Positions 1 through 64,000 of a stretch of DNA of 64,000 nt are shown here, one piece after another. The position numbers were made by a program, and so were the translations under genes. Position 1 is the stretch's first letter. Every line of letters begins with the position of its first letter. The stretch is taken from positions 124,001 to 188,000 of IMG/VR virus record IMGVR_UViG_3300023296_000874. The stretch is one strand, 5' to 3'. The notes beneath the pieces were generated by a model. The model saw only the letters and a list, made by a program, of their open reading frames with translations, had not been told where the DNA came from and searched no databases.

Positions 1-2206
1 GGTACTTGTAGTCGCCGATGAGGATGTCATCTTCATCCACATCAGGCTGAGGAATGTTCACGTCAAGCTGGATGGTGCGGTAGTCCGTGATCGTCACGCC
101 GCTCAGGTCAAAGTCCTGTCCCGTAGAAGTGTTCCTCAGCCCGTAGCCCAAGGAAGCATCGTTCAGCATGGCGAAGATCGGAGTGGCCTCGGTCACTGCG
201 GCAGAAGTCGTCCGGAAGGTCAGGAGCGAGGCCTCGCCCACTGCTTCAAAACGCACGTTGAGGTCTTGGAGGTACTGGAAGGCAAAGGTCTCCTGCACCT
301 CGATGATTGCCGTGCCCTGGATCCAGAGGTCCACCTTGCCGCCGATGTGCTTCTCACGTACATCGTCCCAGTCCCGCATCATCAGGCTCTCACCCGCTTC
401 CTCAACACGGGCGCGGTGTACGCCGGAGGTGTCAAGTGCCGTGCGGAGGTAGCCTCCTGAGGTGCCACGGTCCACACTGACGTAGGAGAGCATGGCTCGC
501 TCAGCGAGACTGAGGTTGCTCTCCTGATCCTGTCCAAAGGTGGTGGCCTCGTTGTTGACGACACTGCTGAACCCGGAGGCTGAGGTAGATGTGATGGCTC
601 CCGCCGCCACGTTTCCCGTCGCCCCTGCGGTCACGGCAGAGATGGAGACGGTCAGCTCGTAGAAGCCCGTGTTCGCGTTGAAATACGAGCTACCATTGGC
701 CGCTGACATGGTCTTGCTCGCAGAGGTCACGAAACTCTGCGAGCTGGTGCCCGCAGCGCTATCTCCTCGGCTTGTCAGTGTGGTGCCCGCATCCACAACC
801 AAGTCCTTACTCGGGGCCGACGTCCGGCGCATGACGGCCTGTCCGATGGCCTTGGTTGCTCCCATACGCTCAGTGAGCGAGTTCATGGCGAGCTTGGTGA
901 ACGTCTCGTCGATGAGCGTCTGCACCTCAGCTTCGGTCAGAGCTACCGCAAGGGCGAGTGCCTGCTTGTAGTTCGATTCCTTGTAGGCGATGCTGGTGCC
1001 CGTCTGCTGAGGGTCATCGATCTGAATGAGCGTCAGGAAGCTCTGGGCTCGGCTCATGAAGTCGATGAGCAGCCAGATGCGGTTCATCTCCCACGCGGGC
1101 GGGTCTACGTGGATGTCACGGGTCACTGAGCCGGGGCGCACATCGATGTTCGACTGAACCCTGAGGATCTCGGTGATGAGTCCCTGCTGGATGGTGTTCA
1201 GGTTGCGGGGCGTGAGGTCCTTGACCCGCGTGCTCAGCACCAACGGCAGTCCTACAAGCTCACTCGAGAAGGTGCTCTCGTACTCAATGGCCAGGCTTGG
1301 GTCGTAGGCCAATGCCGTAGCGACGTAGTAGATCTCCTGGGTCAGTGCGATAGGGCTGAACAGAGCCTGCGCCGCATCCTGCTGCGGGTAGTCCGTCGCT
1401 GTGGAGTCGTTGGCGCGGACGTGGTTGAAGGCGTACACGTAGAACTTGTTCAGGGTCTGAACGTTGATGCTCGTGTCGATGATGACGTTGCTGTCGTCTG
1501 GGTCCACTTCTCGGTCGGTGGTTTCCACCGTGGACACTACCTTCTCCACCACCTCTTTGTAGTCATCTACGAGGCGGGTGTTGAGCAGTGTGTAGCCCGC
1601 AAGTCCGCCACCCGGCTCGGAAGCTGAGTAGAAGTTGAATCCTACGGTCATCGTGTCGCGCTCTACATCAGCGAGCAGCACGTCCTCAATGTGGGTAGCC
1701 AGGAACTCCACGCGGTTCGCGTACCGGTCAATCTTGATGCCGGTTGGTGCGTCAATGAGGAACCCAAGGGAGCCGTCAGAGACGTAATGAATGGTGAGCG
1801 TAGCTGCCGTGCTGAGGGAGCCGTCGTACCCTTCCGCCTGGATGAGGAAGACGTTCTGCCCCTCCACAAGCTGCGGGTTCGAGGGAAGTGTCAAGCTCCA
1901 CTCGCCATCTGAGAGTACAATGCCGCCTGTTGACCCTGTCGAACCGGTGGATCCGGTAGAGCCCGTGGTGCCCGTAGTCCCGGTACCTCCGGTTGTACCA
2001 GTGGTGCCAGAGCTTCCATCATCGAGCGGGAAGGCGTTGAAGTCCATCCCAGCGTCACTGCCGTTGGCGAGGACTCGCTTGGTCAGTTCATCCGCTGTGC
2101 CCGTGATGGTCTGGCTGAATGCGTTGGTCGAGTACAGGACCGTCGTATCCGAACCAGTGCCGTGGGGCTTGTGGATCTGAGGGATTGTTGGAGTTTCGTT
2201 TGCCAT
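1..2206 (-). CDS. Baseplate J/gp6-like wedge protein, partial (3' end runs off the window)
   Basis: Manual translation from ATG 2206 gives MANETPTIPQIHKPHG... and stays open to position 1. It contains the baseplate-J-like segments DVRPGSVTRDIHVDP, VTAGATGNVAAGSIT and TTFGQDQESNLSLAERA, and it follows the gp25-like gene. Confidence 0.8.
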   Translation of the reverse strand, partial: MANETPTIPQIHKPHGTGSDTTVLYSTNAFSQTITGTADELTKRVLANGSDAGMDFNAFPLDDGSSGTTGTTGGTGTTGTTGSTGSTGSTGSTGGIVLSDGEWSLTLPSNPQLVEGQNVFLIQAEGYDGSLSTAATLTIHYVSDGSLGFLIDAPTGIKIDRYANRVEFLATHIEDVLLADVERDTMTVGFNFYSASEPGGGLAGYTLLNTRLVDDYKEVVEKVVSTVETTDREVDPDDSNVIIDTSINVQTLNKFYVYAFNHVRANDSTATDYPQQDAAQALFSPIALTQEIYYVATALAYDPSLAIEYESTFSSELVGLPLVLSTRVKDLTPRNLNTIQQGLITEILRVQSNIDVRPGSVTRDIHVDPPAWEMNRIWLLIDFMSRAQSFLTLIQIDDPQQTGTSIAYKESNYKQALALAVALTEAEVQTLIDETFTKLAMNSLTERMGATKAIGQAVMRRTSAPSKDLVVDAGTTLTSRGDSAAGTSSQSFVTSASKTMSAANGSSYFNANTGFYELTVSISAVTAGATGNVAAGAITSTSASGFSSVVNNEATTFGQDQESNLSLAERAMLSYVSVDRGTSGGYLRTALDTSGVHRARVEEAGESLMMRDWDDVREKHIGGKVDLWIQGTAIIEVQETFAFQYLQDLNVRFEAVGEASLLTFRTTSAAVTEATPIFAMLNDASLGYGLRNTSTGQDFDLSGVTITDYRTIQLDVNIPQPDVDEDDILIGDYKY
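1923..2017 (-). repeat. Low-complexity (G-x-T)n coding repeat inside baseplate J-like protein
   Basis: Encodes GSS-GTT-GTT-GGT-GTT-GTT-GST-GST-GST-GST-GG. Confidence 0.85.
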
Positions 2207-2209
2207 GTA

Positions 2210-3025
2210 TCACCCGCTACGCTGGAACCTCGTATCCAAAGCACCCTGCTGAGGGGTGTTGTATACGAGGGACACTGGATCCGGAAGTGCGACCGTGGTG
2301 TCTACGGTCACGATCTCGGCGGATCGATTTGTGAATGCAATCTGGATATTGAAGGCGGTCGGTTCCAAGGTGTCTTGCTGCACCTGGAGCTTGAGAAGCG
2401 TGCCGAACCGCTCCCTGGGATCAACGGATGCCCCGCTGATGCTCAGGAGTGCTCTCATCTGCTTTGTCTGAGTGTCGGTGTACCGGCGAATAGCCACACG
2501 GATATCGGATTCCATCTTGGAGCGAATGATCGCTGCGTTCGTCACCTTTGATCCAATGAGGGACGGAATGCTTGTGCCGTACCAACGGTGGAAGGGGTTG
2601 GAACTGATGGCCGTCAGTACGATCTTCTTCATGTCCTGTACGAGCTTCTTCTCGTTGCGGACGGTGAGGAGGGTCCCGTTGATGTTGTACCGGTAATCGT
2701 GCTCCATCCGCAGCCCGTGACAACGGCGGCACTCAGAGGATCTGGTGTAGTAGGTGAGCTCGTAGAACTCATCCGTGGCGCGGCGTAGGCTGCGGAACTG
2801 AACAAGCCGGGCGGTGGGGTCAAGTGAGGAGGCGTCACGTACCAACCGGAAGCCGTAAGTGGTGTTGCCCACGTCCGTTACCAGGAACCCGTTGATCTTG
2901 AGTTCCACCTGACTGTTCGCAAGGGGTCGGAGCGTCTTGACCGTGCGCAAGTCATTCTCAATGGTGGACACTTCGTCCACCACCAGATGCGTGCAAACCT
3001 GCTCGATTTTGAGTTCCTGGGTCAC
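2210..3025 (-). CDS. Baseplate wedge / sheath-initiator protein, gp25-like C-terminal domain
   Basis: 271 aa. NPFHRWYGTSIPSLIG resembles the gp25/GPW motif. It has a CxxC (CRRCHG) and lies directly upstream of baseplate J. Confidence 0.7.
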   Translation of the reverse strand: MTQELKIEQVCTHLVVDEVSTIENDLRTVKTLRPLANSQVELKINGFLVTDVGNTTYGFRLVRDASSLDPTARLVQFRSLRRATDEFYELTYYTRSSECRRCHGLRMEHDYRYNINGTLLTVRNEKKLVQDMKKIVLTAISSNPFHRWYGTSIPSLIGSKVTNAAIIRSKMESDIRVAIRRYTDTQTKQMRALLSISGASVDPRERFGTLLKLQVQQDTLEPTAFNIQIAFTNRSAEIVTVDTTVALPDPVSLVYNTPQQGALDTRFQRSG

Positions 3026-4410
3026 CGCAGTCTCCAGAGAGCGCCGTCGTTGAAATACTGGACGTTCATGTCCAAGTGTAGGTGGTCGCCAGTCTTGTGG
3101 GTGGATTCGTGAGCGTACTCGTTGTAGAACGAGCGGATGTACCCCCGCCTCACTCCGAGTGCGCCAATGGCGGCTGCGAGCTCAGGCAGCGTGAGGTTCG
3201 TCCGGTCCTCGTCCTCTCCGATCAGGTCAAACACCAGGTCGATAGCGTTGCCAGTGAAGTGGGCAACGCCGCCGTGGTTTGCCGTCGGGGGCCAGGCCTC
3301 GGTGACACGGAATGCGATGCTGTAGGTGGAGTATACTTCAGAGGCGAAGTTGGCGAGATCAGCGGCTACGTTGGGAGGTGCATAGAACAGGCCCGATTCA
3401 TCTCCACCCGATCCGGTAGGGTTCCTGAACAGTGCAACGCTCGTAGGGATCTCAACCATCACTCCGGTCTTGAATCCGTACTCATACACGTTGGCAACGA
3501 GCTGACGTTTGCGCCGTGGGATGTTGGCGAAGGACACATCAGGGAACTCACCATCGAGCTCTGAAAGGTCGCCGGGGTCAGAGGAGTCCGTGACGTCCGA
3601 TAGGATCTGCAAGCCTACATCAGAAGGCACGAGCTGTCCGCGTACCTGATCCTGCTCGTCGTCGTCGGACTCAGCCACGGGAGCCAAGAGCAGGTCGTAG
3701 ATGCGCTCAATGTCGTCGGGGGAGGTGACGTCCGTCTTGAGATCCACTCCGGCGCTTGGGTAGTCAGATTCGGTGCGTACCACCCCGTCGGCCCCGGTCA
3801 CTTCCACCTCATTCGTCAGGAACGCGGTGACGGCAGCCATTTCTTCGGTGTACCGAAGAAGCATGGTCTTCTTGCGGTCGATCTCGTCATTGAGTGCCAG
3901 GTATCGATACCTGAGCTTCGCAACTCGGTCCTCAAGCTGGTCTGCGCGCTTGCCTACGCCCCGGAACTCCTGCACGATCTCAAGGGAGCGCTGAGCGGGA
4001 ACTGCGTCATCATCGGGGATGCCGTCCATTTTATCAGACTGGAGGTCGCCAACCTGTAGGAGTCGAGGCTCGGAGCGCCATGCGGTGTCGCCGTGAGATA
4101 GGTTCCCGGTGAGGCTGTCGTAGCGCATGGGGAACTGGCTATCGGTTGCGCCGTCATGTAGCGCGGAGATCTCGGTGCCCGGCACAAAGGAGGGCACCGT
4201 CACAGTGTGTAGGCTGTAGGTGCGTCCACACACTTCAGCGGTGATCTCAAAACTCTCTGCCGCGTCCTTTAGCACCTCAGACCCGAGCCGGTCCCTCTTC
4301 GCCTCAAGAGTCGCAATCACCCCTGGAAGCGAGTGAACCTGTGCGTTCAGGAACGCATTGCGTTCGAGGAGCTGGTTCCGAGTGAATGTTCCGAGGTAAT
4401 CGTAAGGCAT
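3022..4410 (-). CDS. Virion-associated protein with C-terminal Hedgehog/DD-peptidase (M15-like) Zn domain
   Basis: 462 aa. N-terminal coiled coil, acidic linker, then RVTEAWPPTANHGGVAHFTGNAIDL...HLHLD, which matches the H-x6-D...H ligand pattern. Confidence 0.65.
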   Translation of the reverse strand: MPYDYLGTFTRNQLLERNAFLNAQVHSLPGVIATLEAKRDRLGSEVLKDAAESFEITAEVCGRTYSLHTVTVPSFVPGTEISALHDGATDSQFPMRYDSLTGNLSHGDTAWRSEPRLLQVGDLQSDKMDGIPDDDAVPAQRSLEIVQEFRGVGKRADQLEDRVAKLRYRYLALNDEIDRKKTMLLRYTEEMAAVTAFLTNEVEVTGADGVVRTESDYPSAGVDLKTDVTSPDDIERIYDLLLAPVAESDDDEQDQVRGQLVPSDVGLQILSDVTDSSDPGDLSELDGEFPDVSFANIPRRKRQLVANVYEYGFKTGVMVEIPTSVALFRNPTGSGGDESGLFYAPPNVAADLANFASEVYSTYSIAFRVTEAWPPTANHGGVAHFTGNAIDLVFDLIGEDEDRTNLTLPELAAAIGALGVRRGYIRSFYNEYAHESTHKTGDHLHLDMNVQYFNDGALWRLR

Positions 4411-4423
4411 TGCTCCCCCTCGC

Positions 4424-4438
4424 TACAAAAGGACTATG
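4424..4438 (-). promoter_or_regulatory. Candidate late promoter motif, copy 1 (CATAGTCCTTTTGTA)
   Basis: Matches CATnnTCCnTTTGTA and ends 13 nt upstream of ATG 4410. Confidence 0.65.
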
Positions 4439-4497
4439 TTCGAGGACGCTGCACATCCATACCAGATGCCGCGTTCATTGGTGTATGGAGACCTACC

Positions 4498-5073
4498 ATG
4501 GAAGTCATCGAGCCTGAAACGGCCTACTGGAGCTTGATCTCCATCGTGTTCATCATCCTCTACTCCTTCGGGGTGTTCAAGGAGTGGAGGGCGAAGCGTG
4601 CGGAGAGTGATCGCGAGATCTTCTGGATGAAGTTCGTGCTCGCCTGCGTCGTGGGCATCTTCTTCTCCGAGCTGATGGACGGCAGCTACATCCTTGCCGT
4701 GGTGTGGTTTGTGATTGCCATGATGAACATCCTCTCCATTGGGATGCGCACACGCTTGGTGACGATGCGGGCTGAGCGTCGAGCCACAACGGCCCAGTAT
4801 GAAGCTCGGGCTGAGGAGCAGATGCTCGAAATCAACACACACATCGAGCAGATGTCGGCAGATGGCCAGGCATCCATGGCCGAGGCCATCCGCGCGATGG
4901 TAGGCATCCCTGATGAGCGTCGCCAAGATCTCCTCCGCAGGTGTGGCGTTTCAACTGAGGCCGAAGAGCAGCTTGACAGCGTTGAGAGCGCCGCCGACTC
5001 CGGCAGTGCCACCGAGCAGGGTGACAGAGGCGACGTACTCTTTGGACCCAGCGGAAGGCACCCCCTCGATTGA
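4498..5073 (+). CDS. Membrane protein (about 3 TM helices plus coiled coil), antisense to the baseplate module
   Basis: GGAG RBS before ATG 4498. Three hydrophobic stretches. The 3' end overlaps the 4951-6687 gene by 123 nt. Confidence 0.6.
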   Translation: MEVIEPETAYWSLISIVFIILYSFGVFKEWRAKRAESDREIFWMKFVLACVVGIFFSELMDGSYILAVVWFVIAMMNILSIGMRTRLVTMRAERRATTAQYEARAEEQMLEINTHIEQMSADGQASMAEAIRAMVGIPDERRQDLLRRCGVSTEAEEQLDSVESAADSGSATEQGDRGDVLFGPSGRHPLD

Positions 5074-6687
5074 GTCATCGTTGAGGGCCTGTAGGATGCC
5101 GCCGTTGCCGTTGTCGGTAGTGGTGAACAGGCATCCGAAGCTGATCAGCTCAAACACCTGCAACAGCGCGATGATCGCCTGGATCACCTCAATGAAGGTG
5201 TTCAGCGTGTTGATCTTCGTCTGCAAGAGCTCAATGAATGCGATGATCTGATCCACTACTCCCGCAATGGACGCAAGCATCATCTCAACGAAGTTGCGTA
5301 GCTCTTCAACGGCCAGGATCACGGGCTCGAACAGGTCGCCAATGCCAACCTTGGTCCACCCCTCGCCCGTGAAGTCTGCCGAGCTCATCCACCACTTGCC
5401 GTCGGATGCGGTGGCCTCTGCAAAGGCGATAGAGCGCGCCGTAGTGGACTCGCCCTCACCTGGGATGTAGACGCCCTTCACCTCTGAAGGTGTGCCCGTG
5501 CCGCTGGTGGCCTTCAAGATGCTCTGAATGAGGGCCACGATCTTCTTCACCACGTCACTTGCGCCGGGGTTCACATCCGGAATGGTCAACGGGTTCAAAG
5601 GTCCGTACCTTGGAGTCACCTGGTACCAGTAGGCTTTTCCGGCCTCTACGGTCTCATCCAAGTAGGCGAACTGCTCGTGGGATGCGCCTACCATCGACTG
5701 ACCGAAGCCGAAGTTGACGTCCACCGTGTCGAGCTCATCAAAGGTGCGGACGGGCTCTCCTTCCTCGTCTCTTACCATCTCCCCGGCAGATTCCACTTCC
5801 CCAGCCGAGTCGAGCACGTCGTAGGTCTCGATCTCCCCGCCTTGGGTCTCGGAGCGTGAAATGGTGAAGGTGTTGGGGATGAGCTTCTGGTCAAGCTTCC
5901 AGGTGAGTAGCGCGGAGTCCGGTGTGCCACCTGTGGTCAGGATGGCACCAGAGTTCTTCTCTACGATCAGCTCTTCCCCAGTGAACCAATCAAACCTGAG
6001 CACGAGCTCCATGTTCTCGGGGTCGACTGCTACGCCCGCAGTCTCGAACTGAGATGCAAGAGTCGCGGTTGTGGCCAGGAGTGTGTCCTGGCGTGCGTTG
6101 ATGAGCTTGCCATCAATCCTGCCGTACCCGTCGTCGTAGTACTCGTTGTAGAACTCCCCGTTGATGGCACGCACGCTGAAGTTCTTGGGTGGGTTCAGGT
6201 TGGGTGCAGCCTTCTGCTTGAACAGCGCCATCAGGAAGCCAAAGGACGCCATCAACTCGCCAATATCACCTGAGGTGACTACGAGGTGGAAGCTGATCAC
6301 GGAGGCCGAAGAGCTGAAGTTCGGTCGGTTGGACGCGTCAGGGCTGAGAAGGGCGTAGGCCATGCGACCGCGCCAACCCGACATACCGCCCAACACGTTA
6401 GCCCCAAAGCCCTTGTCGGTAGGCTTAGGGGCGTCGACGTACATATACAGGCCCGTTTGGGAAAGGTCTGCAAGGAGCCCCTCCACAATAGCCAAGAGAG
6501 CCTTCAGAACGACTGCCAGGATGTTGGTGATGTCGAGCAGGAACACCTTGATGATCTCGAGGATCGTGGACACGATCTCAAGAATGGTGGACACCGCCTC
6601 AAGGACATCGCCAATAGCCTCAAGCGCGTCGAGTAGCTCTTCAGGGAGTCCGACGGATACGGAGACCCACTTACCGCTTGTTGCCAT
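4951..6687 (-). CDS. Hypothetical baseplate-region protein (helical termini, central FN3-like beta domain)
   Basis: 578 aa, operonic with the baseplate genes. The segment ALLTWK...YWYQVTP is FN3-like. Confidence 0.55.
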   Translation of the reverse strand: MATSGKWVSVSVGLPEELLDALEAIGDVLEAVSTILEIVSTILEIIKVFLLDITNILAVVLKALLAIVEGLLADLSQTGLYMYVDAPKPTDKGFGANVLGGMSGWRGRMAYALLSPDASNRPNFSSSASVISFHLVVTSGDIGELMASFGFLMALFKQKAAPNLNPPKNFSVRAINGEFYNEYYDDGYGRIDGKLINARQDTLLATTATLASQFETAGVAVDPENMELVLRFDWFTGEELIVEKNSGAILTTGGTPDSALLTWKLDQKLIPNTFTISRSETQGGEIETYDVLDSAGEVESAGEMVRDEEGEPVRTFDELDTVDVNFGFGQSMVGASHEQFAYLDETVEAGKAYWYQVTPRYGPLNPLTIPDVNPGASDVVKKIVALIQSILKATSGTGTPSEVKGVYIPGEGESTTARSIAFAEATASDGKWWMSSADFTGEGWTKVGIGDLFEPVILAVEELRNFVEMMLASIAGVVDQIIAFIELLQTKINTLNTFIEVIQAIIALLQVFELISFGCLFTTTDNGNGGILQALNDDSIEGVPSAGSKEYVASVTLLGGTAGVGGALNAVKLLFGLS

Positions 6688-6967
6688 TCTTCTTGACCCT
6701 CACTGTGTGCCCCTTGGCGTTGTTGGCGCGGGAGCGCATCATCACTTCCAGCTTCTTGAGCTGGCGGACGTGCTCCTTCTCGTACTCTTCCTTGGTCATC
6801 TCCATCAACCGTTTCACGATCTGAAGCTGAATGCGCAGCGGAGATTTGCCGCTGGAGAAGGTCCACCCCTCTTTCGGGGGGTTTTGCATCTCCTCTGCGA
6901 GCTTCTTCAACTCGGCTACCTCAAGCTCATCGATGTTGATGTCGTCAAAGTTGACCCTGAATTCCAT
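6671..6967 (-). CDS. Small hypothetical protein, baseplate module
   Basis: 98 aa, charged and helical, tightly packed between two structural genes. Confidence 0.7.
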   Translation of the reverse strand: MEFRVNFDDINIDELEVAELKKLAEEMQNPPKEGWTFSSGKSPLRIQLQIVKRLMEMTKEEYEKEHVRQLKKLEVMMRSRANNAKGHTVRVKKNGNKR

Positions 6968-6968
6968 A

Positions 6969-9900
6969 TCAGCCTCCCAGTAGCGATAGGATGCTCAGCA
7001 ACGAGCTGGATTCTTGTACGTCCCGCACGTACTGAGCGTGCCCGGCGAGTGCCTTGAACAGTGTGCCTGATTCTCTGTTCACTCGTAGGTCGAGGAACGT
7101 GAACCTCTGGGTGTAGAGGTCCTCAGATGTGCTGTCTGCGCTGAAATCAGGCTGGTCCGTGTTGTCGTACCCGAGGGCGGTGTTGATCTCTCCCAAGCGG
7201 GCGACGATCGCTACCATCCGGGCCTCCACCTGGCTAATTCTGCTGTCCAGAGTCACGGGAGTGACGGGCAGCACGGTAGGTGGCGAAACGGCGCTCACAT
7301 CCACTCCGGTGAGGAACGTCCACCGGGTCCGGATCTGGGCATCGCTTGAGGTGCCTGAGCCGGTGACGATCACGTCATCGTACCACGTCTGAAGGTTGTC
7401 CAGAGCGGCCTGCACGTCCACAATAGCTTCGCCCACCAGAACCAGAGTGGCTACCGCGTCGTCGTAGGTGGTCACTTCGGGGTCACCGCTTGGAACCGGG
7501 GTGATCTGCCCCGTCAAGCTGGTGAGGAAGGTCTGCTGTCGGGTCAGGGACTCCTTCTGGAGGTTGAGTACCAGGAGCTGCTGCTTCGCGTTGTCGGTGA
7601 TGGCCGTGAGGTCAGCGGGGCGTCCGCCCGATTGCCACTCAGCCTCGAGTAGTACAAGCTCAGCAGCCGATCCGTTCTTGAGCAGGTCGTACTCGTTCAT
7701 GTCCCGGTAGATCCACCCCAAGAAGTCCGAGTAGGTGGTGGGATCCGCCTCAATGTTCCGGTGGGGCGTGCCCTTCAGAGTGTCAGCCTCAATGGCATCG
7801 TCAATGGTCTGAAGGGCTCCAATAGCCATGCCCTCGTAAGAGGACGGAACGTAGCTCATGGAGCGTGGGGCTGCGGATTCGTAGGTGGTCAAGGGAGGGG
7901 AGGATACGTCGAAGCCCGCCCAATCAGCGCGGTCAAGTTCCTTCTCAGCCGGTGGGAAGATGGGAACAGCGTCGCTCGGATCTCCTGTATCCTGTACTGG
8001 AGCCTGGGCTTCGATGTCAACGTCGGCTGGTGAGATCGCGTAGTTGGTGTAGTCGTCGGCGGTGATGGGATGAACGTAGGTCGGGTCCAAGGAGAATGGG
8101 TACCAGTTCTCGATGAAGGTCGTAGGCGCTGATGCTGAGAAGCCGATGCTGAAGATGCCGAGGATGCCGAACGCTGTCGGCTCCTGGTTCGCGCCCTTGT
8201 AATGCTTGCCCTGCGGGGGCCATGGCGGGAAGGTCACTACAGGAATGGTCGGGTAGTCGTCATCCATCACGAGCCGCCCTCCGTCGTCCTCAAGGGACTG
8301 TCCGAACAGCACCGGAAGGCGGTAGGGGCGCGCGGGCAGTGCAATGTCCTGTCCCTTCTTGAAGATCCTGAGGATGATGCTTGCCGTGATGGGGAACAGG
8401 CGTCCGGTCCCCCGAGCACTCTCCTCAAGGTCATCGTTCGTGAGCTGTCCTCCGTAGCCCCCTGTCACCTCACCGCTGAGCTCCTGCTTCTCCGATTCCA
8501 AGTATCCAACGCGGGTGGTCATGAAGTCGTAGATGCGTTGTGCAATCAGGTCATTGTCGTAGAGGTCTCCCACCTTGGTCACTGGCGTCTCGAGTCCGCT
8601 CTGGTGGTTCCCGCCGCTTGCTGCAACCGCAGGTGAGGAGCCTGCTGATACCTGCCCAGCCTTCTGCCGTACTGCACTCTCAACCACCGCCTGGTAGATG
8701 GCTGCTTGGGTGGAGTTGTTGACCACCCTGAAGTAGAAGGTGTCAGGCACCACGTAGTCCATCGATCCGCGCAAGCCCACACCGGAGGGTGAGACGCTGT
8801 AGTACGAGTAGGCGATGGTGAGCTCGTCACGTAGCGCGGAGAGGCGGAATGGCACGTACCGGATGACGATGGTGTCGTCAGATGCGTCCACAGGATCACG
8901 GAAGGTGATTGTGCCGTCCAAGGCTACGGTGTAGTCGATTCCGAAGTCCAGGTCTACGGCATTCCGGATCACCCGGATGCTGCGCCCACCCAAACCGGGA
9001 AATCTATCTTCCAGAGTCAGGAGATCTATGTTCCCGTTATAGCGGTCAGGGATTTCGTGGATGGGCGTGTAGAAGGTCTTGAGGTCCTCATCTCCTACTG
9101 TCGGGATCGGTACAGTCGTGATCTCAATGACGTTGGCTGCCTTGACGGGCTGTGTGAGCTGCTTTGTGAGCGATACGATCAGGTCAGTGCCATCGGTCAC
9201 CGCGCCCTTGATGGCGTAGACGTCCAGGTCGTTCACCCGGAGCAGGATGCCCTCGTAGTAGGCGGCTTCGTTGACGGCCTCGTTGAGCAGCGTGAAAGTA
9301 CTCACCCCTTCCGAGATGTCATCGTGAGTTCCGACCGCATCCATCCAGGTCACGGTGCTCTTGCTACGGAAGGTGCTCGGGTTGATGTACTTGGTGCGCG
9401 TGCCCGCTCCGAGGGTCAGTGTGGTCTTCAGTGTGGTGCCGTCGTAGGCTGAGGAAACGATGTGGTAGTGGTCGTCCTCGAGCTTCAACACCACACCGGC
9501 AACGTACTCAGCGGTACGGTCGCCGTCAACGGCGATTGTCAGCACGTCAGGCTCCAACTCCACACGGTTGAGCTGGATTGGCGGCCTCTGCACGGAGAAG
9601 CTGAACTCACCGCCCGCAGCGGGGTCCGCTCCAGTGATGAGGATGCCCACACGTCCAATGCCTGGCACCTCCACGGAAGGGCTCTTGACGTCCGCTCCCG
9701 TGATTACGGTCCCCTCGGACCCCTCCTCGTCGGTGGTGTAGTCAACGGTGGGATGGTCACCTTCGAACAGGGGGCGGTCGATGTTGATCCAGCCCGCTTG
9801 CGGCACGATGTTGTACTCGTCGATCTCCACACCGTTGACGTAGAAGGAGAAGTTGATGTCTACGAACGCGGTGTCCTCAATGAACACGTTGCCGAGCAGA

Positions 9901-11576
9901 GTCTCCTCCGTGTACCCGTGGGTGAGAAGCACCTGCCCAACCCCGAGGTCCACAATGTAGTCGGTGTCCTCGGTGAGAGTAACGGGAGTGCCTGTGGTGT
10001 CCTTCAGGACGATCGTGTTCGGCACCGCGTCGATGTTGGCGAGCTGAAGCATCTCATACTGTCGACGGCTACTGTCAGCGTCACCCGCAGCGCCGGGAGC
10101 ACTGTCGAAGTTGGTGAGTACCAACTCGCCTGGAATGGTGGCAGTGAACAGGATCGCGGGGAGGTCCTCGTCGATGGTGAAGTCCACGTTCTCAACGAGT
10201 GGGTCAGTGTACCCATCTGGCACGGGGTCATAGCGAAGGCTGATGGTGCCCGCCGTCGGTACGAAGCTCATCCGGACGTTGTTGACGCCGCTCAACTCAG
10301 AGGCAAGCACTTCGTCCTCGAGGGAGAAGTTCAGGCTGAGGTCCTTCTGCGAGAGTACGGGGTTCTCCTTGAAGGTGATGTCGATGCTGCGCTCAAGGGT
10401 GGCAACGCCTGTGCCTGCGCTGTAGGCCACGGTGGAAGTTCCGTCCTCCACCTCAGCGTAGTCCACCGTCTTCCCGGTGTAGGTGTCCAGGTCGTCCGTG
10501 TTGAAGTTGAACGTGCCCTCTGCAATGGCGAACTCCACGTTGCCGGATGCTGGAGTGCCAAAAGCCAGCTCATCGGCTACGGCTGCAACCGTGAGGGAGA
10601 TGCCCGACACCTTGATGGTGAAGTCGGCTGGCCTGTTGGAGAAGTCGTTGAGGTAGTCAGTGCTTACCTCAAGGCGTGGGCTGTTCGAGATCTTGCCCAG
10701 CTCGTAGTCAACGAGGGTCCACCGGTTGAGGCTCTGAGTGAACTCGAACTTGGTCTGCCAGTTGCTGTTCCGTGCCCAATCGACGGTCACGTCCCCAGCG
10801 AGGATCTTGCCTTCAAGGATCTCGGTGCCCTTGAAGTCATCGAACTCAATGCCCGCGTAAACGGTTGCAGACACAAGGGTCTTGAGCTTGAATCTCACGT
10901 ACCTCACGGAGGTTGAGGCGAACCCTACATCGTCTGTCTCGTTGGGAGCGTCTGCATCGAAGGTGAGGGTGTTCCAGCCTACGCTCAAGGAGCCGGAATC
11001 CACGCTCCACATGCGCTTGTTCCCAAGGGTGTCTTCCAGGGTGAATCGGATGTCGTCCAACCCAACCAAGGTCCCGAGGTACACGTCCACGAAGAAGTCA
11101 AGGTCGTCGTAGGCTGAGTAGTCAGCTACGGTGAGGTCCTTCTCAATACCTGCGTTGGTGCCCGCCGTTCCGGTCTTGTTGAAGACGATGCTCTTGGAGC
11201 CCTGCTGCGGGTCCCGGCTCGTCAAAGCTACGCCGGAGGCCTGGTTGATTGCCACCCACCCGTCGATGGTCTCGAACGTCTGCTCTGAGCTGACGTTGAT
11301 GCCCGATCCCTCGTCGCTGACGTAGACCATGTACTCGACGGCAAAGTCGGGCGGCGGTTTGGTGCCTTCTCGCTCATCTCCGACAGGAGTCTCGTCTCCG
11401 GGCGTGTACGGATAGGCACCCACTTCCTCAATGTTGTTGGGAAGGGGCCAGACGGGGGACTCCGCAAGAGGACGAGTCTTCGCAGGCAGCGTGCTTTGCG
11501 CGTTGGTCAGAGCCACGCGCGGCTGCTTCACGATAAACTCGTCTGTACGGACGAATGTGGATAGTTCAAGTGCCAT
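6969..11576 (-). CDS. Very large baseplate / tail-fibre-associated structural protein
   Basis: 1535 aa, rich in D/T/V beta-strand sequence, with repeated DY-x-V-D-x-x-x-G-x-[IV] modules and a helical C-terminus. Lies in the baseplate operon. Confidence 0.65.
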   Translation of the reverse strand: MALELSTFVRTDEFIVKQPRVALTNAQSTLPAKTRPLAESPVWPLPNNIEEVGAYPYTPGDETPVGDEREGTKPPPDFAVEYMVYVSDEGSGINVSSEQTFETIDGWVAINQASGVALTSRDPQQGSKSIVFNKTGTAGTNAGIEKDLTVADYSAYDDLDFFVDVYLGTLVGLDDIRFTLEDTLGNKRMWSVDSGSLSVGWNTLTFDADAPNETDDVGFASTSVRYVRFKLKTLVSATVYAGIEFDDFKGTEILEGKILAGDVTVDWARNSNWQTKFEFTQSLNRWTLVDYELGKISNSPRLEVSTDYLNDFSNRPADFTIKVSGISLTVAAVADELAFGTPASGNVEFAIAEGTFNFNTDDLDTYTGKTVDYAEVEDGTSTVAYSAGTGVATLERSIDITFKENPVLSQKDLSLNFSLEDEVLASELSGVNNVRMSFVPTAGTISLRYDPVPDGYTDPLVENVDFTIDEDLPAILFTATIPGELVLTNFDSAPGAAGDADSSRRQYEMLQLANIDAVPNTIVLKDTTGTPVTLTEDTDYIVDLGVGQVLLTHGYTEETLLGNVFIEDTAFVDINFSFYVNGVEIDEYNIVPQAGWINIDRPLFEGDHPTVDYTTDEEGSEGTVITGADVKSPSVEVPGIGRVGILITGADPAAGGEFSFSVQRPPIQLNRVELEPDVLTIAVDGDRTAEYVAGVVLKLEDDHYHIVSSAYDGTTLKTTLTLGAGTRTKYINPSTFRSKSTVTWMDAVGTHDDISEGVSTFTLLNEAVNEAAYYEGILLRVNDLDVYAIKGAVTDGTDLIVSLTKQLTQPVKAANVIEITTVPIPTVGDEDLKTFYTPIHEIPDRYNGNIDLLTLEDRFPGLGGRSIRVIRNAVDLDFGIDYTVALDGTITFRDPVDASDDTIVIRYVPFRLSALRDELTIAYSYYSVSPSGVGLRGSMDYVVPDTFYFRVVNNSTQAAIYQAVVESAVRQKAGQVSAGSSPAVAASGGNHQSGLETPVTKVGDLYDNDLIAQRIYDFMTTRVGYLESEKQELSGEVTGGYGGQLTNDDLEESARGTGRLFPITASIILRIFKKGQDIALPARPYRLPVLFGQSLEDDGGRLVMDDDYPTIPVVTFPPWPPQGKHYKGANQEPTAFGILGIFSIGFSASAPTTFIENWYPFSLDPTYVHPITADDYTNYAISPADVDIEAQAPVQDTGDPSDAVPIFPPAEKELDRADWAGFDVSSPPLTTYESAAPRSMSYVPSSYEGMAIGALQTIDDAIEADTLKGTPHRNIEADPTTYSDFLGWIYRDMNEYDLLKNGSAAELVLLEAEWQSGGRPADLTAITDNAKQQLLVLNLQKESLTRQQTFLTSLTGQITPVPSGDPEVTTYDDAVATLVLVGEAIVDVQAALDNLQTWYDDVIVTGSGTSSDAQIRTRWTFLTGVDVSAVSPPTVLPVTPVTLDSRISQVEARMVAIVARLGEINTALGYDNTDQPDFSADSTSEDLYTQRFTFLDLRVNRESGTLFKALAGHAQYVRDVQESSSLLSILSLLGG

Positions 11577-11601
11577 GTGATTTGATCTCTATTTGGCTGG
11601 T

Positions 11602-12186
11602 CTACAGAAGTCTGCCGCTTCCAGTTCCTGATGAAACACCGGGACCAGCAGGCCCAGCGATTACGACGGTGTATTTTACGTTGGTCATCATGAAAGTGAC
11701 CAACCCCGAGCTGATGGCCAGTACCATCTGGGGCCAGTTCACCCCTGTGAATCCCGCCGCTGCTGTGATAGCCCCAGCCATCCCCGCTGGCTCAATGCCG
11801 ATGATACTTCCGATACCTACGCCTGCTCCTACACCAGCGTGTGCGGTGACGGTCTGCGCACTCGCGAGGTACGTGCAAGTAGCTGACGCAAGGCCGAGTG
11901 CAAACTGACTCATCTGAGGTCCGAGCAGTCCAGCACCTTTGAGGTTGGCCTCGAGGATACCGTAGAGGATCGGCGGTGTGCAGGTAGGAGCCAACAGAAC
12001 CCCATTCCCTACTCCCGCTCCGGGTGCGCCCACGTCTCCAACGGTCGTGATGATGTTGGCTGGGTGGGCAGTCAGATACGTTGTGAAGCCGACAGCGATC
12101 CCGTTCGCCAGTTGAGCAGCCTGCGGTCCGACGAACGCGGTGTTCGTCATGATGAGCCCGGTGTATATGGAGGGTACCATCGCCAT
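11602..12186 (-). CDS. Gly/Ala-rich spike-adjacent structural protein
   Basis: 194 aa, coupled to the spike gene. Has G-x-G-x-G repeats; function unassigned. Confidence 0.55.
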   Translation of the reverse strand: MAMVPSIYTGLIMTNTAFVGPQAAQLANGIAVGFTTYLTAHPANIITTVGDVGAPGAGVGNGVLLAPTCTPPILYGILEANLKGAGLLGPQMSQFALGLASATCTYLASAQTVTAHAGVGAGVGIGSIIGIEPAGMAGAITAAAGFTGVNWPQMVLAISSGLVTFMMTNVKYTVVIAGPAGPGVSSGTGSGRLL

Positions 12187-14237
12187 CAGAGTGACGCCTT
12201 TACGGTGAGCGAGCCAATGTGCGGAGCTCCGGTCACAAGGCAGGGGTGAGCAGAGGTCACCACGCCGCCAATCGGAGCAGCTCCGAGGTTCACCGCGCCG
12301 CCAGTCACATTGATCACCCCGCCCGTGATCTGAATGATTCCCGAGGCCGCTATTGACATGGCTCCCGCCGCCGTCGAGACGCTGATTGCCCCCGTTGCCG
12401 TCACAATCGAAATGGCTCCCGTACCTACCGACACGGAGTAGCTTCCGGTACCAATCGACGTCAGCTTGTTGCCTGAGCCGATTGTGTCGGTCATGTTGCC
12501 CGCCGCAATCGTGGTCAGGTCGTTCCCGAGTGTGATGGTTGCCGAACGGCCACCAACCATGAGCAGGAGGATGTCAGCGTTGGTGCCTGTTCCGGGCGTC
12601 GATACCGTAACGTCACGGGGTCCACCAACCAGCTCGTTCTGCTCACCCGTGACGGTGTTCTTGTGGTCGCCACCGATGGTCTGGTGGAAGTCGCCCGTGA
12701 CGCTCGTGCTCTTCTTACCGAGGATCTTCTCGTTGGATGCACCGTGAATGGTCAGGTTGTAGCTGCCTTTGGTCGTGACGTGATAGTCGCGTCCAACAGT
12801 CCTGTACTCCTTGCCAGTCATCGATGTCCGGAGGCTGGTCTCCTCAGAGTCCGTGCCGTTGATGGACATGTTGACGCCGCCAGCAGCCGTCACGTCGATG
12901 GAGCGTCCCTTCTCCCCTTGATCGTTGGTCAACCCTCGGCCAATGACAGCCTTGACAGCGCCTTCGGCTCTTATATAGGCCGACGTGCCCGTTGCGTTTT
13001 CCTTCCCAAGCGTCAGCTTGAGAGCGCCCGCGAGAGCGGCATGGACGGAGTGCCCATCGCCCAACGACCCGCTCTGGGAGGATCGTGGCACACTGATGTA
13101 GACGTTTCCGGTCTTGGTGATGGCCCGTCGGTAGTTGCCTACACGGAGGTAATCAGCCACGGCTTCGGAGTGGATCTCGTTGTCCCTGAACACACCGCGC
13201 GAGCTCTGAGCCTCATTGAGTGCCCAAACGCCGGTCGCCTGGGTCATCGAAGTGAAGAGCTGAGCCTTGAGCACGCGTCCGTAGATGTCAGGGTCGGTGA
13301 TGTCGTTCCCTACGAGGGTTCCCTGCACATGCTCAATCAGGGGGATGCGGGCGTCGCTGTCCCCCGCGAAGTGCTCCGTATCCTCCGTGAACCTCATCGA
13401 CAGAGGCGAAAGCTCGTGAAGCTCCAACCGGCGTTCGGTCAGCGGCACACCTCGCTCAAGGGGTGAGATTGGGAGGGCACAGACGTAGTTGACCTTCTTC
13501 CCGTTGGGAAGGGTCATGGGATTGATCAGCCGGGCCGATACCGCACCTTCGTAGGTGCTGGTATCCATGAGGGGGATGCCCTCTTCCATGTCGTAGGTGT
13601 CACTTCCCGGCTGCAGGATGTGGTCGTCTACGGCAAGAAGGTTCCGAGTGATGGGTCCGGTCTTAACGTAGCCACCAGAAACGTTCTCTACGCGCGCAAT
13701 GGAGTTCCCTACGAGGGTGCCGTCATCACTCCTGAGGAGGAGCTCGTTGCCGTCGGAGTTGCTGAGAAGTACGTCATCGGTCAGTACAAGGTCAGAGCCC
13801 TGCGTGGATTGGAGCAGAACCTGGCCGGGGAAGAGCTTGCGCAGTCGGCCTCGGATGGTCTTGCTGATCCGCTCGCGAACGTCATCCTCTTCGGTGGCGG
13901 GAAGTCCAATCAACTGGGACTCACCGCGCCGGGCTGCCTGCACGCCGAGAGGGAGGTACGTGAGGATCACGGGCTCCCAAGTGTCTGCGCCCTTGTGGTA
14001 GAACCCAATGACGCAGAGAGCTCCCACCTCCGGCATCACGCCCATGAAGGCAGCACTGCTCCAGTATGCGGACGTGAGGTGGACGGCGCTTCGACCTCCA
14101 GTCTCCTGGAGGTACCGGAAGTCGATCTTGTACTTCGCCGTGTCAACGCGGGTGATCTCTGCCACGCGGAGGCGAAGGTACTGAAGATTCTTGAGCTCTG
14201 AATAGCCCGTGGAGTTCTCATCAAGAAATTCAGGCAT
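12186..14237 (-). CDS. Baseplate central spike (gp5/gpV/VgrG-like)
   Basis: 683 aa. N-terminal OB-fold-like segment (GVMPEVGALCVIGF), C-terminal beta-helix repeats, and an apex motif HPCLVTGAPH. Confidence 0.8.
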   Translation of the reverse strand: MPEFLDENSTGYSELKNLQYLRLRVAEITRVDTAKYKIDFRYLQETGGRSAVHLTSAYWSSAAFMGVMPEVGALCVIGFYHKGADTWEPVILTYLPLGVQAARRGESQLIGLPATEEDDVRERISKTIRGRLRKLFPGQVLLQSTQGSDLVLTDDVLLSNSDGNELLLRSDDGTLVGNSIARVENVSGGYVKTGPITRNLLAVDDHILQPGSDTYDMEEGIPLMDTSTYEGAVSARLINPMTLPNGKKVNYVCALPISPLERGVPLTERRLELHELSPLSMRFTEDTEHFAGDSDARIPLIEHVQGTLVGNDITDPDIYGRVLKAQLFTSMTQATGVWALNEAQSSRGVFRDNEIHSEAVADYLRVGNYRRAITKTGNVYISVPRSSQSGSLGDGHSVHAALAGALKLTLGKENATGTSAYIRAEGAVKAVIGRGLTNDQGEKGRSIDVTAAGGVNMSINGTDSEETSLRTSMTGKEYRTVGRDYHVTTKGSYNLTIHGASNEKILGKKSTSVTGDFHQTIGGDHKNTVTGEQNELVGGPRDVTVSTPGTGTNADILLLMVGGRSATITLGNDLTTIAAGNMTDTIGSGNKLTSIGTGSYSVSVGTGAISIVTATGAISVSTAAGAMSIAASGIIQITGGVINVTGGAVNLGAAPIGGVVTSAHPCLVTGAPHIGSLTVKASL

Positions 14238-14245
14238 CTAATACC

Positions 14246-16891
14246 TCAAGAGTCCTCACCCAGGATGTCCCGAATGATGGCGGATGTGGGGTTGGCCGGA
14301 ACCTGAACGGTGGTTGTGGGGCTCCCATTCCCTGTAGAACGCTCGGCAGCGGGCACAGATGGCGAAATGGGTCCCGCTTGGCGGCTAAGAAGATTGCCAA
14401 GCGTGTGAGAGGCGAACTGCCCAAAGGGTGTCGATGAGCCTCCATCCCCTTCCTGAGCACGGCTCTTCTCGGCTTCGTAGTCCCAGATCTCGGAGTCGGA
14501 TACCTGGTAGGAATCGTCAAGCAACGAGTCAATGTCAGACACTCGCTCGAACACATCGTTGAGGGTTGAGCCGAGGTTCTGTAGGGTGAGCACGTTGTCG
14601 ATAGTGTAGTTGTCCTGGCATCCGCAGACGTTTGAGCTCTCGTCGTCCGGGGACATGGATGCGAATAGTTGACCGACGTCCGTCTGGTCAATCTTCATCA
14701 CACCCGCGCCGGTCATGACGCCGCCACCCGCCGTAGATCGGGTCTGGGTTCCCTCCGTCACCTCGGTCTGGTCATCGGGAGTCATCTGCCTCAGAAGAAC
14801 AGCGGCATTGGCACGCGCGGCTGCGGCTGCGTCCGTACTTCCATCTGCCTGCCCATCCTCGTCCGTGTTACCGGATGCTGCGGCGATGTCGCCTACCTCG
14901 TCAATGATCAGGCCGCGCCCGTAGGGGAAAGCACCCACAAGCTCGTAGCCGCTGGAGTCTGATACTGGGATGAGCGCATTGCTCACATCCTGTCGGAGGT
15001 CAGGGCTGACGGTGTCCTCCGGACACCAATGGACGTGCATGGCGGTCTGATCATCGTCGAAATCGTACACCCACAAGCCACCGCTGATGTCCCATGTGAT
15101 GCCGCGCCGCATCTGGTCCCAGCCCTTCTGAAGCTGAAGCTTGTTGTCGGAAACGTCCACGTACCCACCCACACGAGCAACCTTGTGAGGGACGCCTTCC
15201 GCGTCAGGTACGCCAATGGAGAAGGGGTCGTCAAGTGAGGACTTTGCGTTGAACTCCTCCACCGAAGCTGGGCGCATGATCACGTTGGGCAACCCTACGT
15301 TCCTACCGTCGGTGTCGCGGTTGACGCCGTTGTTGTCCACCCGAACCATCTCACCGTTCGGAGCCTGCGTACCGTTCTTGAAGAGCAGGTCGGTGGAGCT
15401 GAACCGTGTACGCCTTGCGCGTAGGCCCAGGGTGGTCGTGAAGGAGCTTCCGAATGCGAAGGAGTGGCTGATGGAGTGAACGTAGTAGAAACAGTCACGG
15501 CTCTCAACGTACACAGGAAGACCGAGCCGGAGCTCAGGACGTCCTGGGATGGTGATTGAGCCGGTGAAACGGTTGGCTGCGTACTGAGCCACCTTGTCGA
15601 CGGCGTAAAAACCACAGGCTTCGCCGGTCTTCAGCCAGTGTGCTTGGATATTCTCCTGCCTCACCCCGTACTGACGGCAGAGGTGGAAGTCTTGGAAGCA
15701 TCCGTTGGGCTGTACCTCAGCGGACATGCCGCTGTCGAACATCGAGTTGAGCTGTCCCACAACGTCTACGCGCGTGGCCTCCGGCTCTGACTCCTCGAAG
15801 TTCCAGTTGAGGACGTCGATGTCCCTGATCCAACTCACCGGGAAGTTCTGGCGCGCATCGATGTTGAAGAACGGTGGCTTGAATACGATCTCGCCAGTGG
15901 TGTCCATAAAGAACTCCCACCCGATGTGGTCCTTCACCTGCACCATGATGTCCAGACGGCCTCGGTGCTCGCTCTGGAAGTTGTCGATGTTCCCAATGGT
16001 CAGGAACGGGCTGAAGTGGGATTCGTTCACCGCAAGGTCAACGCCGAAGAGGCGCTGCGATGAGACGTTGTTGAGCTCTGCCGCGATCTGAGCCTGGGTG
16101 TCTCGATCGCCTGCATAGAAGGCAGCGGAGTTGAAGATGCTGTCTCCGGCCACTCCGTACACACGGATTGCGCGGGCAATCTTGTTCATCCGAGCGCCCC
16201 AGTACTTGATGAGCTGGTCTGCGCTCTCCCTCCACACTTCTCGAGCGTCCTCAGATACCAGATTGGCGTTCTGGAAGCTCTGTACCTCGATCAGGTCCAC
16301 GCGCGATACGGTAGAGAGGGCCGCGAGGATCTGGAACGGATTGCTCCGCTGGAATCGTGTGGCCCATGCCTGTTGGTTGTTGCGCCCACTGATGCGGTCA
16401 CTCAGGAGTGAGGGATGCAGGTTGAACTTGATGATGTTCCAGAAGCTCAGCATGTCAGAGCAGTTGATGCTGAGCGTGTGGTTGCCGTCCGAGTAGTTCT
16501 CGCTGATGTTGTTGATGTAGCCCCAGAACGCGCGGTAGTAACGGGGGAATCCGTGTACCGTGTACGCCCCCTTGAACCAGATCTCCACTTCCATCATGTT
16601 GGTCAGAACGGACTGTCCATCACGGATGAAGGAGACGTTGGCCGAGCGTGGTACCACCATCTCGAGCGAGGCGTTGCCACCGCCAGCTCCGTCCGTGTCC
16701 AGAGACGTCGAGATTGAGGTGACGTACTGCTTGACTGGAACCTTGGAGTCACACTCAAGGCAGAACGGGATCGCGTACTCCTCGTTGACGTAGATCATCG
16801 CGTCGGGAGCCTGCACCACAGTGGGCTTCGTGTTGTACGTCCCCAGGTAAGGATTTCCCCGGATGTCCGCTGAGAAGTCGCTTGAACTCAT
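14246..16891 (-). CDS. Baseplate hub (gp27/gp44-like)
   Basis: 881 aa. IPGRPELRLGLPVYV...YYVHSISHSF...TTTLGL is typical of the hub C-terminal barrel. Lies upstream of the spike. Confidence 0.8.
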   Translation of the reverse strand: MSSSDFSADIRGNPYLGTYNTKPTVVQAPDAMIYVNEEYAIPFCLECDSKVPVKQYVTSISTSLDTDGAGGGNASLEMVVPRSANVSFIRDGQSVLTNMMEVEIWFKGAYTVHGFPRYYRAFWGYINNISENYSDGNHTLSINCSDMLSFWNIIKFNLHPSLLSDRISGRNNQQAWATRFQRSNPFQILAALSTVSRVDLIEVQSFQNANLVSEDAREVWRESADQLIKYWGARMNKIARAIRVYGVAGDSIFNSAAFYAGDRDTQAQIAAELNNVSSQRLFGVDLAVNESHFSPFLTIGNIDNFQSEHRGRLDIMVQVKDHIGWEFFMDTTGEIVFKPPFFNIDARQNFPVSWIRDIDVLNWNFEESEPEATRVDVVGQLNSMFDSGMSAEVQPNGCFQDFHLCRQYGVRQENIQAHWLKTGEACGFYAVDKVAQYAANRFTGSITIPGRPELRLGLPVYVESRDCFYYVHSISHSFAFGSSFTTTLGLRARRTRFSSTDLLFKNGTQAPNGEMVRVDNNGVNRDTDGRNVGLPNVIMRPASVEEFNAKSSLDDPFSIGVPDAEGVPHKVARVGGYVDVSDNKLQLQKGWDQMRRGITWDISGGLWVYDFDDDQTAMHVHWCPEDTVSPDLRQDVSNALIPVSDSSGYELVGAFPYGRGLIIDEVGDIAAASGNTDEDGQADGSTDAAAAARANAAVLLRQMTPDDQTEVTEGTQTRSTAGGGVMTGAGVMKIDQTDVGQLFASMSPDDESSNVCGCQDNYTIDNVLTLQNLGSTLNDVFERVSDIDSLLDDSYQVSDSEIWDYEAEKSRAQEGDGGSSTPFGQFASHTLGNLLSRQAGPISPSVPAAERSTGNGSPTTTVQVPANPTSAIIRDILGEDS

Positions 16892-17121
16892 GTGTCTTCT
16901 CCCGGTGTGTTCTGATTTACCTGCGCCCAGATCCGGGCGAGGAGGTCGTTTGGTGTCAGGTGGAGCACCTTCGCCACCGCTTCAACCCGGTCCTCTTGTG
17001 AGGTGGTTGCGGTGAGGAGGTACAGGATTTGATGCGCCGTTCGTGAGTCGCCGCGCGCTACATGGATGAGGGCTTCCTCCAAGCCGTAACGAATTACGTC
17101 GGGGTGTACTGCCTTGCCCAT
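16888..17121 (-). CDS. Small hypothetical protein
   Basis: 77 aa, GGAG RBS, stop overlaps the hub start. Confidence 0.6.
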   Translation of the reverse strand: MGKAVHPDVIRYGLEEALIHVARGDSRTAHQILYLLTATTSQEDRVEAVAKVLHLTPNDLLARIWAQVNQNTPGEDT

Positions 17122-17129
17122 GGATGCTC

Positions 17130-17381
17130 CTATTCGGAAGCCTCGGAGAGGAGCCGGGCCACCCTCTCACGTCCTTCCTGTGTGGCGAGTAGCCGGTTGA
17201 TTGCAACGATCTCAAGGTCCTTGACAGGCTCTTCAGAGGGGTTCCACTTCGCGATGGTCCAGTCGTGGAACCTATCTGCCGTTTCCCCAAAGAAGGGGAG
17301 CAGCGGGTGCGAGATGCAGTTGTGGACGATGTCCCAGAACTTGTCTCGGAAGTAGTAGGCTGCCAAACGGAAATCAATCAT
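17130..17381 (-). CDS. Small hypothetical protein
   Basis: 83 aa, coupled to its neighbours. Confidence 0.6.
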   Translation of the reverse strand: MIDFRLAAYYFRDKFWDIVHNCISHPLLPFFGETADRFHDWTIAKWNPSEEPVKDLEIVAINRLLATQEGRERVARLLSEASE

Positions 17382-17745
17382 TGAGTAGTTCCTGTCTTGT
17401 CACGGTTGGGAGTAGGTTGATGGCGTCCATCTGCGCTCCACTCACGCCAGCCACGGCGGGACATGTACCCAGAATGTTGTCGTTGTCTGCGTCAACCCAC
17501 CCATCAGATTCCAGCTCTGCGAGTCGAACCTTGGCCTCGGCGGGGGTCATCAACTCCTGCCCTTGAAGGCTGTCCCCTACGGACTCCGGACGCCATTCCC
17601 AGGTGTCAGAGTTGTCTTCAGAGCCACGCACCAGCACCACCCGCACACGGCGGTTCTTAGTGATCTGGAACACCATACGCTGACCGGGCTGGTCAGGGTG
17701 TCGCATAGAGAGGAACATGCTGAAGTCGCCGAAGGTCGTACTCAT
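17374..17745 (-). CDS. Hypothetical protein, weakly WGR-like
   Basis: 123 aa. Beta strands followed by AEAKVRLAELESDGW. Confidence 0.55.
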   Translation of the reverse strand: MSTTFGDFSMFLSMRHPDQPGQRMVFQITKNRRVRVVLVRGSEDNSDTWEWRPESVGDSLQGQELMTPAEAKVRLAELESDGWVDADNDNILGTCPAVAGVSGAQMDAINLLPTVTRQELLND

Positions 17746-18512
17746 GAGGTACTCAGGCTGGTATCGTTGAAGTATTCACGCACGGTGAACTCGAATGAGT
17801 ACTCCATGGTGTAGGGGTTGTCAGCATTCTCTGACATACTGAAAGTGTCGAAGTGGCCGATCCAAGTTTCTGTGTCGTAGGTGATCTGTACGGCACCTAC
17901 GAGTGAGATGCGGTTCGTGTCCGTCACCTCAAAGAGGTAGCCATTGTTCCGGTAGATCGTGAACAGGTGCATCAACTGCTGATACGAAGCGCTGTTACGC
18001 CTGAAGTACCGCGTCAGGCCGGTCTTGTTGGTGTAGGTGGCACCGATCTTCCCGTTGCAGGAGAGCTTGTCCTGCTCCTCACCCCAGTGCTCCTCAATGT
18101 GGCCGTGTCCAGCCATCTGCTCCTGAACTCTTCGTCCAAAGGTGCGGGTGAGGTCCGTGGGGTTGATGTAGAGCATGAGCGGCTCTATGAAGTCCAACGT
18201 CTGAAGTGTGAACTGAATGTCCTCAGCCATCTCAAAGAAGCCGTCCGAGCTCACAAGGTTGTCGCCTACGAACCCGACGTCTGATTGGGAGCGCTCAAGC
18301 TCGGCGTTCTGGTTGAATGCACCGTTGATATCGAGTTCAATCTTGGGTGGGAGCAGCTCGATGGTCATCGGGAGGTACGACTTGGAACTCGGGCGCACGG
18401 GCTCGACGTTCCCCGTGCGGGAAACATCCCCCGCGTAGGACACCTCCATCACGCCCGGCACCTGGATGAGGTCGACGAACCGCTGGGTCAGGCTCTTCTC
18501 AGTCTTTGCCAT
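17742..18512 (-). CDS. Tail tube initiator (gp48/gp54-like), paralog 2
   Basis: 256 aa. YINP...EEHWGEEQDKLSCNG...YRNNG is shared with the next gene. Lies between TMP and hub. Confidence 0.7.
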   Translation of the reverse strand: MAKTEKSLTQRFVDLIQVPGVMEVSYAGDVSRTGNVEPVRPSSKSYLPMTIELLPPKIELDINGAFNQNAELERSQSDVGFVGDNLVSSDGFFEMAEDIQFTLQTLDFIEPLMLYINPTDLTRTFGRRVQEQMAGHGHIEEHWGEEQDKLSCNGKIGATYTNKTGLTRYFRRNSASYQQLMHLFTIYRNNGYLFEVTDTNRISLVGAVQITYDTETWIGHFDTFSMSENADNPYTMEYSFEFTVREYFNDTSLSTS

Positions 18513-19159
18513 CAGCGCCCCACAGTACGGAACTGATGGTGAACCTTGAAAGTGAAACTCACATCAAACACGAAGGGGCTTGCGGAGCTCTCAGCGATCA
18601 CAAGATTCTCGAAGTAGCCGTTGAAGATGTTGGAGTCGAAGTGGAGGTTGATTGAGCCGCTGAAGATCACGTTGCCGCGCTGGTCGTAGACGAGTCCATT
18701 GTTCCGGTACAGGGCTACGAGCTCAAGGTACTTCCTGTAGGCAATGCTGGCCTTGCGGTTCAGTGCCGAGATGCCAGAAGTGGTCGTGATGAACGCCCCG
18801 GTGGAGCCGTTGCATGAGATGGAGTCGAGCTCCTCGCCCCAGTGCTGCTCAAGGTAGCCGCCGCGTGTGATCTGCCGGGTGATGAGCTTGGTGTATTGCT
18901 CTTCGAAGGTCGAGGGGTTGACGTGCATCACCATGTAAGGGAAAGTCGCACCACTCTGAACCACGCTGCTCTCGCCGTGCCTCACGTCGACAAGCTCAAA
19001 CACCACGAACTGACGCAGCTTGTCGATGTAGCCACCGGCTGGGTTCGTGCCTTGAGCACTACCAACCGCATCCGTGATGGTACCCACGGCTCCGGCAACA
19101 ACACTCCCGCCCGTGGGAGCCCCCGTGTTGTTGATTACTGGTGAGGGAATCTTAGGCAT
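18512..19159 (-). CDS. Tail tube initiator (gp48/gp54-like), paralog 1
   Basis: 215 aa. HVNP...EQHWGEELDSISCNG...YRNNG. Lies immediately after TMP. Confidence 0.7.
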   Translation of the reverse strand: MPKIPSPVINNTGAPTGGSVVAGAVGTITDAVGSAQGTNPAGGYIDKLRQFVVFELVDVRHGESSVVQSGATFPYMVMHVNPSTFEEQYTKLITRQITRGGYLEQHWGEELDSISCNGSTGAFITTTSGISALNRKASIAYRKYLELVALYRNNGLVYDQRGNVIFSGSINLHFDSNIFNGYFENLVIAESSASPFVFDVSFTFKVHHQFRTVGR

Positions 19160-21897
19160 CAGACCCTCTGGCTACGTGAGTATTCTTGGAAGGCTCGGCC
19201 CATCATCCGCTTGATGTCATCAATGCCGTAGACGTTGCCGTGAACGTGGAAATGGAATCCGCCCGGTGCATTGCCGCCGCTGAGAGGCACAACAGCCTCA
19301 GGTCCCGCCTCACCAATGAGCGCCATCGTGGGGCGGTTGACAATGCCTCCCTCTGCCATGGGGTTAGCCAAAGCTGCCCAGTACGAATTGATTGCTGCTT
19401 GAGCAGCGTGCGCCTCGGGGGTGTCGTTGATGAGCCCCCTGTCGCCTGCGTACATGAAGGCCATCGAAGGGGTGTTCGCCTTCATCGCAAGAGGGTGCTG
19501 GTCTCTCCAAGACGCGAACATGGGGTCATCTGTCGTGACGTCGTCGAGCGTCCAGCCGCTTGCAGAAAGAGCAGCAAGAGCGGAGTCCCGAGCCGTGGTG
19601 CTCAGGTCGCCCATGTTGTGCGCGGCCTGCACTCTCTCTTCAGCCGCCGCCCGCGCCTCGGGTCCTCTGGTCGGGTTGATTGATCCGCCTACGCTCAGGG
19701 GTGCTCGAAGTGCGCCGGATTCGTGAGTGAGGGATCCACCAGGAGCTCCACCAGCAAGATTGTCTCGGCCCGTACCAAGCCTGGAGTCAACCGCTGTATC
19801 AACGCTACCGCTCGAGAAGCTCGATCCACCGCCGTATGCGTCAACGAAATTCTGGAAGTCAGTGTCGCCGTAACCCCTTACAGCCTCTTGCTCCTGCGCA
19901 ACATCTTGTCGCATCTGGAGCAGCCGTTCTTGACGCTGAGGGCTTGCGTCCTGGATCTCGTTGTCAATCTGACGCAGAACCTTGTCGTAGGCGTGTACGG
20001 CCTTCTGCTGGTCACTGCCGAAGGCGGATACCAGGATGTCGTACATGCCAACGAGTACGTCGTAGAGCTTGCTCTTGAGCCACTCGGTGATGTTCTTCAG
20101 TAGGATGTCGATCGAGGTGGTCTCGCGGAGCATTTCCTGCGCAAGTCGGATGTCCTCAGCTACCTCATTAGCCATGGGAGCCATCGATTTGTTGTGCATG
20201 TCCTCAATGGCTTCAGCAGCGCCGCCGTTCTCCTCAATGATGGCTGCCATGGCTGCGAGGTTGGTGTTCACCTCGTCCGTGGAGCTGCCCATAACGCCCA
20301 AGCTCTTGAGGAGCTCGGTGTTCTCAGCGTTCACATTGATCAGATCTGAGTAGTTCAGGTCGTCCACGCTCTTGCCGAGCACCTTCGCTACCGCAGCCAT
20401 GCGGGTCTCAAGGTTGGCTGCCTCACCGAGGAGTCCGCCTTCGAAGAGGTGCATCTGCTCCAACAGGCCACCGTTCAGAGCTTCTTCAATCTGCTTCCGT
20501 TCCATCTCAAGGCGACGTCGGAGGGTGGGGTCAAGTCCGCCGTCTGCCAGGCGTCCTTCTACACGCTCCAACTCGTTGCGTGCGATCCGAATGGCCTCTG
20601 CCTCACCAACCCAGGCAAGCACTGTCCGGGCGTTCTGCTCGTCGAGCTTGCCCATGATGCTTGCCGCTGCCGTAGCCGCCTGCTCAAGCCCGAGCGGGCC
20701 GGAGCGTACAATGTCAGCGAGGATGTCGGACTGAGCAGCGAGGGATCCGTTCATCAGGCCGAGCTGAGTGTTGAGGCTCTGTACCTTGCCGAAGAACACT
20801 CCGGCACTGATCCCGGCTCGCTGGGCTCCTTGATCAATGGCTGCGAGTGAGTCGCGCGCCTGTCCGAAGGAGTAGCCCAAGTTGAGCATGATGTCGCCCA
20901 TGAAGGAGCCAATGTCCCCCACGCTGGTCTTGAACTGCGTCGAGTAGGTGCGGGTCGTGTCAACGATGTCCCGTGCGGTGTTGCCCACGCCCTGTACGTC
21001 ACGCCCAAGCTGACGGTTCACCTTGCCCAAGGTGACGCCAGATGCGGTGAGTGCGTTCATAGCCTCGTAGGCTTCCTCAGTCGACATGCGCCACTTGAAG
21101 TTCGTCTGGATGTTCTCCATGAACTCCTTCCGAAGAACCTTCACTCCCTCCCCCACGTCGAGGAAGCCCGCACCCATCAGGTCGGTAGCTGAGATGGACT
21201 GCGTCATCTGAGTGTTCAGCGCCTTCATCTCACGCTGAATCTCCAGCGCCTTCTTGGCAAGCACTCCCAGCGCGGCCACGGCTCCCATGACAACGCCAGC
21301 CATACCTGCGAACTTGCCGAGCTTTCCAATGGCTCCACCGGCCTTGCCCATCAGCTCACCGGCCTTGCCTCCTACCTTGGTGCTGCCCTTTGAAAGAGCG
21401 CCGCCCAACTGCTCAGCCCGGTCCTTGAATTGCCCGCCACGCTTGCCACCACCGCCACCACCGCCACCACTGTCGCGAGATGCACGCTTCTCGAGCTTGA
21501 TGCGCTCCTTGAGGCCGTCAAGTTCCTGGTCGATGATCTGCTGAGTGGCTTTGGCGCGGTCCTCGAAGTTGTCTGACTGGATCTTGGCGATGCGGTCAAC
21601 CGCCTTCTTCATCGCCTTGATGTAGCCCTTGGAACCCTTCTGAGCAGCGTCCTGAATGTCGTCACCGAAGTTGCCCGCTGCACGCTTGAACATGCCATCG
21701 AACTCACGTGAGAGGTGCTCGGCTGTGGCATCACCAACCTTGTTGACCTCCTTCATGTGCTTCTTGAGTTCCTTGCTCGCCTCACGATAGCTCTGACGCC
21801 AGAACGCTCCACCGAACACTTCCTCCTGCGCCTTTTGGACGCGGCGGTAAGCGGCTGAGTTCAGCGCAAGTTCGATTTCGTGGCGTGTCTTAGGCAT
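19159..21897 (-). CDS. Tape measure protein
   Basis: 912 aa, helical and rich in A/G/E/K. The C-terminal MAEGGIVNRPTMALIGEAGPEAVVPL is a typical TMP motif. Confidence 0.85.
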   Translation of the reverse strand: MPKTRHEIELALNSAAYRRVQKAQEEVFGGAFWRQSYREASKELKKHMKEVNKVGDATAEHLSREFDGMFKRAAGNFGDDIQDAAQKGSKGYIKAMKKAVDRIAKIQSDNFEDRAKATQQIIDQELDGLKERIKLEKRASRDSGGGGGGGGKRGGQFKDRAEQLGGALSKGSTKVGGKAGELMGKAGGAIGKLGKFAGMAGVVMGAVAALGVLAKKALEIQREMKALNTQMTQSISATDLMGAGFLDVGEGVKVLRKEFMENIQTNFKWRMSTEEAYEAMNALTASGVTLGKVNRQLGRDVQGVGNTARDIVDTTRTYSTQFKTSVGDIGSFMGDIMLNLGYSFGQARDSLAAIDQGAQRAGISAGVFFGKVQSLNTQLGLMNGSLAAQSDILADIVRSGPLGLEQAATAAASIMGKLDEQNARTVLAWVGEAEAIRIARNELERVEGRLADGGLDPTLRRRLEMERKQIEEALNGGLLEQMHLFEGGLLGEAANLETRMAAVAKVLGKSVDDLNYSDLINVNAENTELLKSLGVMGSSTDEVNTNLAAMAAIIEENGGAAEAIEDMHNKSMAPMANEVAEDIRLAQEMLRETTSIDILLKNITEWLKSKLYDVLVGMYDILVSAFGSDQQKAVHAYDKVLRQIDNEIQDASPQRQERLLQMRQDVAQEQEAVRGYGDTDFQNFVDAYGGGSSFSSGSVDTAVDSRLGTGRDNLAGGAPGGSLTHESGALRAPLSVGGSINPTRGPEARAAAEERVQAAHNMGDLSTTARDSALAALSASGWTLDDVTTDDPMFASWRDQHPLAMKANTPSMAFMYAGDRGLINDTPEAHAAQAAINSYWAALANPMAEGGIVNRPTMALIGEAGPEAVVPLSGGNAPGGFHFHVHGNVYGIDDIKRMMGRAFQEYSRSQRV

Positions 21898-21902
21898 CTA
21901 TC

Positions 21903-23483
21903 TCACTTCTTCGCTTTCTTGTTGGTGAATGAGGTCTCGCTACCGGCGAAGAAGTCATCCTCCCCCGGTACTTCAGTGTAGGTGGTTCCTGTCTTCCTCA
22001 CGCTTACTCGTTTGCCCTGAACGCGTCTTCCTTGCTCTCGTTGCTGCTCAGGTCCGTAGTTGTGGCGTGTCAACCGCTTGCTCGGTCCACCGTGCGAGAT
22101 GTCTCCACCTTTCTGAGACACTCCACCCGCATTCGCATACACAGGCACTCGATCCCCGTTGGGGAGCTCCTTCCAACCCGTTTGCTTGCCCCGTCCGCGC
22201 TGAGTCGGGGCCGTGTCAGGCCCCCTGGCGGCTTGCGGCGGTGTGGGCGGTTGGTTGCCCGGAGTAGGAATGCGCGTGTTCCTGGCGGGCCTACGGCTTA
22301 CCTCTGGTGCAGGCTGACGTCCAGTGGGTCCCTGTGGTCCGGTTGCCAGGTCGAGACGGTCAGGCGGTCGTCCATCTTCACGAGCAGCCATACGCTCCTC
22401 AAGGGCGGCGAGCTCTTGGAGCTCACCCGCAATCTCATCCCGGTCTTGCTTGTACGCCTTCGCGCGCTCGTACCGGCCTTCGCGGGCGCGGCGGGAGAAG
22501 TCCAGGGATTCCTGAGCCTGACGCTTGCGCATATCGTCTACTTGGTCCTTGGTGAATACCTTCACGAATCCATCTCCGTTTGCGATCTGCGCTGCGAGCT
22601 CCTCGTCAGTGAGGTCCTCGCGTTCGGTGCGAGCGGCGTCAATACTTTCCATTCTAATAGCAGCCATCTGCGCTTCGCGTTGTTCACGGCGCTTGCGCAA
22701 GGAAGTCTCGTACTGCGAGATGATCTTGTCGTGAAGGTCCTGCTTGCCCGTGATGTCGGACTCAAGCTGAGCACGGAGATCAACGACGGTCCTACGCTCA
22801 ATGCGCTGAGGCCCTTCGTACTCCTGTCCCAGTCTGACGCGCTCACGCTCTTCCATCAACCGCTTGAGGCGTGCCGCGTCTCGGGTCTCAATCTTCTTGA
22901 CACCCTTGGAGTTGGCTGCCGAGGCAACGAACTTGGCGAACCCCCAGAGCATCTCAGCTTCGGTCCGGTTGTCTTCTTCCCCGTTGAGGTAGGCCCAAGC
23001 AATCTGATGTGAGTTGAGGCCCAGACTCTGCGTCCCCGCAATGCCTGTGAGCATGGGGTCGTTGATGCTTCTGCCCTTGTAGCTCCCCCACATGGATCGG
23101 GAGCTGGCCTCATAGCTGAAGGCTTCCAGACGCATCAAGGCGAAGTCCTGGGCCTTCTGAAGAACCAGTACTTCGCCCATGAGTTCGGCGCGCAGGTTTT
23201 GAGGTACTTCCCGCATTTCGGCTACAAGCTCGGACAGGTTGCCGGGGCGTCCGGCAATGACGTTCTCACCCTCAAGTAGGTACAGAGCGTAGGCCAGGAT
23301 CAACGCCTCGAAGATCTCCTCGTACTCTGGACTGCTCTTGAGTGGTGTGCGCTCACGAATAGCGTCCAACTCCCTGGGATTCAGGGACTTGACGACGAGA
23401 TACACGTCACCGAGCTGTACCTTTGTGGAGAGGAACCCACGGAAAATCAGCTCTTCGACGTCCTTGTGACGCCGTTCGCTCAC
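21903..23483 (-). CDS. Tail assembly chaperone-like protein with long disordered C-terminus
   Basis: 526 aa, directly upstream of TMP. The N-terminus resembles that of the 23480-24244 product. Confidence 0.55.
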   Translation of the reverse strand: MSERRHKDVEELIFRGFLSTKVQLGDVYLVVKSLNPRELDAIRERTPLKSSPEYEEIFEALILAYALYLLEGENVIAGRPGNLSELVAEMREVPQNLRAELMGEVLVLQKAQDFALMRLEAFSYEASSRSMWGSYKGRSINDPMLTGIAGTQSLGLNSHQIAWAYLNGEEDNRTEAEMLWGFAKFVASAANSKGVKKIETRDAARLKRLMEERERVRLGQEYEGPQRIERRTVVDLRAQLESDITGKQDLHDKIISQYETSLRKRREQREAQMAAIRMESIDAARTEREDLTDEELAAQIANGDGFVKVFTKDQVDDMRKRQAQESLDFSRRAREGRYERAKAYKQDRDEIAGELQELAALEERMAAREDGRPPDRLDLATGPQGPTGRQPAPEVSRRPARNTRIPTPGNQPPTPPQAARGPDTAPTQRGRGKQTGWKELPNGDRVPVYANAGGVSQKGGDISHGGPSKRLTRHNYGPEQQREQGRRVQGKRVSVRKTGTTYTEVPGEDDFFAGSETSFTNKKAKK

Positions 23484-24244
23484 TTCCGAATGCTCTGCGG
23501 TGCCTCGTCAACAACCTCCGGCTCGGGAGCCAAGGGGACGGGGTATACCTCAGGATTCTCCTCACGCTCACGGGCAAGCTGCTCGTCAACGGGATGTACT
23601 TCTTCGGCGGGCTCAGGAGCAGGAGCAAGGGCTTCCTCACGCAACCGGATGGCGCGGAGAAGAGCGTCGCTGCTTGGGTTGTCCAGCGTACCACCGCCGA
23701 ACACTCGTACAAGCTCATCGTCGAGCTTGACGTCACGTTGCTGCGCCTGCTGCACAAGGTCGCGGAGCTCGTCAGATAGCGCCTGCACCTTCATCTGAAG
23801 GGAGGTGTCGCCAAGCTCAACCTTGATGGTCTTGGAGAGGCTCTTGTCGATGTCGTCCATCAACTGCGCGTAGCGGGCGAACAGGGTGTCGATCACTACG
23901 TCGGGCCACGAGTCTACAATCTCACGCATGAAGATCGCACGGGGCAGCTTGATGGGCTTGCCGTTGCCGAGTACCTCCCCCGTTTCAATGTGGGTGAGGT
24001 TGCGTAGGTCGATGGGCTCACCTTCCGCTGGCTGGATCCACTTGATCGCATACGCGAGGGATTCGAGCTTGGTGTAGTGGCCGAGGCTCTTGCCGAGGTG
24101 TTCCCGTAGGTAGTCGGCAATCGCTTTGTCATCCGCCCCAGTCAGGGAGGAGATCACAACCAACATTCCATCGGGGAGCTGAAGAGGCTCGGTTTCCCGG
24201 TAGTTGGCGTTCTTGAGCTTTCTCAGCTTCGTCGCGATAGACAT
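23480..24244 (-). CDS. Tail assembly chaperone-like protein
   Basis: 254 aa, between tube and TMP, with an ATGA overlap to the next gene. Confidence 0.55.
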   Translation of the reverse strand: MSIATKLRKLKNANYRETEPLQLPDGMLVVISSLTGADDKAIADYLREHLGKSLGHYTKLESLAYAIKWIQPAEGEPIDLRNLTHIETGEVLGNGKPIKLPRAIFMREIVDSWPDVVIDTLFARYAQLMDDIDKSLSKTIKVELGDTSLQMKVQALSDELRDLVQQAQQRDVKLDDELVRVFGGGTLDNPSSDALLRAIRLREEALAPAPEPAEEVHPVDEQLAREREENPEVYPVPLAPEPEVVDEAPQSIRK

Positions 24245-24432
24245 GGTCTACTCCTATGCCGCGACGAGGACGAGTAGATCAGGGGTTCCGGCAATGCCGG
24301 GATGTGGGTCTGATACTCATCTTCGTTCGTGTTTGGATTTGATTTACTCTGGTCAAACCAGAGGACGCACTACGTGAGATGGTTTAGTTCTGATCTGATC
24401 TGCGATTCTTTGTATCTGATTTGACGAACCGT

Positions 24433-24466
24433 GCGGCATCCTACTTCCTAAGAAGTAGGATGCCGC
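24433..24466. terminator. Perfect 15-bp hairpin downstream of tail tube gene
   Basis: gcggcatcctacttc-ctaa-gaagtaggatgccgc. Confidence 0.75.
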
Positions 24467-24472
24467 TCAGGA

Positions 24473-25144
24473 TCATGCGAGGGGGAAGCGGTCGGAGCCG
24501 AGCTGGTCAGCGAACGGGTTGTTGCCGCTGTCGAGGAACTCGCCGTACTCACCGTCGAAGTTGGGATCGAGGATGTCGCTCACCATGATGCTCACGCTCT
24601 CCGCTACTGCGGTTCCCTCGGAAGGGAAGTCAGCCGAGTAGTCGTTCATCCAGCAAGCCTCGTAGAGGGTCACCAGAGCAAACAGCCCGGAGTCAGCATG
24701 TGAGGTAGCAGCAGAGAACTGAAGCTCGGCGGGTCCGAGGTGGTTCGTGGTCGGGAACTCTTGGTTCACGAGCTCACTGAACACGATCTCCTGCTTGATG
24801 TCGAAGGGCCAGCGGTGGTGCTTCAAGGAGCGCACCATTCCGTCAATGCCACCTGCGTAACCGAACACCTGGAAGATGTTGGCCAGGTAGAGCATCGTGC
24901 GCTCCACCGAGAGGGTGACGGGGTCGGTGGCGCTCGGGATGAGCTCCGCAACCTGGTCTCCGTAGCCAACGCCCCGGATTGGGTCAACGGCTCGGGATTC
25001 CGACATGGAGAAGTTGGTCATCACGCCGATCTGAACCATCTGGTTCTGAGCCACAGCGGGTGCCCAAATCTTGTTCTTGGAGCTTACGACGGCCCGTGTG
25101 TTGGGCGTCGCGCCTTCGCGGTATACATAGGAGGTGGTCTGCAT
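24473..25144 (-). CDS. Tail tube protein
   Basis: 223 aa. QIGVMTNFSMSESRAVDPIRGVGYGDQVAELIP...LSVERTMLY and TLYEACWMNDYS fit the tube fold. Lies between sheath and chaperones. Confidence 0.85.
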   Translation of the reverse strand: MQTTSYVYREGATPNTRAVVSSKNKIWAPAVAQNQMVQIGVMTNFSMSESRAVDPIRGVGYGDQVAELIPSATDPVTLSVERTMLYLANIFQVFGYAGGIDGMVRSLKHHRWPFDIKQEIVFSELVNQEFPTTNHLGPAELQFSAATSHADSGLFALVTLYEACWMNDYSADFPSEGTAVAESVSIMVSDILDPNFDGEYGEFLDSGNNPFADQLGSDRFPLA

Positions 25145-25228
25145 GAGCTACGCCTCACGGGTCTTTGAGGTTGATGTGATCTGATGTGAGCGTGCTTGTA
25201 TGTATCAGTCCCAGTATAGGACGGGAGA

Positions 25229-25252
25229 GATCAGACCCATAGGGGTCTGATC
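25229..25252. terminator. Hairpin downstream of 25329-25994
   Basis: gatcagaccc-atag-gggtctgatc. Confidence 0.6.
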
Positions 25253-25328
25253 ATCTCTCAAGGAAACGCAGCTCTTCAGGGTCAACGTCTTCCATGCCGT
25301 CCTCCTCGGTACCCGAGGAGTTGCCGCC

Positions 25329-25994
25329 TCAGGCAGCTACAGCAGAAGCGTTCACAGCCTTGACGGATGCGTGCATCTCCATCACCTTGGAGCCAACAGC
25401 CGAAAGCGCGTCGCCGGTCGTCTCGTCGGAGAAGTCAGCGGTCGCAACCACGGAGGCAAGAGCCTTCATGTGCGCGGCAATGGCAGTACGGGCACCGCTT
25501 GAGCGGGACGCCTTCTTGGCCTGCTTGGCAGCAACCTCGTAGCCTTCAATGGCCGAAACCACCTCAGATACGCGGTCAAGGATGTAGGAAACGTGCTGCT
25601 GGTTGTGGTCAGCGTAGACGTTGGTGTGGTCATCCAGAGCGCCCATGGGCACCTCTGCATCACCGGCAACGAGTCCGTCGTCCATGTAGAGGCCCATTGC
25701 CTCTTCCACGCCGCCGAAGTCTTCTACGCCCATACCAACGGGCTCCTCAAGGGCGTCTTCGACGGTCTCCTCGAGCATTCCCACTTCGGGCTGAAGCGGC
25801 TGTGCGGGCTGATGGTCTTCGTCCATACCCCAAAGGCCGTCATCCATGAACGACTCGTAGTCATCCATGGCAACGTCGATGTCGGTGAACAGCTCAGCCT
25901 GACGGGGGGTGGATGCGGTCTTCAGCTCGGAACGCATGGCAGTGATCGCCTGACGAATCTCTGCCGCCTTCTGGTGTCGGATCTGACGGTTCAT
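25329..25994 (-). CDS. Hypothetical late protein (acidic core, helical ends), possible virion internal protein
   Basis: 221 aa. It has its own promoter motif and RBS, and contains ELKTAS. Confidence 0.7.
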   Translation of the reverse strand: MNRQIRHQKAAEIRQAITAMRSELKTASTPRQAELFTDIDVAMDDYESFMDDGLWGMDEDHQPAQPLQPEVGMLEETVEDALEEPVGMGVEDFGGVEEAMGLYMDDGLVAGDAEVPMGALDDHTNVYADHNQQHVSYILDRVSEVVSAIEGYEVAAKQAKKASRSSGARTAIAAHMKALASVVATADFSDETTGDALSAVGSKVMEMHASVKAVNASAVAA

Positions 25995-26000
25995 TACGTG

Positions 26001-26065
26001 TCTCCAGGGTTGGGGATAGATCCAGTCAGGCGCATTGAAGCGCCTTTGACTCGATCCCCTGGAGA
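26001..26065 (-). promoter_or_regulatory. Structured 5' leader hairpin sequestering the RBS of 25329-25994
   Basis: On the minus strand: tctccaggg...agtca..aggcgc-ttcaat-gcgcct.gact...ccctggaga. The GGAGA Shine-Dalgarno sits in the 3' arm. Confidence 0.55.
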
Positions 26066-26080
26066 TACAAATGGAATATG
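26066..26080 (-). promoter_or_regulatory. Candidate late promoter motif, copy 2 (CATATTCCATTTGTA)
   Basis: Consensus match upstream of ATG 25994. Confidence 0.7.
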
Positions 26081-26101
26081 ACGGCGTCTGCCGCAGGAAA
26101 C

Positions 26102-27007
26102 TCAGGCCCTCAGGAAGCTCAGCCCCTCGCGGTACTCGAGGCTCCGGAGCCGGTTGGCTACCTCTTGGTACTCAGGCAGTGTGAAGGTTCGCGGCTCCTG
26201 AAACTCTTGCCAGTTGTCATCCATGCGGTCGATGGGGAGGCACACGGGAGCGGTGTGAGGCCCCCACTCGGAGTCGAGCTCACGGCGGTGGTCGGTGGCG
26301 AAGTACTCGTCGGTTTCCTCGTTGCGCGGGCGGCGCTTGTTGTACTTCGCCCACTGCTCAGGGTCCCCTTGGAAGAGCATCATCTGCCAGCCGCAGTTGT
26401 AGAACTGGATGATGTAGACGTCCTTCTGCTCTCCCCAATCAAAGGGGAAGAAGAAGGCTGCGGCCTCACGGTCCCGCCCGTTGATGATGTAGATGTTGGA
26501 GCACTCCCCAATCTTGAGGCGGCGATTGATCACTTCCCAGGCCATCTGCGCCGGGTGAACCATCATGCTCTCGTGCTTGTAGCGATGCGGTCCGGATTGG
26601 GTGGCGGGAACCCAGGGCTGCTTGTCCTCGAAGAGCATTCCGGTGCTGTAGCCGCGTCCCACTCGGGTGTACATCGGCTTGTCGTCATCATCGGTCTCAG
26701 GCCAGCGGAACAAGCCCTTCTCCCGCTCTTCAGCGGTGCCTACCTCGAGGATGCCGTAGCACGGGTGTTGGATGTGAAGCTCACCGCTGTAGATCTTTTC
26801 GCCTTCAGGTCCGTACTCGAACCCCCTGTCGTCATCACGCTTCGCCTGGAAGCGGAGGTCGTGGCAGCCACGGTTGCAGAACCACTTCACAGCCTCGAGG
26901 AACGCCTCGGCCTTGGTGAACGCCTTGGCGATGTCCGCAGCCCACAGAGCTCCGGCAGCGGCGTCATCAGGATAGTCGATATCGATTCGCGGTGTCTCTT
27001 TGGGCAT
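26102..27007 (-). CDS. Hypothetical protein
   Basis: 301 aa, aromatic-rich globular-looking ORF with GGA RBS. No recognised family. Confidence 0.75.
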   Translation of the reverse strand: MPKETPRIDIDYPDDAAAGALWAADIAKAFTKAEAFLEAVKWFCNRGCHDLRFQAKRDDDRGFEYGPEGEKIYSGELHIQHPCYGILEVGTAEEREKGLFRWPETDDDDKPMYTRVGRGYSTGMLFEDKQPWVPATQSGPHRYKHESMMVHPAQMAWEVINRRLKIGECSNIYIINGRDREAAAFFFPFDWGEQKDVYIIQFYNCGWQMMLFQGDPEQWAKYNKRRPRNEETDEYFATDHRRELDSEWGPHTAPVCLPIDRMDDNWQEFQEPRTFTLPEYQEVANRLRSLEYREGLSFLRA

Positions 27008-27060
27008 GACTGTTCCATCCTTCGGCGGTAGACTGCTCTTATACTGGAGGAACGATCCCT

Positions 27061-27579
27061 ATGCCTGACAACTCAGAGCCCATCTCAAAGCTCGACCTGC
27101 TCTTCGATGATGGTGACATCGACAACGCCACCCTGCTACAGAGGTTCAAGTGGAACGTTCTGGAAGACGGTCAATGGGACTTCAGTAACGGTGTCCATAC
27201 CGCGAAGGGTCACTTCATCACGGTCACCTACTCTGGAGCCCACAAGGGTAGCCCAGCCGACCACAGCCTCAGGCTCGGTGACGTGCTCGGCATACGCAAG
27301 GGGAGATGTTGGCGTGTCAAGGCCAGCCGTATGCCAGGCAAGTTTGACAGCTACGGCATTGCCCTTGGGTGGTACGACGACAGTGACGCCGCACTGGTGC
27401 TTGTGTCGGGCCGCATCAACAACATCGGGTCCAACTGGGAAGCTGGGGACCGTCTGTACCTACCCTTCTACGGCTTCGGCGGGCCGGACCAGACCAACGG
27501 GAACCGTAGTGACACGTTCCCCATCGGCATTGCTGTTGGGCCGAAGGACATGCTGTTCGTGCCGCGTTTGGACGTTTAA
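27061..27579 (+). CDS. Hypothetical protein, possibly capsid decoration/cement-like beta fold
   Basis: 172 aa with GGAGG RBS. The segment WEAGDRLYL...IGIAVGPKDMLF resembles virion cement/fibre domains. Confidence 0.55.
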   Translation: MPDNSEPISKLDLLFDDGDIDNATLLQRFKWNVLEDGQWDFSNGVHTAKGHFITVTYSGAHKGSPADHSLRLGDVLGIRKGRCWRVKASRMPGKFDSYGIALGWYDDSDAALVLVSGRINNIGSNWEAGDRLYLPFYGFGGPDQTNGNRSDTFPIGIAVGPKDMLFVPRLDV

Positions 27580-27810
27580 GCGGTATGACAGTAACTTACT
27601 AAGGCTAAGTGTACGGCATTGGCAAGGCACACAGGTACGGGAAACTGGAGGGGTTTGGGCCTCTCTGCCGCTTGCTAAGAGAAGTCCGGGTGGAGGCGCC
27701 TCCAACACCCTCAGCCCACCCCTCTTGAGTAACTCGTGGGGAGCGCCTGAGTCCAACCTTACCTAATGTACCTTAATACATTGGGTACGGTTACTGACAG
27801 CAAGACCAAG

Positions 27811-27841
27811 CGAGCCCTCCTGAGTAACTCAGGAGGGCTCG
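27811..27841. terminator. Perfect 14-bp hairpin between convergent genes
   Basis: cgagccctcctgag-taa-ctcaggagggctcg. Confidence 0.75.
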
Positions 27842-27873
27842 TTCAGTCTTAACTCTTAGCACAAACAGGCTGG

Positions 27874-28098
27874 CTACCAGTACCACCGGTCTTGGTGTTC
27901 GGGTGGGCAGTCGTCCAACCACCCATCATCCTCATCCCACTCGGGTGCGTCAAAGGGTGGGTAGTCGAATATGGAGTCTCCTATGTACTCCCAGTACTCA
28001 TCCCACTCAAAAGGCAGCCAGGTGCTCAAGCCGTCATCAACCATGCTCACACTCCGTGTCTCAACAACGGAGTAAACAAGCGTGGTCTCAGAGTACAT
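27874..28098 (-). CDS. Small Trp/Asp/Glu-rich protein
   Basis: GGAGG before ATG 28098. 74 aa, MYSETTLVYS...WDEYWEY...WDEDDGWLDD...RWYW. Confidence 0.5.
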   Translation of the reverse strand: MYSETTLVYSVVETRSVSMVDDGLSTWLPFEWDEYWEYIGDSIFDYPPFDAPEWDEDDGWLDDCPPEHQDRWYW

Positions 28099-28141
28099 CA
28101 GCCACCCTCCAACACTTTCCCAGTTGGCGGTGCCATTTGTA

Positions 28142-28336
28142 TCAGTACCTTCGCTGCCGCTTTCGCTGAAGTCTTTCGGTATGCTGACGCATCTGATCAT
28201 AGAACGCGCGGTGGAGACGGTCGAGCTTGTCCTCGATAGAGTCCACCCGGTCCTCAACCGACCGCGCTGCACTCTTGTCCAGCGAGGCTGCAATCCGATC
28301 AGCGAGATCGGATATGCGGTTTTGGATACCGTCCAT
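28142..28336 (-). CDS. Small helical late protein
   Basis: 64 aa, start overlaps the sheath stop. Contains RISDLADRIAAS. Confidence 0.7.
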   Translation of the reverse strand: MDGIQNRISDLADRIAASLDKSAARSVEDRVDSIEDKLDRLHRAFYDQMRQHTERLQRKRQRRY

Positions 28337-31300
28337 CAGCGGCTACGGAGGTTGAAGGTCACCACGATGTAGTTCAGGGGGAACACAGGCACGTAGGCCA
28401 GTTCAACCTGCACGGCGGTCGGGTCCGCTGCATCGGGGGTTGCCTTCACGGCGGTGTAGCTCGTGATGATCTCAGCGGCAATGAGGCTCTTCATTGTGGT
28501 CTTAACCGCGCGCTCGATGTCACCGAGTACGCCGCCAAGGAACTTGATACCAATGAACTGAGAGAGGGTAGAGCGCATCACAAGCTGAACGTGGTCAGAG
28601 ATCGTGATAACGGTCGGCTCCCTCTTCAGGGTGGAGCTCATGTTCGTCGTGAATGCCTGGCGGATGCGGATGTTCGGATCCAGGTCCTCGAGCACGGTGA
28701 TACCGGCTACGGCGGTCTGGTTCTTCTCTACCTCATCCATCTCACGCACGAGGCGCTTGAAGCCAACAATCTGTCGGAAGGTCATGGGCGATGCTACGTC
28801 GTATGCCGTGCTCACGTTGGAGCCCGCAACTGCGGCAGCCAGGAAGGAGCCATCAACGATGTGCTCCGTCTCTACGCCCTGCTCATCCGTCAGCGATACA
28901 ATCGCAGAGTCAGGGTACACAGCCCACAGGCGCTCGTTGGCGTAACCCTGTGCTGCACTCTGAGCGGCGGTAGGAGTGGTACCATCAGCAAATCCGAAGA
29001 TCGTGATGCGCTCCTGACGCCATCGAGGGCTGCTCTGTACGATGCAGTGCGTCTTGCAGAAGGCAATCACCTGCGGCTCGGTCGTCACGGGCATGATGAG
29101 TGCGGGGCGGAACCTGCGCTCAATCGGCTTGCGGAGGCTGTCAATGGCATCGATGTACGATGTCACGGTACCGTCCGTGCCGCCCGTCTCCTTCACAACC
29201 TGCTTTCCGGCAACCAGGAGGGCACCGTTGGCAATCGCAAGGAACATGGCCAGCGTCAGCCGGTTGGTCGGATCCAACGCGCCGTACTCAGCGGTGATGT
29301 CACCGAACTTGGTGAACACCTTGGCGTCGTAGTTCGTCTTCTCGTAGCAGTAGGAGATGTAGTACGTGTCACCGTTGGCGGGCTCGTTTCCGGCCTTGTC
29401 GAAGGTGTCAATGCAAGCGGTGTCGCCCACTCCGATGTCGGCGGTGTTCGCTACCTTCACCTCAGCACCGTGCATCGCGTACACAGGGTTGCTGCTATCC
29501 GTCACGAAGGTCTTGAGCACGCTGAAGCGGATCACGCCTCCGTCGTCGTAGGAGGATGCCTCGGTGGGGAGCAAGAAGCTAATCCGCAGTCCCGTCACTT
29601 CGTCGATGTAGGTCTGTCCCACAACGCCTTCGAAAACGGTGCCGCTACCTGTTCCCGTCGGGTGGCTGATGCTGAAGGCATCGTCCATGAAGGATTCAAC
29701 GGCGAACTGAGCGTATGCGTCTTCCCCGCCATCCGTCTGTCCGGCTTCGAAGCCGAGCAGTGTGTAGGCATCGTTCGCAACCGCGTTCAGGGTCAGAGTC
29801 TCACTCAAGCCCGTTGCGTCAGTAGTGAGGCGCACGCAGTCGCCTTCAACGGTAGCAGTCACATCGCCCAGTGCGAGGTTGATGTCTGCTGCCACGGTGG
29901 TCGCACTCACGGAGCTACCGGTCGTGGTATCGGCATCGAAGCCAAGCTCAGTGTTCGCGGTACCGGAGGCAATCAGGATCAGAGCCGAATCGCCTACGTT
30001 CACGCTGGTCAGTACAACCACGCCACTGTCGTCCGTGGCAACCACTCCAGTGTCGGTCCCAGGTACAACGCCGGTAGAACCGGTGGTGCCCGTAGAGCCG
30101 CTGGAGGTGATGCCCGTTCGAAGTGCGCCGTTGATCTGGTCTGCAACCTCTTCAGCGGTGAGCCCGTTGCCGAGGAAGATCACCTCGGTCAGTGTGCTGC
30201 TCTCATCGCTACGGAGGTAGAAGGTCAGGCCGTCAAGGTCGAAGGTCTGAGTACCAGTACCGGTCACAACTGCGGGTCGCGCCGCCGTCAGGGTGATGGT
30301 AGTTCCATTCACGCTGATGGTGTCGCTCACGCCGTTTTCGAAGGCCCAAGGTCCATCTTCGCCGCAGAACAAGGTCGCGCCGCGAGCAATCTGCTCTTCC
30401 ACTTCAATCTCAACGTACTCTTCAACAGGTACGCCTGAGCCATCGTGGAACATGCCCAGCAGAGTCTGGCTGCCTGTACCCCAGTTCAGGGTCTGGCTAA
30501 TCGCGCTCTTGCTGATGTACTTGGCGTCGTAGATGAAGTCGTTGAGCAGCTCGCTCTCAACCGTGTAGGTACCGGTGCCGGAGGCTCCCGCAACTACGTT
30601 GGTCAGGGTGTAGCAGTCATCAACCAGGAAGTTGGTGAAGTAGGTAGCGAACACACTCTCGTTGGGCTGTACGTCCTCAGCGAGCGTGATGAGCCGGTTG
30701 GCTCCGTCTACCTTGATCACCGTCACCGGGTTGCGGCTCATGGCGTCTACAACATCCTCACCCACGTAGGCGGTGATGAGCTCGGGACGGTCAGTCACAA
30801 GGTCAAGACGCCCATTGGAGATGGCGTTGAAGGTGTCGCTTCCGAGTGTGGTGTCACGCCCGTTGCCCAAGGTGGGCACGTAGGTGAGGCGGAACACGTC
30901 GCTGCTCACTGCCGAGGTAGCGGGGTCCGTGTAGGAAGCGGCGGCATCCAGATACACCTTGGTGTCCACAAGGGTCACGGTGATCTGGGTTTCGTCGAAG
31001 TACTCGGTACCGTCGATGTGAATCACGGAGTTGATTGCGTAGCTGCTTCCCCAGTAGATCAGGGCCGGGCCTGCGCTCTGGTTCTTCACTACGAAGTCAG
31101 TCTCCTCGATGTAGGAGGCATCGCCGGGGGCGAGTCCTACACGGGATACTTCGGTCACATCAGCATCGGGCAGGTAATCGAACGTGTCCTGCCAGGTGTT
31201 GTGGTAGTAGGTCACCAACACAACAGCGCCGGATGCGGGAGCTGCGGCGAGTACGATCTCGCCAGTGCTCCCACTCACGCTGCTCACGGTCACCGCAACG

Positions 31301-31917
31301 CCGTCTACTTCCACAACCACATCAGATGCAGTAGTGGAGGTTACGCCGCCGTTGGTTCCGTCAACAACCGGCACATTGAACACCTTGATGGTGGTCGCGG
31401 TGCCGTCACACTGATCGCTCACGTCGTCCGTGAAGGAAGTGTCGGTACGGTTGAAGTAGTAGGTGCAACGCACGTCGGCAGAAGCACTCGGGAAGCTCTT
31501 CAGCGTCACGAGTCCCAAGGTACCGCTCACTGCGGTAACCTGCACTTCTTCGCCGTCTACGGTGACGGTCACATCTGCTGCGCTGGTCGAGGTCGTACCC
31601 TGCCCATCGCCCTTGACGATTGGGTAGTTCGTTACCTGGAACTGCCGCAGTGCTCCATCTTGTGCTCCAAGGACGGGGCTCTGAGGGTTCGCGAGCGAGG
31701 TTACCCACCGCGCACTCAGATCTTCCTTGGTGATGAGGTTGTCAGAAATCGCCGAGCTGCCGCGAATCATCTCGTAGTCGTCGCGGCACAGCACTTCCTG
31801 CCCTACGCCAATGAAGACGGGAAGGCGAATGGTGTCAATCAGCGTATTGACGGCTGGCTCAAACAGAGTTCGAGTGTACACGCCCGGTGGAACGTAGCTG
31901 GTGAATGGACCCGGCAT
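28336..31917 (-). CDS. Contractile tail sheath protein with large inserted beta domains
   Basis: About 1193 aa. N-terminal YVPPGVYTRT and C-terminal sheath domain (TEPQVIAFCKTHC...ERITIFG...EPTVITISDHV...AYVPVFPLNYIVVTF). Confidence 0.9.
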   Translation of the reverse strand: MPGPFTSYVPPGVYTRTLFEPAVNTLIDTIRLPVFIGVGQEVLCRDDYEMIRGSSAISDNLITKEDLSARWVTSLANPQSPVLGAQDGALRQFQVTNYPIVKGDGQGTTSTSAADVTVTVDGEEVQVTAVSGTLGLVTLKSFPSASADVRCTYYFNRTDTSFTDDVSDQCDGTATTIKVFNVPVVDGTNGGVTSTTASDVVVEVDGVAVTVSSVSGSTGEIVLAAAPASGAVVLVTYYHNTWQDTFDYLPDADVTEVSRVGLAPGDASYIEETDFVVKNQSAGPALIYWGSSYAINSVIHIDGTEYFDETQITVTLVDTKVYLDAAASYTDPATSAVSSDVFRLTYVPTLGNGRDTTLGSDTFNAISNGRLDLVTDRPELITAYVGEDVVDAMSRNPVTVIKVDGANRLITLAEDVQPNESVFATYFTNFLVDDCYTLTNVVAGASGTGTYTVESELLNDFIYDAKYISKSAISQTLNWGTGSQTLLGMFHDGSGVPVEEYVEIEVEEQIARGATLFCGEDGPWAFENGVSDTISVNGTTITLTAARPAVVTGTGTQTFDLDGLTFYLRSDESSTLTEVIFLGNGLTAEEVADQINGALRTGITSSGSTGTTGSTGVVPGTDTGVVATDDSGVVVLTSVNVGDSALILIASGTANTELGFDADTTTGSSVSATTVAADINLALGDVTATVEGDCVRLTTDATGLSETLTLNAVANDAYTLLGFEAGQTDGGEDAYAQFAVESFMDDAFSISHPTGTGSGTVFEGVVGQTYIDEVTGLRISFLLPTEASSYDDGGVIRFSVLKTFVTDSSNPVYAMHGAEVKVANTADIGVGDTACIDTFDKAGNEPANGDTYYISYCYEKTNYDAKVFTKFGDITAEYGALDPTNRLTLAMFLAIANGALLVAGKQVVKETGGTDGTVTSYIDAIDSLRKPIERRFRPALIMPVTTEPQVIAFCKTHCIVQSSPRWRQERITIFGFADGTTPTAAQSAAQGYANERLWAVYPDSAIVSLTDEQGVETEHIVDGSFLAAAVAGSNVSTAYDVASPMTFRQIVGFKRLVREMDEVEKNQTAVAGITVLEDLDPNIRIRQAFTTNMSSTLKREPTVITISDHVQLVMRSTLSQFIGIKFLGGVLGDIERAVKTTMKSLIAAEIITSYTAVKATPDAADPTAVQVELAYVPVFPLNYIVVTFNLRSR

Positions 31918-31987
31918 CAACTGCCTCCGGAGTGGAAAGCTGTGAGACCGCCAATATAGGAGGTCATGATCATCAGCTCCCTCTGAT

Positions 31988-32002
31988 TACAAATGGAATA
32001 TG
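31988..32002 (-). promoter_or_regulatory. Candidate late promoter motif, copy 3 (CATATTCCATTTGTA)
   Basis: Consensus match about 70 nt upstream of the sheath start. Confidence 0.7.
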
Positions 32003-32128
32003 ACGGTCTCTGAGAGAGCCGCCGCGACCTACGTCGGTAGGACACTGCACTTGTGCTTGTTGAGCCGTCCAATGTGCTGGGGGCGTAGCTGACTGTGAGT
32101 ATATGCTCAGTTGTATGGAGGACCGAAG

Positions 32129-32539
32129 GTGATACTCAGGACGCTAAAGAGAGTTCCCTCCCTACTCGGTAGAACCCTCGCCTACATCGAGGTGAACGCT
32201 CTTGCGTTCCTTGCCCTGGTAGCTGGAGCCAACATCCTCGACGCCCTCATGACGTGGGGGTGGATCACTTTCGGCATGGCAACGGAAGATAATCCCGCCC
32301 TTGCTTGGGTGATGGACTTCAACGGCGGCATGGCCAGTTTCCTGGTTCTCAAAATAGTCACGGTCACCGCGCTCATCGGTATTCTCTACCTCGGAACACG
32401 ACGGACCAAGTACCAAAGAGCAGCCACCCTTGCTGTAGGGTTCGTGTTCTCGGTGTACTCGGCCCTCATGACGTGGCACGCCATCGGCGTACTGCTCGCC
32501 GGGAAGGACATGCTGGTTTCGTACAACATCCTGGGGTAG
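32129..32539 (+). CDS. DUF5658-like small membrane protein
   Basis: GGAGG before GTG 32129. The pattern NILDALMTW...EDNPAL...FLVLK across 3-4 TM segments fits the family. Confidence 0.6.
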   Translation: MILRTLKRVPSLLGRTLAYIEVNALAFLALVAGANILDALMTWGWITFGMATEDNPALAWVMDFNGGMASFLVLKIVTVTALIGILYLGTRRTKYQRAATLAVGFVFSVYSALMTWHAIGVLLAGKDMLVSYNILG

Positions 32540-32560
32540 GTCGCCCCACCCCAGGGCTGC

Positions 32561-34024
32561 TTACTTCGCTTGCGCCGTGATCACAGTGCTCACACCACCA
32601 GCCTCGTCAATGACGTACGCCTGAAGCGCGGGCTTCGCGGTGACGTAGCCGTTGCGCGAGTGCCAGCGGTCGTGTCCCGCAAGGCTCGGCATGAGGTAGT
32701 GAACCAACCCGCCGTGCTCCTCAACCTTCTGGTGGTGGAGGTGGCCTCCGAACGCCAGGTGGTGCTCGGTGCGGCCCCACATGCGGCGAGCCTCTGTCGC
32801 AACGATGTGAGCAAGGTCACGGGGCTTCGTGCGGCTACCGTCACCGTGGCTGAAGGCCAGGAGGTTGTCGCCGTACTCCACGTACACGCGGGGAGCGTAG
32901 TCCATCACCACCGTCACGTCGTCCGTGTCACGGTACCAGGCGTTGAGGTAGAGCAGAAGAGCCAGGCCGTTGTGCCGGTCGTGGTTGCCCGCCATCATCA
33001 CACACCGAACAGGGGCTACCTGTCGGAGCAAGTCGATGTAGAGGCGGGTCATCTCACAGCCAGTGATCAGGATCTCGCTGGGAGTGCCGTCACTGTCCTG
33101 CGGTGTGCCCTTGGTAGTGGATGCCGAGTCTCCGTCCACGTCAAAGAAGTCACTGCCGATGGGCAGGATGATCTCGTCAGGGGCGGATGGGAGGCGGCGC
33201 AAGATCTCCTGCGTGGTCTCCCTCAGTCGGCGCTCAGCCTTGGGTCGCGAGTAGCCGTCGCCGGTCTCAGGTCCCCAGGCGTAGGCTCCCCAGTGGAAGT
33301 CGGTCAATCCCATCACGAGCACAAATGGGTGCTCGGAATCGATCAGCTCAAGGGTTGGTACGGAGTAGCCGCCCGCTCCTTCGCCAATACCCTCAATGAG
33401 GGAGCCGAGCACTTCCTGCTCGAACCTGTTCCACTTGTTCGCGTCCTTCTGGATGGCCTTCCACTTGGCGATCTCGTACTGCTGGAAAAGAACCATCTTC
33501 CGGATCTGGAGGGCGTCAGCTACCAGTTCGTCAGTGTCCTTCTCGAGCATCTCCTCATTGCTGAAGGGCTCGCTGTCGTGTGTCCAGCCGTGCTTCGCCT
33601 TGTACTCAACGAACCAGGGGCGCGGAATCTCAAAGCTCCGGCAAATCTGGTTGATGGTGCCGGGCTGTCCGTCCCAGTTGGAGTACGCACGCTTCATCGA
33701 GCGGTGCATGTGCCCCGGCAAGACGATGGGCTTCGGTGAGCTCTTGATGTAGGTGACGTAGGTGTCCGTCTCCTCGTTGTAGTAGTACTCCGTAGCGTGG
33801 AGGTACTTGCTGACCTCTACCTCGTCGGCAGAGTCTTCGTCTTGTGTTGTCTCCTCGTTTTGGTCAGGGCTCGAACCGTTGGCCTTGACATGCTTGATCA
33901 GGGTTCCTGCTTTGTACTTCGAGAGGCCAGTGGTAGCAGAAAGACGGCGGATGCTGATGCCAGTGTTGGCGAGAGCACCCCACCGCAATACGGCTGCTTC
34001 CAGCCAGTCGGGGGTCTGAGACAT
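32561..34024 (-). CDS. Calcineurin-like metallophosphoesterase with N-terminal HTH-like segment
   Basis: 487 aa. All five MPE motifs are present: TDFHWG, GSDFFD, AGNHD, FSHGD, GHLHH. Confidence 0.85.
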   Translation of the reverse strand: MSQTPDWLEAAVLRWGALANTGISIRRLSATTGLSKYKAGTLIKHVKANGSSPDQNEETTQDEDSADEVEVSKYLHATEYYYNEETDTYVTYIKSSPKPIVLPGHMHRSMKRAYSNWDGQPGTINQICRSFEIPRPWFVEYKAKHGWTHDSEPFSNEEMLEKDTDELVADALQIRKMVLFQQYEIAKWKAIQKDANKWNRFEQEVLGSLIEGIGEGAGGYSVPTLELIDSEHPFVLVMGLTDFHWGAYAWGPETGDGYSRPKAERRLRETTQEILRRLPSAPDEIILPIGSDFFDVDGDSASTTKGTPQDSDGTPSEILITGCEMTRLYIDLLRQVAPVRCVMMAGNHDRHNGLALLLYLNAWYRDTDDVTVVMDYAPRVYVEYGDNLLAFSHGDGSRTKPRDLAHIVATEARRMWGRTEHHLAFGGHLHHQKVEEHGGLVHYLMPSLAGHDRWHSRNGYVTAKPALQAYVIDEAGGVSTVITAQAK

Positions 34025-34288
34025 TATTTGCCTCCGGCAAAGGTGGACGCACTTCCGCTCGGGCTACGGGATGTCTGTTTGCTTTTGCAACAGACGAGGT
34101 ATAAACAAGTTAGTGACTGGCACATAATCTCTTTATGTGCCGGGGAGAATCGAGTCGGACTCTCCCTATCCTCTACTGAGAGGTCGGAGAGTTCGTAGGT
34201 TGGCTCCGGCCATAAGGCACCGTGGATTTGGCGTTCGTAGCCCATGGGCAAATCGCATCGACACGGTCTTCCTGTCACCCGCTCTCCC

Positions 34289-35221
34289 TTATTTCTTGGA
34301 GGGCTTCGATCCGTCATCCTTGGGTTCACCCTTCGGTACGGTCTCTGCCTTATCCTCGCCCGGCGTGGGGCTCTTGCCCTTTTCACGCTTGGCGGCGGCT
34401 TCATCTTTCTTAGAGTCGGCCTCGCTTTCCTTTTCCTCACGCTTGCTGTCGGCCTCGGCCTTCAGCTTCGCCGCCATGGCTTCCCAGTCCTTGCGGGTGA
34501 TGTGGCCCTTGTCAGCACCGTCCATCTCTTTGACGTAGTCATTGTAGGAGATGTTGGGTTTCTCACCCAAAACCTTCTCAGCGGTCTCCTCATTCTCTTC
34601 CTGAACCTTGCGCAGGTGTTGGGCAAGCTCCTTGGCTTTCGCGGGTAGACCAGTGATGTACTCGTCTACTTCCACCACGTCAGTGAGAGTCTCGGCTGCG
34701 TCCTCGAGACGCTCCCCAATGTCCTTCTCGTCGTCGTCCTTGTCGCCCAAAATCTCGGAAAGTGCGTCGCGTAGGTCATCCTCGTCGATGTCAACATCGA
34801 TGTCGGCCTCTTCCTTGATGTCCTCTTCCTCAGTCTCGGTGCCCTCGTCATCATCGACGTCAGGGGTCTTGCCTTCAGGGCTATTGGCCTTGTCAGCAAT
34901 GTCCTTCTTGCGTTGGTGCTTTTCGTCGATCTTGTCGATCTTGTCGTCGGTGTTCTTCTTCTTGGCTGCCGAGTCATCTTCATTCCGCGTGGTGGCGCGG
35001 TTGTACTTGTCCCAGAGGCCCTTGATGTAATCGCCCTCGCTCTTCTTGGAGTCTGGGTGCTCCTTCTTGTACTTCTGGTACTGCTTCTTGAACTTGCCGT
35101 CCAGACGCTTCTTCTGAGCATCGGACAGCGCCACGATCAGGCGCGCAATACGGGAGGCGGTACGCGAACGAGGACGTAGCGCAAGGAATCCCAGGCGTAG
35201 TCGGAGCTGAAGCGGTTCCAT
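34289..35221 (-). CDS. Highly charged (D/E/K-rich) largely disordered protein, possible internal/scaffold protein
   Basis: 310 aa dominated by D, E and K. Starts ...RSRTASRIAR..., with a TGATG overlap to the upstream gene. Confidence 0.7.
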   Translation of the reverse strand: MEPLQLRLRLGFLALRPRSRTASRIARLIVALSDAQKKRLDGKFKKQYQKYKKEHPDSKKSEGDYIKGLWDKYNRATTRNEDDSAAKKKNTDDKIDKIDEKHQRKKDIADKANSPEGKTPDVDDDEGTETEEEDIKEEADIDVDIDEDDLRDALSEILGDKDDDEKDIGERLEDAAETLTDVVEVDEYITGLPAKAKELAQHLRKVQEENEETAEKVLGEKPNISYNDYVKEMDGADKGHITRKDWEAMAAKLKAEADSKREEKESEADSKKDEAAAKREKGKSPTPGEDKAETVPKGEPKDDGSKPSKK

Positions 35222-35628
35222 CAGTGTATCACCTTCTTCCCTGTTCGCTTGGCGAACTCGAACTTGTCAAAGCCGCCCTGTCGCGCGTCCAGTTGGGCTT
35301 TGCTCATGGGGGCATACGTGCCATCGACTCTACGTCCAACGGCGCGCTGGCCCGTTGCTCGGCGTACGTCGTTGCGCTTTTCGCGCTCGGTGTCGTAGCT
35401 GTCGTGACGCTTCTCTGCATCTGCCCCAATCATGCGGTCCATGTCCCGCTTTCCAGACCCTCGGAGGTTTCCATCCAGGGGTGTCTGTACTATGGGAGCC
35501 GAGGCCGTGCGCTTGGTGTCCAGGTCGCCGCAGTCGGGACACTTGAACGGAGCGTCACGGTCTCGGATGCCTCGTAGGGCCTCGGAGCGTACTCCACAAG
35601 CCCAGCAGTCGTACTTGTAGGTTGGCAT
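35221..35628 (-). CDS. FmdB-family zinc-ribbon protein
   Basis: MPTYKYDCWACG...FKCPDCG...KRTAS matches the FmdB Zn-ribbon signature. Confidence 0.8.
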   Translation of the reverse strand: MPTYKYDCWACGVRSEALRGIRDRDAPFKCPDCGDLDTKRTASAPIVQTPLDGNLRGSGKRDMDRMIGADAEKRHDSYDTEREKRNDVRRATGQRAVGRRVDGTYAPMSKAQLDARQGGFDKFEFAKRTGKKVIH

Positions 35629-36821
35629 CAGATGATCCTTTCAAAGTTGTGGCTCAGCCCTGTCTTCGGCATGTACGGAGTCAGGGAGGGCACAACCGTC
35701 AAGCTGCTTGGAAGGTTGGCTACGTCCGCATCTGAGGCTGTCCTCAGTGCTTGGAGGTCCTCAACAAAGAAGAAGGAGTGGATGGCGAATGGTACGGGCA
35801 CATGGATGTTCCAATCCGTCTGAAGGGAGAGGTCCATGGACACCATGTAGTACATGTCCTGGCCTGTTTCGTCGTATACCTCATCAGCTTCACCGCCGTG
35901 TGAGATGTCCGTGATCTTGAGGCCCTCGAACTCCAGCTTGCTCTTCTTCTCGCCCCACAAGTACATCAGACAGAGGTCAGCGATCTCTTCCATCTGGATG
36001 GGGTCTCGAGCGAGTACGTCAAAGCTGACGTTCACGTCCCATTGCCCACCGTACTCCAGGGCCGTCAGGGTGCGCTTCTCGGTAACGATGATCGCACTCC
36101 CGTCACCCTCGTGCATGTTGCGCCCGAAGGCCATGATCACGCCAGGAATGGCGGTGTTGTTGAAGGAGTTGTCCGTCACCGTGTAGGGTCCACGGGACGC
36201 TACTGGGTAGTGGTAGTCGGCATAGATGCGTGTGTAGTTGGCCAGGTCTGTCAGGAACGTAATCACTCCGGTGCCGTAGTCGACAGAGTAGTGAGTTCCC
36301 TCAACCAGCACAGTGGTGTCGGCTACGAAGATGAACAGCGTGGCCGGATGGATCATGCCCGCGTCAACGGTCACGGTCGCACCAATGCTGTTGTCCCCAG
36401 GGTCGTACTCAGCCAGGAACTCTCTCGTCACCGCCAGTAGAGGATCTACAGTGAAGGTGGTGTCGGAGTCCCAGTTGATGTAGTAGGCTCCCGCAGGGCT
36501 CGCGAAGGCTGCGCCCGTTGGGTCGTTGGCTACAACCGCGCGTGTGTCCTCTCGGACCCACTCGATGCTGTTCCCCGTCTTGCCTTCCACCCTTGCTTTC
36601 TGGATGTAGGAGATGAGGTGGCCCACGAAGTTGTCCGCCGACATCTGAACCTTGGAGGCTGAGATGTTCTTGACAACGATGCCGTACTGTGGCTGTTCCT
36701 GATAGGCGAACTTATCCTGGATCCAGGGCACCAACTTCTTGTAGTGGTGGTGCCGACCAAAGGAATCCTGTAGCTCTGCAATCAGACGTCGCTTGACGGC
36801 CCTGGAGAGGTAGTAGTACAA
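35628..36821 (-). CDS. Tail terminator / tail completion-like protein
   Basis: 397 aa. GGQWDVNVSFDVLARDPIQMEEIADL suggests the terminator fold, with an inserted beta domain (GTHYSVDYGTGVITF). Position fits. Confidence 0.55.
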   Translation of the reverse strand: MYYYLSRAVKRRLIAELQDSFGRHHHYKKLVPWIQDKFAYQEQPQYGIVVKNISASKVQMSADNFVGHLISYIQKARVEGKTGNSIEWVREDTRAVVANDPTGAAFASPAGAYYINWDSDTTFTVDPLLAVTREFLAEYDPGDNSIGATVTVDAGMIHPATLFIFVADTTVLVEGTHYSVDYGTGVITFLTDLANYTRIYADYHYPVASRGPYTVTDNSFNNTAIPGVIMAFGRNMHEGDGSAIIVTEKRTLTALEYGGQWDVNVSFDVLARDPIQMEEIADLCLMYLWGEKKSKLEFEGLKITDISHGGEADEVYDETGQDMYYMVSMDLSLQTDWNIHVPVPFAIHSFFFVEDLQALRTASDADVANLPSSLTVVPSLTPYMPKTGLSHNFERII

Positions 36822-36824
36822 GGT

Positions 36825-36992
36825 CTACTCCTTGGTGTCTTCGTCCTCGTCACCCTTCTCTACTTCCTCGGCGAGGCGGTTGATGTCGGAAGCGAGACGC
36901 TGCGCGGCACTCTTGACCTCAGGCTTGATCTCAAGCTCCTTGGCGATGGTGTCGAGCTCGTTGGAGATACGGTTCAGTGCTGGTGTTGCCAT
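36825..36992 (-). CDS. 55-aa helical protein (not in ORF track)
   Basis: Manual translation: MATPALNRISNELDTIAKELEIKPEVKSAAQRLASDINRLAEEVEKGDEDEDTKE. Preceded by a GGAG RBS. Confidence 0.65.
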   Translation of the reverse strand: MATPALNRISNELDTIAKELEIKPEVKSAAQRLASDINRLAEEVEKGDEDEDTKE

Positions 36993-37030
36993 GGTTGGCT
37001 CCTGTCAGGTTGGTTGGGGGGTCAAACGTA

Positions 37031-37342
37031 CTACTCGAGAAGGTCCTTGGCGTCGTCGTAGACGCTAACGATCTCATCGTTCAGATCATGCATCGTTCTG
37101 AACTGAAGGTCTTGCAGCTTCTGAAGCAAGTCGTCCGTGAACTGAGGCCGGGCTCCAGAGTCACTCACCATCTCATGTGCTTCACTGAAGAAGTCGTTGA
37201 TGGCTTCCACGCCCTTGTCCGCCTTGTTGCGGAGCTTGAGCAGGTTGTTTCGTGAGCCGGTCTTGTCGTTCAGCTCGGCAACGATGGTGTTCACTTCCGC
37301 GCGGAGCGTAGCGAGACGGTCGGATGGCTTGTCAGAAGGCAT
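37031..37342 (-). CDS. Small coiled-coil protein
   Basis: 103 aa from ATG 37342 (GAGG RBS), directly downstream of the actin-like gene. Confidence 0.7.
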   Translation of the reverse strand: MPSDKPSDRLATLRAEVNTIVAELNDKTGSRNNLLKLRNKADKGVEAINDFFSEAHEMVSDSGARPQFTDDLLQKLQDLQFRTMHDLNDEIVSVYDDAKDLLE

Positions 37343-37349
37343 AGGAACC

Positions 37350-38399
37350 TCAGTAGTTGATGCTCGCATTCACGAGCAGTCCCTTAGCTACCGCACCGAG
37401 GGGATCCTCGGCGTGGCGTACTTCGGAAATGGGGATGGGGAACTTTGTTCGCTTGGCGAACTCCTCCTTGAAGAAGGGGATGAAGTTCTTGGCCAGCGAG
37501 GTACCACCCGCGATGATCAGCGGAATCGGCTCAGGGGCGTCCGCGTCACCACGGATGAACTCCTTCTCGATGTGGTCCAGAGTGTAGTCGATCAGGGCGC
37601 GGTAGTACACCTGGATTGCTTCGCGGGCACGGGCGTTCTTGAGGTCGCCCTCCATGAAGTCCAGCAGGTCCGCTTCCTTCTCCTTCAGGGCCGCGATCTT
37701 CGATGCGGTGCTGTTCACGGCGCGGGCCGCAGAGGAGTCAATCCAGTCGCCGCCACGGGCGAGGCTGAACTTCATCGTGGTGATGGTGCGGTAGGTCAGA
37801 GCCACGTTCACCATTCCTGCTCCGAAGCTCATGGTGAGGGCGCTGAAGCCGTCCTTGTTCGCCTCGCTGAAGCAGATCGCTGCGGCCTCGTTGAAGGGGC
37901 GCGCGTCGTACCCAAGGTCTCCAACGAGACGCTTGAAGACGCCCTCGTGGAAGATCACGTCCTGGTCGGGGCGGTCAATGGGTGCAGCGGGTACGCTGAA
38001 GAAGCAGATCTCATCCTTGACGGAAGGCTTGCCGAGGAGCTGCTCGATCATGAGGCTGAGTACGCCGTAGCTGTCCAGCTCAGTGTTCGAGATCACGCCG
38101 TCCTGAAGGGGGCGTCGTACCTCACGCTTGAACATGTTGGCGATGTGTAGGGCTTCGTCGCCTACAATCACGATGCTGTCGTCCTTCTCGATGTAGTTGA
38201 CGTCACTCAGCTTGAGGAACTGGGTGTGGCCCGGCTCCAGGTCGAGGAACGCGTCCCGCATCTTCTTGGTCGCTACCTTGCCGTCGGTCGTCTTGCGAGC
38301 CGAAAGGAAGTTCATGGTGCCAACGTCCAGACCTACGCCGGGTGCGGCGGCGGGAGCTGACTTGGGAGGCGTGGCCTCCGGCTTGGTATCTTCAGACAT
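37350..38399 (-). CDS. Actin-superfamily ATPase (MreB/MamK/ParM-like)
   Basis: 349 aa. Phosphate-1 GLDVGTMN, RRPLQDGVI, FSVPA, connect-1 NEAAA, phosphate-2 SFGAGMVN, GGDWID, adenosine IIAGGTS, connect-2 AVAKGLL. Confidence 0.85.
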   Translation of the reverse strand: MSEDTKPEATPPKSAPAAAPGVGLDVGTMNFLSARKTTDGKVATKKMRDAFLDLEPGHTQFLKLSDVNYIEKDDSIVIVGDEALHIANMFKREVRRPLQDGVISNTELDSYGVLSLMIEQLLGKPSVKDEICFFSVPAAPIDRPDQDVIFHEGVFKRLVGDLGYDARPFNEAAAICFSEANKDGFSALTMSFGAGMVNVALTYRTITTMKFSLARGGDWIDSSAARAVNSTASKIAALKEKEADLLDFMEGDLKNARAREAIQVYYRALIDYTLDHIEKEFIRGDADAPEPIPLIIAGGTSLAKNFIPFFKEEFAKRTKFPIPISEVRHAEDPLGAVAKGLLVNASINY

Positions 38400-38417
38400 G
38401 TGTATCTCCGGTGTGTA

Positions 38418-38852
38418 TCAGTTCAGCTCGAAGGCTTCTTCGAGCTTGCCGCTCAGAGGAATGTTCACAAGGGACTCCCTCATGGCTCGGGAGCGGTCCC
38501 AGGGGGACCATGCAAATCGGGCAGTCCCTACGGCGTCCTTGGGAAGTGCAAAGGTCCTCCCGTCGTCACACCGGAAAATCACCATCTTCTCGGCGATCTT
38601 CGTTCCTGATGTCACTCCGAAGGCTTCTTCGAGTGCAGGGGGCGTGGAGACGTTGAACAGTCCGTCCCTTGGAGCACGACGCCGTGTGTACGGGCTGTGC
38701 ATGAAACGGGCCTTGCCGGTCAGCTCGTAGGGGATGAAGAAGACGTGGCCTTCCTCGTCCCTGAAACGAGCCCACTTGTCGGCTGTCTTGACCGTAGCTG
38801 AATGCTCAACCGCCCAGGCCAGCTTGTAGATCTCGCGTGCGAGCTTCTTCAT
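38418..38852 (-). CDS. Hypothetical late protein
   Basis: 144 aa. MKKLAREIYKLAWAVEHSATVKTAD, with a short internal repeat (FRDEEGHVFFIP / FRCDDGRTFALP). Confidence 0.7.
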   Translation of the reverse strand: MKKLAREIYKLAWAVEHSATVKTADKWARFRDEEGHVFFIPYELTGKARFMHSPYTRRRAPRDGLFNVSTPPALEEAFGVTSGTKIAEKMVIFRCDDGRTFALPKDAVGTARFAWSPWDRSRAMRESLVNIPLSGKLEEAFELN

Positions 38853-39412
38853 GGTTTCTCCATCAGGTTCCGAAGGTCGTCCTCAGCACTTCCCAGGCTA
38901 CCGTCCTCATTCTCCTCCACCTTGATGCGTGAACCTTTCACATCAGGAGAGGCAAGTACGGAAGGGATGAATACGGGGACGTCTCGGTCTACATGGGTTG
39001 AGGTTTTGGGGTTCGCGGTTCGGGACGGGACGTAGCTAACTTTTCCAATCTGACTCCCGAGACGATCTACCGATGTGATCAACTCCCGAAGGAGTCTGTG
39101 TGTTTCCACATCCGGAGCCGTACTTCGGTCCAGTCCCTTGACGGACTCCACAAAACGATTATGAAGCTCCTCGTAAGAAGGCTCCTCAATCGGTGCGGGG
39201 CCGCGACGTCTCTTGAGTCCCTTCTCGGCGGGCTTGGGTCTCTGCACCGCTGGCGGCACCACCTTGATCTCGCCCTTCTTGATGGCAGTCCTGAGCTGAG
39301 CGCTCCGACGTACAATGCGGTCGTCGATCTCAACCGTACCCACTCTGAACACAATGTTGGGAGTGACGTCGCTGAGCCGGAGTCCGGCAATGTTGCACTT
39401 CAGTGTGATCAT
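38849..39412 (-). CDS. Hypothetical protein, neck module
   Basis: 187 aa, coupled on both sides. Confidence 0.7.
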   Translation of the reverse strand: MITLKCNIAGLRLSDVTPNIVFRVGTVEIDDRIVRRSAQLRTAIKKGEIKVVPPAVQRPKPAEKGLKRRRGPAPIEEPSYEELHNRFVESVKGLDRSTAPDVETHRLLRELITSVDRLGSQIGKVSYVPSRTANPKTSTHVDRDVPVFIPSVLASPDVKGSRIKVEENEDGSLGSAEDDLRNLMEKP

Positions 39413-39870
39413 CAGGAGCCCACCATGATGTACTTCTCGAGCATCTCAACGGCCAGTCGGTCCTGAGCCTTCTCCATGGCGTCAGCCACGAAGTTGAGAG
39501 GATCAATGCCCGGATGCTTGGGGTTGTCGCTGAGGCGGCGGAATGCTACTCCCCTACGGCGCTCACGGGCGGTAGGGATGGCCTTCAGGGACTTGAGGTC
39601 GATGGGGATGACACGGTTGCGCACGTACCGCATCTGGTGAGGCTTGACACCCTGATCGAGGTAGAAGGAAGGGTGGTCGGAGTACACGAGGATCTTGCCG
39701 GGCAACATCTTCCACTTGATGCTGCGCTTGATCTCTTCCTTGTTCTCCAGGTTGGTCTTGCCAATGGCAATCTTGAGCTCTTCAACCGTGAGCTGCCCGA
39801 GCCGGACCAGCATCCGGTTCTCGTTGGCCCGATTGGCAACCGCGATGTCGTTGTTCTCTACGAGGGCCAC
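39412..39870 (-). CDS. Putative neck / tail-completion protein (HK97 gp10-like)
   Basis: 152 aa. IKRSIKW...HPGI..LNFVADAMEKAQ pattern, plus position in the module. Confidence 0.5.
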   Translation of the reverse strand: MALVENNDIAVANRANENRMLVRLGQLTVEELKIAIGKTNLENKEEIKRSIKWKMLPGKILVYSDHPSFYLDQGVKPHQMRYVRNRVIPIDLKSLKAIPTARERRRGVAFRRLSDNPKHPGIDPLNFVADAMEKAQDRLAVEMLEKYIMVGS

Positions 39871-40230
39871 TCAATCTCCTATGACGGTCTCGTCCGATTG
39901 GTACCACCACTGGCCGTCGAAGATGTACACGGCCCCATCATTGACGATGACAGCCTTGTGGCGTCCAGGAGGAATCGGACGCCGACGGGATCGCTTGAAT
40001 TTCTTGGACACGGGAGCTCCGTCATCCCATGTGTCCTGGGTCGCCTTGGCGGTGTTCCCCGGAAGCACGGTCACTTGCTCGACCTTGGCTGTGTATCGAC
40101 CATTCTCGTTGATGTCCTCGGCCCATGCTTTGGTAGGGTCAAAGGCGACGCGGAACAATCCGTACTCTCGCAGGTGAGCCGTCAGGCGGCGGCTCAGTAC
40201 TCCAATATCTCGACTCGTACTCATAATCAC
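39871..40230 (-). CDS. Hypothetical protein, neck module
   Basis: 119 aa, coupled. Confidence 0.65.
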   Translation of the reverse strand: MIMSTSRDIGVLSRRLTAHLREYGLFRVAFDPTKAWAEDINENGRYTAKVEQVTVLPGNTAKATQDTWDDGAPVSKKFKRSRRRPIPPGRHKAVIVNDGAVYIFDGQWWYQSDETVIGD

Positions 40231-41582
40231 CTCACAATTCGACCGTAGGTCGGGGATCGACCTCGGTCCTGCATACCATCACGCGCTTTCTCTTCGCCTG
40301 TGTTGGTGTTGTCGTTGATCTGTGGGTACACGGTGCCCTCCGCACCGGGCTTACCGAACCCACCGTGCTGGCGGGTTTGAGGGTAGGCCAGGTTGGCGAG
40401 CATCTCAGCATTGGCAGGAACCTTGTACCGGATGTCCTTCTCACCGAAGTAGCCGATCATGAAGTGCTGCTGAAGGATGTTGCCACGGTTGGAGGGAACG
40501 TTCACCGCGCCAATGGAGTAGCGGTCGTTGTTCTGCCGGACAATGAAGTCGCGCTGGCTGACCATCGGGGTGGGTCCAGTCCAAACCTCGTACTGGTGGA
40601 GTACCTGCATCCCGTTCTGAGTCAGCTCAATGCGGCGCTCGCCGTCCTGAGGAGCGATCAGGATGTCGTAGGGTCCCTCGTAGCCACCCTGGATGCTCGT
40701 ACCGAAGCAGTTGAGGCAGTCGTTCTCAGCTTGCTTGTGAACGTCCGAGTAGCAAGCGCACCGCACTCCCACCCACTTCCGGATGAACAGCTTGACGGCC
40801 TCGCCGCCTTGCTCGAGGATCCAGCGGTTGCGCCGAATGCCCTCCTTCCAGATGTAGTCCAACTTCTCAATCTCATGCGCGCTGACGCCCTCTACACCCT
40901 TGAGCGGAGTCTCAATCTGAGCTCCCGTGCCGTCATCTACTACGGTGGTGAGCTTGTAGAAGGTCCGCTGTCCGATCTGCCCCGTGAGGAGCGTCGTGTT
41001 GAAGCGGTAGCTCATAGTCACAACAGAGGAGAGGGTAGGGAGCACAGGCGTCACGAGCTTCCGGGTCACCTTGTCCCAAATGCGGGCCTGGTTGAGGAAT
41101 ACCTCGCCGGTAGCTCCGTTCACGCTGCGCACGGGCACAGCCACTCCGTCGATCTTCACTACCACGTCGGAAGGGACGTTGGCGGGGATCGCTTGGGATC
41201 CTTCCTTTACAATCGGGTTCGGCACCTGGATGATGTAGAGACCTTCAGGGTGGTCAGCGCCTCGAGCCGTCATCATTCCGCTGACGTCTTCGTTCAGTAC
41301 CGCCTGGTTCTGGGTGCTGTCACGGAAGAAGGTGGTTCCGATGGGTACGGTGTTGACCTTGGTGTAGGTCGCCCACTGACTGTCCGAGGATCGGTAGAGG
41401 TTGACGCCAAGCACCGTCCACTTCCCATTCCCCAGGATGAGGGCGGGATTGTCCCAACGCACGTCCATCATCCCCACGTCCGGTGAGGTCACGAACATGT
41501 TCAGGGGTGCGATGGGTGTGCGCGGATCATCGCGCTCTCTTGGGTCGGTCTCCCGACTCAGCCTGTAGGTCTCATTAGGCAA
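40227..41582 (-). CDS. Head-completion / neck protein with FN3-like N-terminus and Cys Zn motif
   Basis: 451 aa. RCAC...DCLNCFGTSIQGGY resembles large-myovirus neck proteins. The segment VRWDNP...GVNLYRS is FN3-like. Confidence 0.6.
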   Translation of the reverse strand: MPNETYRLSRETDPRERDDPRTPIAPLNMFVTSPDVGMMDVRWDNPALILGNGKWTVLGVNLYRSSDSQWATYTKVNTVPIGTTFFRDSTQNQAVLNEDVSGMMTARGADHPEGLYIIQVPNPIVKEGSQAIPANVPSDVVVKIDGVAVPVRSVNGATGEVFLNQARIWDKVTRKLVTPVLPTLSSVVTMSYRFNTTLLTGQIGQRTFYKLTTVVDDGTGAQIETPLKGVEGVSAHEIEKLDYIWKEGIRRNRWILEQGGEAVKLFIRKWVGVRCACYSDVHKQAENDCLNCFGTSIQGGYEGPYDILIAPQDGERRIELTQNGMQVLHQYEVWTGPTPMVSQRDFIVRQNNDRYSIGAVNVPSNRGNILQQHFMIGYFGEKDIRYKVPANAEMLANLAYPQTRQHGGFGKPGAEGTVYPQINDNTNTGEEKARDGMQDRGRSPTYGRIVR

Positions 41583-42216
41583 GGTTCACTCCCGGTACGA
41601 GGCGACGCTCGCGGATACTCACCACGAGGTCTACGAAGTTGTCGGGTCTGTAGGATGCGCTCACCACGTCCCAGAGCAGGGAGTAGCTTTCCTCGTGACG
41701 CTCAACGGGTAGCCACCGGTCGAGCAGGTCTTCTGCGCCGTGCTTGTGGATGTAGCGGCTGAAGTCCGGAGCGCTGTCTGCCAGGAAGGATGCGGTGTGG
41801 TTCCACACGCGGGAATCAGTCTCGCCCATCGTCTCGAGCAGGGAGGCTACGTTGATGTGGAACGTCACTTTGGAGCTGAAGAAGTGCTCCATGTGGGGCT
41901 GTCCGCCTACCTCGAGGATGTCCGTGGTCTCGTCCACGATCTCATCTCGTACCGCTGCAACGATGCCGCTGGCGCTCAACATCTCGGCGTAGAGGTCAGA
42001 AGTGCCAAGCACCTTGTTCGGTGTGGCCCACTTCTTCGCCTTGTCCTTGCGGTTGCCGCCGTGGATGCTGTCCTGCTCATCGAGCAAGTCCTTCTGGAGC
42101 TCCCGAACGATGGTATGTCCACCGGGACGGGGCTTCTTCAGACCGTGATCGATCTTCTTGAGGGCCGTCTGCGTGACGTAGTCATTCGCCAGCAGGTCTT
42201 GTAGGGTCTGGGGCAT
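41575..42216 (-). CDS. Hypothetical late protein
   Basis: About 213 aa from ATG 42216, directly downstream of a promoter motif copy. Confidence 0.7.
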   Translation of the reverse strand: MPQTLQDLLANDYVTQTALKKIDHGLKKPRPGGHTIVRELQKDLLDEQDSIHGGNRKDKAKKWATPNKVLGTSDLYAEMLSASGIVAAVRDEIVDETTDILEVGGQPHMEHFFSSKVTFHINVASLLETMGETDSRVWNHTASFLADSAPDFSRYIHKHGAEDLLDRWLPVERHEESYSLLWDVVSASYRPDNFVDLVVSIRERRLVPGVNLA

Positions 42217-42250
42217 GTTGCGCTCGCAAAGGTGTTCAAGCACCCTGGAG

Positions 42251-42265
42251 TACAAATGGACTATG
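42251..42265 (-). promoter_or_regulatory. Candidate late promoter motif, copy 4 (CATAGTCCATTTGTA)
   Basis: Consensus match at the head of the neck/actin/terminator gene run. Confidence 0.7.
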
Positions 42266-42277
42266 AGTGGCGGATCT

Positions 42278-42967
42278 CTACTCGCGGAACTGGTGGTCCA
42301 GTACGTCTGACAGTGCGGGCGGGTAGAACTCTTCGCTGTCTGAAACCCCGATACCAGGCCGGACTGACTCCGTGTCCAAGCTGATTGCCATCAGCCGTAC
42401 CGACGCGGGGACGTGAATCGGAGTGCCGGTGTACGAGTACATGCAGACTTTCTGTCCGCTGTCTCCTCGTAGGTGGTCGCTCCAGTTCGCCATGGCCCCA
42501 ACCTCGTCGAACAGCACCACGTCCGCCCGTCCTACATCCATCGTTCGAGAGGACCAAGCATGTGCATCGATGCCCGCCCTCCTCAACATATCCCTCGTGT
42601 ACGGGTACGCGGAGTACGCTGCTACAGATCCATCGCTGAGCATCAACTCACCCATTCGAGTGAGCATGTCCGTCTTGCCCGAGCGTCGGCCCAAGCACAA
42701 CAGGATCACTTCGGGGTCGGGGTCTGACCTGTAGCGGTCAGATGCCTGAAGCCTGTCAAGATAGGCCCTCTCGACAGGTTCAAGCTCCAATCCCATGCAG
42801 AGCTTCATCAAGAGGCGCTGGATGGGGGTTGAGCTGCGGGTGGTGATGGTGAATGCCGAGGGCACCGGCAAGGCTGCGGGTATCGGCGGGGCGATTACTA
42901 CGCAGTCTGGATGTATCTCATCAGTCCAGAGGAGATGGAGTCTTGCTTCGCTCGGATCCACTGGCAT
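42278..42967 (-). CDS. Truncated terminase-large-subunit-like P-loop ATPase
   Basis: 229 aa. PIQRLLMK, Walker A LGRRSGKT, Walker B VVLFDE and coupling motif TGT are present. No nuclease domain. Confidence 0.6.
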   Translation of the reverse strand: MPVDPSEARLHLLWTDEIHPDCVVIAPPIPAALPVPSAFTITTRSSTPIQRLLMKLCMGLELEPVERAYLDRLQASDRYRSDPDPEVILLCLGRRSGKTDMLTRMGELMLSDGSVAAYSAYPYTRDMLRRAGIDAHAWSSRTMDVGRADVVLFDEVGAMANWSDHLRGDSGQKVCMYSYTGTPIHVPASVRLMAISLDTESVRPGIGVSDSEEFYPPALSDVLDHQFRE

Positions 42968-43547
42968 CTACACGTCTCCTCACAATGTCGGTGATGTCGC
43001 TGCCCCACTCGCCCAACACGTCGAGGGCGGCTTCACGGGTGAGCTTCTTCACCGGGAGATGCTCAATCGATGAAACAACGCCATCGAAGCAGAGTACCTC
43101 GGGGTACGTCATCAGCATACCGGCGCGCATCTGTCCGGGCGCGATGTCAAACTGGACGTAGTCGCCACGGTTGAAGTGTTCGCGGGCGATGCTCCCCTTC
43201 TTCTTCCCGTCAGCCTTGGGTCCGCTGGTGTCAGGCTCAACGAGCTCGAAGTGCGTCTCAAGCCCGCTCTCCTCCCAGCACACATTGGGCTCAAAGCCGC
43301 GATAGAGCAGGTCGGTGTAGACCTCCATCTTGACGTAGAGGCCGCTCTCGTCGTCGTCAATCTCGTCACCGAGCTGACCCGCCTGAATCCAGTAGCCCGC
43401 ATCCAGGATGGATGCGATCAAGGAGGCGTAGTCCTCTTCGCTGAAGGTCTCTACCGACTGCGCGATCTCCGACTCTGAGATCTGCTGAACCTTGTCAGCG
43501 AGGTCAAAGAAGGTGCCCGCGAGGATGTCTTCCTGTGTGAACGGCAT
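42921..43547 (-). CDS. Hypothetical protein
   Basis: 208 aa, acidic N-half, possible small beta-barrel at the C-terminus. Confidence 0.7.
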   Translation of the reverse strand: MPFTQEDILAGTFFDLADKVQQISESEIAQSVETFSEEDYASLIASILDAGYWIQAGQLGDEIDDDESGLYVKMEVYTDLLYRGFEPNVCWEESGLETHFELVEPDTSGPKADGKKKGSIAREHFNRGDYVQFDIAPGQMRAGMLMTYPEVLCFDGVVSSIEHLPVKKLTREAALDVLGEWGSDITDIVRRRVDASGSERSKTPSPLD

Positions 43548-44047
43548 CAGTACTCCACTGTCTTAGACGGCGATTCGTACCGCAACCGGGCTTTCTCAAT
43601 CTCAACCTTCTTGCGGTTCAGATCGCGCCCGTCCGTTGCGAGGATCGGCTGGTTGTCTTCGCTCAGTCCGGCAAAGAGCCAGTCCTTGCCATTGCGGTCC
43701 CGCACTTGGTCGCCGTGCATCAGGACGCGCTTGCGAGGGTCCTCGTGCATCTCACCGAACACGGAGCGCATAGGCATCAGCCCGTACCGCTTGGGTCCGG
43801 AGAGTACAAGGCTCGGAGGGCTTCGTCGTCCTGCCACGGTTGCTCTCCTATCTCGGTGCTTCCACGCGGGCTCGAGGCGGCGGCTGAATGCTCGGAGCTC
43901 GTCCGCAAGCACGCTGCCTTCCTCTACACCGAAGCGAGGGTCCTCAAGGACGCTGATCGCCTGTCCGATGAGCTCGGCGGGGTGGAACTTGTTGAAGCTC
44001 TCACGGTTGAGAGCGGCAAGCCTCTGAATCTCAGTTGATACGGTCAT
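43547..44047 (-). CDS. Hypothetical late protein with STEIQRLAA N-terminus
   Basis: ATG 44047 overlaps the upstream stop (ATGA). Confidence 0.7.
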   Translation of the reverse strand: MTVSTEIQRLAALNRESFNKFHPAELIGQAISVLEDPRFGVEEGSVLADELRAFSRRLEPAWKHRDRRATVAGRRSPPSLVLSGPKRYGLMPMRSVFGEMHEDPRKRVLMHGDQVRDRNGKDWLFAGLSEDNQPILATDGRDLNRKKVEIEKARLRYESPSKTVEY

Positions 44048-46038
44048 TCTGCCCACCTCTGTCGCATACGGCGGGAAGCCGCGTCGGATTGGTCACGCTT
44101 GGCATCACTCATGGAGTGGCGCTTCAGCCAGGTTTCAGCGTTGTCGCGGGCTCCAATGATCTGGCCCCACGTCTGCTTCAGCTCAGCACGTAGCGGTGTG
44201 TCCACCCGGTAGATGCGGCGGTTCTTGGCAATCACCTGGAACCGCTTGATCAGGTCGTGGCTGCGGATCATTGCCCGGAGGTCCTTGAGGCCCTCACCGA
44301 ACTTCTTCGCGTCCTGATCTCGGGAGGCACTCATCATCCTTCCGATGATGCTGTCGTACTCGTTGGCTACCTGAGCCACCACGTACTCGCCCAAGTCCTG
44401 CATCGCCTGCCCATTGGCTACCAGCTTCTGCTCAGCCTTGTTGAGCGCGCCGTTGCGCTTCTTTGCCTGCACCTTCACAACCACTGCGTCACGGGCTTCC
44501 TGGTACTGAGCCAGTACCCCACGTCGGATCTTGAGGTGGTCGTCTGCACGCACTACACGGGCGAGCTTCTGAATCTGACTGGATGTTGTCACCTTGGTAC
44601 TCCCGAAGGCCTCAAAGGCTTTGTAAGCGAACCACCTCTGTAGGCGGGGGAGCGCGTAGGTGTCAAGAGTATCCCTGCCTACCCACTCGAATGCATCGTT
44701 CTCCCAGTCCAGTTCAACCTCACCTGTGAACTTTCGCGAGAGGAAGATGTGGACCGTGTCCTCACCGGGCGAGTTGGCTACGCCGAGTAGCTTGAGCTCC
44801 GTAGGCTTCAGCTTGGTCTCCTCGTAGGCTTCACGCTTGGCGGCTTGTGCGGGGCTCTCACCCTTTTCTACGCCGCCCACAACGAGGGTCCAACTGCCCG
44901 GCATCCATGGAGCCGTAATGCCGCGTCGTACAAGGAGGATCTTGTTGTCGCGCATGAAGCATACGCCTGCGGCCTTGTAGTCGTTCGTGGCTGCATTCTT
45001 GGGGGGTTCTTCAGGCACGGGGCAATCCTTGGGACGTCGGTCGGTGTTGTAGAAGTCGGTCCAGAACACCGAGATGATCGCGAACTCGTTCTTCCTTCGC
45101 CCGCCGCGAAGTACGATGGTCAGCCTGTCCTTGGGGTCTTCCCATACAAGCTTCCTGCCGTACTCCAACTCCTCAGTCACCCGCTTGCCTGCGGGAGTCT
45201 GCATGGACTTCTCACGGTTGAGCCACTTCTGCCAGTTCTTGATGCCGCTCCGGATGTCCTGCACGGTGATGCCGCGCTCATCCATTCGACGCTGGGTGTG
45301 CGGTGTGAGAACGAGCTTGCTGTTGTTCGGTCCGCGTTCAGCCAAGAGGTCATAGACGATCTGCTCGTCCTTGCCATCAAAGTCACGTCCGCCTTCCTCG
45401 ATCTCAGCGATGAGCTGGTCACGTACTCGGGGGTTGCGCACGTTGCGGTAGACGCGCTCAGCCAGGTAGCAAGGTCCAGCCTCGGTGGGCAGTCCCAGTG
45501 AAGGACTGAGGTCAGCCGTCCGGCTCTTGAATGGGAACCGATGTACCTTGCTCATGCCCCACACCTCAAGAACAGGAGAGAACGTCCCAGTCGGCTCGGG
45601 TCCTGTGTAGGGCGCGTCGCCGTCTGAGTAGGAAAGTGTCGCGTGTGGACGGTAGTTCGGGAACCTGTCCGAGATGTCGTAGCCAGCATCCATCAGCTCT
45701 CGCTTGACGGCTTTGCGCAGTGCGCCCATGTCGCGGCTGAAGGCGATGGGCATGTGGTGGATGCTCTGTCCGGAGGGGTTCTTGAACTCGTCCTTGGCTT
45801 GCAGCGTACAGATCACGTCACCGAAGCGTCGTACCTGTCGGGAAACCAGAGCGAGGAACTCCTGCTCACGTTCGGGTGGGACGTTGCCCACGATCAGGAA
45901 GGTGATGTGCGCCGGGGAACGGTCGTTCGGCAGCTTGGGAAACTGGTGGGCGAGCCAGATAGGCATCGGCATGAACAGCCCGACAGACGTATAGTCTCCG
46001 GTCTTGTTCCCGTCCAGTGGTGAGGCATTCTTGATCAT
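44044..46038 (-). CDS. Multidomain protein: 2H phosphoesterase + DUF4258-like domain + Nudix hydrolase + helical C-domain
   Basis: Two HxT motifs (AHITF, PHATL). LVLTPHTQRRMDERGITVQDI is DUF4258-like. Nudix box GGVEKGESPAQAAKREAYEET. Likely start ATG 46038. Confidence 0.8.
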   Translation of the reverse strand: MIKNASPLDGNKTGDYTSVGLFMPMPIWLAHQFPKLPNDRSPAHITFLIVGNVPPEREQEFLALVSRQVRRFGDVICTLQAKDEFKNPSGQSIHHMPIAFSRDMGALRKAVKRELMDAGYDISDRFPNYRPHATLSYSDGDAPYTGPEPTGTFSPVLEVWGMSKVHRFPFKSRTADLSPSLGLPTEAGPCYLAERVYRNVRNPRVRDQLIAEIEEGGRDFDGKDEQIVYDLLAERGPNNSKLVLTPHTQRRMDERGITVQDIRSGIKNWQKWLNREKSMQTPAGKRVTEELEYGRKLVWEDPKDRLTIVLRGGRRKNEFAIISVFWTDFYNTDRRPKDCPVPEEPPKNAATNDYKAAGVCFMRDNKILLVRRGITAPWMPGSWTLVVGGVEKGESPAQAAKREAYEETKLKPTELKLLGVANSPGEDTVHIFLSRKFTGEVELDWENDAFEWVGRDTLDTYALPRLQRWFAYKAFEAFGSTKVTTSSQIQKLARVVRADDHLKIRRGVLAQYQEARDAVVVKVQAKKRNGALNKAEQKLVANGQAMQDLGEYVVAQVANEYDSIIGRMMSASRDQDAKKFGEGLKDLRAMIRSHDLIKRFQVIAKNRRIYRVDTPLRAELKQTWGQIIGARDNAETWLKRHSMSDAKRDQSDAASRRMRQRWAE

Positions 46039-46039
46039 A

Positions 46040-46432
46040 TCAGTCCAATAGGTCCGCAAGCCACCCTTCCCGGTTGGCCTCGATGTCTTCCCTATTGGTC
46101 TCGGCCCGGCGTCGGATGCGCTCAAGTTCGTTGGTGGTCAACATCCAGATCTCGTTCAATCGTTCTTGAACGGCGACACCGAAATAGGAGATGTCAGAGC
46201 CGAAACGGCGCTGGCTGTTTTCCACTACTGATAGGACACCGCGACGTAGCGTCTGTGCAGTATCTTCGATGTTCGTAGAGGATCGGGTAGTGAACTTCAC
46301 CCGCTCGGTATCAGTCACCAACCAGTACTCCTCGAGACCGAAGTCCGACTGCACTTTGATGAACCAGTAATCGGTAGATGACCCGAAGCGTCGATCTATG
46401 TTCTGAACACGGCTGAGTTTGCCAAGTGACAT
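46040..46432 (-). CDS. Hypothetical protein with internal tandem duplication
   Basis: GGAGG before ATG 46432. Two copies of N..RRFGS...Y...VQ...E.W..T..E...R..TN.ED. Confidence 0.7.
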   Translation of the reverse strand: MSLGKLSRVQNIDRRFGSSTDYWFIKVQSDFGLEEYWLVTDTERVKFTTRSSTNIEDTAQTLRRGVLSVVENSQRRFGSDISYFGVAVQERLNEIWMLTTNELERIRRRAETNREDIEANREGWLADLLD

Positions 46433-46455
46433 CGCGTCCTCCATCAACCGCTTCA

Positions 46456-46470
46456 TACAAACGGAATATG
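46456..46470 (-). promoter_or_regulatory. Candidate late promoter motif, copy 5 (CATATTCCGTTTGTA)
   Basis: Consensus match at the very start of the minus-strand block. Confidence 0.7.
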
Positions 46471-46592
46471 AGTCCCACACTCACTCGCTGGGGCGGCGAC
46501 CTCGAAATAAGTGAGATACTCTCTAACTTCTAACCTCAGAGGGTCGTTAGAGGGACCTAAGCCCAACGATACCGGCCAAAGGAGCCCAGCGA

Positions 46593-47288
46593 ATGTTCAA
46601 ATCAATCCGTGACGCCCTCTTCGTTTCTGACGAAGGCGGGGCCGATACTCCCACGGCTGCTCCAACTTCGGACGTTGAAGCCCTTCTGGCGAACCTCCAC
46701 GGTTCGCCCGCTGCTGCCCCCAGCGGAACCATCACGCCTCCCACTCCCGCGCCGACCCCGGCTCCGGTTGCAGTGGTGGCGACTGGCGGGTGGGTAGAAG
46801 GACGTCCGTTCGAGGAGCTGTACGCTGAGGCCGGTGTGCCGGTTGGCAGCTACCCCGTGGAGCGCTTCCTTGCGGTTGCGGACGGGCTGAAGGCGATGGG
46901 ACCTCAGGTTGCCAAGCAGGCACTCGCCGCCATGGATGCGGGTGATGCCTCTTGGAGTGCCGCTGACGTACGCTCTGACCAGCAGGCCAAGCTCGGCGTG
47001 TTGGCGGGCATCGACGGACAGATGGACGCTCAGGTGACCTCTGCTACGGCGGCACGGGATGCTGCGGTGACTGCTGCGGATGAGACGGTGGCCGAGGCTA
47101 CCTCACTGCTCCGCGAGCAGATTGCAGAGCTCGAAGCCCAGATCACTTCCTTTGCGGAGGAGGCCGGAGCCGAGAAGGCCGGAGCCGAAGCCGCACTCGA
47201 AGCGACGACCGCATTGGCCGCTCGTGAGAAGGCTCGGGTGCTCAACGCAACCCTGCGCCTCACCGAAGCCTCGCAGTACCTCGACTGA
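46593..47288 (+). CDS. Ala-rich coiled-coil protein at head of ABC module
   Basis: 231 aa with AAGGAG RBS. Pro/Ala linker followed by a long coiled coil. Confidence 0.8.
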   Translation: MFKSIRDALFVSDEGGADTPTAAPTSDVEALLANLHGSPAAAPSGTITPPTPAPTPAPVAVVATGGWVEGRPFEELYAEAGVPVGSYPVERFLAVADGLKAMGPQVAKQALAAMDAGDASWSAADVRSDQQAKLGVLAGIDGQMDAQVTSATAARDAAVTAADETVAEATSLLREQIAELEAQITSFAEEAGAEKAGAEAALEATTALAAREKARVLNATLRLTEASQYLD

Positions 47289-47383
47289 ACACGAACCGCC
47301 TACACTTCGAACCTCAACACTTTGTTCATCTTGCTGCGACTCCCGTAGCATACCCGCCGAAAAGGCACCCTGGAGAATACGAC

Positions 47384-49066
47384 ATGGCCCTCACCCCACT
47401 CGCAAAGAACATCGTCAAGGGAGTTGGCGCGCTCGCCATCCTCGCCGTGACGTGCAGCGTTGGCTTCTACATCTACAGCAACTCCGGCGACGACCCGGCG
47501 ACCACGGTGGCCTCGGCTCCCGGTGAAGCGGCTCCCGCTCAGGCAGAGGATCGCGGCGTCTTCAGCGGCATCTTCGGGGGCGGTGGCAACAGCGGCCCGC
47601 TCGGCTCCGAGGGCAACCCCCTCACCGTGAGCATCGTGAGCTGGCACGGCTACGTTGGCGGGCTGACCGCGAACGGCGGCTTGACCACGCAGCCCGGCAG
47701 CATCAACGCCCGGAACGGCCTGTACGTGAAGTACATCCTCGACGACGGCATCCCGACGATGGCCGAGCGCTTCGAGCCGGGTGACGCGCAGTGCATGTGG
47801 CGCACCGTCGACTTCTGGGCTCAGGAGCAGCCTGCCCTCCGCAGCGTGGGGCTCGACGGCCGCATGGTGATGGTGGTGGACAACTCCCGAGGCGGTGATG
47901 CGATCATCGGACGCAAGGGCACCATCGAGAGTGTGGAAGACCTGGCCGGGAAGACGGTGGCGATCACCGAATTCACGCCCAGCCACATGCTCGGCCTCTA
48001 CGCGGTGGAGCAGAGCTCCCTCAGCGGACGCGCCAAGAGCAGCGTGAACTTCCGGGGCTTCCCCGACAACGCGACGGCACTCGCCGCCTTCCGCGCCGGA
48101 CAGGTTGACGCCCTCATCACCTGGGAGCCCGAGACCAGCATCGCCCTGACCACCGTGGACGGTGCGACCCCCGTGTTCACCACCGCCGAAGCCACCTCGC
48201 TGATCTACGACGGTATCGTGTGCAACACCCGCACCATCGAGACCCACCCCGACGTCATCCAGCGCTTCGTTGGCGGATGGATGGAGGGTGCCACGGCAGC
48301 CCGTGCGAACCCCGGTGCCGGTGCTGACGTGCTGACCGCCAACGAGCCGCTCTTCGCCGCCCTGGTTGCGGACAACGGACGCAACTTCCTGACCGACCGC
48401 GTGTTCGGCGGCATCGTGTGGAGCGACCTCGCGGACAACATCCGAGTGCTGGGCCTCGCCGGAAGCGGTGGCGACCAGATTGCCCGGATCTACAGCGAGA
48501 GCAACGACATCTGGCGGGCGAACACCAACCTGCTCGACGGCATGGCTCAGGTGAGCTCCGGTGACGCCTTCGACGACACCTTCATCCGCGCCCTGATGGA
48601 CACCGCACCCCAGGCTCGAACGGCTGCGGCAGCCCCCGAGTTCACCTTCACCTCCACCGAACGGGCGACCGTGGTGCAGACGGGTGGCTCGGCTCTGACC
48701 AAGCCCATCGCGATCAACTTCGCCACGGGACAGGCCACGCTGAACGCACGAGGCAAGGCGACCATCGAGGCTGAGCTCATCCCCCTGCTCGACGCTACGG
48801 CTGGAAGCTACGTGCGAGTGAGTGGCAACACGGACTCCACGGGTGGTGCGGCGCTCAACACCCGCCTCTCCGGACAGCGTGCCGGAGTGGTGAGCGAGTG
48901 GCTGCAGAGCGAGTGGGAGATTCCGGGTGACCGCCTCGAGGTGGTTGGCAACGGCGAGGACAACCCGATCTGTGACGAGAGCAACCCGACCGGCGACGGC
49001 TACGACGACCTCGAGACCTGCCGGGCGGCGAACCGCACGACCCGCTTCGAGATTCTCTCCCGCTGA
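47384..49066 (+). CDS. ABC substrate-binding protein (NMT1/SsuA/TauA-like) fused to C-terminal OmpA-like domain
   Basis: 560 aa. N-terminal TM anchor. PBP2-type DNSRGGDAII...DLAGKTVA...AFRAGQVDALITWEP. OmpA motifs INFATG, GNTDSTG...N.RLS.QRA and NRTT. Confidence 0.85.
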   Translation: MALTPLAKNIVKGVGALAILAVTCSVGFYIYSNSGDDPATTVASAPGEAAPAQAEDRGVFSGIFGGGGNSGPLGSEGNPLTVSIVSWHGYVGGLTANGGLTTQPGSINARNGLYVKYILDDGIPTMAERFEPGDAQCMWRTVDFWAQEQPALRSVGLDGRMVMVVDNSRGGDAIIGRKGTIESVEDLAGKTVAITEFTPSHMLGLYAVEQSSLSGRAKSSVNFRGFPDNATALAAFRAGQVDALITWEPETSIALTTVDGATPVFTTAEATSLIYDGIVCNTRTIETHPDVIQRFVGGWMEGATAARANPGAGADVLTANEPLFAALVADNGRNFLTDRVFGGIVWSDLADNIRVLGLAGSGGDQIARIYSESNDIWRANTNLLDGMAQVSSGDAFDDTFIRALMDTAPQARTAAAAPEFTFTSTERATVVQTGGSALTKPIAINFATGQATLNARGKATIEAELIPLLDATAGSYVRVSGNTDSTGGAALNTRLSGQRAGVVSEWLQSEWEIPGDRLEVVGNGEDNPICDESNPTGDGYDDLETCRAANRTTRFEILSR

Positions 49067-49099
49067 ACCCTTGCCGGGCGACCGGTACTTGAACCCAAG

Positions 49100-49135
49100 G
49101 CAGGGCCGAGGTGGCATACACCACCTCGGCCCTGC
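49100..49135 (+). promoter_or_regulatory. Perfect 15-bp intercistronic hairpin after the SBP gene
   Basis: gcagggccgaggtgg-cataca-ccacctcggccctgc, with no U-tract. Confidence 0.65.
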
Positions 49136-49150
49136 GCATAGGAGCCTGAG

Positions 49151-49933
49151 ATGAACCCGAACAAGAACATCACCCGCACCATGGGATACGCCCTCGGTGC
49201 CACCAGCATCCTGATGGTGCTGACCCTCTGGAGCGCGCTTGCGGGCTTCGACATGGTGAGCCCCGCCAAGCTCCCCGCACCCTGGAACGTAGCCTCTGCA
49301 TGGTGGGCACTCGCCTTCACCAAGGGACAGCTCGGGGGAGCGATCTTCGCCTCCGTAAGCCGCATCGGCATCGCAGCAGTGCTCATGATCCTCGTTGGCT
49401 TCCCCATGGGCATCCTGATGGGCTCAAGCAAGGCTGTGAATGCCTTCTTCAGCCCGCTCGTTGACCCCTTCCGCTCCGCGCCCATCGTGGCCGTGATCCC
49501 CATCCTCGTGATGTGGTTTGGCATCGGAGAGACGATGAAGGTGGTGTTCTTGTGGCTCGGTGCTGTGGTGTACCTTGTGCCTATGGTGCGAGATGCCATC
49601 CAGGCGGTTGACTCCCGGTGGTTCAAGGCAGCAAAGGACCGGGGCGCATCCGACACCGAAGCGTTGGTGTACGCCGTGCTGCCTATGGCGAAGCCGCGCA
49701 TCGCTGACGCACTCATCACCAGCATCAGCGTGATGTGGACCTACATCACGGTTGCGGAGCTCGTGAACGCTGACAGCGGCATCGGGAAGCTCATCGAGAC
49801 CTACCGAAAGGTGAGCCAGATGGACAGCGTCTTCGCAGGCATCCTGACCATCATGGTGCTGGCTCTGATCTCCTACACGGCGATGGTTGCCTTGCGGAAC
49901 AAGCTCTACCCGGACTACAAGTACGAAGCCTAA
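49151..49933 (+). CDS. ABC transporter permease (NitT/TauT type)
   Basis: 260 aa with about 6 TM segments, RSAPIVAVIPILVMWFGIGE, an EAA-like FKAAKDRGAS, and AELVNADSGIG. Confidence 0.9.
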   Translation: MNPNKNITRTMGYALGATSILMVLTLWSALAGFDMVSPAKLPAPWNVASAWWALAFTKGQLGGAIFASVSRIGIAAVLMILVGFPMGILMGSSKAVNAFFSPLVDPFRSAPIVAVIPILVMWFGIGETMKVVFLWLGAVVYLVPMVRDAIQAVDSRWFKAAKDRGASDTEALVYAVLPMAKPRIADALITSISVMWTYITVAELVNADSGIGKLIETYRKVSQMDSVFAGILTIMVLALISYTAMVALRNKLYPDYKYEA

Positions 49934-49973
49934 GTTCGATACTCTCTGACTTTCAACGGCTTCCACTCGTTAC

Positions 49974-50795
49974 ATGAGAACAGAGCCCAACCACGGGACA
50001 GGTGACATGATTCTGACACTCAACGACATTGTGCAGGAGTACCCCGACCCCTTGAACAAGGGTGCCGTGGTGAGGATTGCTGACGGCGTATGCCTCGAGT
50101 ACCCGGAGCCCAGCATCAACTTCATCATGGGACCCTCCGGCTGTGGCAAGACCACCCTGCTGAGGCTCATGGGAGGCGTGCGACCCTCCAACGTGGTGAC
50201 TCCTACCTCCGGTACGGTGACCATCGACGACAAGCCGTGCATCGGAATGCATCCTGACAGCGTGACCGTCTTCCAGCAGCTCGCCAACTACCCCTTCCTC
50301 ACCGTGGAGGAGAACATCCGCTTCGCCTTCAAGACCGGGGAGTGGGCCGCGCGGGTTGACGCCAAGGAGCAGGACGAGCGAGTGGAGTGGATCCTCGAAG
50401 CAGTGGGCCTCGCCGACCGGAGGGCCAACTACCCTTCGCAGTGCTCGGGTGGGCAGAACCAGCGGATTGCACTCGCCTCGGCGTTGGTGCTCAAGCCACG
50501 CATCCTCCTCATGGACGAGCCCTTCCGTGGCCTCGACCCCAACACCCTGCGCGAAGTGCAGGAACTGCTGGTGCGTATCTGGACCGAGATCCAGTGCCTG
50601 GTGGTGTTTGTTGGACATGACGTTGAAGAGGCGCTCCTGATTGCGGACCGTGTGACAGTGCTGACAACCAAGCCTGCCACCGTCGCTAAGGAGTTCCACA
50701 TCGCAACTCCACGCTCCATGCGGAGCGAGGACTGGCTGGAAACCACGCCGACGCGTGCAACCGAACGTGAGATTCTGCGCTTGATGCGCGGCTGA
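49974..50795 (+). CDS. ABC transporter ATP-binding protein (NitT/TauT type)
   Basis: Walker A GPSGCGKTT, Q-loop VFQQ, signature CSGGQ, Walker B LLMDEP, H-loop GHD. Confidence 0.92.
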   Translation: MRTEPNHGTGDMILTLNDIVQEYPDPLNKGAVVRIADGVCLEYPEPSINFIMGPSGCGKTTLLRLMGGVRPSNVVTPTSGTVTIDDKPCIGMHPDSVTVFQQLANYPFLTVEENIRFAFKTGEWAARVDAKEQDERVEWILEAVGLADRRANYPSQCSGGQNQRIALASALVLKPRILLMDEPFRGLDPNTLREVQELLVRIWTEIQCLVVFVGHDVEEALLIADRVTVLTTKPATVAKEFHIATPRSMRSEDWLETTPTRATEREILRLMRG

Positions 50796-50843
50796 TTTAG
50801 AGAGGGCTTCGATGACTACTATCCCCACAAGAGAGGGAACACG

Positions 50844-51752
50844 ATGAGCCGCTACGACCCCAAAGATGGCGACGTCTCCTACCTGCTTGAGATGCTCGCG
50901 CATCCCGCCAACATCGTCACCGCGAGTGTGGCGGGTTTGGCAGGAGCAGCTTTGCTCGTGACTGCCGGACCACTCGCTGCGGCGCTCCCCTTTGTCGCCC
51001 TTGTTGGTGGGGAGGGCATTGCAGCCCTCTTCGTGCCCAGCAGCGTGGTGTTCAAGGAGTTCGTGAACCGTGGCAAGCGGAGCGACGCTCGGGACAAGGA
51101 GCGCGAGCGTTTGCTCGAAGAGCTCAACAGCCGAGTGCAGGTGTACCGCCACCCTACCGATGAGTGGGGACAGCGACGCGAGGACCGCCGCCCAAGCTCA
51201 GGGCACCTCGACCGGTACAACCGGATTCGGGAGCGCGTGGAGCGCTTCTACGAGCTCAGTGCTGAGGGAGGATCCGCCCTCACCTACACGGATGCGGAGC
51301 GGCTTGACGACCTCAGCGTCGACTTCCTGCGACTGTGGCTCGTGACCTACACGCTTCACGAGCGTGGACAGAGCATCGACGTGGGCGACCTCACGAAGCG
51401 GGTGCGAAGCCTGAACGAGCAGATCAAGGACGCCAATGTGCTGGAGCAGCGCAAGCTCGCCTCGGCCCGAGATGGACTCCAGAAGGTGCTCGACCGGCGC
51501 TCAAGCTTCTCCTCTCAGCGGGACTCTGCCGAGGCCCGGATGCTGACCATGGCGGACGGCATCGAAGAGATGTACTCCCGCACGTTGGCGAGCCCCGGTG
51601 AAGCCAGCAGCTTCCTCGACGACCAGCTCGGACGGCTGGAAGTGGAGGAACGCCTCGGCGCAGAGTTGGACATCGAGCTCGCGGAGATGGGCCTCGGCAA
51701 GACGCTCCACCGCGACCCCCGGATGGATCTGCTCATGGACGGCAACTCGTGA
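50844..51752 (+). CDS. Two-TM membrane protein with long helical/coiled-coil tail (XpaC-like architecture)
   Basis: 302 aa. TM hairpin at residues ~20-65, then coiled coil. Ends in RMDLLMDGNS. Confidence 0.65.
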   Translation: MSRYDPKDGDVSYLLEMLAHPANIVTASVAGLAGAALLVTAGPLAAALPFVALVGGEGIAALFVPSSVVFKEFVNRGKRSDARDKERERLLEELNSRVQVYRHPTDEWGQRREDRRPSSGHLDRYNRIRERVERFYELSAEGGSALTYTDAERLDDLSVDFLRLWLVTYTLHERGQSIDVGDLTKRVRSLNEQIKDANVLEQRKLASARDGLQKVLDRRSSFSSQRDSAEARMLTMADGIEEMYSRTLASPGEASSFLDDQLGRLEVEERLGAELDIELAEMGLGKTLHRDPRMDLLMDGNS

Positions 51753-51910
51753 GCGGTTTCGAACTGTGCATCGTGGCCGGAATAGTGTGGTACGGAGCTG
51801 TAGCCGCACACGGCCTCCGCGTGTACCGCATTGCTCGGGAGGACGGCCGCTCCTACTCTTTCACATGGAACGTCCTCACCGGACCTTCCGTCATCTACCA
51901 GGATTGAACC

Positions 51911-52807
51911 ATGCCCCAGATCACCGTTGACGACCTCCAGACCCGATACGACTTCCCCTCCTGCGACGGGCGCGTCAAGGACACCATCGAAGCGGCTATG
52001 GACGCCGGACCTGCAAGCTTCCTGCGCTTCCTCTATCGGTACGCGGAGTGGAATGGCTTCTTCGGCTCCGGCGTTGCGACGTTGGCGGGCAAGGTGGGGC
52101 GCTCCCGTGGGCTCTTCATGGACCCCGAGGAGACGATCACTCCGCTCGCTGACCGTGGTGTGCTCGTTGCCGCCTACGTGTTCAACGCGGCACGGGACGA
52201 GTTCGACGACAGCGGCACCGAGGCCCTCGACACTCACCGCTGCCTCGCACAGGCCATGCTCAAGGGCTCCGTTGAGTACCTGACGCCAGGTTCCTTCGTG
52301 ACCCGCGCTGAGGATGGCACGGCGGTTCAGGCTCCCTTCGGCTGGGCCGACGGTGAGTTGGACGAGCTGCTCGACATCCCGATCTGGCTGCAGGGCCTCT
52401 GCGATCAGGTGGCTGTGGGGTACGGGAACGGCTCGCCGGACGACCGACCCAGCATCTTCCGCGCCATGGGCTACCACATGGGCTCTGAGGTGCTCGCCGC
52501 CAAGGAGTTCACGCAGATCGACATGAGCTTCCGCGCCCGGATGATGGACATGGTGGAGTACCTCGAGCGCAACGAGGTGACCTTCAACAGCCAGAGCTAC
52601 CAGTGCTACTACTGGATCCGCATTCACAGTGACCTCGGTGGCGCTGTTGAGAGCGCTCACTTCGAGGATGCGCTCCGCGCCATCCGCTACGCCCTCGGCT
52701 TCGTGCCGGAGGAGGACCGGGACGCCCTGCGGTACCAGGCTCTGCTGGGATTTGACGACTTCGCCGCCGACCATGCGGGCTTCTTCCGCATGGTGAACAC
52801 AGCCTGA
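51911..52807 (+). CDS. Heme-oxygenase-like diiron oxidase (HDO/CADD-like) superfamily protein
   Basis: 298 aa, helical. Ligand-like motifs RDEF...DTH, GSEVLA and WIRIH...VESAH. Confidence 0.6.
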   Translation: MPQITVDDLQTRYDFPSCDGRVKDTIEAAMDAGPASFLRFLYRYAEWNGFFGSGVATLAGKVGRSRGLFMDPEETITPLADRGVLVAAYVFNAARDEFDDSGTEALDTHRCLAQAMLKGSVEYLTPGSFVTRAEDGTAVQAPFGWADGELDELLDIPIWLQGLCDQVAVGYGNGSPDDRPSIFRAMGYHMGSEVLAAKEFTQIDMSFRARMMDMVEYLERNEVTFNSQSYQCYYWIRIHSDLGGAVESAHFEDALRAIRYALGFVPEEDRDALRYQALLGFDDFAADHAGFFRMVNTA

Positions 52808-52816
52808 GAGGACCCC

Positions 52817-53266
52817 ATGATCATCAAGCCTGATATCTGCGAGCTCCTGCCCATCGGCTTCCGGCTGAGGTTGCAAGGTGGCGAGACCAAGCCTCAGCGA
52901 GACCAAGCCCTCAAGGCGGGTCTCGCGCACGCCAGGGGGCAGGGAGAGTTTCCGCTCGACCTGACCACGACGGCGATGGTTTGGTACAAGAAGGACCAGC
53001 ACAACGCGCGCTCGTGCAAGTACATCCTGCTTGCCCACCAGGGCGGCGTGAAGTGGGTGATGACCATCGCCCATGTGCATCAGCGCAAGACCGGAGTGAT
53101 TGGTGCGGAGCTACGCGCCTTCCACCCCCAGGAAGTACCCTGCCGACGGAAGCAGATCCCCTCCAGTGCCGTCCCCGTGGATGTGATGGATGCCGTGGGC
53201 CTGATCTTCAACATCATCAAGCCGACCGCAGCAGAAGCGCGGATGGACATCCTCTTCGACGATTAG
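52817..53266 (+). CDS. Hypothetical protein ending RMDILFDD
   Basis: 149 aa with GAGG RBS. Confidence 0.75.
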   Translation: MIIKPDICELLPIGFRLRLQGGETKPQRDQALKAGLAHARGQGEFPLDLTTTAMVWYKKDQHNARSCKYILLAHQGGVKWVMTIAHVHQRKTGVIGAELRAFHPQEVPCRRKQIPSSAVPVDVMDAVGLIFNIIKPTAAEARMDILFDD

Positions 53267-53274
53267 GAAGTGAC

Positions 53275-53550
53275 ATGGACATCCTCGTAGTGACCCTGAC
53301 CGAAGCCGGACACGAGGTCTTCAGTGCAAGCCCCGGCGAGCAGTTCTTGGCGGTGGGCTGGAACGGCACCACCTTCGAGAGTCTGCTGGACATCAAGACT
53401 CACAAGCTCCGTGCGGGCACCGTGGGAGCAGCTCGCGTCAATGTGGTGGGAAGGCTGGTTGAGATCCCTGCCACTCGGGAAGAAGTAGGACTGCCTCCAC
53501 TCCCTGAGCCCAAGCTGAAGGGTCGGATGGGTATCCTGTTCGACGATTAG
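53275..53550 (+). CDS. Hypothetical protein ending RMGILFDD
   Basis: 91 aa from ATG 53275 (AGGA RBS). Confidence 0.7.
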   Translation: MDILVVTLTEAGHEVFSASPGEQFLAVGWNGTTFESLLDIKTHKLRAGTVGAARVNVVGRLVEIPATREEVGLPPLPEPKLKGRMGILFDD

Positions 53551-53601
53551 CCTCTGAGTTCTGAGTGCCTCACCTCGTTATCCCTATGTAACGGAGGCAC
53601 C

Positions 53602-53958
53602 ATGAAGCTCGCAGAACTCAAAGCCGCAGCCCACGCACTGACCAATGTGGAAGCACACCTCGGAAGAGGCTGGGACTACATCGGTAGTGCCGGTGGATCT
53701 GAGTACACCTTCGGACTCGACCTTGAGGCCGACGGTGGAGAGTTCCCTGAGGCTCCCGGTGGCAAGTTTGAGCTCGTGCGTGCCAACGGCATCGTGAGTG
53801 CTTGGACCATCCGTTGGTACGCGGAAGGCGAGCACCTGTACACCGAATACGAGGGACGTGGCGACTCCCCCACCAAAGCCTACTACAGCCTCCTCTACAC
53901 CTTCGAAGACTCCGACAGCGCAGAGCTCAACGCATGGGCCGCTGCGGCTGACGAGTAG
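53602..53958 (+). CDS. Hypothetical protein
   Basis: 118 aa with GGAGG RBS. Confidence 0.75.
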   Translation: MKLAELKAAAHALTNVEAHLGRGWDYIGSAGGSEYTFGLDLEADGGEFPEAPGGKFELVRANGIVSAWTIRWYAEGEHLYTEYEGRGDSPTKAYYSLLYTFEDSDSAELNAWAAAADE

Positions 53959-53981
53959 ACCATCCACCAGTAGGAAAGGGA

Positions 53982-54500
53982 ATGCCCTCAGACGACAAGT
54001 GTACCAAACAGAACCACAACCTCTCCCTCTCTATGGAAGGGCTCCTGATGATGGCTCGAATGCTCCGCGCACTCGGGTTCACCGGGAAGGAATGGAGAGC
54101 CTCCAACGTCAGCCTGGACCGTGCCTTCTCAACTGAGAAGTTGAGCCGATCATGCAACGCGAAAGCGCTCGAACATGACAAGGAAGGACGGTACCCACGT
54201 CCCGTGACGCTCGACCTACGTGTTCTCTACCAAGAGAGCCGCAAGGAAGCCTCTGAAGGCATCACGGTCTCCTGGTTTTTCTCCTGCACAGTGTGGGGTC
54301 AGGATCTTTCGGGCGGTGCCCGTCTACCCAAGGTGGTAGTTCCTCTCGACGCTGATGTTGCCACGGCTGACATGATCATCCTGAAGGGCGCGCAAGCTGC
54401 CTACGCTGATCTCCTCGGAGCGATCCAGAAGAAGACAGCCAAGATGCTGAGTGACGCTGGAGGTGAGCTCTCCTACGAAGCCTCCCCTGAAGTTGAGTAG
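53982..54500 (+). CDS. Hypothetical protein
   Basis: 172 aa; the start may be at a downstream ATG. Confidence 0.65.
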   Translation: MPSDDKCTKQNHNLSLSMEGLLMMARMLRALGFTGKEWRASNVSLDRAFSTEKLSRSCNAKALEHDKEGRYPRPVTLDLRVLYQESRKEASEGITVSWFFSCTVWGQDLSGGARLPKVVVPLDADVATADMIILKGAQAAYADLLGAIQKKTAKMLSDAGGELSYEASPEVE

Positions 54501-55069
54501 CGGGCGTAGGGGCTGAAGGATCATCTGCTGAAGCGGCTGCTGTATAAGCATTTGCTGTAGCACTGGTACCGTTGGTACTGGCATAGGTATTCGGATCAAG
54601 GGCTGTCGGAGGTATAGTTTTAGACCCAGGGAGCTTCACTGTATTGACTCTGTATCTGAGTCTCTCTATTGAGTAGAGAGTAGATAGAGAGTCAGTCATG
54701 CTACTTCTGGATGGCAGACACCGGAGCTTCGTTGAGCACGCTTCGGTGTGGAACATCTGCCCTCCCTGATGGAGTTCACCTTTCCGCCATGAGCGGAGTT
54801 GGACAATTCTTTTAGGCTCGCGGAACCCATAGACGAGACCTCTGCTTCCACAGCAGATAAAGACATCACGCTTCGATTTACTCAGGCGTTGGGGCGTTTG
54901 ATTATGCTCGATCAAATGCGACAGGCTTCCTGCTCGTAGGTGGTGCTTCGATGAAGTAGTACACGCGGATTATCGGCGGATAGCGAATTCATTCTATAGT
55001 TCTTTCCCTGGAGGCTTGACTCCTCATGGCAGTTGCGTCCTACAAGCATCCACTTGAACAGGATGAAGC

Positions 55070-56005
55070 ATGGCCCGCTGGATTGGACGGAACGTACTCA
55101 GCATCGACGACATAGACCAAGAGGACATCGTTGAGCTGTTCAAGAGGGCGGACGGCCTTCAGGGTGCCTGGCCTCACGTCTTTGAGACCTTGAAGTTCGC
55201 TCGGGTGACCAACCTGTTCTACGAGCCAAGCACCCGGACCGCCAAGAGCTTCGAGGCCGCTGCTCAGATGCTCGGTGCTGACGTGCTGAACATCACGGAG
55301 CCCGCCTACTCTTCAATCAGTAAGGGCGAGAGCCTGGAGGACACGGTCCGCACGCTTGCCTGCTACAGCAACCTCATCGTACTGAGGCACCCCGACGTCG
55401 GCGCGGCGGCACGAGCGGCTAAGGTGGCCGGGGTACCTGTGGTGAACGCCGGAGACGGGGTTGGAGAGCACCCGACACAAGCACTCCTGGACTTGTACTG
55501 CATCTACAGGGAGCTCGGCACCTTGGATGGCCTCACCGTTGGGCTTGTTGGTGATCTGAAGCACGGACGCACCGTCCACTCTCTTGCGAAGCTGCTCTCC
55601 AGATACGACACCAAGTTCGTGCTCGTGAGTCCTCCCGCAATGGGAATGCCTGAGGGCTACTGCGAAGGTGAGTGCATGACCCTTGAGGAAGCCGTGCCGC
55701 AGGTGGACGTCCTCTACGTCACCCGCGTCCAGAAGGAACGCCTCAGTGCTGAAGACCTCACCGCCCACGGGTTGAGCGGTGGTTACGTCATCACCCCTGA
55801 GACCATGAGCCGTGCGAAGGCTTCGATGGCTCTGATGCATCCCTTCCCCCGCGTCGGTGAGATCCTCCCTTCAGTGGACAGCGATCCTCGCGCCGCGTAC
55901 TTCAGGCAGATTGAGGGAGGCTTGTGGGTTCGCGCCGCTTTGCTATCCTTGGTGCTCGGATCGGTCAACCAAGAAGGCTACCTGCCTCTCGCGAAGAACC
56001 GATAG
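55070..56005 (+). CDS. pyrB: Aspartate carbamoyltransferase catalytic subunit
   Basis: FYEPSTRT, KGESLEDT, RHP, NAGDGVGEHPTQALLD, GDLKHGRTVHS, YVTRVQKER, MHPFPR. Confidence 0.95.
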   Translation: MARWIGRNVLSIDDIDQEDIVELFKRADGLQGAWPHVFETLKFARVTNLFYEPSTRTAKSFEAAAQMLGADVLNITEPAYSSISKGESLEDTVRTLACYSNLIVLRHPDVGAAARAAKVAGVPVVNAGDGVGEHPTQALLDLYCIYRELGTLDGLTVGLVGDLKHGRTVHSLAKLLSRYDTKFVLVSPPAMGMPEGYCEGECMTLEEAVPQVDVLYVTRVQKERLSAEDLTAHGLSGGYVITPETMSRAKASMALMHPFPRVGEILPSVDSDPRAAYFRQIEGGLWVRAALLSLVLGSVNQEGYLPLAKNR

Positions 56006-56047
56006 AAACCGTCTGAGTTTCCCACCCCTCGGCTCGTTGTACGGGTA

Positions 56048-56614
56048 ATGGAGGCAGACAGCATGTTCGGATCGACACTTCAGATGGTGCGCCACCCCGA
56101 CCCCCGACTGGAGCAGGTTTCTGCAACAGTTGAAGAGGGTGAGTTTGGTGCCGACATGCTGACCCGCGCCCAGGCCATGAACCACCTCCGCAAGATCGAG
56201 GGCGGCATTGGTATCGCGGGTGTGCAGGTTGGCGACATGCGCCGCATCCTGCTCGCGGTTGTGGGTGAGAAGCCCGCACATCAGGCCAGCCGCGACGCTA
56301 CCTTCTTCGCGAACCCCGTGATCACCGCTCATGGTGACACCGTACCCTCCGGCTTCAAGGAGGGATGCCTCAGCTACCCCAAGCTCAAGGTGAACATCCA
56401 CCGCTACGCCTGGATCGTGCTTGAGTGGCGCGACTTTGACGGCAGCCAGCACACCCGCCGCTTTGAGGGGATGGACGCCATCGTGCTTCAGCACGAGATG
56501 GACCACCTTGACGGCAAGACCCTTCTTCAGCAGGCCTCATCGACGGCGAAGCGCAAGTTCGCTACCGGAAAGCTCCCACGCCCCAAGAAGACGCGTAGAA
56601 GCTCCCGCCGCTAA
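56048..56614 (+). CDS. def: Peptide deformylase
   Basis: GIGIAGVQVG, EGCLS and QHEMDHLDG motifs, with a basic C-terminal tail. Confidence 0.95.
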   Translation: MEADSMFGSTLQMVRHPDPRLEQVSATVEEGEFGADMLTRAQAMNHLRKIEGGIGIAGVQVGDMRRILLAVVGEKPAHQASRDATFFANPVITAHGDTVPSGFKEGCLSYPKLKVNIHRYAWIVLEWRDFDGSQHTRRFEGMDAIVLQHEMDHLDGKTLLQQASSTAKRKFATGKLPRPKKTRRSSRR

Positions 56615-56738
56615 GTAGCCGACAACTCGGCACTTTCATGAAAGTTTAGTTCGTATTGCGATTTACTCTGAGTATCTCGCGGATGGTTTCGTTTTCCTTA
56701 TGTAACCCCCAAGGGGAAGTACAGAAGGAACCAAAACC

Positions 56739-57737
56739 ATGCGACTCTATCCCGCCCTCATGATTGCCCTACTCACCCTCACCGTGGGCTGTATGCCCGC
56801 ACAGGGGATCCTCGAAATCGAAGAGGACCCCACCGAAGACTGCTGCCCTGACGAAGATGACGACGTTGTGGTGGACGATGACGACGACTCCGGCGACACC
56901 GGTGATGACGACGACAGCGCCTGCGTTGACTGCGGCGACGATGATGACCACGGCGACAGCGACGTGGACAACGACGAGGACGGATACTTCGACGACGTTG
57001 ACTGCAACGACTACGACGACACCGTGTACCCCGGCGCGGAGGAGACTCCCTACGATGGCATCGACAGCAACTGCAACGGCCTCGAGGACGACTACGACTT
57101 CGACGGTGACGGCGAGGTGGCCCTGGGCTACGGCGGCGCGGACTGCAATGACCTGGATGCGGACGTGAACCCCGACGCGGACGAGGTTTGGTACGACGGC
57201 GTCGACCAGAACTGCGACGGGTGGAGCGACTACGACCAGGACGGCGATGGCTTCGACAGCGAGAGCTACGGCGGCGATGACTGCAACGACATCAACGGCG
57301 TGATCTTCCCCGACGCTCCTGACGTGTGGGACGGAGTGGACAGCGATTGTGATGGAGACGCTGACTACCTGGAGATGGAGGTGGCTGCACCCACCACCGT
57401 AGCCTCTACCACGACCATCGAGATTGAGGACGGCGACCCCAGCGGCCACTTCATCGAAATGTGGAACACCGTGATCGACGAAGAGGGTGGCGTTGACGAG
57501 AGCTACTACGGCTACTACGAGGTGGACGTGGACGGTACCTGCCTGAGCCTCTTGGCGGGTGACGAAGGCTGCGGGACGATGGCATCAGCAGGCGACCTCC
57601 TGATGACCTGGCTTGCTACGAACAGCACCCTGATCCTCTGGAACAGCACGGAGACCGAGTGCGTGGCCTGGGGAGCGTACCTCGACCTCCACGACGCGGC
57701 TGGACTCTGTACCGTGATCTCCCCCGACGCCCTGTAG
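56739..57737 (+). CDS. Acidic lipoprotein with three MopE-related putative metal-binding repeats
   Basis: Lipobox LTVGC, poly-Asp linker, then three copies of D.DGDG...DCND....P.A.E..YDG.D.NCDG. Confidence 0.85.
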   Translation: MRLYPALMIALLTLTVGCMPAQGILEIEEDPTEDCCPDEDDDVVVDDDDDSGDTGDDDDSACVDCGDDDDHGDSDVDNDEDGYFDDVDCNDYDDTVYPGAEETPYDGIDSNCNGLEDDYDFDGDGEVALGYGGADCNDLDADVNPDADEVWYDGVDQNCDGWSDYDQDGDGFDSESYGGDDCNDINGVIFPDAPDVWDGVDSDCDGDADYLEMEVAAPTTVASTTTIEIEDGDPSGHFIEMWNTVIDEEGGVDESYYGYYEVDVDGTCLSLLAGDEGCGTMASAGDLLMTWLATNSTLILWNSTETECVAWGAYLDLHDAAGLCTVISPDAL

Positions 57738-57969
57738 GAACCCACCCCAGATCCTCCTGTACTTCCCCGGTGCCCCTGCTCTTCGCAGGGGCATTCGAGG
57801 TCTTCGTCTTGTTTGACGGATACGTGCCTGAAAGCGCCCTGACCACAAGGGTTTAGACCACCGCTATCCAGTTCGAAGCTTCGCAACTTCTGGCCGGACT
57901 TGTTGTTCAATGACATACGCCTCACCTGGGGCTAAAACGCGACAGTGAACCAGAAAACGGAGCTAATCC

Positions 57970-60435
57970 ATGGACAGCCGATTTGCCACTCGTAACTTCG
58001 GCGGCGCATCTCGCCGCTACTTCTTCGTCGAGGCTTTGGCCTGCGGTTCGACCGACACGGTCGACACCGATACGAACCCCTCCCATCACATCGTCGTGCT
58101 GGACGCCTCCGGCTCCATGTACCGCGACATGGCCTCGATGAAGGCCACCGTGCGCAAGCTCTGGACCCTCGAGGAGTTCCAGAACAGCAACCAGCTCGTG
58201 AGCCTCCTCAGCTACTCTTCGGAGGGCGACCTCCGCACCCACTTCAGCCGCGTGCGCGTAGCTGACGTGATGGCAGCGGACAGCAGCTACCTCAAGGAGA
58301 TCGACAACCTCCGCGTGCGTGGCCTCACCTGCATGAGCCAGGCCCTCGAGGGTGCCCGCCAGCTCTGCCAGACCGGCGAGCTGACCTGCATCACCCTCCA
58401 CTCCGACGGCTACGCCAACCACCGCTCCCCGACTCAGGAGCGCCGCACGATCGACCGCATCATTGGCGACTTCGCCGGTATGCAGGACGTGTACGTCAAC
58501 ACCATCGCTCACCGCGCGTGGAGCGACTTCGGACTGCTCAACAGCATCTCCAACTCCCTGAGTGGCAAGTGCGTGCAGGCGGGTGACATCCGCGCGGTGT
58601 TCGATGCACTCCACGACACGACCACGCTGCTCAGCGGCCAGCGCACCCCGGCAATCGCCCAGCAGATCGGCAACGCCGACTACCAGGTGTTCGTCAGCGT
58701 GGATGACGGCCGAGTGAACGGCACCGACGGTGACCTGCAGGTGACCGGGCTGAGCAACGACGGCGACAAGACCATCTACCGCTACCGCAGCGTCACCGAG
58801 GCCGAGTACAACAGTTCTTCTCTGCCCGAGTGTGGAGAGGGCAACGACGACCTGACCCCGGTGTACGCCTACAGCCGTGCGATGCTGGCCGAGGGTAGCC
58901 TCAACACCGCCAAGTACGCGCTGGTGAGCACCCGCAACGGCACGCTCCTCGACGAGTACAGCCGCGCCCTGACCAACGAGGAGATCGCGGCCTTCAGCAA
59001 CGGCCTCGAGAACGTGCTCTTCAACGACCCCGACCACACCTTCAGCGATGGCTACGGAGTGGACACCTCGGTTGCCCCCGTGCTGAGCATCCTCGGCGTG
59101 CTGGACACTTGGAGCCGGGCACTGCGCCTCGACACCAAGGCTCTGAGCGCTGGCTACAAGCGGCGTGGCCTCAAGCGCGTCGCTGGCAAGCGTCTGGATG
59201 ACGGCTCGCTCGAGCTGCCCTGGATCGACTCCGTGGAGACGGACACCGATGACTTCGCCCAGGTTGGCGCGGTTGAGGTGAACCGCAACACGGCGACGGC
59301 CAACATCCGCGTCGAGCGTTCGATGCAGATCGTTGAGCGGGAGAGCGGCAACGCGATCCTCGACATCAGCGGTGTGGACGTCAGCGACCTGAAGAGCTAC
59401 CGGAACTACACCCTCGTGGGTGACGGCAGCTTGAACGTGAGCGAGATCGTGGTGCAGATCAGCGACAAGCGTGCCTTCCGCGAGTTGGTTGCGCTGGGCG
59501 TGCTGACGGGTGACTACAACCCGACTGCCTCCTACACCATCAGCCTCGCCGGGCGTCCGCTGGTTGCCTTCGACCAGACCTACGCTTCCATCGACGGCGT
59601 GTTCGACACCTTGGCTCAGTACAAGGCGCTCGGCAGCATCCTGACCGCACTGACCGCGACGACCTCCGAGGCGTTGACGGGCGAGCAGGTGACCGAGCTG
59701 AAGCGTCACTACCTGAGCCCGGCGCTCTACCTCAGCCTCCCGACCACCTACGAGTACACGGAGCTCGACGATGCGATGGCGGACGGCAGCGTCGACACCC
59801 GCCTCTCCTACAAGGTGGACATCGGCAACACCGACATCGTGAGCACCGGCAAGCTGAAGAGCGCCAACGCCTACCTGGTGCGCCGCTTCACCGTGGCTCT
59901 GGACAACGTGGCGCAGAAGAAGGGCACCTGGGCGATGTGGTGGGACGACAACTACAGCGTCGGACTCAAGAAGCTGACCGCGCGTACCAAGCTGGACGCC
60001 ACCGACGACATCCTGATGCCGATCTTCGAGGGCTTCCTCGGCTTCGGCAACTCGGCGGCGGTGACCGACATCCTGGTTGCTGCGGGTGCGGATGCGGCCT
60101 TGGTTGCCTCCATCGAAGCTTCGCTGGTGAAGACCAACGAGCCCGAGGAGCAGGTTGAGGCCTTCAACGCTGCCAAGCGTTGCGTGAAGGCGGCTGAGAA
60201 GGCGCTCTTCGCGGACCGCGTGAGCCCCGTGGCCTTCTACATCGGCGCAACCGGCCTCGTGCCGGATGAGTTCGATGCTCCGGCCATGACCGCTGACGAC
60301 CTCGCGGGCAGCTTCCCCAACATCAAGCTCTCCAAGGGCGAGAAGGAGGGGACGTTCTTCCAGGTGGGCAGCAGCCTCATCAGCGTGTTCATCAAGGAAG
60401 AGCGCTTCAGCACGGGGAACCAGGCCACCGCCTGA
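57970..60435 (+). CDS. von Willebrand factor A (vWA) domain protein
   Basis: 821 aa. MIDAS VVLDASGSM, then GLTCMSQAL and LHSDG. The long C-terminal region is unassigned. Confidence 0.85.
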   Translation: MDSRFATRNFGGASRRYFFVEALACGSTDTVDTDTNPSHHIVVLDASGSMYRDMASMKATVRKLWTLEEFQNSNQLVSLLSYSSEGDLRTHFSRVRVADVMAADSSYLKEIDNLRVRGLTCMSQALEGARQLCQTGELTCITLHSDGYANHRSPTQERRTIDRIIGDFAGMQDVYVNTIAHRAWSDFGLLNSISNSLSGKCVQAGDIRAVFDALHDTTTLLSGQRTPAIAQQIGNADYQVFVSVDDGRVNGTDGDLQVTGLSNDGDKTIYRYRSVTEAEYNSSSLPECGEGNDDLTPVYAYSRAMLAEGSLNTAKYALVSTRNGTLLDEYSRALTNEEIAAFSNGLENVLFNDPDHTFSDGYGVDTSVAPVLSILGVLDTWSRALRLDTKALSAGYKRRGLKRVAGKRLDDGSLELPWIDSVETDTDDFAQVGAVEVNRNTATANIRVERSMQIVERESGNAILDISGVDVSDLKSYRNYTLVGDGSLNVSEIVVQISDKRAFRELVALGVLTGDYNPTASYTISLAGRPLVAFDQTYASIDGVFDTLAQYKALGSILTALTATTSEALTGEQVTELKRHYLSPALYLSLPTTYEYTELDDAMADGSVDTRLSYKVDIGNTDIVSTGKLKSANAYLVRRFTVALDNVAQKKGTWAMWWDDNYSVGLKKLTARTKLDATDDILMPIFEGFLGFGNSAAVTDILVAAGADAALVASIEASLVKTNEPEEQVEAFNAAKRCVKAAEKALFADRVSPVAFYIGATGLVPDEFDAPAMTADDLAGSFPNIKLSKGEKEGTFFQVGSSLISVFIKEERFSTGNQATA

Positions 60436-60453
60436 TCTCCTGAGTTGATGCGG

Positions 60454-60489
60454 ACGACGCCCGAGTGGGGAGACCTGCTCGGGCGTCGT
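60454..60489 (+). terminator. 12-bp hairpin after vWA gene
   Basis: acgacgcccgag...ctcgggcgtcgt. Confidence 0.55.
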
Positions 60490-60591
60490 TGGTCCTGACC
60501 CGTCCATGACTCAAGTCCGACGTCTACACACTTCTGGGCCGCTCTTGTGGTTCTATGGCTGTACCTGAACAACTTGCACCCCGGAACCCTT

Positions 60592-61092
60592 ATGCGCGAA
60601 TTGACCATCTACGTCACGGATGACGGGAGGCGGTACGACGACAAGCGTGCCGCTCAAGAGCATGAGGCAGTCGATGCCGCCATGCTCCCTCTCTTGGCGA
60701 TGCTCCCCCCGAAGTACGACATCCCCTACGCGCAGTACATCGACCACGGGCCGTCCGCCTACGTCCGGGGACAGGAAGCTCGCCTTGCCGCCTACACCTA
60801 CCTGCGAGACAACCCGCCGCAGTACAAGAGCATGGACCACGCCCGCATCCCAGAGGTGATCCAGGCGCTCGTTGATGGCAAGGACGTGAACGACGGGTGG
60901 ATCGAACGCTGCATCCTCTACGAGAGCACCCCGTGGGCGAACATGCGTCAGATCTTCAGCCGCCTTGCTTGCATGGACGCGGGTGGGCGGGAGTACGACC
61001 AGCAGTACCACAAGAACAACAGCGAGAAGACCACCGAGCACATCGTCCCCGGTTACAGTCGCAGGCTTGACCTGTTGATGGAGGAAGCATGA
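60592..61092 (+). CDS. Hypothetical protein ending RRLDLLMEEA
   Basis: 166 aa from ATG 60592, with an ATGA overlap to the next gene. Confidence 0.75.
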   Translation: MRELTIYVTDDGRRYDDKRAAQEHEAVDAAMLPLLAMLPPKYDIPYAQYIDHGPSAYVRGQEARLAAYTYLRDNPPQYKSMDHARIPEVIQALVDGKDVNDGWIERCILYESTPWANMRQIFSRLACMDAGGREYDQQYHKNNSEKTTEHIVPGYSRRLDLLMEEA

Positions 61093-61571
61093 AAGAGATC
61101 CGTAGCCCCCATGCAGTGAGCTGGCATGACACCGATGGCCCGACCATCTTCCTCGCTGGCTCCATTGAGGGCGGCAACGCTCCTCCGTGGCAGGCTGAGT
61201 TCGTGGAGCGCTTCAAGGGTGAGCGTGGCACCATCGTCAACCCACGCCGCAAGGACTGGAATCCTGAGCACAGCAAGTACCGCCACCCCGCGCTCATCGC
61301 TCAGATCCAGTGGGAGCTGAAGGCACTCTCCAAGGTGGACCTGATCTTCATGTACTTCGCGCCCGGCACCATCTCCCCCATCTCGCTTCTTGAGCAGGGT
61401 TGGTTCGGATTCCAGCACGGGAAGGAAGGGAACATGATCACCGTCTGCCCGCCCGAGTACTTCCGCGCCACCAACGTAGAAGTGTTCTGCGAGATGGTTG
61501 GCATCGATGTACACCTCGACCTCTGCGAAGGCTACGACGCCGTAGAGGATTGGCTGGAGGCGCGTAGATGA
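61089..61571 (+). CDS. Nucleoside 2-deoxyribosyltransferase-like protein (Nuc_deoxyri_tr2 type)
   Basis: IFLAGSIEGG...WQ...IVNPRRKDW...QIQWE...SPISLLEQG. Confidence 0.85.
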   Translation: MKEIRSPHAVSWHDTDGPTIFLAGSIEGGNAPPWQAEFVERFKGERGTIVNPRRKDWNPEHSKYRHPALIAQIQWELKALSKVDLIFMYFAPGTISPISLLEQGWFGFQHGKEGNMITVCPPEYFRATNVEVFCEMVGIDVHLDLCEGYDAVEDWLEARR

Positions 61572-61936
61572 AGATCCATACCTGGATGCTCGAAGCAGGC
61601 GCGGTGCTCGCCGTGCTTGTGACCGTGGCGCTCTTTAGCGACAAGGGGGCAGTAGAGTGGGTTGGAGTCTATGGCGTCTTCATGAGCTTCCTACACTCCC
61701 AGGTATCTGACCGCCTCGCAGAGAAGGAGGCTCAGAGGTACGACCTCGGCTCCAACATCGATGGACTTGTGGAGTGCTATGCGTGGGAGCGTCGGTACTT
61801 CTACGCCAAGGAGGGCGGCTGGTTCTTCTACTTCATGGCTCTGGAGGCCTGGAGCGCTTTGGTAGGCGTCTTCGTATTCCTTGGCTACCGCATCTGGCGG
61901 AAGTTCTACCGACGATATCGACCCCTTCGCACTTGA
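61568..61936 (+). CDS. Small membrane protein
   Basis: 122 aa with 3-4 hydrophobic segments, coupled to the upstream gene. Confidence 0.7.
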   Translation: MKIHTWMLEAGAVLAVLVTVALFSDKGAVEWVGVYGVFMSFLHSQVSDRLAEKEAQRYDLGSNIDGLVECYAWERRYFYAKEGGWFFYFMALEAWSALVGVFVFLGYRIWRKFYRRYRPLRT

Positions 61937-61992
61937 AGCTGATCTCACCGTTTCTTGACTTGACCCTGAACCCCTTGACCCGGAGCGCACAA

Positions 61993-62301
61993 ATGCGTCG
62001 CCTTCTTCTCCTCGCCTCCCTTTCCTTGCTCGTCGGCTGTTCCAACCTCACCGCTGGTGAAGTGACGGAGGCAGAGACCACGGGTATTGCCCACTGCGAG
62101 AAGCTCCACGCGGGCTCCACCTGCGCCGCTGCCTGTCAGGAGCGGGACACGGATGAGGACGGCTTTGTCCGTTGCAGCCTCACCGCCACGCCTGATGGCT
62201 CCACTGTGGCTCAGGACCTTCCGGCCCTCGAGTGCGCCTACGGCAAGACGTGGAGCTGGGCGAAGGGCTGCCGTCAGCCCAACAAGGCCGTCACGCGCTG
62301 A
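61993..62301 (+). CDS. Small Cys-rich lipoprotein
   Basis: MRRLLLLASLSLLVGC lipobox from ATG 61993, with six further Cys. Confidence 0.75.
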   Translation: MRRLLLLASLSLLVGCSNLTAGEVTEAETTGIAHCEKLHAGSTCAAACQERDTDEDGFVRCSLTATPDGSTVAQDLPALECAYGKTWSWAKGCRQPNKAVTR

Positions 62302-62737
62302 GCACGTTCCGGATGATGCGCTCAATGAAGGGCACCATCTTGTAGCGTTTGAGATCGTCCACACCCACCCAGGCGATTGCGATGTTCTCGTGATCTGTCA
62401 GGCGTGGCTTCCCTCTGTAGCCCTCACTCACGAAGGGATGCAGGATGCCGAGCTCCGGACCCATGTTGATGGACCGGAGCTTTCGCAGTCTTCCGGGTCG
62501 GATCCCAGCTTCCTCAACGAGCTCACGCACCGCGCCTTGCTGTGGCGTTTCTCCGGCATCCACTCCACCGCCCGGTAGGTTCCACGCCAAAGGCATCCAA
62601 GGGGCTGTACCGCCGCGCTGTAGTAGGAGGACCTTGCCGTCTTCCACTACGACAGTGACGGCTGAGTGCTCAAGCTGAACAGCCGCCGCCAGCTTGCGGA
62701 TCTCACTTGATGTGGATGTTTTCTGTGGTGCTGGCAT
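62291..62737 (-). CDS. Nudix hydrolase (MutT-like), late-type gene
   Basis: Nudix box GGGVDAGETPQQGAVRELVEEAGI. Shares TAPWMP with the Nudix domain of 44044-46038. N-terminus SSEIRKLAA. Confidence 0.9.
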   Translation of the reverse strand: MPAPQKTSTSSEIRKLAAAVQLEHSAVTVVVEDGKVLLLQRGGTAPWMPLAWNLPGGGVDAGETPQQGAVRELVEEAGIRPGRLRKLRSINMGPELGILHPFVSEGYRGKPRLTDHENIAIAWVGVDDLKRYKMVPFIERIIRNVLSA

Positions 62738-62763
62738 GGGTGCCCTCCTAACTGGGATGTGAC

Positions 62764-62778
62764 TACAAAGGGATCATG
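62764..62778 (-). promoter_or_regulatory. Candidate late promoter motif, copy 6 (CATGATCCCTTTGTA)
   Basis: Consensus match 26 nt upstream of the Nudix ATG 62737. Confidence 0.65.
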
Positions 62779-62985
62779 CCACAATGGAGTATGGAAGCTG
62801 AGCACCCCTACAAGCAGTTCATCCTCGAGTGTCTGGCCTTGCTGCATCTACCCAGTGGAAAGTGGGAGGAGATTGCCAAGGACAGGAACTGGGCACTGCT
62901 ATGGGCGTGGGGATGTGATCCATGCGAGGCGGTAGTCACCTACCTTCATGACAGCATGAGGGAGTACGATGTGATAGATGAATAA
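62776..62985 (+). CDS. Small hypothetical protein
   Basis: 69 aa, collinear with its neighbours. Confidence 0.5.
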   Translation: MPQWSMEAEHPYKQFILECLALLHLPSGKWEEIAKDRNWALLWAWGCDPCEAVVTYLHDSMREYDVIDE

Positions 62986-63043
62986 GCTCGACATTCCGAC
63001 ACTCGTCCAAATCCTTGTCGAATGACTTGAACCGGAGGCCCAC

Positions 63044-63292
63044 ATGCCTGATACCCCCGTTACCAAAGATGAGATTGCTGAAGTAGCCAAGGACACCGCT
63101 GACACAGTAGCGGCAGAGTTCGCGGCAGAGCTCGGAGGGGATCACGGTCCCAACGGACCCGACATCAGCCCTGACCTACTCGCCCGGATGTTCGCCCGCG
63201 TGGGTTTCGTAGCGGAAGGCGAGTTGCGTCTACGCGCGGCCCTCACCCCTCCTGAGAAAGTCAAGCCGGACCCTGAGTTCGAAGTAGAGTAG
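63044..63292 (+). CDS. Small hypothetical protein
   Basis: 82 aa with GGAGG RBS. Confidence 0.7.
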   Translation: MPDTPVTKDEIAEVAKDTADTVAAEFAAELGGDHGPNGPDISPDLLARMFARVGFVAEGELRLRAALTPPEKVKPDPEFEVE

Positions 63293-63354
63293 GGCACTGC
63301 ACGTTCCGCCTGTCTGAGCGTTCTACGCTATATGACCACAAAGGAGCGCACGCC

Positions 63355-63741
63355 ATGACCCCCGACACCCTTGTCCGCGAAGAAGCGGAGACCATCATCG
63401 GGGCCTTGGAGGGGTCGCACGCCAATCGAGTCATCGCCGCATACATCGACCTCCGTGTTCGGGAATCCACCGCCCGTCGGAACGCTGTAGGAAATGTCTC
63501 CAAGTTCCTTGGGACTGCGGGGATGGTTGCGGCAGTGATCCTGTTGGGGTATGGTTTCAAAGTCTGGATGTCTGCTGACGACGGCCTGGTTGCATATCAG
63601 GTACAAGCCCAAGAGGAGCTACGAGAAGTGAGAGCTGAATATCAAACAGAGCTATCCGAACAAGGTGCTCTACTTGACGCGGCCACAGTTGAGAACACTC
63701 AACTGCGCGACAAGTGTATTGACGGCATACTCACCCAGTAG
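63355..63741 (+). CDS. Single-pass membrane protein with C-terminal coiled coil
   Basis: 128 aa with AAGGAG RBS and one TM helix. Confidence 0.7.
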   Translation: MTPDTLVREEAETIIGALEGSHANRVIAAYIDLRVRESTARRNAVGNVSKFLGTAGMVAAVILLGYGFKVWMSADDGLVAYQVQAQEELREVRAEYQTELSEQGALLDAATVENTQLRDKCIDGILTQ

Positions 63742-63780
63742 CTCTGGTCCCACCGGAGCTGCGTAGCTACCGGAATCAAC

Positions 63781-64000
63781 ATGGGCAGGAAGAAGAGGCG
63801 CGGACGTAGCAGCTACGTCGTCACGCGCACATCCAAGAAGAACGTCCCTGGATCGGGGACTCCGAAGCACCGCTTCGCTCAACACCTCGAAAGGGATGGG
63901 CAGAAGCAGCAGCTCAGCGGGAACCTCCGCGAGTGCGCCATCCCTTCCGGCGTCCCCGCCACCCACACCAGCTACCGAGGCGGCTGCAACTACAAGCTCA
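63781..64000 (+). CDS. Partial hypothetical basic protein (runs off window)
   Basis: MGRKKRRGRSSYVVTRT... is open to the end of the window. Confidence 0.5.
   Translation, partial: MGRKKRRGRSSYVVTRTSKKNVPGSGTPKHRFAQHLERDGQKQQLSGNLRECAIPSGVPATHTSYRGGCNYKL

What the first reader, a model, noticed from the sequence alone, without database searches (positions are those of the whole stretch)
4424..62778. 15-bp motif CATnnTCCnTTTGTA marks six minus-strand transcription starts (candidate phage late promoter)
Seen: copies at 4424, 26066, 31988, 42251, 46456 and 62764, all in the same orientation and each 13-71 nt upstream of a minus-strand start codon. One precedes the lone minus-strand Nudix gene inside the plus-strand region. 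With 12 fixed bases, about 0.008 copies are expected by chance in 128 kb at uniform composition. It does not resemble sigma70 -35/-10. Inference: it is the target of a phage-encoded sigma factor or RNA polymerase and defines the late regulon.
Basis: partly seen in the sequence, partly recalled or inferred. Interest (0 to 1): 0.6.

Follow-up and report, generated by a model that had tools for sequence, protein, structure and literature searches.

The report
Late-gene promoter of a jumbo phage
The 15-base motif is real and behaves like the start signal for the tail and head genes of an uncultured salt-lake giant phage; this is an ordinary kind of phage control element, and the protein that reads it is not identified.

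Summary
CATNNTCCNTTTGTA occurs six times in the window, all on the minus strand, with none expected by chance.

- **Where the window lies.** It is part of a 257.5-kb virus contig. I extended that contig to 341 kb, and the genome is still not closed.
- **Copies.** The 341 kb hold 19 exact and 10 one-mismatch copies. All lie between genes, although about 92% of the sequence is coding. All point at the next gene, mostly 13-71 nt before its start codon.
- **Genes served.** Copies head the tail-sheath, baseplate and major-capsid operons and the genes after portal and terminase. They are enriched in structural gene blocks: 19 of 29, against 4 of 39 for a second motif class (p = 4e-6).
- **Form.** The motif is one block, tCATAwTCCnTTTGTAg, with no -35 box.
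- **Second class.** CTCTGAGT-N16-CGTT is ECF-sigma-like and has about 39 copies before metabolic, replication and cell-like genes.
- **Reading enzyme.** I found no phage RNA polymerase. The one sigma-like gene is an ECF-like domain fused to four winged-helix repeats.
- **Relatives.** Related metagenome contigs that carry this sigma keep both motifs.
- **Missing evidence.** No RNA data exist, so start sites are inferred.

Verdict: a real late or structural promoter class, and a new member of a known kind.

The parts
4424..4438 (-). Class B motif CATAGTCCTTTTGTA, 13 nt before the ATG of a 462-aa gene (3022-4410) that lies upstream of the baseplate-wedge gene
   Evidence: the Shine-Dalgarno GGGGGAG lies between motif and ATG
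26066..26080 (-). Class B motif CATATTCCATTTGTA, 71 nt before the gene 25329-25994; the next gene (24473-25144) resembles a Tunturi_5 virion structural protein
   Evidence: 48% identity to gp329
31988..32002 (-). Class B motif CATATTCCATTTGTA, about 70 nt before the tail-sheath gene
   Evidence: (phrog_2839 tail sheath, E 2e-35)
28336..31920 (-). Tail-sheath gene, served by the copy at 31988
27811..27841 (-). Terminator-like hairpin (14-bp stem, 10 G-C pairs) about 500 nt downstream of the sheath gene's end
42251..42265 (-). Class B motif CATAGTCCATTTGTA, 34 nt before the gene 41575-42216
46456..46470 (-). Class B motif CATATTCCGTTTGTA at the head of the 18-gene minus-strand block; 23 nt before the gene 46040-46432; divergent from the class A site at 46521
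62764..62778 (-). Class B motif CATGATCCCTTTGTA, 26 nt before the Nudix gene 62291-62737
46521..46548 (+). Class A promoter-like site CTCTAACT-N16-CGTT at the head of the plus-strand cell-like gene cluster
49944..49971 (+). Class A site CTCTGACT-N16-CGTT
53552..53590 (+). Hybrid site: class A -35 box, N16, then CGTTATCCCTATGTA, which resembles class B (2 mismatches)
56666..56704 (+). Hybrid site: class A -35 box, N16, then CGTTTTCCTTATGTA, which resembles class B (2 mismatches)
27051..27078 (-). Class A site CTCTGAGT-N16-CGTT before the gene 26102-27007, inside the tail module
39149..39163 (-). Two-mismatch copy CATAATCGTTTTGTG inside the ORF 38849-39412; the same 17-mer is intergenic at genome position 100472; status uncertain

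Best explanation
The motif is the core promoter of a second temporal class, mainly virion or 'late' genes, of an uncultured jumbo myovirus of more than 341 kb that infects a bacterium in salt lakes.

It is a single 16-17-bp block, t-CAT-A-w-TCC-n-TTTGTA-g, with no -35 element. Its position relative to Shine-Dalgarno sites and start codons implies that transcription starts within, or a few bases after, its 3' end.

The phage appears to encode no RNA polymerase of its own. The motif is therefore most likely read by the host core enzyme carrying a phage-specified specificity factor, as in T4 late or phiEco32 middle and late transcription.

A separate, more numerous class A, CTCTGAGT-N16-CGTT, has ECF-sigma architecture. 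It serves metabolic, replication, translation-related and cell-like genes, and is the likelier target of the one sigma-like protein found (P0001).

- **Shown:** the motif, its placement, orientation and gene association, its conservation in relatives, and the sigma-like fold of P0001.
- **Inferred:** that it is a promoter, the start site, the late timing, and which factor reads it.
For: - **More than chance.** The window has 6 exact copies against 0 in 100 shuffles. The contig has 17, and the reversed control none.
- **Placement.** All 29 copies with at most one mismatch lie between genes in sequence that is about 92% coding, and all are co-oriented with the next gene. None lies in a convergent gap.
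- **Distance.** For 24 of 29 copies the distance to the start codon is 13-71 nt, median about 34, usually with a GGAG-type ribosome site in between.
- **Heads of blocks.** Seven copies sit at the heads of strand blocks. Copies 72747(-) and 72758(+) are back to back and overlap by 4 nt, which fits divergent DNA-level promoters.
- **No upstream element.** No information content is seen from -45 to -2, so there is no -35 box.
- **Genes served.** These are:
  - the sheath gene;
  - the operon containing the major capsid protein, and a virion protein;
  - the gene preceding the baseplate wedge;
  - the genes after portal and terminase.
- **Structural bias.** 19 of 29 class B sites, against 4 of 39 class A sites, lie in structural strand blocks that make up 34% of the sequence (Fisher p = 4e-6).
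- **No competing promoters.** Sigma70-type promoter matches are not enriched in the tail module: 3 found against 5.5 expected.
- **Conservation.** Two other metagenome contigs carry a homologue of P0001 and are syntenic with this genome. L207 has an exact copy and a one-mismatch copy, and L208 has a one-mismatch copy, each before an ATG. Class A is kept at orthologous sites in L205 and L208.
- **No polymerase, one sigma.** No PF00940, PF00562 or canonical sigma model hits the contig, and no such Pfam family is on record in the extensions. The N-terminus of P0001 folds as an ECF-type sigma. Foldseek's top hits are all ECF sigmas. VIA-align gives Z 9.8 at 1.4 Å over 64 residues to SigR region 4, and Z 8.3-8.7 over 130-155 residues to whole ECF sigmas. 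One homologue is named sigma24 by JGI.
Against: - No transcription start site is mapped. All 21 public runs that hold the phage are DNA.
- The factor that reads the motif is not identified.
- The genome is not closed, so a polymerase or a second sigma could lie in the missing part.
- About a third of the copies lie outside structural blocks, so the 'late' label is an inference from gene content, not from timing.
- My gene calls come from a home-made GC3 and ribosome-site caller, so individual start codons and distances may be off.
- The helical sigma-fold Z-scores of 8-10 are in the range where the tool warns of common arrangements.
Confidence: 0.72

Rival explanations
1. The motif is the promoter of a phage-encoded RNA polymerase, either single-subunit T7/N4-like or a split multisubunit phiKZ/AR9-like enzyme, whose gene lies in the unassembled part of the genome or is too divergent to detect.
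For: The motif is a contiguous, almost invariant block of about 16 bp that ends in TA followed by g (11 of 17). This resembles T7-class promoters, which end in TATA|G (my own recollection of the T7 promoter). The genome is not closed at 341 kb.
Against: Six-frame searches of the contig with PF00940 and PF00562 found nothing. No such Pfam family is on record for any gene in the 84 kb of extensions. No DFDGD-type catalytic motif occurs in any large ORF. The PF00940 search had no positive control, because that family rang in none of the 14 control genomes.
Confidence: 0.08
2. P0001, the ECF-like sigma with winged-helix repeats, reads this motif rather than class A, using TTTGTA as its -10 element as phiEco32 gp36 uses AATGTA. 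Class A would then be read by a host alternative sigma or by an unseen factor.
For: P0001 is the only sigma-like gene found in 341 kb. It is itself expressed from a class A promoter, which fits an early-gene to late-sigma cascade. The gp36 chain 9m7y_F is among the fold matches (E 0.056). The gp36 consensus AATGTA, centred at -11.5, shares TGTA with the motif (PMC12276001). P0001, class A and class B occur together in relatives and are all absent from LR745208 and Tunturi_5.
Against: P0001 has a well-formed region 4, the -35-binding domain (Z 9.8 to SigR region 4), but class B has no -35 box. Class A has exactly ECF architecture (an AAC-like -35, 16-17 nt, then CGT), and ECF sigmas typically drive their own gene. 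With TTTGTA at -14 to -9, the start at the 4424 copy would fall inside its ribosome site.
Confidence: 0.15
3. The motif is not the core promoter. It is the binding site of a phage late activator or repressor next to weak, unrecognised promoters.
For: Two class A promoters carry a class-B-like tail, TCCnTATGTA, immediately after their CGTT. The 3' half may therefore act as a separable module.
Against: No conserved -10 or -35 element lies at a fixed distance on either side. At the 4424 copy only 13 nt remain before the ATG, which leaves no room for a separate downstream promoter.
Confidence: 0.08
4. The motif acts in RNA as a 5'-leader element for processing, stability or translation, perhaps linked to the phage's own IF3, L7/L12-like and SmpB genes.
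For: It always lies upstream of a start codon on the coding strand. The phage carries translation-related genes.
Against: It occurs only at about 29 of about 450 genes, typically at the heads of operons or strand blocks. In the back-to-back pair at 72747/72758, each transcript would have to start inside the other's motif. There is no conserved structure or fixed spacing to the ribosome site.
Confidence: 0.04

Closest known systems
T4 late promoters (TATAAATA, read by gp55 with gp33 and the sliding clamp)
   Same: A single short element near -10, no -35 box, placed before virion genes, and read by host core enzyme with a phage specificity factor (named from my knowledge of T4).
   Different: The sequence is unrelated and twice as long (16 bp against 8 bp). 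No gp55 or gp33 homologue was identified. Any dependence on replication or the clamp is unknown.
phiEco32 middle and late promoters (AATGTA centred at -11.5, read by the phage sigma gp36 with gp79; PMC12276001)
   Same: A phage-specific consensus that contains TGTA. A distant sigma homologue is encoded by the phage, and the gp36 chain is among the fold matches of P0001.
   Different: In the solved complex gp36 also contacts a -35 region, whereas this motif has no upstream element. P0001 carries four extra winged-helix repeats. No gp79-like protein is recognisable.
T7-class single-subunit polymerase promoters
   Same: A contiguous, nearly invariant block whose upstream part is AT-rich and which ends in TA before a frequent G.
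   Different: No T7-like polymerase gene was found.
ECF (group 4) sigma promoters
   Same: The phage's other class (CTCTGAGT-N16-CGTT) has this architecture. In two hybrid sites the CGT of that class aligns with the CAT of the finding's motif.
   Different: The finding's motif has no -35 box and has CAT instead of CGT.
phiKZ/AR9 non-virion polymerase late promoters
   Same: Short jumbo-phage late signals at the start site, with no -35 box (PMC7598289, title and abstract only; the rest from memory).
   Different: Those phages encode split beta and beta-prime subunits, and none was found here.

Membership tests
Promoter (transcription start signal) in general | Lies between genes, upstream of and co-oriented with the genes it serves | tested here: met
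   29 of 29 copies
Promoter (transcription start signal) in general | RNA 5' ends begin at a fixed short distance from it | not testable with these tools
   Only DNA runs hold the phage
Sigma70-type -35/-10 promoter | A TTGACA-like element 16-18 nt upstream of the -10 | tested here: not met
   No information content from -45 to -2
Sigma70-type -35/-10 promoter | A TATAAT-like -10 hexamer with A at position 2 and T at position 6 | tested here: inconclusive
   CATAwT keeps A2 and T6 in all 17 exact copies, but C replaces T1 in every copy
T7-like single-subunit polymerase promoter | The phage encodes a T7-like polymerase | tested here: not met
   PF00940 absent from the contig and from the precomputed Pfam hits of the extensions; the genome is not closed
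phiKZ/AR9-type non-virion polymerase promoter | The phage encodes split beta and beta-prime homologues | tested here: not met
   PF00562 absent; no DFDGD motif in any large ORF
T4-type late promoter | A single -10-region element with no -35 box, before late genes | tested here: met
T4-type late promoter | gp55- and gp33-like factors | not tested
   I knew no family accession to search with, and the general sigma models were negative
ECF sigma promoter | An AAC-type -35, a 16-17-nt spacer, and a CGT-type -10 | tested here: not met
   Class B lacks a -35 box. The phage's class A does meet this
phiEco32 gp36-type promoter | An AATGTA-like -10 read by a phage sigma homologue | tested here: inconclusive
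   TGTA is shared, and a sigma-like gene is present (PMC12276001). Neither the start site nor binding was tested

The most novel reading that the evidence does not exclude
The -35-less motif is read in an undescribed way. One possibility is that the four winged-helix repeats fused to the ECF-like sigma P0001, or the single-repeat protein encoded next to it, take the place of -35 recognition and switch one sigma between two promoter classes. The other is an entirely unrecognised late specificity factor in a phage clade that has neither a canonical sigma nor its own polymerase.
Probability: 0.12. Interest if true: 0.7.

Novelty: new member of a known kind. Interest (0 to 1): 0.45.

Why it matters
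It gives a two-class transcription map for an uncultured salt-lake jumbo phage lineage. One class is ECF-like and serves metabolic and replication genes. The other is a single -35-less block that mainly serves virion genes.

The map predicts operon boundaries and likely timing for hundreds of genes of unknown function. It also pairs two very specific promoter sequences with a compact sigma candidate that can be tested in vitro.

The kind of element, a phage-specific late promoter, is well known. The interest therefore lies mainly in annotation and in possible orthogonal promoter-sigma parts, unless the reader of the motif proves unusual.

Tried and rejected
- **Archaeal TATA/BRE reading.** TTTGTA resembles a haloarchaeal box A, and the source is a salt lake. 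I rejected this because the genome carries bacterial hallmarks: an OmpA-domain protein, IF3, SmpB, peptide deformylase, NAD-dependent ligase, clamp-loader delta-prime and an ECF-like sigma. Strong GGAG ribosome sites also follow the motif.
- **Bacteroidota -7 element (TAnnTTTG).** It is close (TCCnTTTG), but C replaces A in every copy, and ribosome sites are used. I did not pursue it.
- **Host identification.** The PyrB-like gene gave only 52-57% identity to many phyla, so the host remains unknown.
- **Motif in IMG/VR.** Two scans returned only single, chance-like matches, mostly in AT-rich contigs.
- **Relatives by protein in IMG/VR.** Searches with terminase and with the sigma alignment found nothing.
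- **Distant relatives.** LR745208 and Tunturi_5 have neither motif nor a P0001 homologue. Their canonical sigmas have no homologue here.
- **PDB sequence search with the sigma alignment.** Nothing useful.
- **Pfam and PHROGs on genes downstream of the motif.** Mostly no hit.
- **Strain variation from four runs.** Diversity was too low to test selection on the motif. None of the 40 listed differences (6 more were not shown) falls in the two copies covered by the divergent contig.
- **Terminators.** They are not enriched upstream of copies.
- In some searches my references for minus-strand genes dropped the start codon and kept the stop. This is harmless for profile scans, but it caused two or three failed exact look-ups (and probably 47).
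Full report
**1. Observation**

CATNNTCCNTTTGTA matches six times in the window, at exactly the stated places and all on the minus strand. None of 100 dinucleotide-preserving shuffles gave a match.

The window is bases 124001-188000 of a 257,533-bp IMG/VR virus record with 59.5% G+C. That record holds 17 exact copies, 16 on the minus strand and 1 on the plus strand. The reversed control pattern has none.

**2. Placement**

I called genes with a codon-position (GC3) and ribosome-site caller, because no gene finder was on hand. It gave 322 genes and 93% coding density.

- All 17 exact copies lie between genes and point at the next gene on their own strand.
- All eight one-mismatch copies in the contig do the same.
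- Seven copies sit at the heads of strand blocks, including a 79-gene block and a 42-gene block.
- At 72747(-)/72758(+), two copies lie back to back and overlap by 4 nt between divergent genes. This is hard to reconcile with an RNA-level role.
- The aligned copies give t-CAT-A-w-TCC-n-TTTGTA-g. Nothing is conserved from -45 to -2, so there is no -35 box, and nothing is conserved downstream except ribosome sites.
- The distance to the start codon is 13-71 nt for 24 of 29 copies. At window 4424 only 13 nt remain, and these hold GGGGGAG. If that ribosome site is used, transcription must begin within, or a few bases after, the motif's 3' end.

**3. What the genome is**

- The terminase has its best matches in an uncultured 485-kb phage (LR745208, 43% identity) and in the jumbo myovirus Tunturi_5 of Acidobacteriota (31% identity) (PMC11924767).
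- 21 public runs labelled as salt-lake metagenomes hold the sequence, and all are DNA. Start sites therefore cannot be mapped.
- Using exact-protein look-ups I walked off both contig ends through overlapping public contigs. The merged sequence is 341,284 bp and still not closed. CheckV's completeness estimate of 81%, which implies a genome of about 318 kb, is therefore too high.
- The extensions carry aminoacyl-tRNA synthetases, T4-type RNA ligase, Thg1, primase, clamp loader, RecA, RecD2, LigA, ribonucleotide reductase, peptide deformylase and SmpB. These are bacterial hallmarks.
- In the 341 kb there are 19 exact and 10 one-mismatch copies, all between genes and all oriented toward a gene. 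None lies in a convergent gap.

**4. Genes served**

- The copy at window 31988 precedes the tail-sheath gene. A terminator-like hairpin with a 14-bp stem lies about 500 nt downstream of that gene.
- The copy at window 26066 heads a two-gene unit whose second gene resembles a Tunturi_5 virion protein.
- The copy at window 4424 heads the unit that precedes the baseplate wedge.
- Outside the window, copies precede:
  - the operon that holds the major capsid protein (49% identity to the Tunturi_5 protein);
  - the genes after portal and after terminase;
  - the 23-gene block that contains a tail-spike-like giant protein.
- Of the 29 class B sites, 19 lie in strand blocks that contain structural markers. 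Those blocks make up 34% of the sequence.
- The other ten sites precede, among others, a Nudix gene, a nucleotidyltransferase-like gene and a glycosyltransferase cluster, and some lie in the replication region.

**5. A second class**

K-mer enrichment in upstream regions revealed CTCTGAGT, CTCTAACT or CTCTGACT, then 16 (rarely 17) nt, then CGTT. This class has 39 intergenic, oriented copies in the 341 kb.

- This is the architecture of ECF-sigma promoters.
- The class dominates the regions that encode nucleotide metabolism, replication, tRNA repair and translation-related genes.
- It also heads the window's plus-strand region. That region is not a recognisable early module. It is a cluster of cell-like genes: a solute-binding protein with an OmpA domain, an ABC permease and ATPase, a PyrB-like carbamoyltransferase, and MopE-like and VWA proteins.
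- Only 4 of 39 class A sites lie in structural blocks (Fisher p = 4e-6 against class B).
- Two class A sites in the window (53552 and 56666) carry a class-B-like tail directly after CGTT, namely CGTTATCCCTATGTA and CGTTTTCCTTATGTA. The CGT of class A therefore aligns with the CAT of class B.
- Sigma70-type promoter matches are not enriched in the tail module.

**6. The reading enzyme**

Six-frame searches of the contig with the following models found nothing significant:

- T7-like polymerase;
- RpoB domain 6;
- Sigma70 region 2;
- Sigma70 region 4;
- the general sigma-70 model.

The polymerase search had no positive control. No large ORF has a DFDGD catalytic motif. The sigmas of the two distant relatives have no homologue here.

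A weak region-2 hit led me to read the 583-aa ORF at 37901-39652, kept as P0001.

- Its first 200 residues look like sigma regions 2 and 4.
- It has six homologues at 51-64% identity, one of which JGI names 'sigma24 family'.
- An AlphaFold model built on that alignment has mean pLDDT 68, and about 80 in the helical domains. It shows a four-helix domain, a disordered linker, a second four-helix domain, and then four winged-helix-like repeats.
- Foldseek's best matches are all ECF sigmas: SigH, SigE and SigL, with probability about 0.99 and E from 5e-3.
- VIA-align gives Z 9.8 at 1.4 Å over 64 residues to SigR region 4, and Z 8.3-8.7 over 130-155 residues to whole ECF sigmas. The tool warns that helical Z values below about 13 can be common arrangements. 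The case therefore rests on the consistency of the list, the domain order and the sequence pattern.
- P0001 has no paralogue in the 341 kb. A 90-aa ORF next to it is a single copy of the repeat.
- P0001's own promoter is class A.

Because P0001 has a region 4 and class A has a -35 box, I assign P0001 to class A at roughly 60:25. The rest allows for neither. That leaves the class B reader unidentified. The alternative, that P0001 reads TTTGTA much as phiEco32 gp36 reads AATGTA (PMC12276001), is kept as a rival.

**7. Relatives**

- Four metagenome contigs carry P0001 homologues and are syntenic with bases 30-50 kb of this genome.
- The two with similar G+C keep class B. L207 has an exact copy and a one-mismatch copy, and L208 has a one-mismatch copy, each before an ATG.
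- L205, at only 39% G+C, keeps class A at the orthologous site before the DUF1848 gene. L208 has CTCTAAAA-N16-CGTC before its sigma gene.
- LR745208 and Tunturi_5 lack P0001, class A and class B.
- The sigma and both motifs therefore travel together in this lineage.

**8. Verdict**

The motif is real, far beyond chance, and best explained as a -35-less promoter class used mainly for virion genes.

A phage polymerase is unlikely.

This is a new member of a well-known kind of element. The open point of interest is what reads it.

Noticed in passing
window 46593-62301 (+ strand): A cluster of cell-like genes inside the phage: a solute-binding protein with NMT1 and OmpA domains, an ABC permease and ATPase, a PyrB-like carbamoyltransferase, a MopE-like metal-binding protein and a VWA protein. 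G+C and GC3 are higher here than in the rest of the genome. The cluster is driven by class A sites.
   Followed up: partly
genome 37901-39652 (L011:11901-13652, - strand) and 37553-37828: An ECF-like sigma fused to four winged-helix-like repeats of about 90 aa each; homologues are 389-579 aa long. The next gene is a conserved 90-aa ORF that is a single copy of the repeat. It could be a regulatory partner.
   Followed up: partly
genome 1-59 kb and the extensions (L177, L182, L186, L198, L200): Translation-related genes in a phage: IF3, an L7/L12 C-terminal domain, SmpB, peptide deformylase, AsnRS/AspRS-like and TyrRS/TrpRS-like synthetases, Thg1 and T4-type RNA ligase. ARAGORN found no tRNA gene in the 257-kb contig.
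   Followed up: no
whole record: CheckV's completeness estimate of 81% implies a genome of about 318 kb. Overlapping public contigs already give 341 kb, and the ends do not meet.
   Followed up: yes
L020:9814-10211 (genome 210814-211211): A hypervariable stretch in the N-terminal part of the 224-aa gene just downstream of two class B copies. One strain contig (run X4) differs at 56 positions in 1.3 kb while the flanks are identical. It may be a receptor-binding or otherwise diversifying protein.
   Followed up: no
merged sequence, about 267650-268390 (right extension) and -30950 to -30590 (left extension): Extra fragments similar to the major capsid protein of Tunturi_5 (33-47% identity), away from the capsid gene itself.
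   Followed up: no
L203 (Tunturi_5 265853-290443): Upstream regions of Tunturi_5 structural genes share their own motif, roughly GTTCKGACT ... CCTTAGA. Its TTAGAG part recalls the CGTTAGAG form of class A here. I saw this by eye only.
   Followed up: no
window 39149-39163 (-) and genome 100472: The identical 17-mer TCATAATCGTTTTGTGG (two mismatches to the motif) occurs twice, once between genes and once inside an ORF. The second could be an internal promoter or a mis-called gene.
   Followed up: no

What the first reader, a model, noticed from the sequence alone, without database searches (positions are those of the whole stretch)
25329..62737. Recurrent [EQD]-I-x-[KR]-L-A / [KR]-x-A helix in late proteins: candidate capsid-targeting or maturation signal
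Seen: SSEIRKLAA (62291 Nudix N-terminus), SSQIQKLAR (inside 44044), STEIQRLAA (43547), AREIYKLAW..VKTA (38418), SDINRLAE (36825), SDLADRIAA (28142), RTASRIAR (34289) and ELKTAS (25329). All are minus-strand genes in or directly under the candidate late-promoter block. Established: T4 internal proteins carry a capsid-targeting sequence removed by the prohead protease. Inference: an analogous signal loads cargo enzymes into the head for injection.
Basis: partly seen in the sequence, partly recalled or inferred. Interest (0 to 1): 0.65.

Follow-up and report, generated by a model that had tools for sequence, protein, structure and literature searches.

The report
Shared N-terminal address tag, jumbo phage
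Several unrelated proteins of this uncultivated 257-kb phage begin with the same short helix, most likely a label that loads them into the virus particle, though no partner, cleavage or packaging has been shown.

Summary
The window lies in a 257.5-kb IMG/VR jumbo-phage contig. Genome-wide, [EQD]-I-x-[KR]-L-A occurs 7 times against 0.45 expected. Five hits lie in the first 30 residues (0.04 expected). All seven carry S or A two residues upstream. The refined consensus is [ST]-[SA]-x-[EQD]-I-x-[KR]-L-A-[RA]-x-[VF]. Synonymous codons are fully randomised between copies, and the carriers share no similarity beyond two Nudix domains, so selection acts on the peptide. One (34289) qualifies only through its ortholog. 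Two (28142, 25329) do not fit. Three more lie outside the window. Orthologs in a related metagenome contig keep the tag at about 40% overall identity. A relative with an 80%-identical capsid protein lacks this tag. It carries a longer one, with an alignable core, on at least 11 unrelated proteins. That longer tag matches 3,818 protein clusters and was found in no paper or Pfam family. Carriers include Nudix, 2H-phosphoesterase and ParB/Srx-like domains, which Iyer et al. class as virion-delivered or head-associated. A T4/P1-like encapsidation signal is therefore the best reading (about 0.45). Packaging, partner and cleavage are untested, and the one docking prediction gave no answer.

The parts
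62675..62713 (-). Tag of the 148-aa Nudix hydrolase (gene 62291-62737), residues 9-21. The Pfam Nudix match starts at residue 24.
44548..44586 (-). Best-scoring tag copy, at residues 513-525 of the 693-aa 2H / DUF4258 / Nudix protein (gene 44044-46125). A GTG at 44590-44592, preceded by GGGAG and 7 nt, could start a separate 182-aa product that would begin with the tag.
44003..44041 (-). Tag of the 165-169-aa protein of unknown function (gene 43547-44056; probable ATG start at 44045-44047). Its ortholog at L036:1720-1923 keeps the tag.
38805..38843 (-). Tag of the 144-aa protein (gene 38418-38852), directly upstream of the actin-like gene. Its ortholog at L036:7035-7592 keeps the tag.
36858..36896 (-). 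Tag copy in the second helix of a 55-aa protein (gene 36825-36992). This copy is not N-terminal.
35126..35161 (-). Degenerate copy near the start of the 310-aa K/D/E-rich protein (gene 34289-35221). It counts as a member only because the L036 ortholog (10706-11698) begins with a clear copy.
41544..41582 (-). Tag-like N-terminus of the conserved 451-aa structural protein (gene 40227-41582). It is clearer in the L036 ortholog and absent from the L040 and L034 homologs.
28280..28315 (-). It is not a member: a D-[KR]-[LI]-A-A helix type that is not enriched.
25911..25928 (-). It is not a member. K-[TE]-A-S is the repeat of the scaffold-like protein.

Best explanation
The motif is a portable N-terminal address tag: a capped amphipathic helix of about 12 residues. 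It docks diverse accessory proteins, enzymes included, onto one common partner of the assembling particle, so that they are built into the virion and probably delivered with the DNA. This is the logic of the T4 capsid-targeting sequence and of the P1 DarB N-terminal signal. SHOWN: the motif exists, is enriched, is N-terminal, is constrained at the peptide level, sits on unrelated proteins, is kept in orthologs, and has a counterpart in a related phage. INFERRED: that the partner is a head-assembly protein, that the carriers end up in the particle, and that the tag may be removed afterwards.
For: Enrichment and N-terminal position. Selection at the peptide level: the same-codon fraction is 0.412 against 0.412 expected (codons shown). 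The carriers are unrelated apart from two Nudix domains. Orthologs at about 38-43% identity keep the tag. Carrier domains: Nudix, and 2H + DUF4258 + Nudix on one chain. The Nudix regions also match a PHROG of portal proteins. One carrier outside the window has an invariant D-G-H-H-R and only ParB/Srx folds at the top of the structure searches. Iyer et al. [quoted passage not shown] The carriers A-G have no counterpart in LR745208 or Tunturi_5, like the poorly conserved T4 internal proteins. LR745208 (capsid protein 80% identical) has a tag of about 27 residues on at least 11 proteins with no similarity beyond it; 10 of them were compared. One of these genes lies between the scaffold and capsid genes. 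Homologs of the ParB/Srx-like carrier keep 50-67% identity in the core but swap N-terminal tags by lineage, and each tag recurs on neighbouring genes. Precedents: PMC9026906 and PMC9024508.
Against: There is no virion proteome, no isolate and no binding evidence; the single docking prediction gave no answer. Tag-like N-termini also occur on a conserved 451-aa protein whose Tunturi_5 homolog is annotated as a minor tail protein, so the target need not be the head. Two copies are not N-terminal (the 55-aa protein and g115275). Location in structural-gene blocks is not significant (p = 0.06). The capsid protein is 80% identical to that of LR745208, which uses a different tag; this argues against the capsid protein as receptor. 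No protease-site consensus follows the tag.
Confidence: 0.45

Rival explanations
1. The helix docks its carriers onto a common partner that is not the capsid interior. Candidates are the neck or tail, the phage actin-like filament, a chaperone or a replication factor.
For: Four copies lie in the neck/tail gene block, and one gene sits directly upstream of the actin-like gene, an adjacency kept in L036 and L037. The 451-aa structural protein has a tag-like start.
Against: The B-homolog locus with the longer tag that was read (L040, +/-10 kb) shows no actin-like gene. LR745208 has the actin-like gene but not this tag. The carrier domains are those linked to virion delivery or head association in other phages.
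Confidence: 0.25
2. The conserved part is mainly a cleavage site for the head maturation protease ([SA]-x-E, then Ile), as in phiKZ and SPN3US, rather than a targeting element.
For: S or A stands at the P3-equivalent position in 7 of 7 copies, with an acidic or amide residue at the P1-equivalent position. SPN3US gp245 cuts after A-x-E. A head maturation protease homolog is encoded.
Against: The P1-equivalent residue is Q or D in 3 of 7 copies. The best-conserved residues (I, K/R, L, A) lie after the supposed cut and form an amphipathic face. The longer tag in the relative has no such site at that position. The scaffold-like protein repeats K-E-A-S, a different motif.
Confidence: 0.1
3. The tags bind each other, so that single-tag proteins co-assemble with multi-tag, highly charged proteins that act as hubs.
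For: Among the top 149 carriers of the longer tag, 108 have two or more copies. The copies sit at the N-terminus, internally and at the C-terminus, separated by K/E/D-rich linkers.
Against: No multi-tag protein was found in this genome. Tag-tag contact is untested. The two multi-tag hits looked up sat on contigs too short to place them in a module.
Confidence: 0.12
4. There is no shared function: a generic helix-start sequence recurs by chance or by composition.
For: S/T followed by E/Q/D, then I, L, A and K are all common at helix starts. The motif was defined after it had been seen.
Against: Two real proteomes of similar or larger size give no or one hit at the score that eight copies reach here. 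There is a strong N-terminal bias. The tag is conserved in orthologs.
Confidence: 0.03

Closest known systems
T4 capsid targeting sequence (CTS) of the internal proteins
   Same: Both are short N-terminal peptides shared by proteins with divergent mature parts. In both cases the carriers are poorly conserved among related phages. In T4 the CTS is sufficient to load foreign proteins (PMC9026906).
   Different: The T4 CTS is the first 10 residues and is cut off by gp21. Here the tag starts 2-10 residues after Met, and no cleavage site or cleavage is shown. No sequence relation to the T4 CTS was seen.
P1 DarB N-terminal packaging signal
   Same: In P1 the N-terminal 30 residues direct a large anti-restriction enzyme, and a reporter, into the head. 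P1 also packages the ParB-like DdrB (PMC9024508; PMC5512222).
   Different: The P1 Dar proteins show no shared consensus. Here a sharp consensus is shared by at least 7 proteins.
Phage polyvalent proteins and portal/MuF fusions (Iyer et al. 2017)
   Same: The enzyme repertoire overlaps (2H, ParB-like, RNase-like), as does the position next to virion genes. The relative Tunturi_5 has 1,262-1,489-aa proteins annotated as Nudix hydrolases beside portal and minor head genes.
   Different: In those proteins delivery is thought to come from covalent fusion or a large carrier. Here small separate proteins carry a common tag.
Encapsulation peptides of bacterial microcompartments and cargo-loading peptides of encapsulins
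   Same: They share a working principle: a short terminal peptide, helical in microcompartments, tethers diverse enzymes to the inside of a protein shell. This rests on my own knowledge and was not tested here.
   Different: The shells and sequences differ. In encapsulins the peptide is usually C-terminal.
phiKZ / SPN3US prohead protease sites (S/A/G-x-E; A-x-E)
   Same: S or A stands at -2 and E at 0, directly before the conserved Ile (for SPN3US).
   Different: Q or D replaces E in 3 of 7 copies, and conservation continues well past the supposed cut.

Membership tests
T4-type capsid targeting sequence | A short peptide at the extreme N-terminus, shared by otherwise unrelated proteins. | tested here: met
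   Five of 7 strict copies lie within the first 30 residues. There is no similarity beyond the tag except between the two Nudix domains.
T4-type capsid targeting sequence | The carriers are incorporated into the head, and the peptide is sufficient for this. | not testable with these tools
   There is no isolate or proteome. The docking prediction gave no answer.
T4-type capsid targeting sequence | The peptide is removed by the prohead protease at a defined site. | tested here: inconclusive
   A protease homolog is present. A Glu lies 4-7 residues after the L-A pair in the copies of 62291, 38418, 43547, 36825 and carrier B (read), but it follows no consensus.
T4-type capsid targeting sequence | The carriers are accessory proteins, poorly conserved between related phages. 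| tested here: met
   Carriers A-G have no tblastn counterpart in LR745208 or Tunturi_5, apart from one partial Nudix match.
phiKZ/SPN3US-type protease cleavage motif | [SAG]-x-E with strict Glu at P1. | tested here: not met
   P3 is S or A in 7 of 7 copies, but P1 is E in only 4 of 7, with Q or D in the rest.
Clade-wide two-helix tag (LR745208 type) | A match to the profile built from 13 N-termini (alignment A3). | tested here: not met
   LR745208 gives 11 hits at E 1e-14 to 1e-18. This genome gives none below E 0.5. The best is the C-terminus of g8571-8885, a hybrid of both tag types. The core S-x-[IL]-x-[KR]-L-A-[HRA] aligns by eye only.
Phage polyvalent protein (for gene 44044-46125) | Several conflict-related domains on one chain, encoded beside virion genes. 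| tested here: met
   The protein has 2_5_RNA_ligase2, DUF4258 (weak) and NUDIX matches. It lies in the neck/tail block, where a Tunturi_5 protein annotated as a 1,362-aa Nudix hydrolase sits.
ParB/Srx superfamily (for the carrier at genome 201220-201990) | ParB/Srx fold with the conserved active-site Arg motif. | tested here: inconclusive
   D-G-H-H-R is invariant in 35 homologs. The model has pLDDT 94. The top matches are all ParB, Noc, sulfiredoxin or SerK, but only at Z 4.2-5.7 and Foldseek E 5e-3. There is no Pfam or PDB sequence hit.

The most novel reading that the evidence does not exclude
A large clade of uncultivated jumbo phages (over 1,800 capsid-protein clusters at about 78% identity or more) uses portable terminal helix tags as an address code for what goes into the particle. 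The common form is a two-helix tag of about 27 residues, found on 3,818 protein clusters and repeated in highly charged, scaffold-like proteins. This phage's lineage has switched to a shorter one-helix form. Tag and receptor would then co-evolve, and the tag alone would predict the packaged, injected proteome from sequence.
Probability: 0.25. Interest if true: 0.8.

Novelty: new variant of a known kind. Interest (0 to 1): 0.62.

Why it matters
If the tag is an encapsidation signal, the set of proteins that a huge uncultivated phage clade carries into its host could be read from sequence alone. Likely anti-defence enzymes (Nudix, 2H phosphoesterase, ParB-like) would be among them. The signal is compact and sequence-defined, so it could be tested with reporter fusions. 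It would also give a natural case of a targeting code that differs between close relatives. No Pfam family matched the tagged proteins scanned, and no paper in the searched library contains the four motif strings tried.

Tried and rejected
Complex prediction with capsid protein, scaffold-like protein and tag peptide gave no answer. It counts neither for nor against binding.

Searches that found nothing useful:
- Megablast against phage records gave no match.
- Pattern scans of IMG/VR with the 43547 and 38418 proteins found no relatives.
- A word search with the 43547 protein found only itself, although tblastn later found a 43%-identical ortholog in L036.
- A motif-string search of the paper library gave no hit.
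- tblastn of the longer tag against 50,697 phage records hit only LR745208, so no isolate with a virion proteome is available.
- Pfam and PHROGs scans of the tagged LR745208 proteins and of ten long multi-tag proteins returned almost nothing.

Approaches that did not work:
- BLOSUM clustering of N-terminal windows was dominated by Cys-rich zinc-ribbon starts and was uninformative.
- The record behind L043 is not held, so the ParB-like ortholog in the closest capsid relatives could not be read.
- The contigs of two multi-tag proteins were too short to place them in a module.

Ideas dropped:
- A second variant, D-[KR]-[LI]-A-A, has 3 copies here and 2-3 in each relative, so it is not enriched.
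- A DNA-level element or recent duplication is ruled out by randomised synonymous codons.
- Tunturi_5 has neither tag type.
Full report
CONTEXT. The window is bases 124001-188000 of a 257,533-bp IMG/VR virus record, with CheckV completeness 81%. No phage record matched by megablast. By protein similarity the nearest records are the uncultured 485-kb phage LR745208 and the Acidobacteriota jumbo phage Tunturi_5 (PMC11924767). Bases 1 to about 46000 of the window are a minus-strand tail, baseplate and neck block. It holds a sheath (28336-31920), a baseplate hub, a tape-measure-like protein and an exonuclease. It also holds an actin-like protein, with Pfam Volactin at E 1.7e-64. The head module lies outside the window. 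It comprises the capsid protein (genome 217567-218460), an acidic scaffold-like protein of 417 aa and the maturation protease. The portal and the large terminase lie there too.

- Genome-wide, [EQD]-I-x-[KR]-L-A occurs 7 times in about 81,000 residues. Within-protein shuffles give 0.45 (maximum 3 in 200).
- Five of the seven lie in the first 30 residues, against 0.04 expected.
- Six of the seven also have V or F seven residues after the Ile. The refined consensus is therefore [ST]-[SA]-x-[EQD]-I-x-[KR]-L-A-[RA]-x-[VF].
- Two of the seven are outside the window (genome 9261-10091 and 201220-201990).
- A position matrix scores the seven at 15-26 bits when each is left out in turn. An eighth copy (genome 115275-115949, residue 51) scores 17.9. 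The best scores elsewhere are about 14 in shuffled proteomes, 13.9 in Tunturi_5 (87,000 aa) and 16.4 in LR745208 (142,000 aa).
- The N-terminal bias alone gives p = 3e-4 here and is absent from both relatives.

34289 is degenerate and qualifies only by orthology. The helix type of 28142 is not enriched. The K-T-A-S of 25329 belongs to a different repeat.

WHAT KIND OF CONSERVATION IS IT? Where two copies share a residue, they share the codon in 41.2% of cases. That is exactly the 41.2% expected from codon usage (codons). This is therefore a peptide under selection, not a DNA element or a recent duplication. The carriers show no similarity to one another, apart from the Nudix domains of 62291 and 44044.

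The internal copy in 44044 is preceded by GGGAG, 7 nt and a GTG. A separate 182-aa product that starts with the tag is therefore possible.

CONSERVATION ELSEWHERE. Two JGI metagenome contigs (L036 and L037) are 66% identical in the 451-aa protein and are syntenic with the window.
- In L036 the ortholog of 43547 is 43% identical and begins with a clear copy.
- The ortholog of 38418 is 38% identical and keeps the tag.
- The ortholog of the charged 310-aa protein (34289) begins with a canonical copy.
- The 451-aa ortholog has a tag-like start.

In contrast, carriers A-G have no counterpart in LR745208 or Tunturi_5.

A CLADE-WIDE PHENOMENON. The carrier at genome 201220-201990 has 405 homologs at 50-67% identity. 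Their cores are conserved, with an invariant D-G-H-H-R. Their N-terminal extensions differ by lineage and fall into a few recurring helix types. In three other contigs, the local type recurs on neighbouring genes (L040, L039 and L042).

LR745208 has a capsid protein 80.6% identical to this phage's. It carries a tag of about 27 residues: helix, N-P, helix, usually ending in K-E-A. The tag is on at least 11 proteins, nearly all at the very start. No similarity was detected beyond the tag among the 10 compared. One of these genes lies between the scaffold and capsid genes. Codons are again largely randomised (0.42 against 0.28 expected).

The first helix of that tag, S-K-L-I-R-L-A-H, aligns with the window motif, and the L036 copies look intermediate. 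One protein here (genome 8571-8885) ends with a hybrid of both. However, the profile of the long tag finds nothing significant in this genome. Common origin is therefore plausible but not shown.

A profile search of 1.84 billion representatives finds the long tag in 3,818 clusters (398 at E of 1e-10 or better). Among the best 149, the tag pattern finds 87 N-terminal, 42 C-terminal and 129 internal copies. In 108 of them there are two or more copies, separated by K/E/D-rich linkers. No Pfam family matched the tagged proteins scanned, and no paper in the library contains the motif strings tried. Only LR745208 among 50,697 phage records carries the tag.

WHAT DO THE CARRIERS DO?
- 62291 is a minimal Nudix enzyme whose Pfam match starts right after the tag.
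- 44044 combines a 2H phosphoesterase, a weak DUF4258 match and a Nudix domain. The Nudix parts also hit a PHROG of portal proteins.
- The 256-aa carrier outside the window folds with pLDDT 94. Only ParB/Srx-type structures top its fold searches, at modest scores.
- Iyer et al. [quoted passage not shown] They place these beside virion genes and note that P1 DdrB is found in the head.
- Tunturi_5 encodes three proteins of 1,262-1,489 aa annotated as Nudix hydrolases, beside portal, minor-head and connector genes. It also encodes proteins annotated as DarB-like and ADP-ribosyltransferase.

MECHANISM. The best reading is an encapsidation or virion-incorporation tag. A capped amphipathic helix docks the carriers to a common assembly partner, as the 10-residue T4 CTS does (PMC9026906) and as the N-terminal 30 residues of P1 DarB do (PMC9024508).
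- The receptor is unknown. The fast-evolving scaffold-like protein fits the lineage-specific tags better than the capsid protein, which is 80% identical to that of a phage with a different tag. This is inference only.
- Cleavage is unproven. [SA]-x-E before the Ile recalls the SPN3US and phiKZ sites, but Q or D replaces E in three copies.
- K-[TE]-A-S is repeated six times in the scaffold-like protein. Related K-x-A-S strings often precede internal copies of the long tag. This hints at a maturation site, but that too is inference.

The one complex prediction gave no answer and counts neither way. The rivals are a non-capsid partner, a pure protease site, tag-tag assembly and chance. They are weighed in their own sections.

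VERDICT. A longer N-terminal tag, whose core aligns with it, is widespread among related huge phages. The capsid-targeting reading is the best available but rests on analogy and on the nature of the carriers.

Noticed in passing
window 37350-38399 (-): An actin-like gene (Pfam Volactin, E 1.7e-64) sits inside the neck/tail gene block. It is translationally coupled to a 112-aa gene downstream. It is conserved in L023, L036 and L037 (68-75% identity) and in LR745208 (48%).
   Followed up: partly
genome 219189-220442 (-), outside the window (L013:5189-6442): An acidic 417-aa scaffold-like protein lies between the protease and capsid genes. It has four K-E-A-S and two K-T-A-S repeats. The ortholog in L043 keeps two K-E-A-S copies. 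These may be maturation cleavage sites.
   Followed up: partly
LR745208 (L024-L033), e.g. L031:48171-48575: At least 11 proteins with no detected similarity to each other start with the same tag of about 27 residues (helix, N-P, helix). The same tag matches 3,818 protein clusters in public data and was found in no Pfam family or paper searched.
   Followed up: partly
L042:10001-12187: Three adjacent genes begin with a third shared N-terminal helix type. Two are paralogs of the ParB-like family, and the third looks different downstream.
   Followed up: no
genome 217567-218460 (L013:3567-4460): The capsid protein is unusually conserved. The word search finds 1,830 proteins at E of 1e-10 or better. 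The 120 listed are 77-95% identical, on contigs up to 473 kb.
   Followed up: no
window 38418-38852 (-): After its tag, the 144-aa carrier consists of two repeats of roughly 55 residues with a shared A-R-F-x-x-S-P-[YW] core. No family was found for it.
   Followed up: no
window 36825-36992 and 28142-28336 (-); L036:15308-15604: Small helical proteins share an N-R-I-S-type first helix. They look like paralogs placed on either side of the sheath region.
   Followed up: no
genome about 224600-225160 (-): My gene call missed a 160-170-aa ORF, because a weak opposite-strand ORF took its place. It is the ortholog of L043:3446-3931 in the head module.
   Followed up: partly
genome 8571-8885 (+), L002: The C-terminus of this 104-aa protein combines the window-type first helix with a second helix like that of the long tag. 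The gene is next to tagged gene 9261-10091.
   Followed up: partly
window 46000-54000 and 58000-60000: Coding switches to the plus strand, with higher G+C (0.62-0.65) and reversed AT skew. The region includes an ABC-transporter-like ATPase gene (49974-50795). The tagged Nudix gene at 62291 is a lone minus-strand gene among plus-strand genes.
   Followed up: no

What the first reader, a model, noticed from the sequence alone, without database searches (positions are those of the whole stretch)
37031..38399. Actin-superfamily ATPase encoded within the neck/head-completion operon
Seen: a 349-aa protein with the full set of actin-fold motifs. Phosphate-2 reads SFGAG rather than the usual DxGxG. 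It sits between neck genes and the terminator-like gene, downstream of late promoter copy 4, and is followed by two small coiled-coil genes. Established: phage Alp/ParM actins usually partition prophage plasmids, and jumbo-phage PhuZ tubulins position the phage nucleus and traffic capsids. Inference: this is a late, morphogenesis-linked actin cytoskeleton (capsid or tail trafficking, or an assembly ATPase), with 37031-37342 and 36825-36992 as candidate adaptors. No parC-like repeat array is visible nearby.
Basis: partly seen in the sequence, partly recalled or inferred. Interest (0 to 1): 0.8.

Follow-up and report, generated by a model that had tools for sequence, protein, structure and literature searches.

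The report
Volactin-type actin in huge-phage neck module
A large, uncultured group of very big bacteriophages carries its own actin-like protein (a relative of the archaeal filament protein volactin) wedged among the genes that build the neck of the virus particle, which points to an undescribed actin-based phage cytoskeleton used late in infection.

Summary
Window 37350-38399 (-) encodes a 349-aa actin-fold protein. It is a full-length member of Pfam Volactin (PF25216, E 1.7e-64), not a ParM/Alp or a true MreB. Its nearest solved folds are the filament formers MreB, MamK and BeeR.

The "odd" phosphate-2 SFGAG is the signature of the whole family (Ser in 187 of 189 sequences). That includes the haloarchaeal volactins, whose type member forms dynamic filaments, so the Ser does not suggest a dead ATPase.

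The gene is widespread in viral data: at least 524 IMG/VR viral contigs (up to 618 kb) carry a relative. Among the closest of these loci it sits in a conserved order: head-completion-like p451, Neck1/tail-completion, p187, ACTIN, tail terminator, Zn-ribbon, sheath. It evolves in step with these structural genes and more slowly than they do. Two cultured relatives with the same module (Tunturi_5, phage G) lack both the actin and p187.

The invariably linked gene is the upstream p187 (71 of 71 loci).

Best reading: a late, co-transcribed, filament-forming ATPase that works with p187 in virion assembly or positioning. The function itself is inferred. I found no cultured phage carrying it, no RNA data and no paper describing it.

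The parts
37350..38399 (-). Volactin-family actin-fold ATPase, 349 aa
   Evidence: ORF. Pfam PF25216, 218.7 bits, E 1.7e-64, residues 22-345 on profile 3-321/321. AF2 model pLDDT 90.9, pTM 0.87. Foldseek PDB top hits MreB, MamK, BeeR, TM 0.63-0.68. Catalytic and nucleotide motifs invariant across the family.
38849..39412 (-). p187: the invariably linked upstream gene and candidate partner/adaptor. Conserved N-terminal ~50 aa, variable low-complexity linker, C-terminal P-x-FIP ... A-x-x-ALRxLRKKK helix with a basic tail in most relatives
   Evidence: Profile HMM finds it on the same strand within 3.5 kb upstream of the actin in 71/71 phage loci with enough sequence. Absent from 74 cellular/other volactin loci and from Tunturi_5 and phage G. 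Motifs seen in alignment A4. No family or fold lead.
39412..39870 (-). p152: Neck1 / tail-completion-like protein (family f5)
   Evidence: 6 of 20 family members hit phrog_5 'tail completion or Neck1 protein', best E 4e-10. Present upstream of the actin in 65/71 loci.
40227..41582 (-). p451: conserved virion neck / head-completion-like protein with a CxC...CxxC cluster
   Evidence: Weak PHROG 'virion structural protein' hit. Atlas structural leads to Phage_HCP and T4 neck protein. Homologue in Tunturi_5 annotated 'minor tail protein'. Present upstream in 58/61 loci.
38418..38852 (-). p144: lineage-specific gene between p187 and the actin, made of an internal ~60-aa duplication
   Evidence: Homologues only in the closest relatives L001/L002. 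The duplication is visible in the translation.
37031..37342 (-). Small acidic protein (103-112 aa) directly after the actin; lineage-specific
   Evidence: ORF. ATG at 37342 with GAGG 5 nt upstream, next to the actin stop codon. No homologue in any other locus by tblastn or phmmer.
36825..36992 (-). Small acidic 55-aa protein; lineage-specific
   Evidence: ORF. AGGAG 7 nt before the ATG. No homologue elsewhere.
35628..36821 (-). p397: tail-terminator / neck gateway-like protein
   Evidence: AF2 model pLDDT 78. Foldseek PDB top hits are neck chains of phage 812 (E 2e-8), E217, Pa193, XM1 and the A-1(L) gp7 terminator. Atlas leads to SP10_terminator and gp15. Tunturi_5 homologue annotated 'tail terminator'. 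Downstream of the actin in 71/83 loci.
35221..35628 (-). FmdB-type zinc-ribbon protein conserved between terminator and sheath
   Evidence: Pfam Zn_ribbon_8, E 3e-10. Family present in 60 loci.
28336..31920 (-). Tail sheath (1194 aa), next transcription unit
   Evidence: phrog_2839 tail sheath, E 2e-35; Pfam Phage_sheath_1C. Preceded by motif copy 31988-32003.
42251..42266 (-). Promoter-like motif TCATAGTCCATTTGTA, nearest copy upstream of the actin unit
   Evidence: 5 copies, all on the minus strand, 0.08 expected. Each lies in a gap ahead of a gene run. Function as a late promoter is inferred.

Best explanation
The gene encodes a phage version of volactin, an MreB-like bacterial/archaeal actin.

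Shown:
- It is a full-length Volactin-family protein with every nucleotide-binding and catalytic motif intact.
- It belongs to a single phage clade of the family.
- It is a long-term, vertically inherited core gene of the neck / tail-terminator module of a large clade of uncultured huge myophages.
- It is always preceded by the gene p187.
- In this genome it is packed head-to-tail with virion genes, downstream of a repeated phage-specific promoter-like motif that also precedes the sheath gene.

Inferred:
- It is made late and abundantly together with the structural proteins.
- It binds and hydrolyses ATP and assembles into dynamic cytoplasmic filaments, as Haloferax volactin does.
- p187 is its adaptor. 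p187 has a small N-terminal domain, a disordered linker and a conserved C-terminal helix, usually followed by a basic tail. It would couple the filament to a cargo.
- The most likely task is spatial organisation of the late stage of infection, that is bringing together or positioning heads, tails or finished particles. This would be an actin-based counterpart of the PhuZ tubulin spindle of nucleus-forming jumbo phages.
For: Family and fold:
- Pfam Volactin E 1.7e-64, full length.
- AF2 model pLDDT 90.9. The nearest solved structures are the filament-forming actins MreB, MamK and BeeR, ahead of eukaryotic actin.
- D25, E171, G193, G195, D218, D221 and G298-G299-T300 are invariant. The S-x-G-x-G phosphate-2 is shared with all 16 haloarchaeal volactins examined. 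The type member HVO_2015 forms dynamically unstable filaments in vivo (PMC10869688).

Spread:
- At least 524 IMG/VR loci and at least 1976 protein clusters, on contigs of 200-618 kb.

Synteny:
- Order p451 - Neck1 - p187 - ACT - terminator - ZnR - sheath.
- p187 in 71/71 loci, Neck1 65/71, p451 58/61, terminator 71/83.

Co-evolution:
- Actin pairwise identities track those of p451 and the terminator (Spearman 0.81; 0 of 500 permutations reach this).
- The actin is the most conserved of the three: median identity 56% against 46% and 42%.

Phylogeny and gain:
- Phage-context sequences form one clade.
- Cultured relatives with the module (Tunturi_5, phage G) lack both the actin and p187, so the pair looks like a joint gain.

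Other:
- Inteins sit in conserved sites of phage-type copies. On general knowledge, this pattern is typical of important genes.
- Tight gene spacing and the repeated motif.
Against: - There is no experimental datum for any phage member. None of 50,697 deposited phage records except two uncultured assemblies carries it. No RNA run was listed. I found no paper on it.
- Polymerisation is extrapolated from a protein only about 40% identical.
- The Ser in place of the phosphate-2 Asp has not been studied biochemically in any member.
- Position in a structural operon does not prove a structural or assembly role.
- In 12 of 83 loci the terminator gene is not downstream, so linkage to the tail genes is not absolute.
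- p187 has no recognisable fold or family.
- The promoter-like motif is not conserved in relatives and its timing is unknown.
Confidence: 0.5

Rival explanations
1. It is a DNA-positioning or segregation motor of the ParM/AlpC type. Filaments pushed or pulled through the DNA-binding adaptor p187 would move phage genomes, for example to replication or packaging sites, or would partition a plasmid-like carrier state.
For: p187 has the layout of type II partition adaptors: small N-terminal domain, flexible linker, conserved C-terminal helix, usually a basic tail. One family member is fused to a ParB HTH DNA-binding domain (P0180). The volactin paper likens its dynamics to ParM. Prophage CGP3 uses the actin AlpC with adaptor AlpA for viral DNA transport (PMC4446434).
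Against: No ParM/StbA-type Pfam hit. No centromere-like repeat array within the region. The pair sits inside the virion neck module rather than with replication or early genes. DNA binding by p187 is unsupported.
Confidence: 0.15
2. It is a non-filamentous assembly ATPase or chaperone of the neck/tail. It would use the actin/Hsp70 fold to fold or join neck, terminator or sheath subunits, as the Hsp70 homologue of closteroviruses (plant RNA viruses) acts in virion tail assembly.
For: It lies between Neck1 and the terminator in most loci. The best matches among predicted viral structures are viral Hsp70s, since no closer viral relative is in that library. The closterovirus analogy rests on my own knowledge.
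Against: It has only the nucleotide-binding actin fold and no substrate-binding domain (349 aa). Solved-structure neighbours are filament formers, not Hsp70. The family's type member polymerises. Its conservation is higher than that of the supposed client proteins. Relatives Tunturi_5 and phage G build the same module without it.
Confidence: 0.12
3. It is a host-takeover factor. A phage copy of a cellular cytoskeletal protein would co-assemble with or replace the host's own volactin/MreB system late in infection, changing cell shape, size or division to raise the burst size.
For: About 40% identity to cellular volactins of Planctomycetota, Halobacteria, Desulfobacterota and others. The phage clade is nested among bacterial copies in an MreB-rooted tree. 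Volactin acts in cell shape in Haloferax.
Against: The phage clade is old and monophyletic, and it tracks the phage's structural genes rather than any host group. Universal linkage to the phage-only gene p187 suggests a self-contained system. Cellular volactins were found in a limited set of phyla, while the phage contigs were binned with many different phyla (loci L005-L011). Bin labels are weak evidence, so this last point is soft.
Confidence: 0.12
4. It is a virion-packaged protein. It would be made late, loaded into the particle or attached at the neck, and delivered with the DNA to act at the very start of the next infection.
For: The gene lies in the middle of virion genes and is co-oriented and tightly spaced with them. 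On general knowledge, injected proteins of large phages are encoded among late genes.
Against: No virion proteome exists for any carrier. Nothing in the sequence (signal, propeptide, capsid-targeting motif) was seen. Soluble ATPases of this kind are not known virion components.
Confidence: 0.08

Closest known systems
Volactin (VolA, HVO_2015) of Haloferax volcanii; Pfam PF25216
   Same: Same family by profile score (218.7 bits against a cut-off of 35). About 40% identity to haloarchaeal members. Same motif set, including the Ser-type phosphate-2, RRP, SVPAxP and GGDWID.
   Different: Encoded by a phage, in a virion-morphogenesis module, always next to the phage-only gene p187. It belongs to a separate clade from the haloarchaeal and planctomycete copies. 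A cell-shape role is not expected.
MreB / MamK / BeeR (bacterial filament-forming actins)
   Same: Nearest solved folds, TM 0.63-0.68. Conserved RP-x-DGVI, E-x-x-A, GGD-x-x-D and DP-x-x-VA-x-G blocks align with E. coli MreB.
   Different: Below the Pfam MreB cut-off (21.2 against 27 bits, one 70-residue stretch). 15-20% identity. Ser instead of Asp in phosphate 2. No mreCD/rodZ-type neighbours. The N-terminus is a variable low-complexity tail; whether it can bind membrane was not analysed.
AlpC/AlpA of Corynebacterium prophage CGP3, and ParMRC/Alp7AR plasmid systems
   Same: An actin-like ATPase encoded by a phage or mobile element, with a neighbouring small partner gene. p187 has an adaptor-like layout.
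   Different: No ParM-type family hit, no centromere repeats, partner upstream rather than downstream, and located in the late structural module. Direct sequence comparison with AlpC was not done.
PhuZ tubulin spindle of nucleus-forming jumbo phages
   Same: A cytoskeletal NTPase conserved across a clade of very large phages. The proposed role in organising late infection is analogous (PMC7950403, PMC8314001).
   Different: Actin fold, not tubulin. Different phage clade: relatives are Tunturi_5 and phage G rather than phiKZ-like phages. Embedded in neck genes. No nucleus-shell gene was sought or seen.
Closterovirus Hsp70 homologue (virion tail assembly)
   Same: An actin/Hsp70-fold ATPase tied to virion morphogenesis. 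Appears among the top viral structure matches.
   Different: That protein has an extra C-terminal domain, belongs to the Hsp70 branch and comes from plant RNA viruses. The resemblance is at superfamily level only.

Membership tests
Volactin (Pfam PF25216) | Full-length match to the family profile above the curated cut-off | tested here: met
   218.7 bits against a cut-off of 35; residues 22-345 on profile 3-321/321.
Volactin (Pfam PF25216) | Family motif set shared with the haloarchaeal members (D-x-G-T phosphate 1, S-x-G-x-G-M-x-N phosphate 2, RRP, GGDWID, GGT adenosine) | tested here: met
   Ser191 in 187/189 family sequences, including 16/16 Halobacteria. The other positions are invariant or nearly so.
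Volactin (Pfam PF25216) | Assembles into dynamic filaments in cells | not testable with these tools
   Known only for HVO_2015 (PMC10869688).
MreB/Mbl (Pfam PF06723) | Match to the family profile above the curated cut-off | tested here: not met
   21.2 bits against a cut-off of 27; only residues 67-139.
MreB/Mbl (Pfam PF06723) | D-x-G-G-G phosphate-2 motif | tested here: not met
   S191 aligns with the Asp of E. coli MreB DIGGGT.
MreB/Mbl (Pfam PF06723) | MreB-like three-dimensional fold | tested here: met
   Top PDB matches are MreB, E down to 4e-15, TM 0.63-0.68.
ParM/Alp type II partition systems | ParM/StbA-type actin sequence | tested here: not met
   No such Pfam family at E <= 0.1. No ParM entry in the PDB sequence search (E <= 1) or among the listed top 50 fold matches.
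ParM/Alp type II partition systems | Adjacent centromere-like array of direct repeats | tested here: not met
   Only 2-copy micro-repeats inside coding sequence in 30000-47500. No repeat family near the gene.
ParM/Alp type II partition systems | Neighbouring DNA-binding adaptor that binds the filament | tested here: inconclusive
   The downstream small genes are not conserved. The upstream p187 is always present, but its DNA or actin binding is unknown.
PhuZ-type phage cytoskeleton | Tubulin/FtsZ-fold GTPase | tested here: not met
   Actin fold.
Late virion-morphogenesis gene of a tailed phage | Conserved position and orientation within the neck/tail gene order across relatives | tested here: met
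   p451 - Neck1 - p187 - ACT - terminator - ZnR - sheath in most of the phage loci examined (77 by gene clustering, 83-84 by profile search).
Late virion-morphogenesis gene of a tailed phage | Late transcription, or presence in or requirement for virions | not testable with these tools
   No RNA run listed; no cultured carrier.

The most novel reading that the evidence does not exclude
The actin filament is a physical part of the virion assembly line of these huge phages. Together with p187 it would form a track or scaffold on which filled heads and finished tails are brought together and joined at the neck, or it would be carried on or in the particle. That would be the first actin-based morphogenesis machine in a virus of prokaryotes, gained once as the gene pair p187 + actin by an ancestor that, like Tunturi_5 and phage G, built the same neck without it.
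Probability: 0.2. Interest if true: 0.9.

Novelty: new variant of a known kind. Interest (0 to 1): 0.7.

Why it matters
Phage cytoskeletons are known from the PhuZ tubulin of nucleus-forming jumbo phages and from a few ParM-like actins of prophages and plasmid-prophages. This gene is a different actin lineage, the recently named volactin family. It is a conserved core gene in hundreds of uncultured huge-phage genomes from many environments. It is fixed inside the neck/tail module and paired with an unknown phage-only protein.

If it polymerises, large phages would have acquired a cytoskeleton at least twice, using both major polymer families. That would give a concrete, testable system (two genes, expressible in E. 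coli) for asking how very large virions are organised in small cells.

The gene also widens the known range of the volactin family, which here includes phages, Planctomycetota, Desulfobacterota and others as well as Halobacteria. The analysis also gives a family-wide reading of the Ser-type phosphate-2 motif.

Tried and rejected
- PHROGs gave no family for the actin, p187, p144, p112 or p55.
- The PDB sequence search gave only marginal MamK hits. Profile searches of PDB with the four neighbour families gave nothing significant.
- Pfam scans of all members of the terminator and p451 families gave only weak DUF2460 hits.
- The sigma-70 and intrinsic-terminator scan was at or below the shuffled expectation.
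- The generic repeat finder did not pick up the promoter-like motif. I found it by reading the intergenic gaps and then tested it. It is not conserved in other loci.
- The idea that p397 is a sheath paralogue came from single-linkage clustering. I rejected it: direct BLASTP shows no significant similarity.
- The small downstream genes as conserved adaptors: rejected.
- A haloarchaeal host, suggested by the salt-lake source: considered unlikely. Many encoded proteins are basic (pI above 9) and genes carry GGAG-type ribosome-binding sites.
- RNA evidence: none listed.
- The MreB-rooted tree has a very long outgroup branch. The nesting of the phage clade among bacterial copies is therefore tentative.
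- ParM, AlfA, crenactin and AlpC were not available as tool-supplied sequences and were not put in the tree.
- Literature searches for phage volactin or actin in huge phages found nothing relevant.
Full report
**1. What is at the coordinates**

The minus strand of 37350-38399 carries an ATG-initiated ORF of 349 aa. GGAG lies 8 nt before the start, which is 18 nt after the stop of the preceding gene.

The translation shows the actin/Hsp70/sugar-kinase motif set:
- GVGLDVGTMN (phosphate 1)
- NEA (connect 1)
- SFGAGMVN (phosphate 2)
- GGDWID
- IIAGGTS (adenosine)

Directly downstream lie two small acidic ORFs.
- The first is listed as 37031-37369. The ATG at 37342 has a GAGG 5 nt upstream, lies just after the actin stop codon, and is the more likely start.
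- The second is 36825-36992.

No tandem or dispersed repeat array lies nearby.

**2. Family**

Pfam places the protein, end to end, in PF25216 Volactin (E 1.7e-64). MreB_Mbl scores only as a sub-threshold partial hit, and no ParM-type family appears. PHROGs has no family for it. The PDB holds no sequence relative beyond a marginal MamK hit.

An AlphaFold2 model built on 38 homologues is confident (pLDDT 90.9, pTM 0.87). Its nearest solved structures are MreB from several species, MamK and BeeR (TM 0.63-0.68), ahead of eukaryotic actins. Among predicted viral structures only Hsp70s and a few unnamed proteins come up, so the family is absent from that library.

Volactin was named for HVO_2015 of Haloferax volcanii. 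That protein forms long, dynamically unstable cytoplasmic filaments anchored to the membrane by their tips, and it influences the rod-to-disk transition (PMC10869688).

**3. The "unusual" phosphate-2**

In an alignment of 189 family members the first residue of the motif is Ser in 187. This includes all 16 haloarchaeal and all 38 planctomycete sequences. D25, E171, G193, G195, D218, D221 and G298-G299-T300 are invariant or nearly so.

A profile alignment with E. coli MreB puts S191 on the Asp of DIGGGT. The substitution is thus a hallmark of a family whose type member turns over rapidly in vivo. It is not evidence for a dead enzyme.

**4. What the window is**

The window is part of IMG/VR contig UViG_3300023296_000874 (257.5 kb), from salt-lake metagenomes. 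The minus-strand block from about 2 to 46 kb encodes:
- a gp5-like baseplate hub, a tape-measure-like protein and a tail sheath;
- a tail-terminator-like protein, shown by the structure match to myophage neck chains, by atlas leads and by a homologue annotated "tail terminator" in Tunturiibacter phage Tunturi_5;
- a Neck1/tail-completion-like protein;
- a 451-aa head-completion/neck-like protein.

A 16-nt motif, TCATATTCCATTTGTA, occurs five times, all on the minus strand and in gaps ahead of gene runs. One copy lies just ahead of the sheath gene (0.08 copies expected by chance). The copy at 42251-42266 is the closest one upstream of the actin. From there to the SbcD-like exonuclease gene (32561-34024) most genes abut or overlap; the widest gap is about 260 nt, just ahead of the exonuclease gene. 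Co-transcription with virion genes is therefore likely. Timing was not measured.

**5. Spread and synteny**

The protein has at least 1976 relatives among 90%-identity clusters, many on contigs of 200-530 kb. It has 524 confirmed loci in IMG/VR, on contigs up to 618 kb. It also has 419 loci in species-representative genomes. Among deposited phage genomes only two uncultured huge-phage assemblies carry it, and no cultured phage does.

In the phage loci examined (77 by gene clustering, 83-84 by profile search; the closest relatives) the order is:

p451 - Neck1 - p187 - (variable) - ACTIN - (variable small ORF) - terminator - Zn-ribbon - sheath.

| Gene, relative to the actin | Present in loci with enough flanking sequence |
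|---|---|
| p187, upstream | 71/71 |
| Neck1, upstream | 65/71 |
| p451, upstream | 58/61 |
| Terminator, downstream | 71/83 |

These counts come from profile HMMs.

In 30 of 63 loci nothing separates the actin from the terminator gene.

p187 does not occur next to any of 74 cellular volactin genes. The two cultured phages that share the module lack both p187 and the actin. These are Tunturi_5 (NUDIX - p451-like - hypothetical - terminator - ZnR - sheath) and Bacillus phage G (gp175-gp178). The two genes therefore behave as a pair that was gained together.

**6. Evolution**

In trees of the family, sequences from phage contexts fall in one clade. Halobacteria and Planctomycetota each form their own clade. 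With E. coli MreB as a very distant outgroup, the phage clade nests among bacterial copies. One of these, in the Desulfosarcina variabilis chromosome, sits among ordinary metabolic genes. The root is uncertain.

Across 35 loci the pairwise identities of the actin correlate with those of p451 and of the terminator as well as those two correlate with each other (Spearman 0.81, 0.81 and 0.83; 0 of 500 permutations reach the observed value). The actin is the slowest-evolving of the three, with median identity 56% against 46% and 42%.

This is the behaviour of a vertically inherited core gene under strong constraint. Such constraint is what one expects of a polymer with several interfaces. It is not the behaviour of a mobile accessory gene. 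Inteins with LAGLIDADG or HNH endonucleases interrupt some phage-type copies near phosphate 2.

**7. Mechanism**

Shown: family, fold, intact nucleotide site, module position, universal linkage to p187, and co-evolution with virion genes.

Inferred: late, abundant expression; ATP-driven dynamic filaments; p187 as adaptor.

p187 has a conserved N-terminal ~50 residues, a variable low-complexity linker, and a conserved C-terminal P-x-FIP ... A-x-x-ALRxLRKKK segment. In most relatives this segment is followed by a basic tail. That layout recalls the adaptors of type II partition systems, but nothing more can be said about it.

I rate a role in organising late virion assembly or positioning as the most likely function. 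The alternatives are DNA positioning, a non-polymerising assembly ATPase, host-cytoskeleton takeover, and a packaged protein.

**8. Comparison and novelty**

The protein is a member of the Volactin family. It works, as far as can be inferred, like a small filament-plus-adaptor system. It is not a member of MreB, ParM/Alp or PhuZ.

Phage cytoskeletal proteins are a known kind. An actin of this lineage, fixed in the neck module of a large uncultured huge-phage clade and paired with a phage-only partner, was not found in the searchable literature. I rate it a new variant of a known kind, with interest 0.7.

Noticed in passing
P0121, P0126, P0129, P0139 (homologues of window 37350-38399): About 700-800-aa phage-type volactins are split by inteins carrying LAGLIDADG or HNH homing endonucleases. 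The inserts lie at several nearby points around the phosphate-2 region, about residues 175-215 of the window protein.
   Followed up: partly
P0180, P0187, P0123 (family members from the representative search): Domain fusions in the family: ParB-HTH + volactin; volactin + Wzz/GNVR/ParA-like tyrosine-kinase module (1160 aa); and a tandem double volactin (729 aa). Several others have 150-570-aa N-terminal extensions of unknown nature.
   Followed up: partly
L098 and L119 (both on IMGVR_UViG_3300025141_000016, 297 kb): Two copies of the Neck1 - p187 - actin block lie on one viral contig. The actins are 81% identical, but p187 and Neck1 only 36% and 33%. This is either a real duplication or gene conversion, or a chimeric assembly of two related phages.
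   Followed up: partly
window 46500-64000 (+ strand): After a strand switch and a rise in G+C (to 0.62-0.65) the genes look cellular: an ABC transporter set (NMT1/OmpA-domain binding protein, permease, ATPase), aspartate carbamoyltransferase, peptide deformylase, a MopE-type Cys/Asp repeat protein and a VWA protein. The pyrB-like protein is 72% identical to one metagenomic relative on a 1.8-kb contig and otherwise only about 56% identical to its relatives, several of them named aspartate carbamoyltransferase by their source. This could be an auxiliary-gene island of the phage or a junction with unsampled host DNA.
   Followed up: partly
window 4424-4439, 26066-26081, 31988-32003, 42251-42266, 46456-46471 (all minus strand): The motif TCATATTCCATTTGTA is repeated 5 times ahead of gene runs (0.08 expected). 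It overlaps the TTG that the ORF list gives as the start of the 226-aa gene at 42255. That gene more likely starts at the ATG near 42215. The motif was not found in any related locus.
   Followed up: partly
L166 (LR756511.1, 595-kb uncultured phage): A second, more distant phage-borne volactin (30% identity) lies in a different neighbourhood, with none of the neck-module genes within 10 kb. This suggests an independent acquisition.
   Followed up: partly
window 38418-38852 (-): The 144-aa gene between p187 and the actin is an internal duplication of a ~60-aa unit (RFRDEEGHVFFIPYELTGKARF... / IFRCDDGRTFALPKDAVGTARF...). It is found only in the closest relatives.
   Followed up: no
window 44044-46125 (-) and L163 (Tunturi_5 gp321): A large NUDIX protein, here fused to a 2H-phosphoesterase / 2'-5' RNA-ligase-like domain with a weak Acb1-like hit, keeps the same position upstream of the neck genes in this phage and in the cultured phage Tunturi_5.
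   Followed up: no
window 32561-34024 (-) and 34289-35221 (-): An SbcD/Mre11-like exonuclease and a highly charged 310-aa protein (27% Asp+Glu, 21% Lys+Arg) lie between the Zn-ribbon gene and the sheath gene. In most relatives the sheath gene follows the Zn-ribbon gene directly.
   Followed up: no
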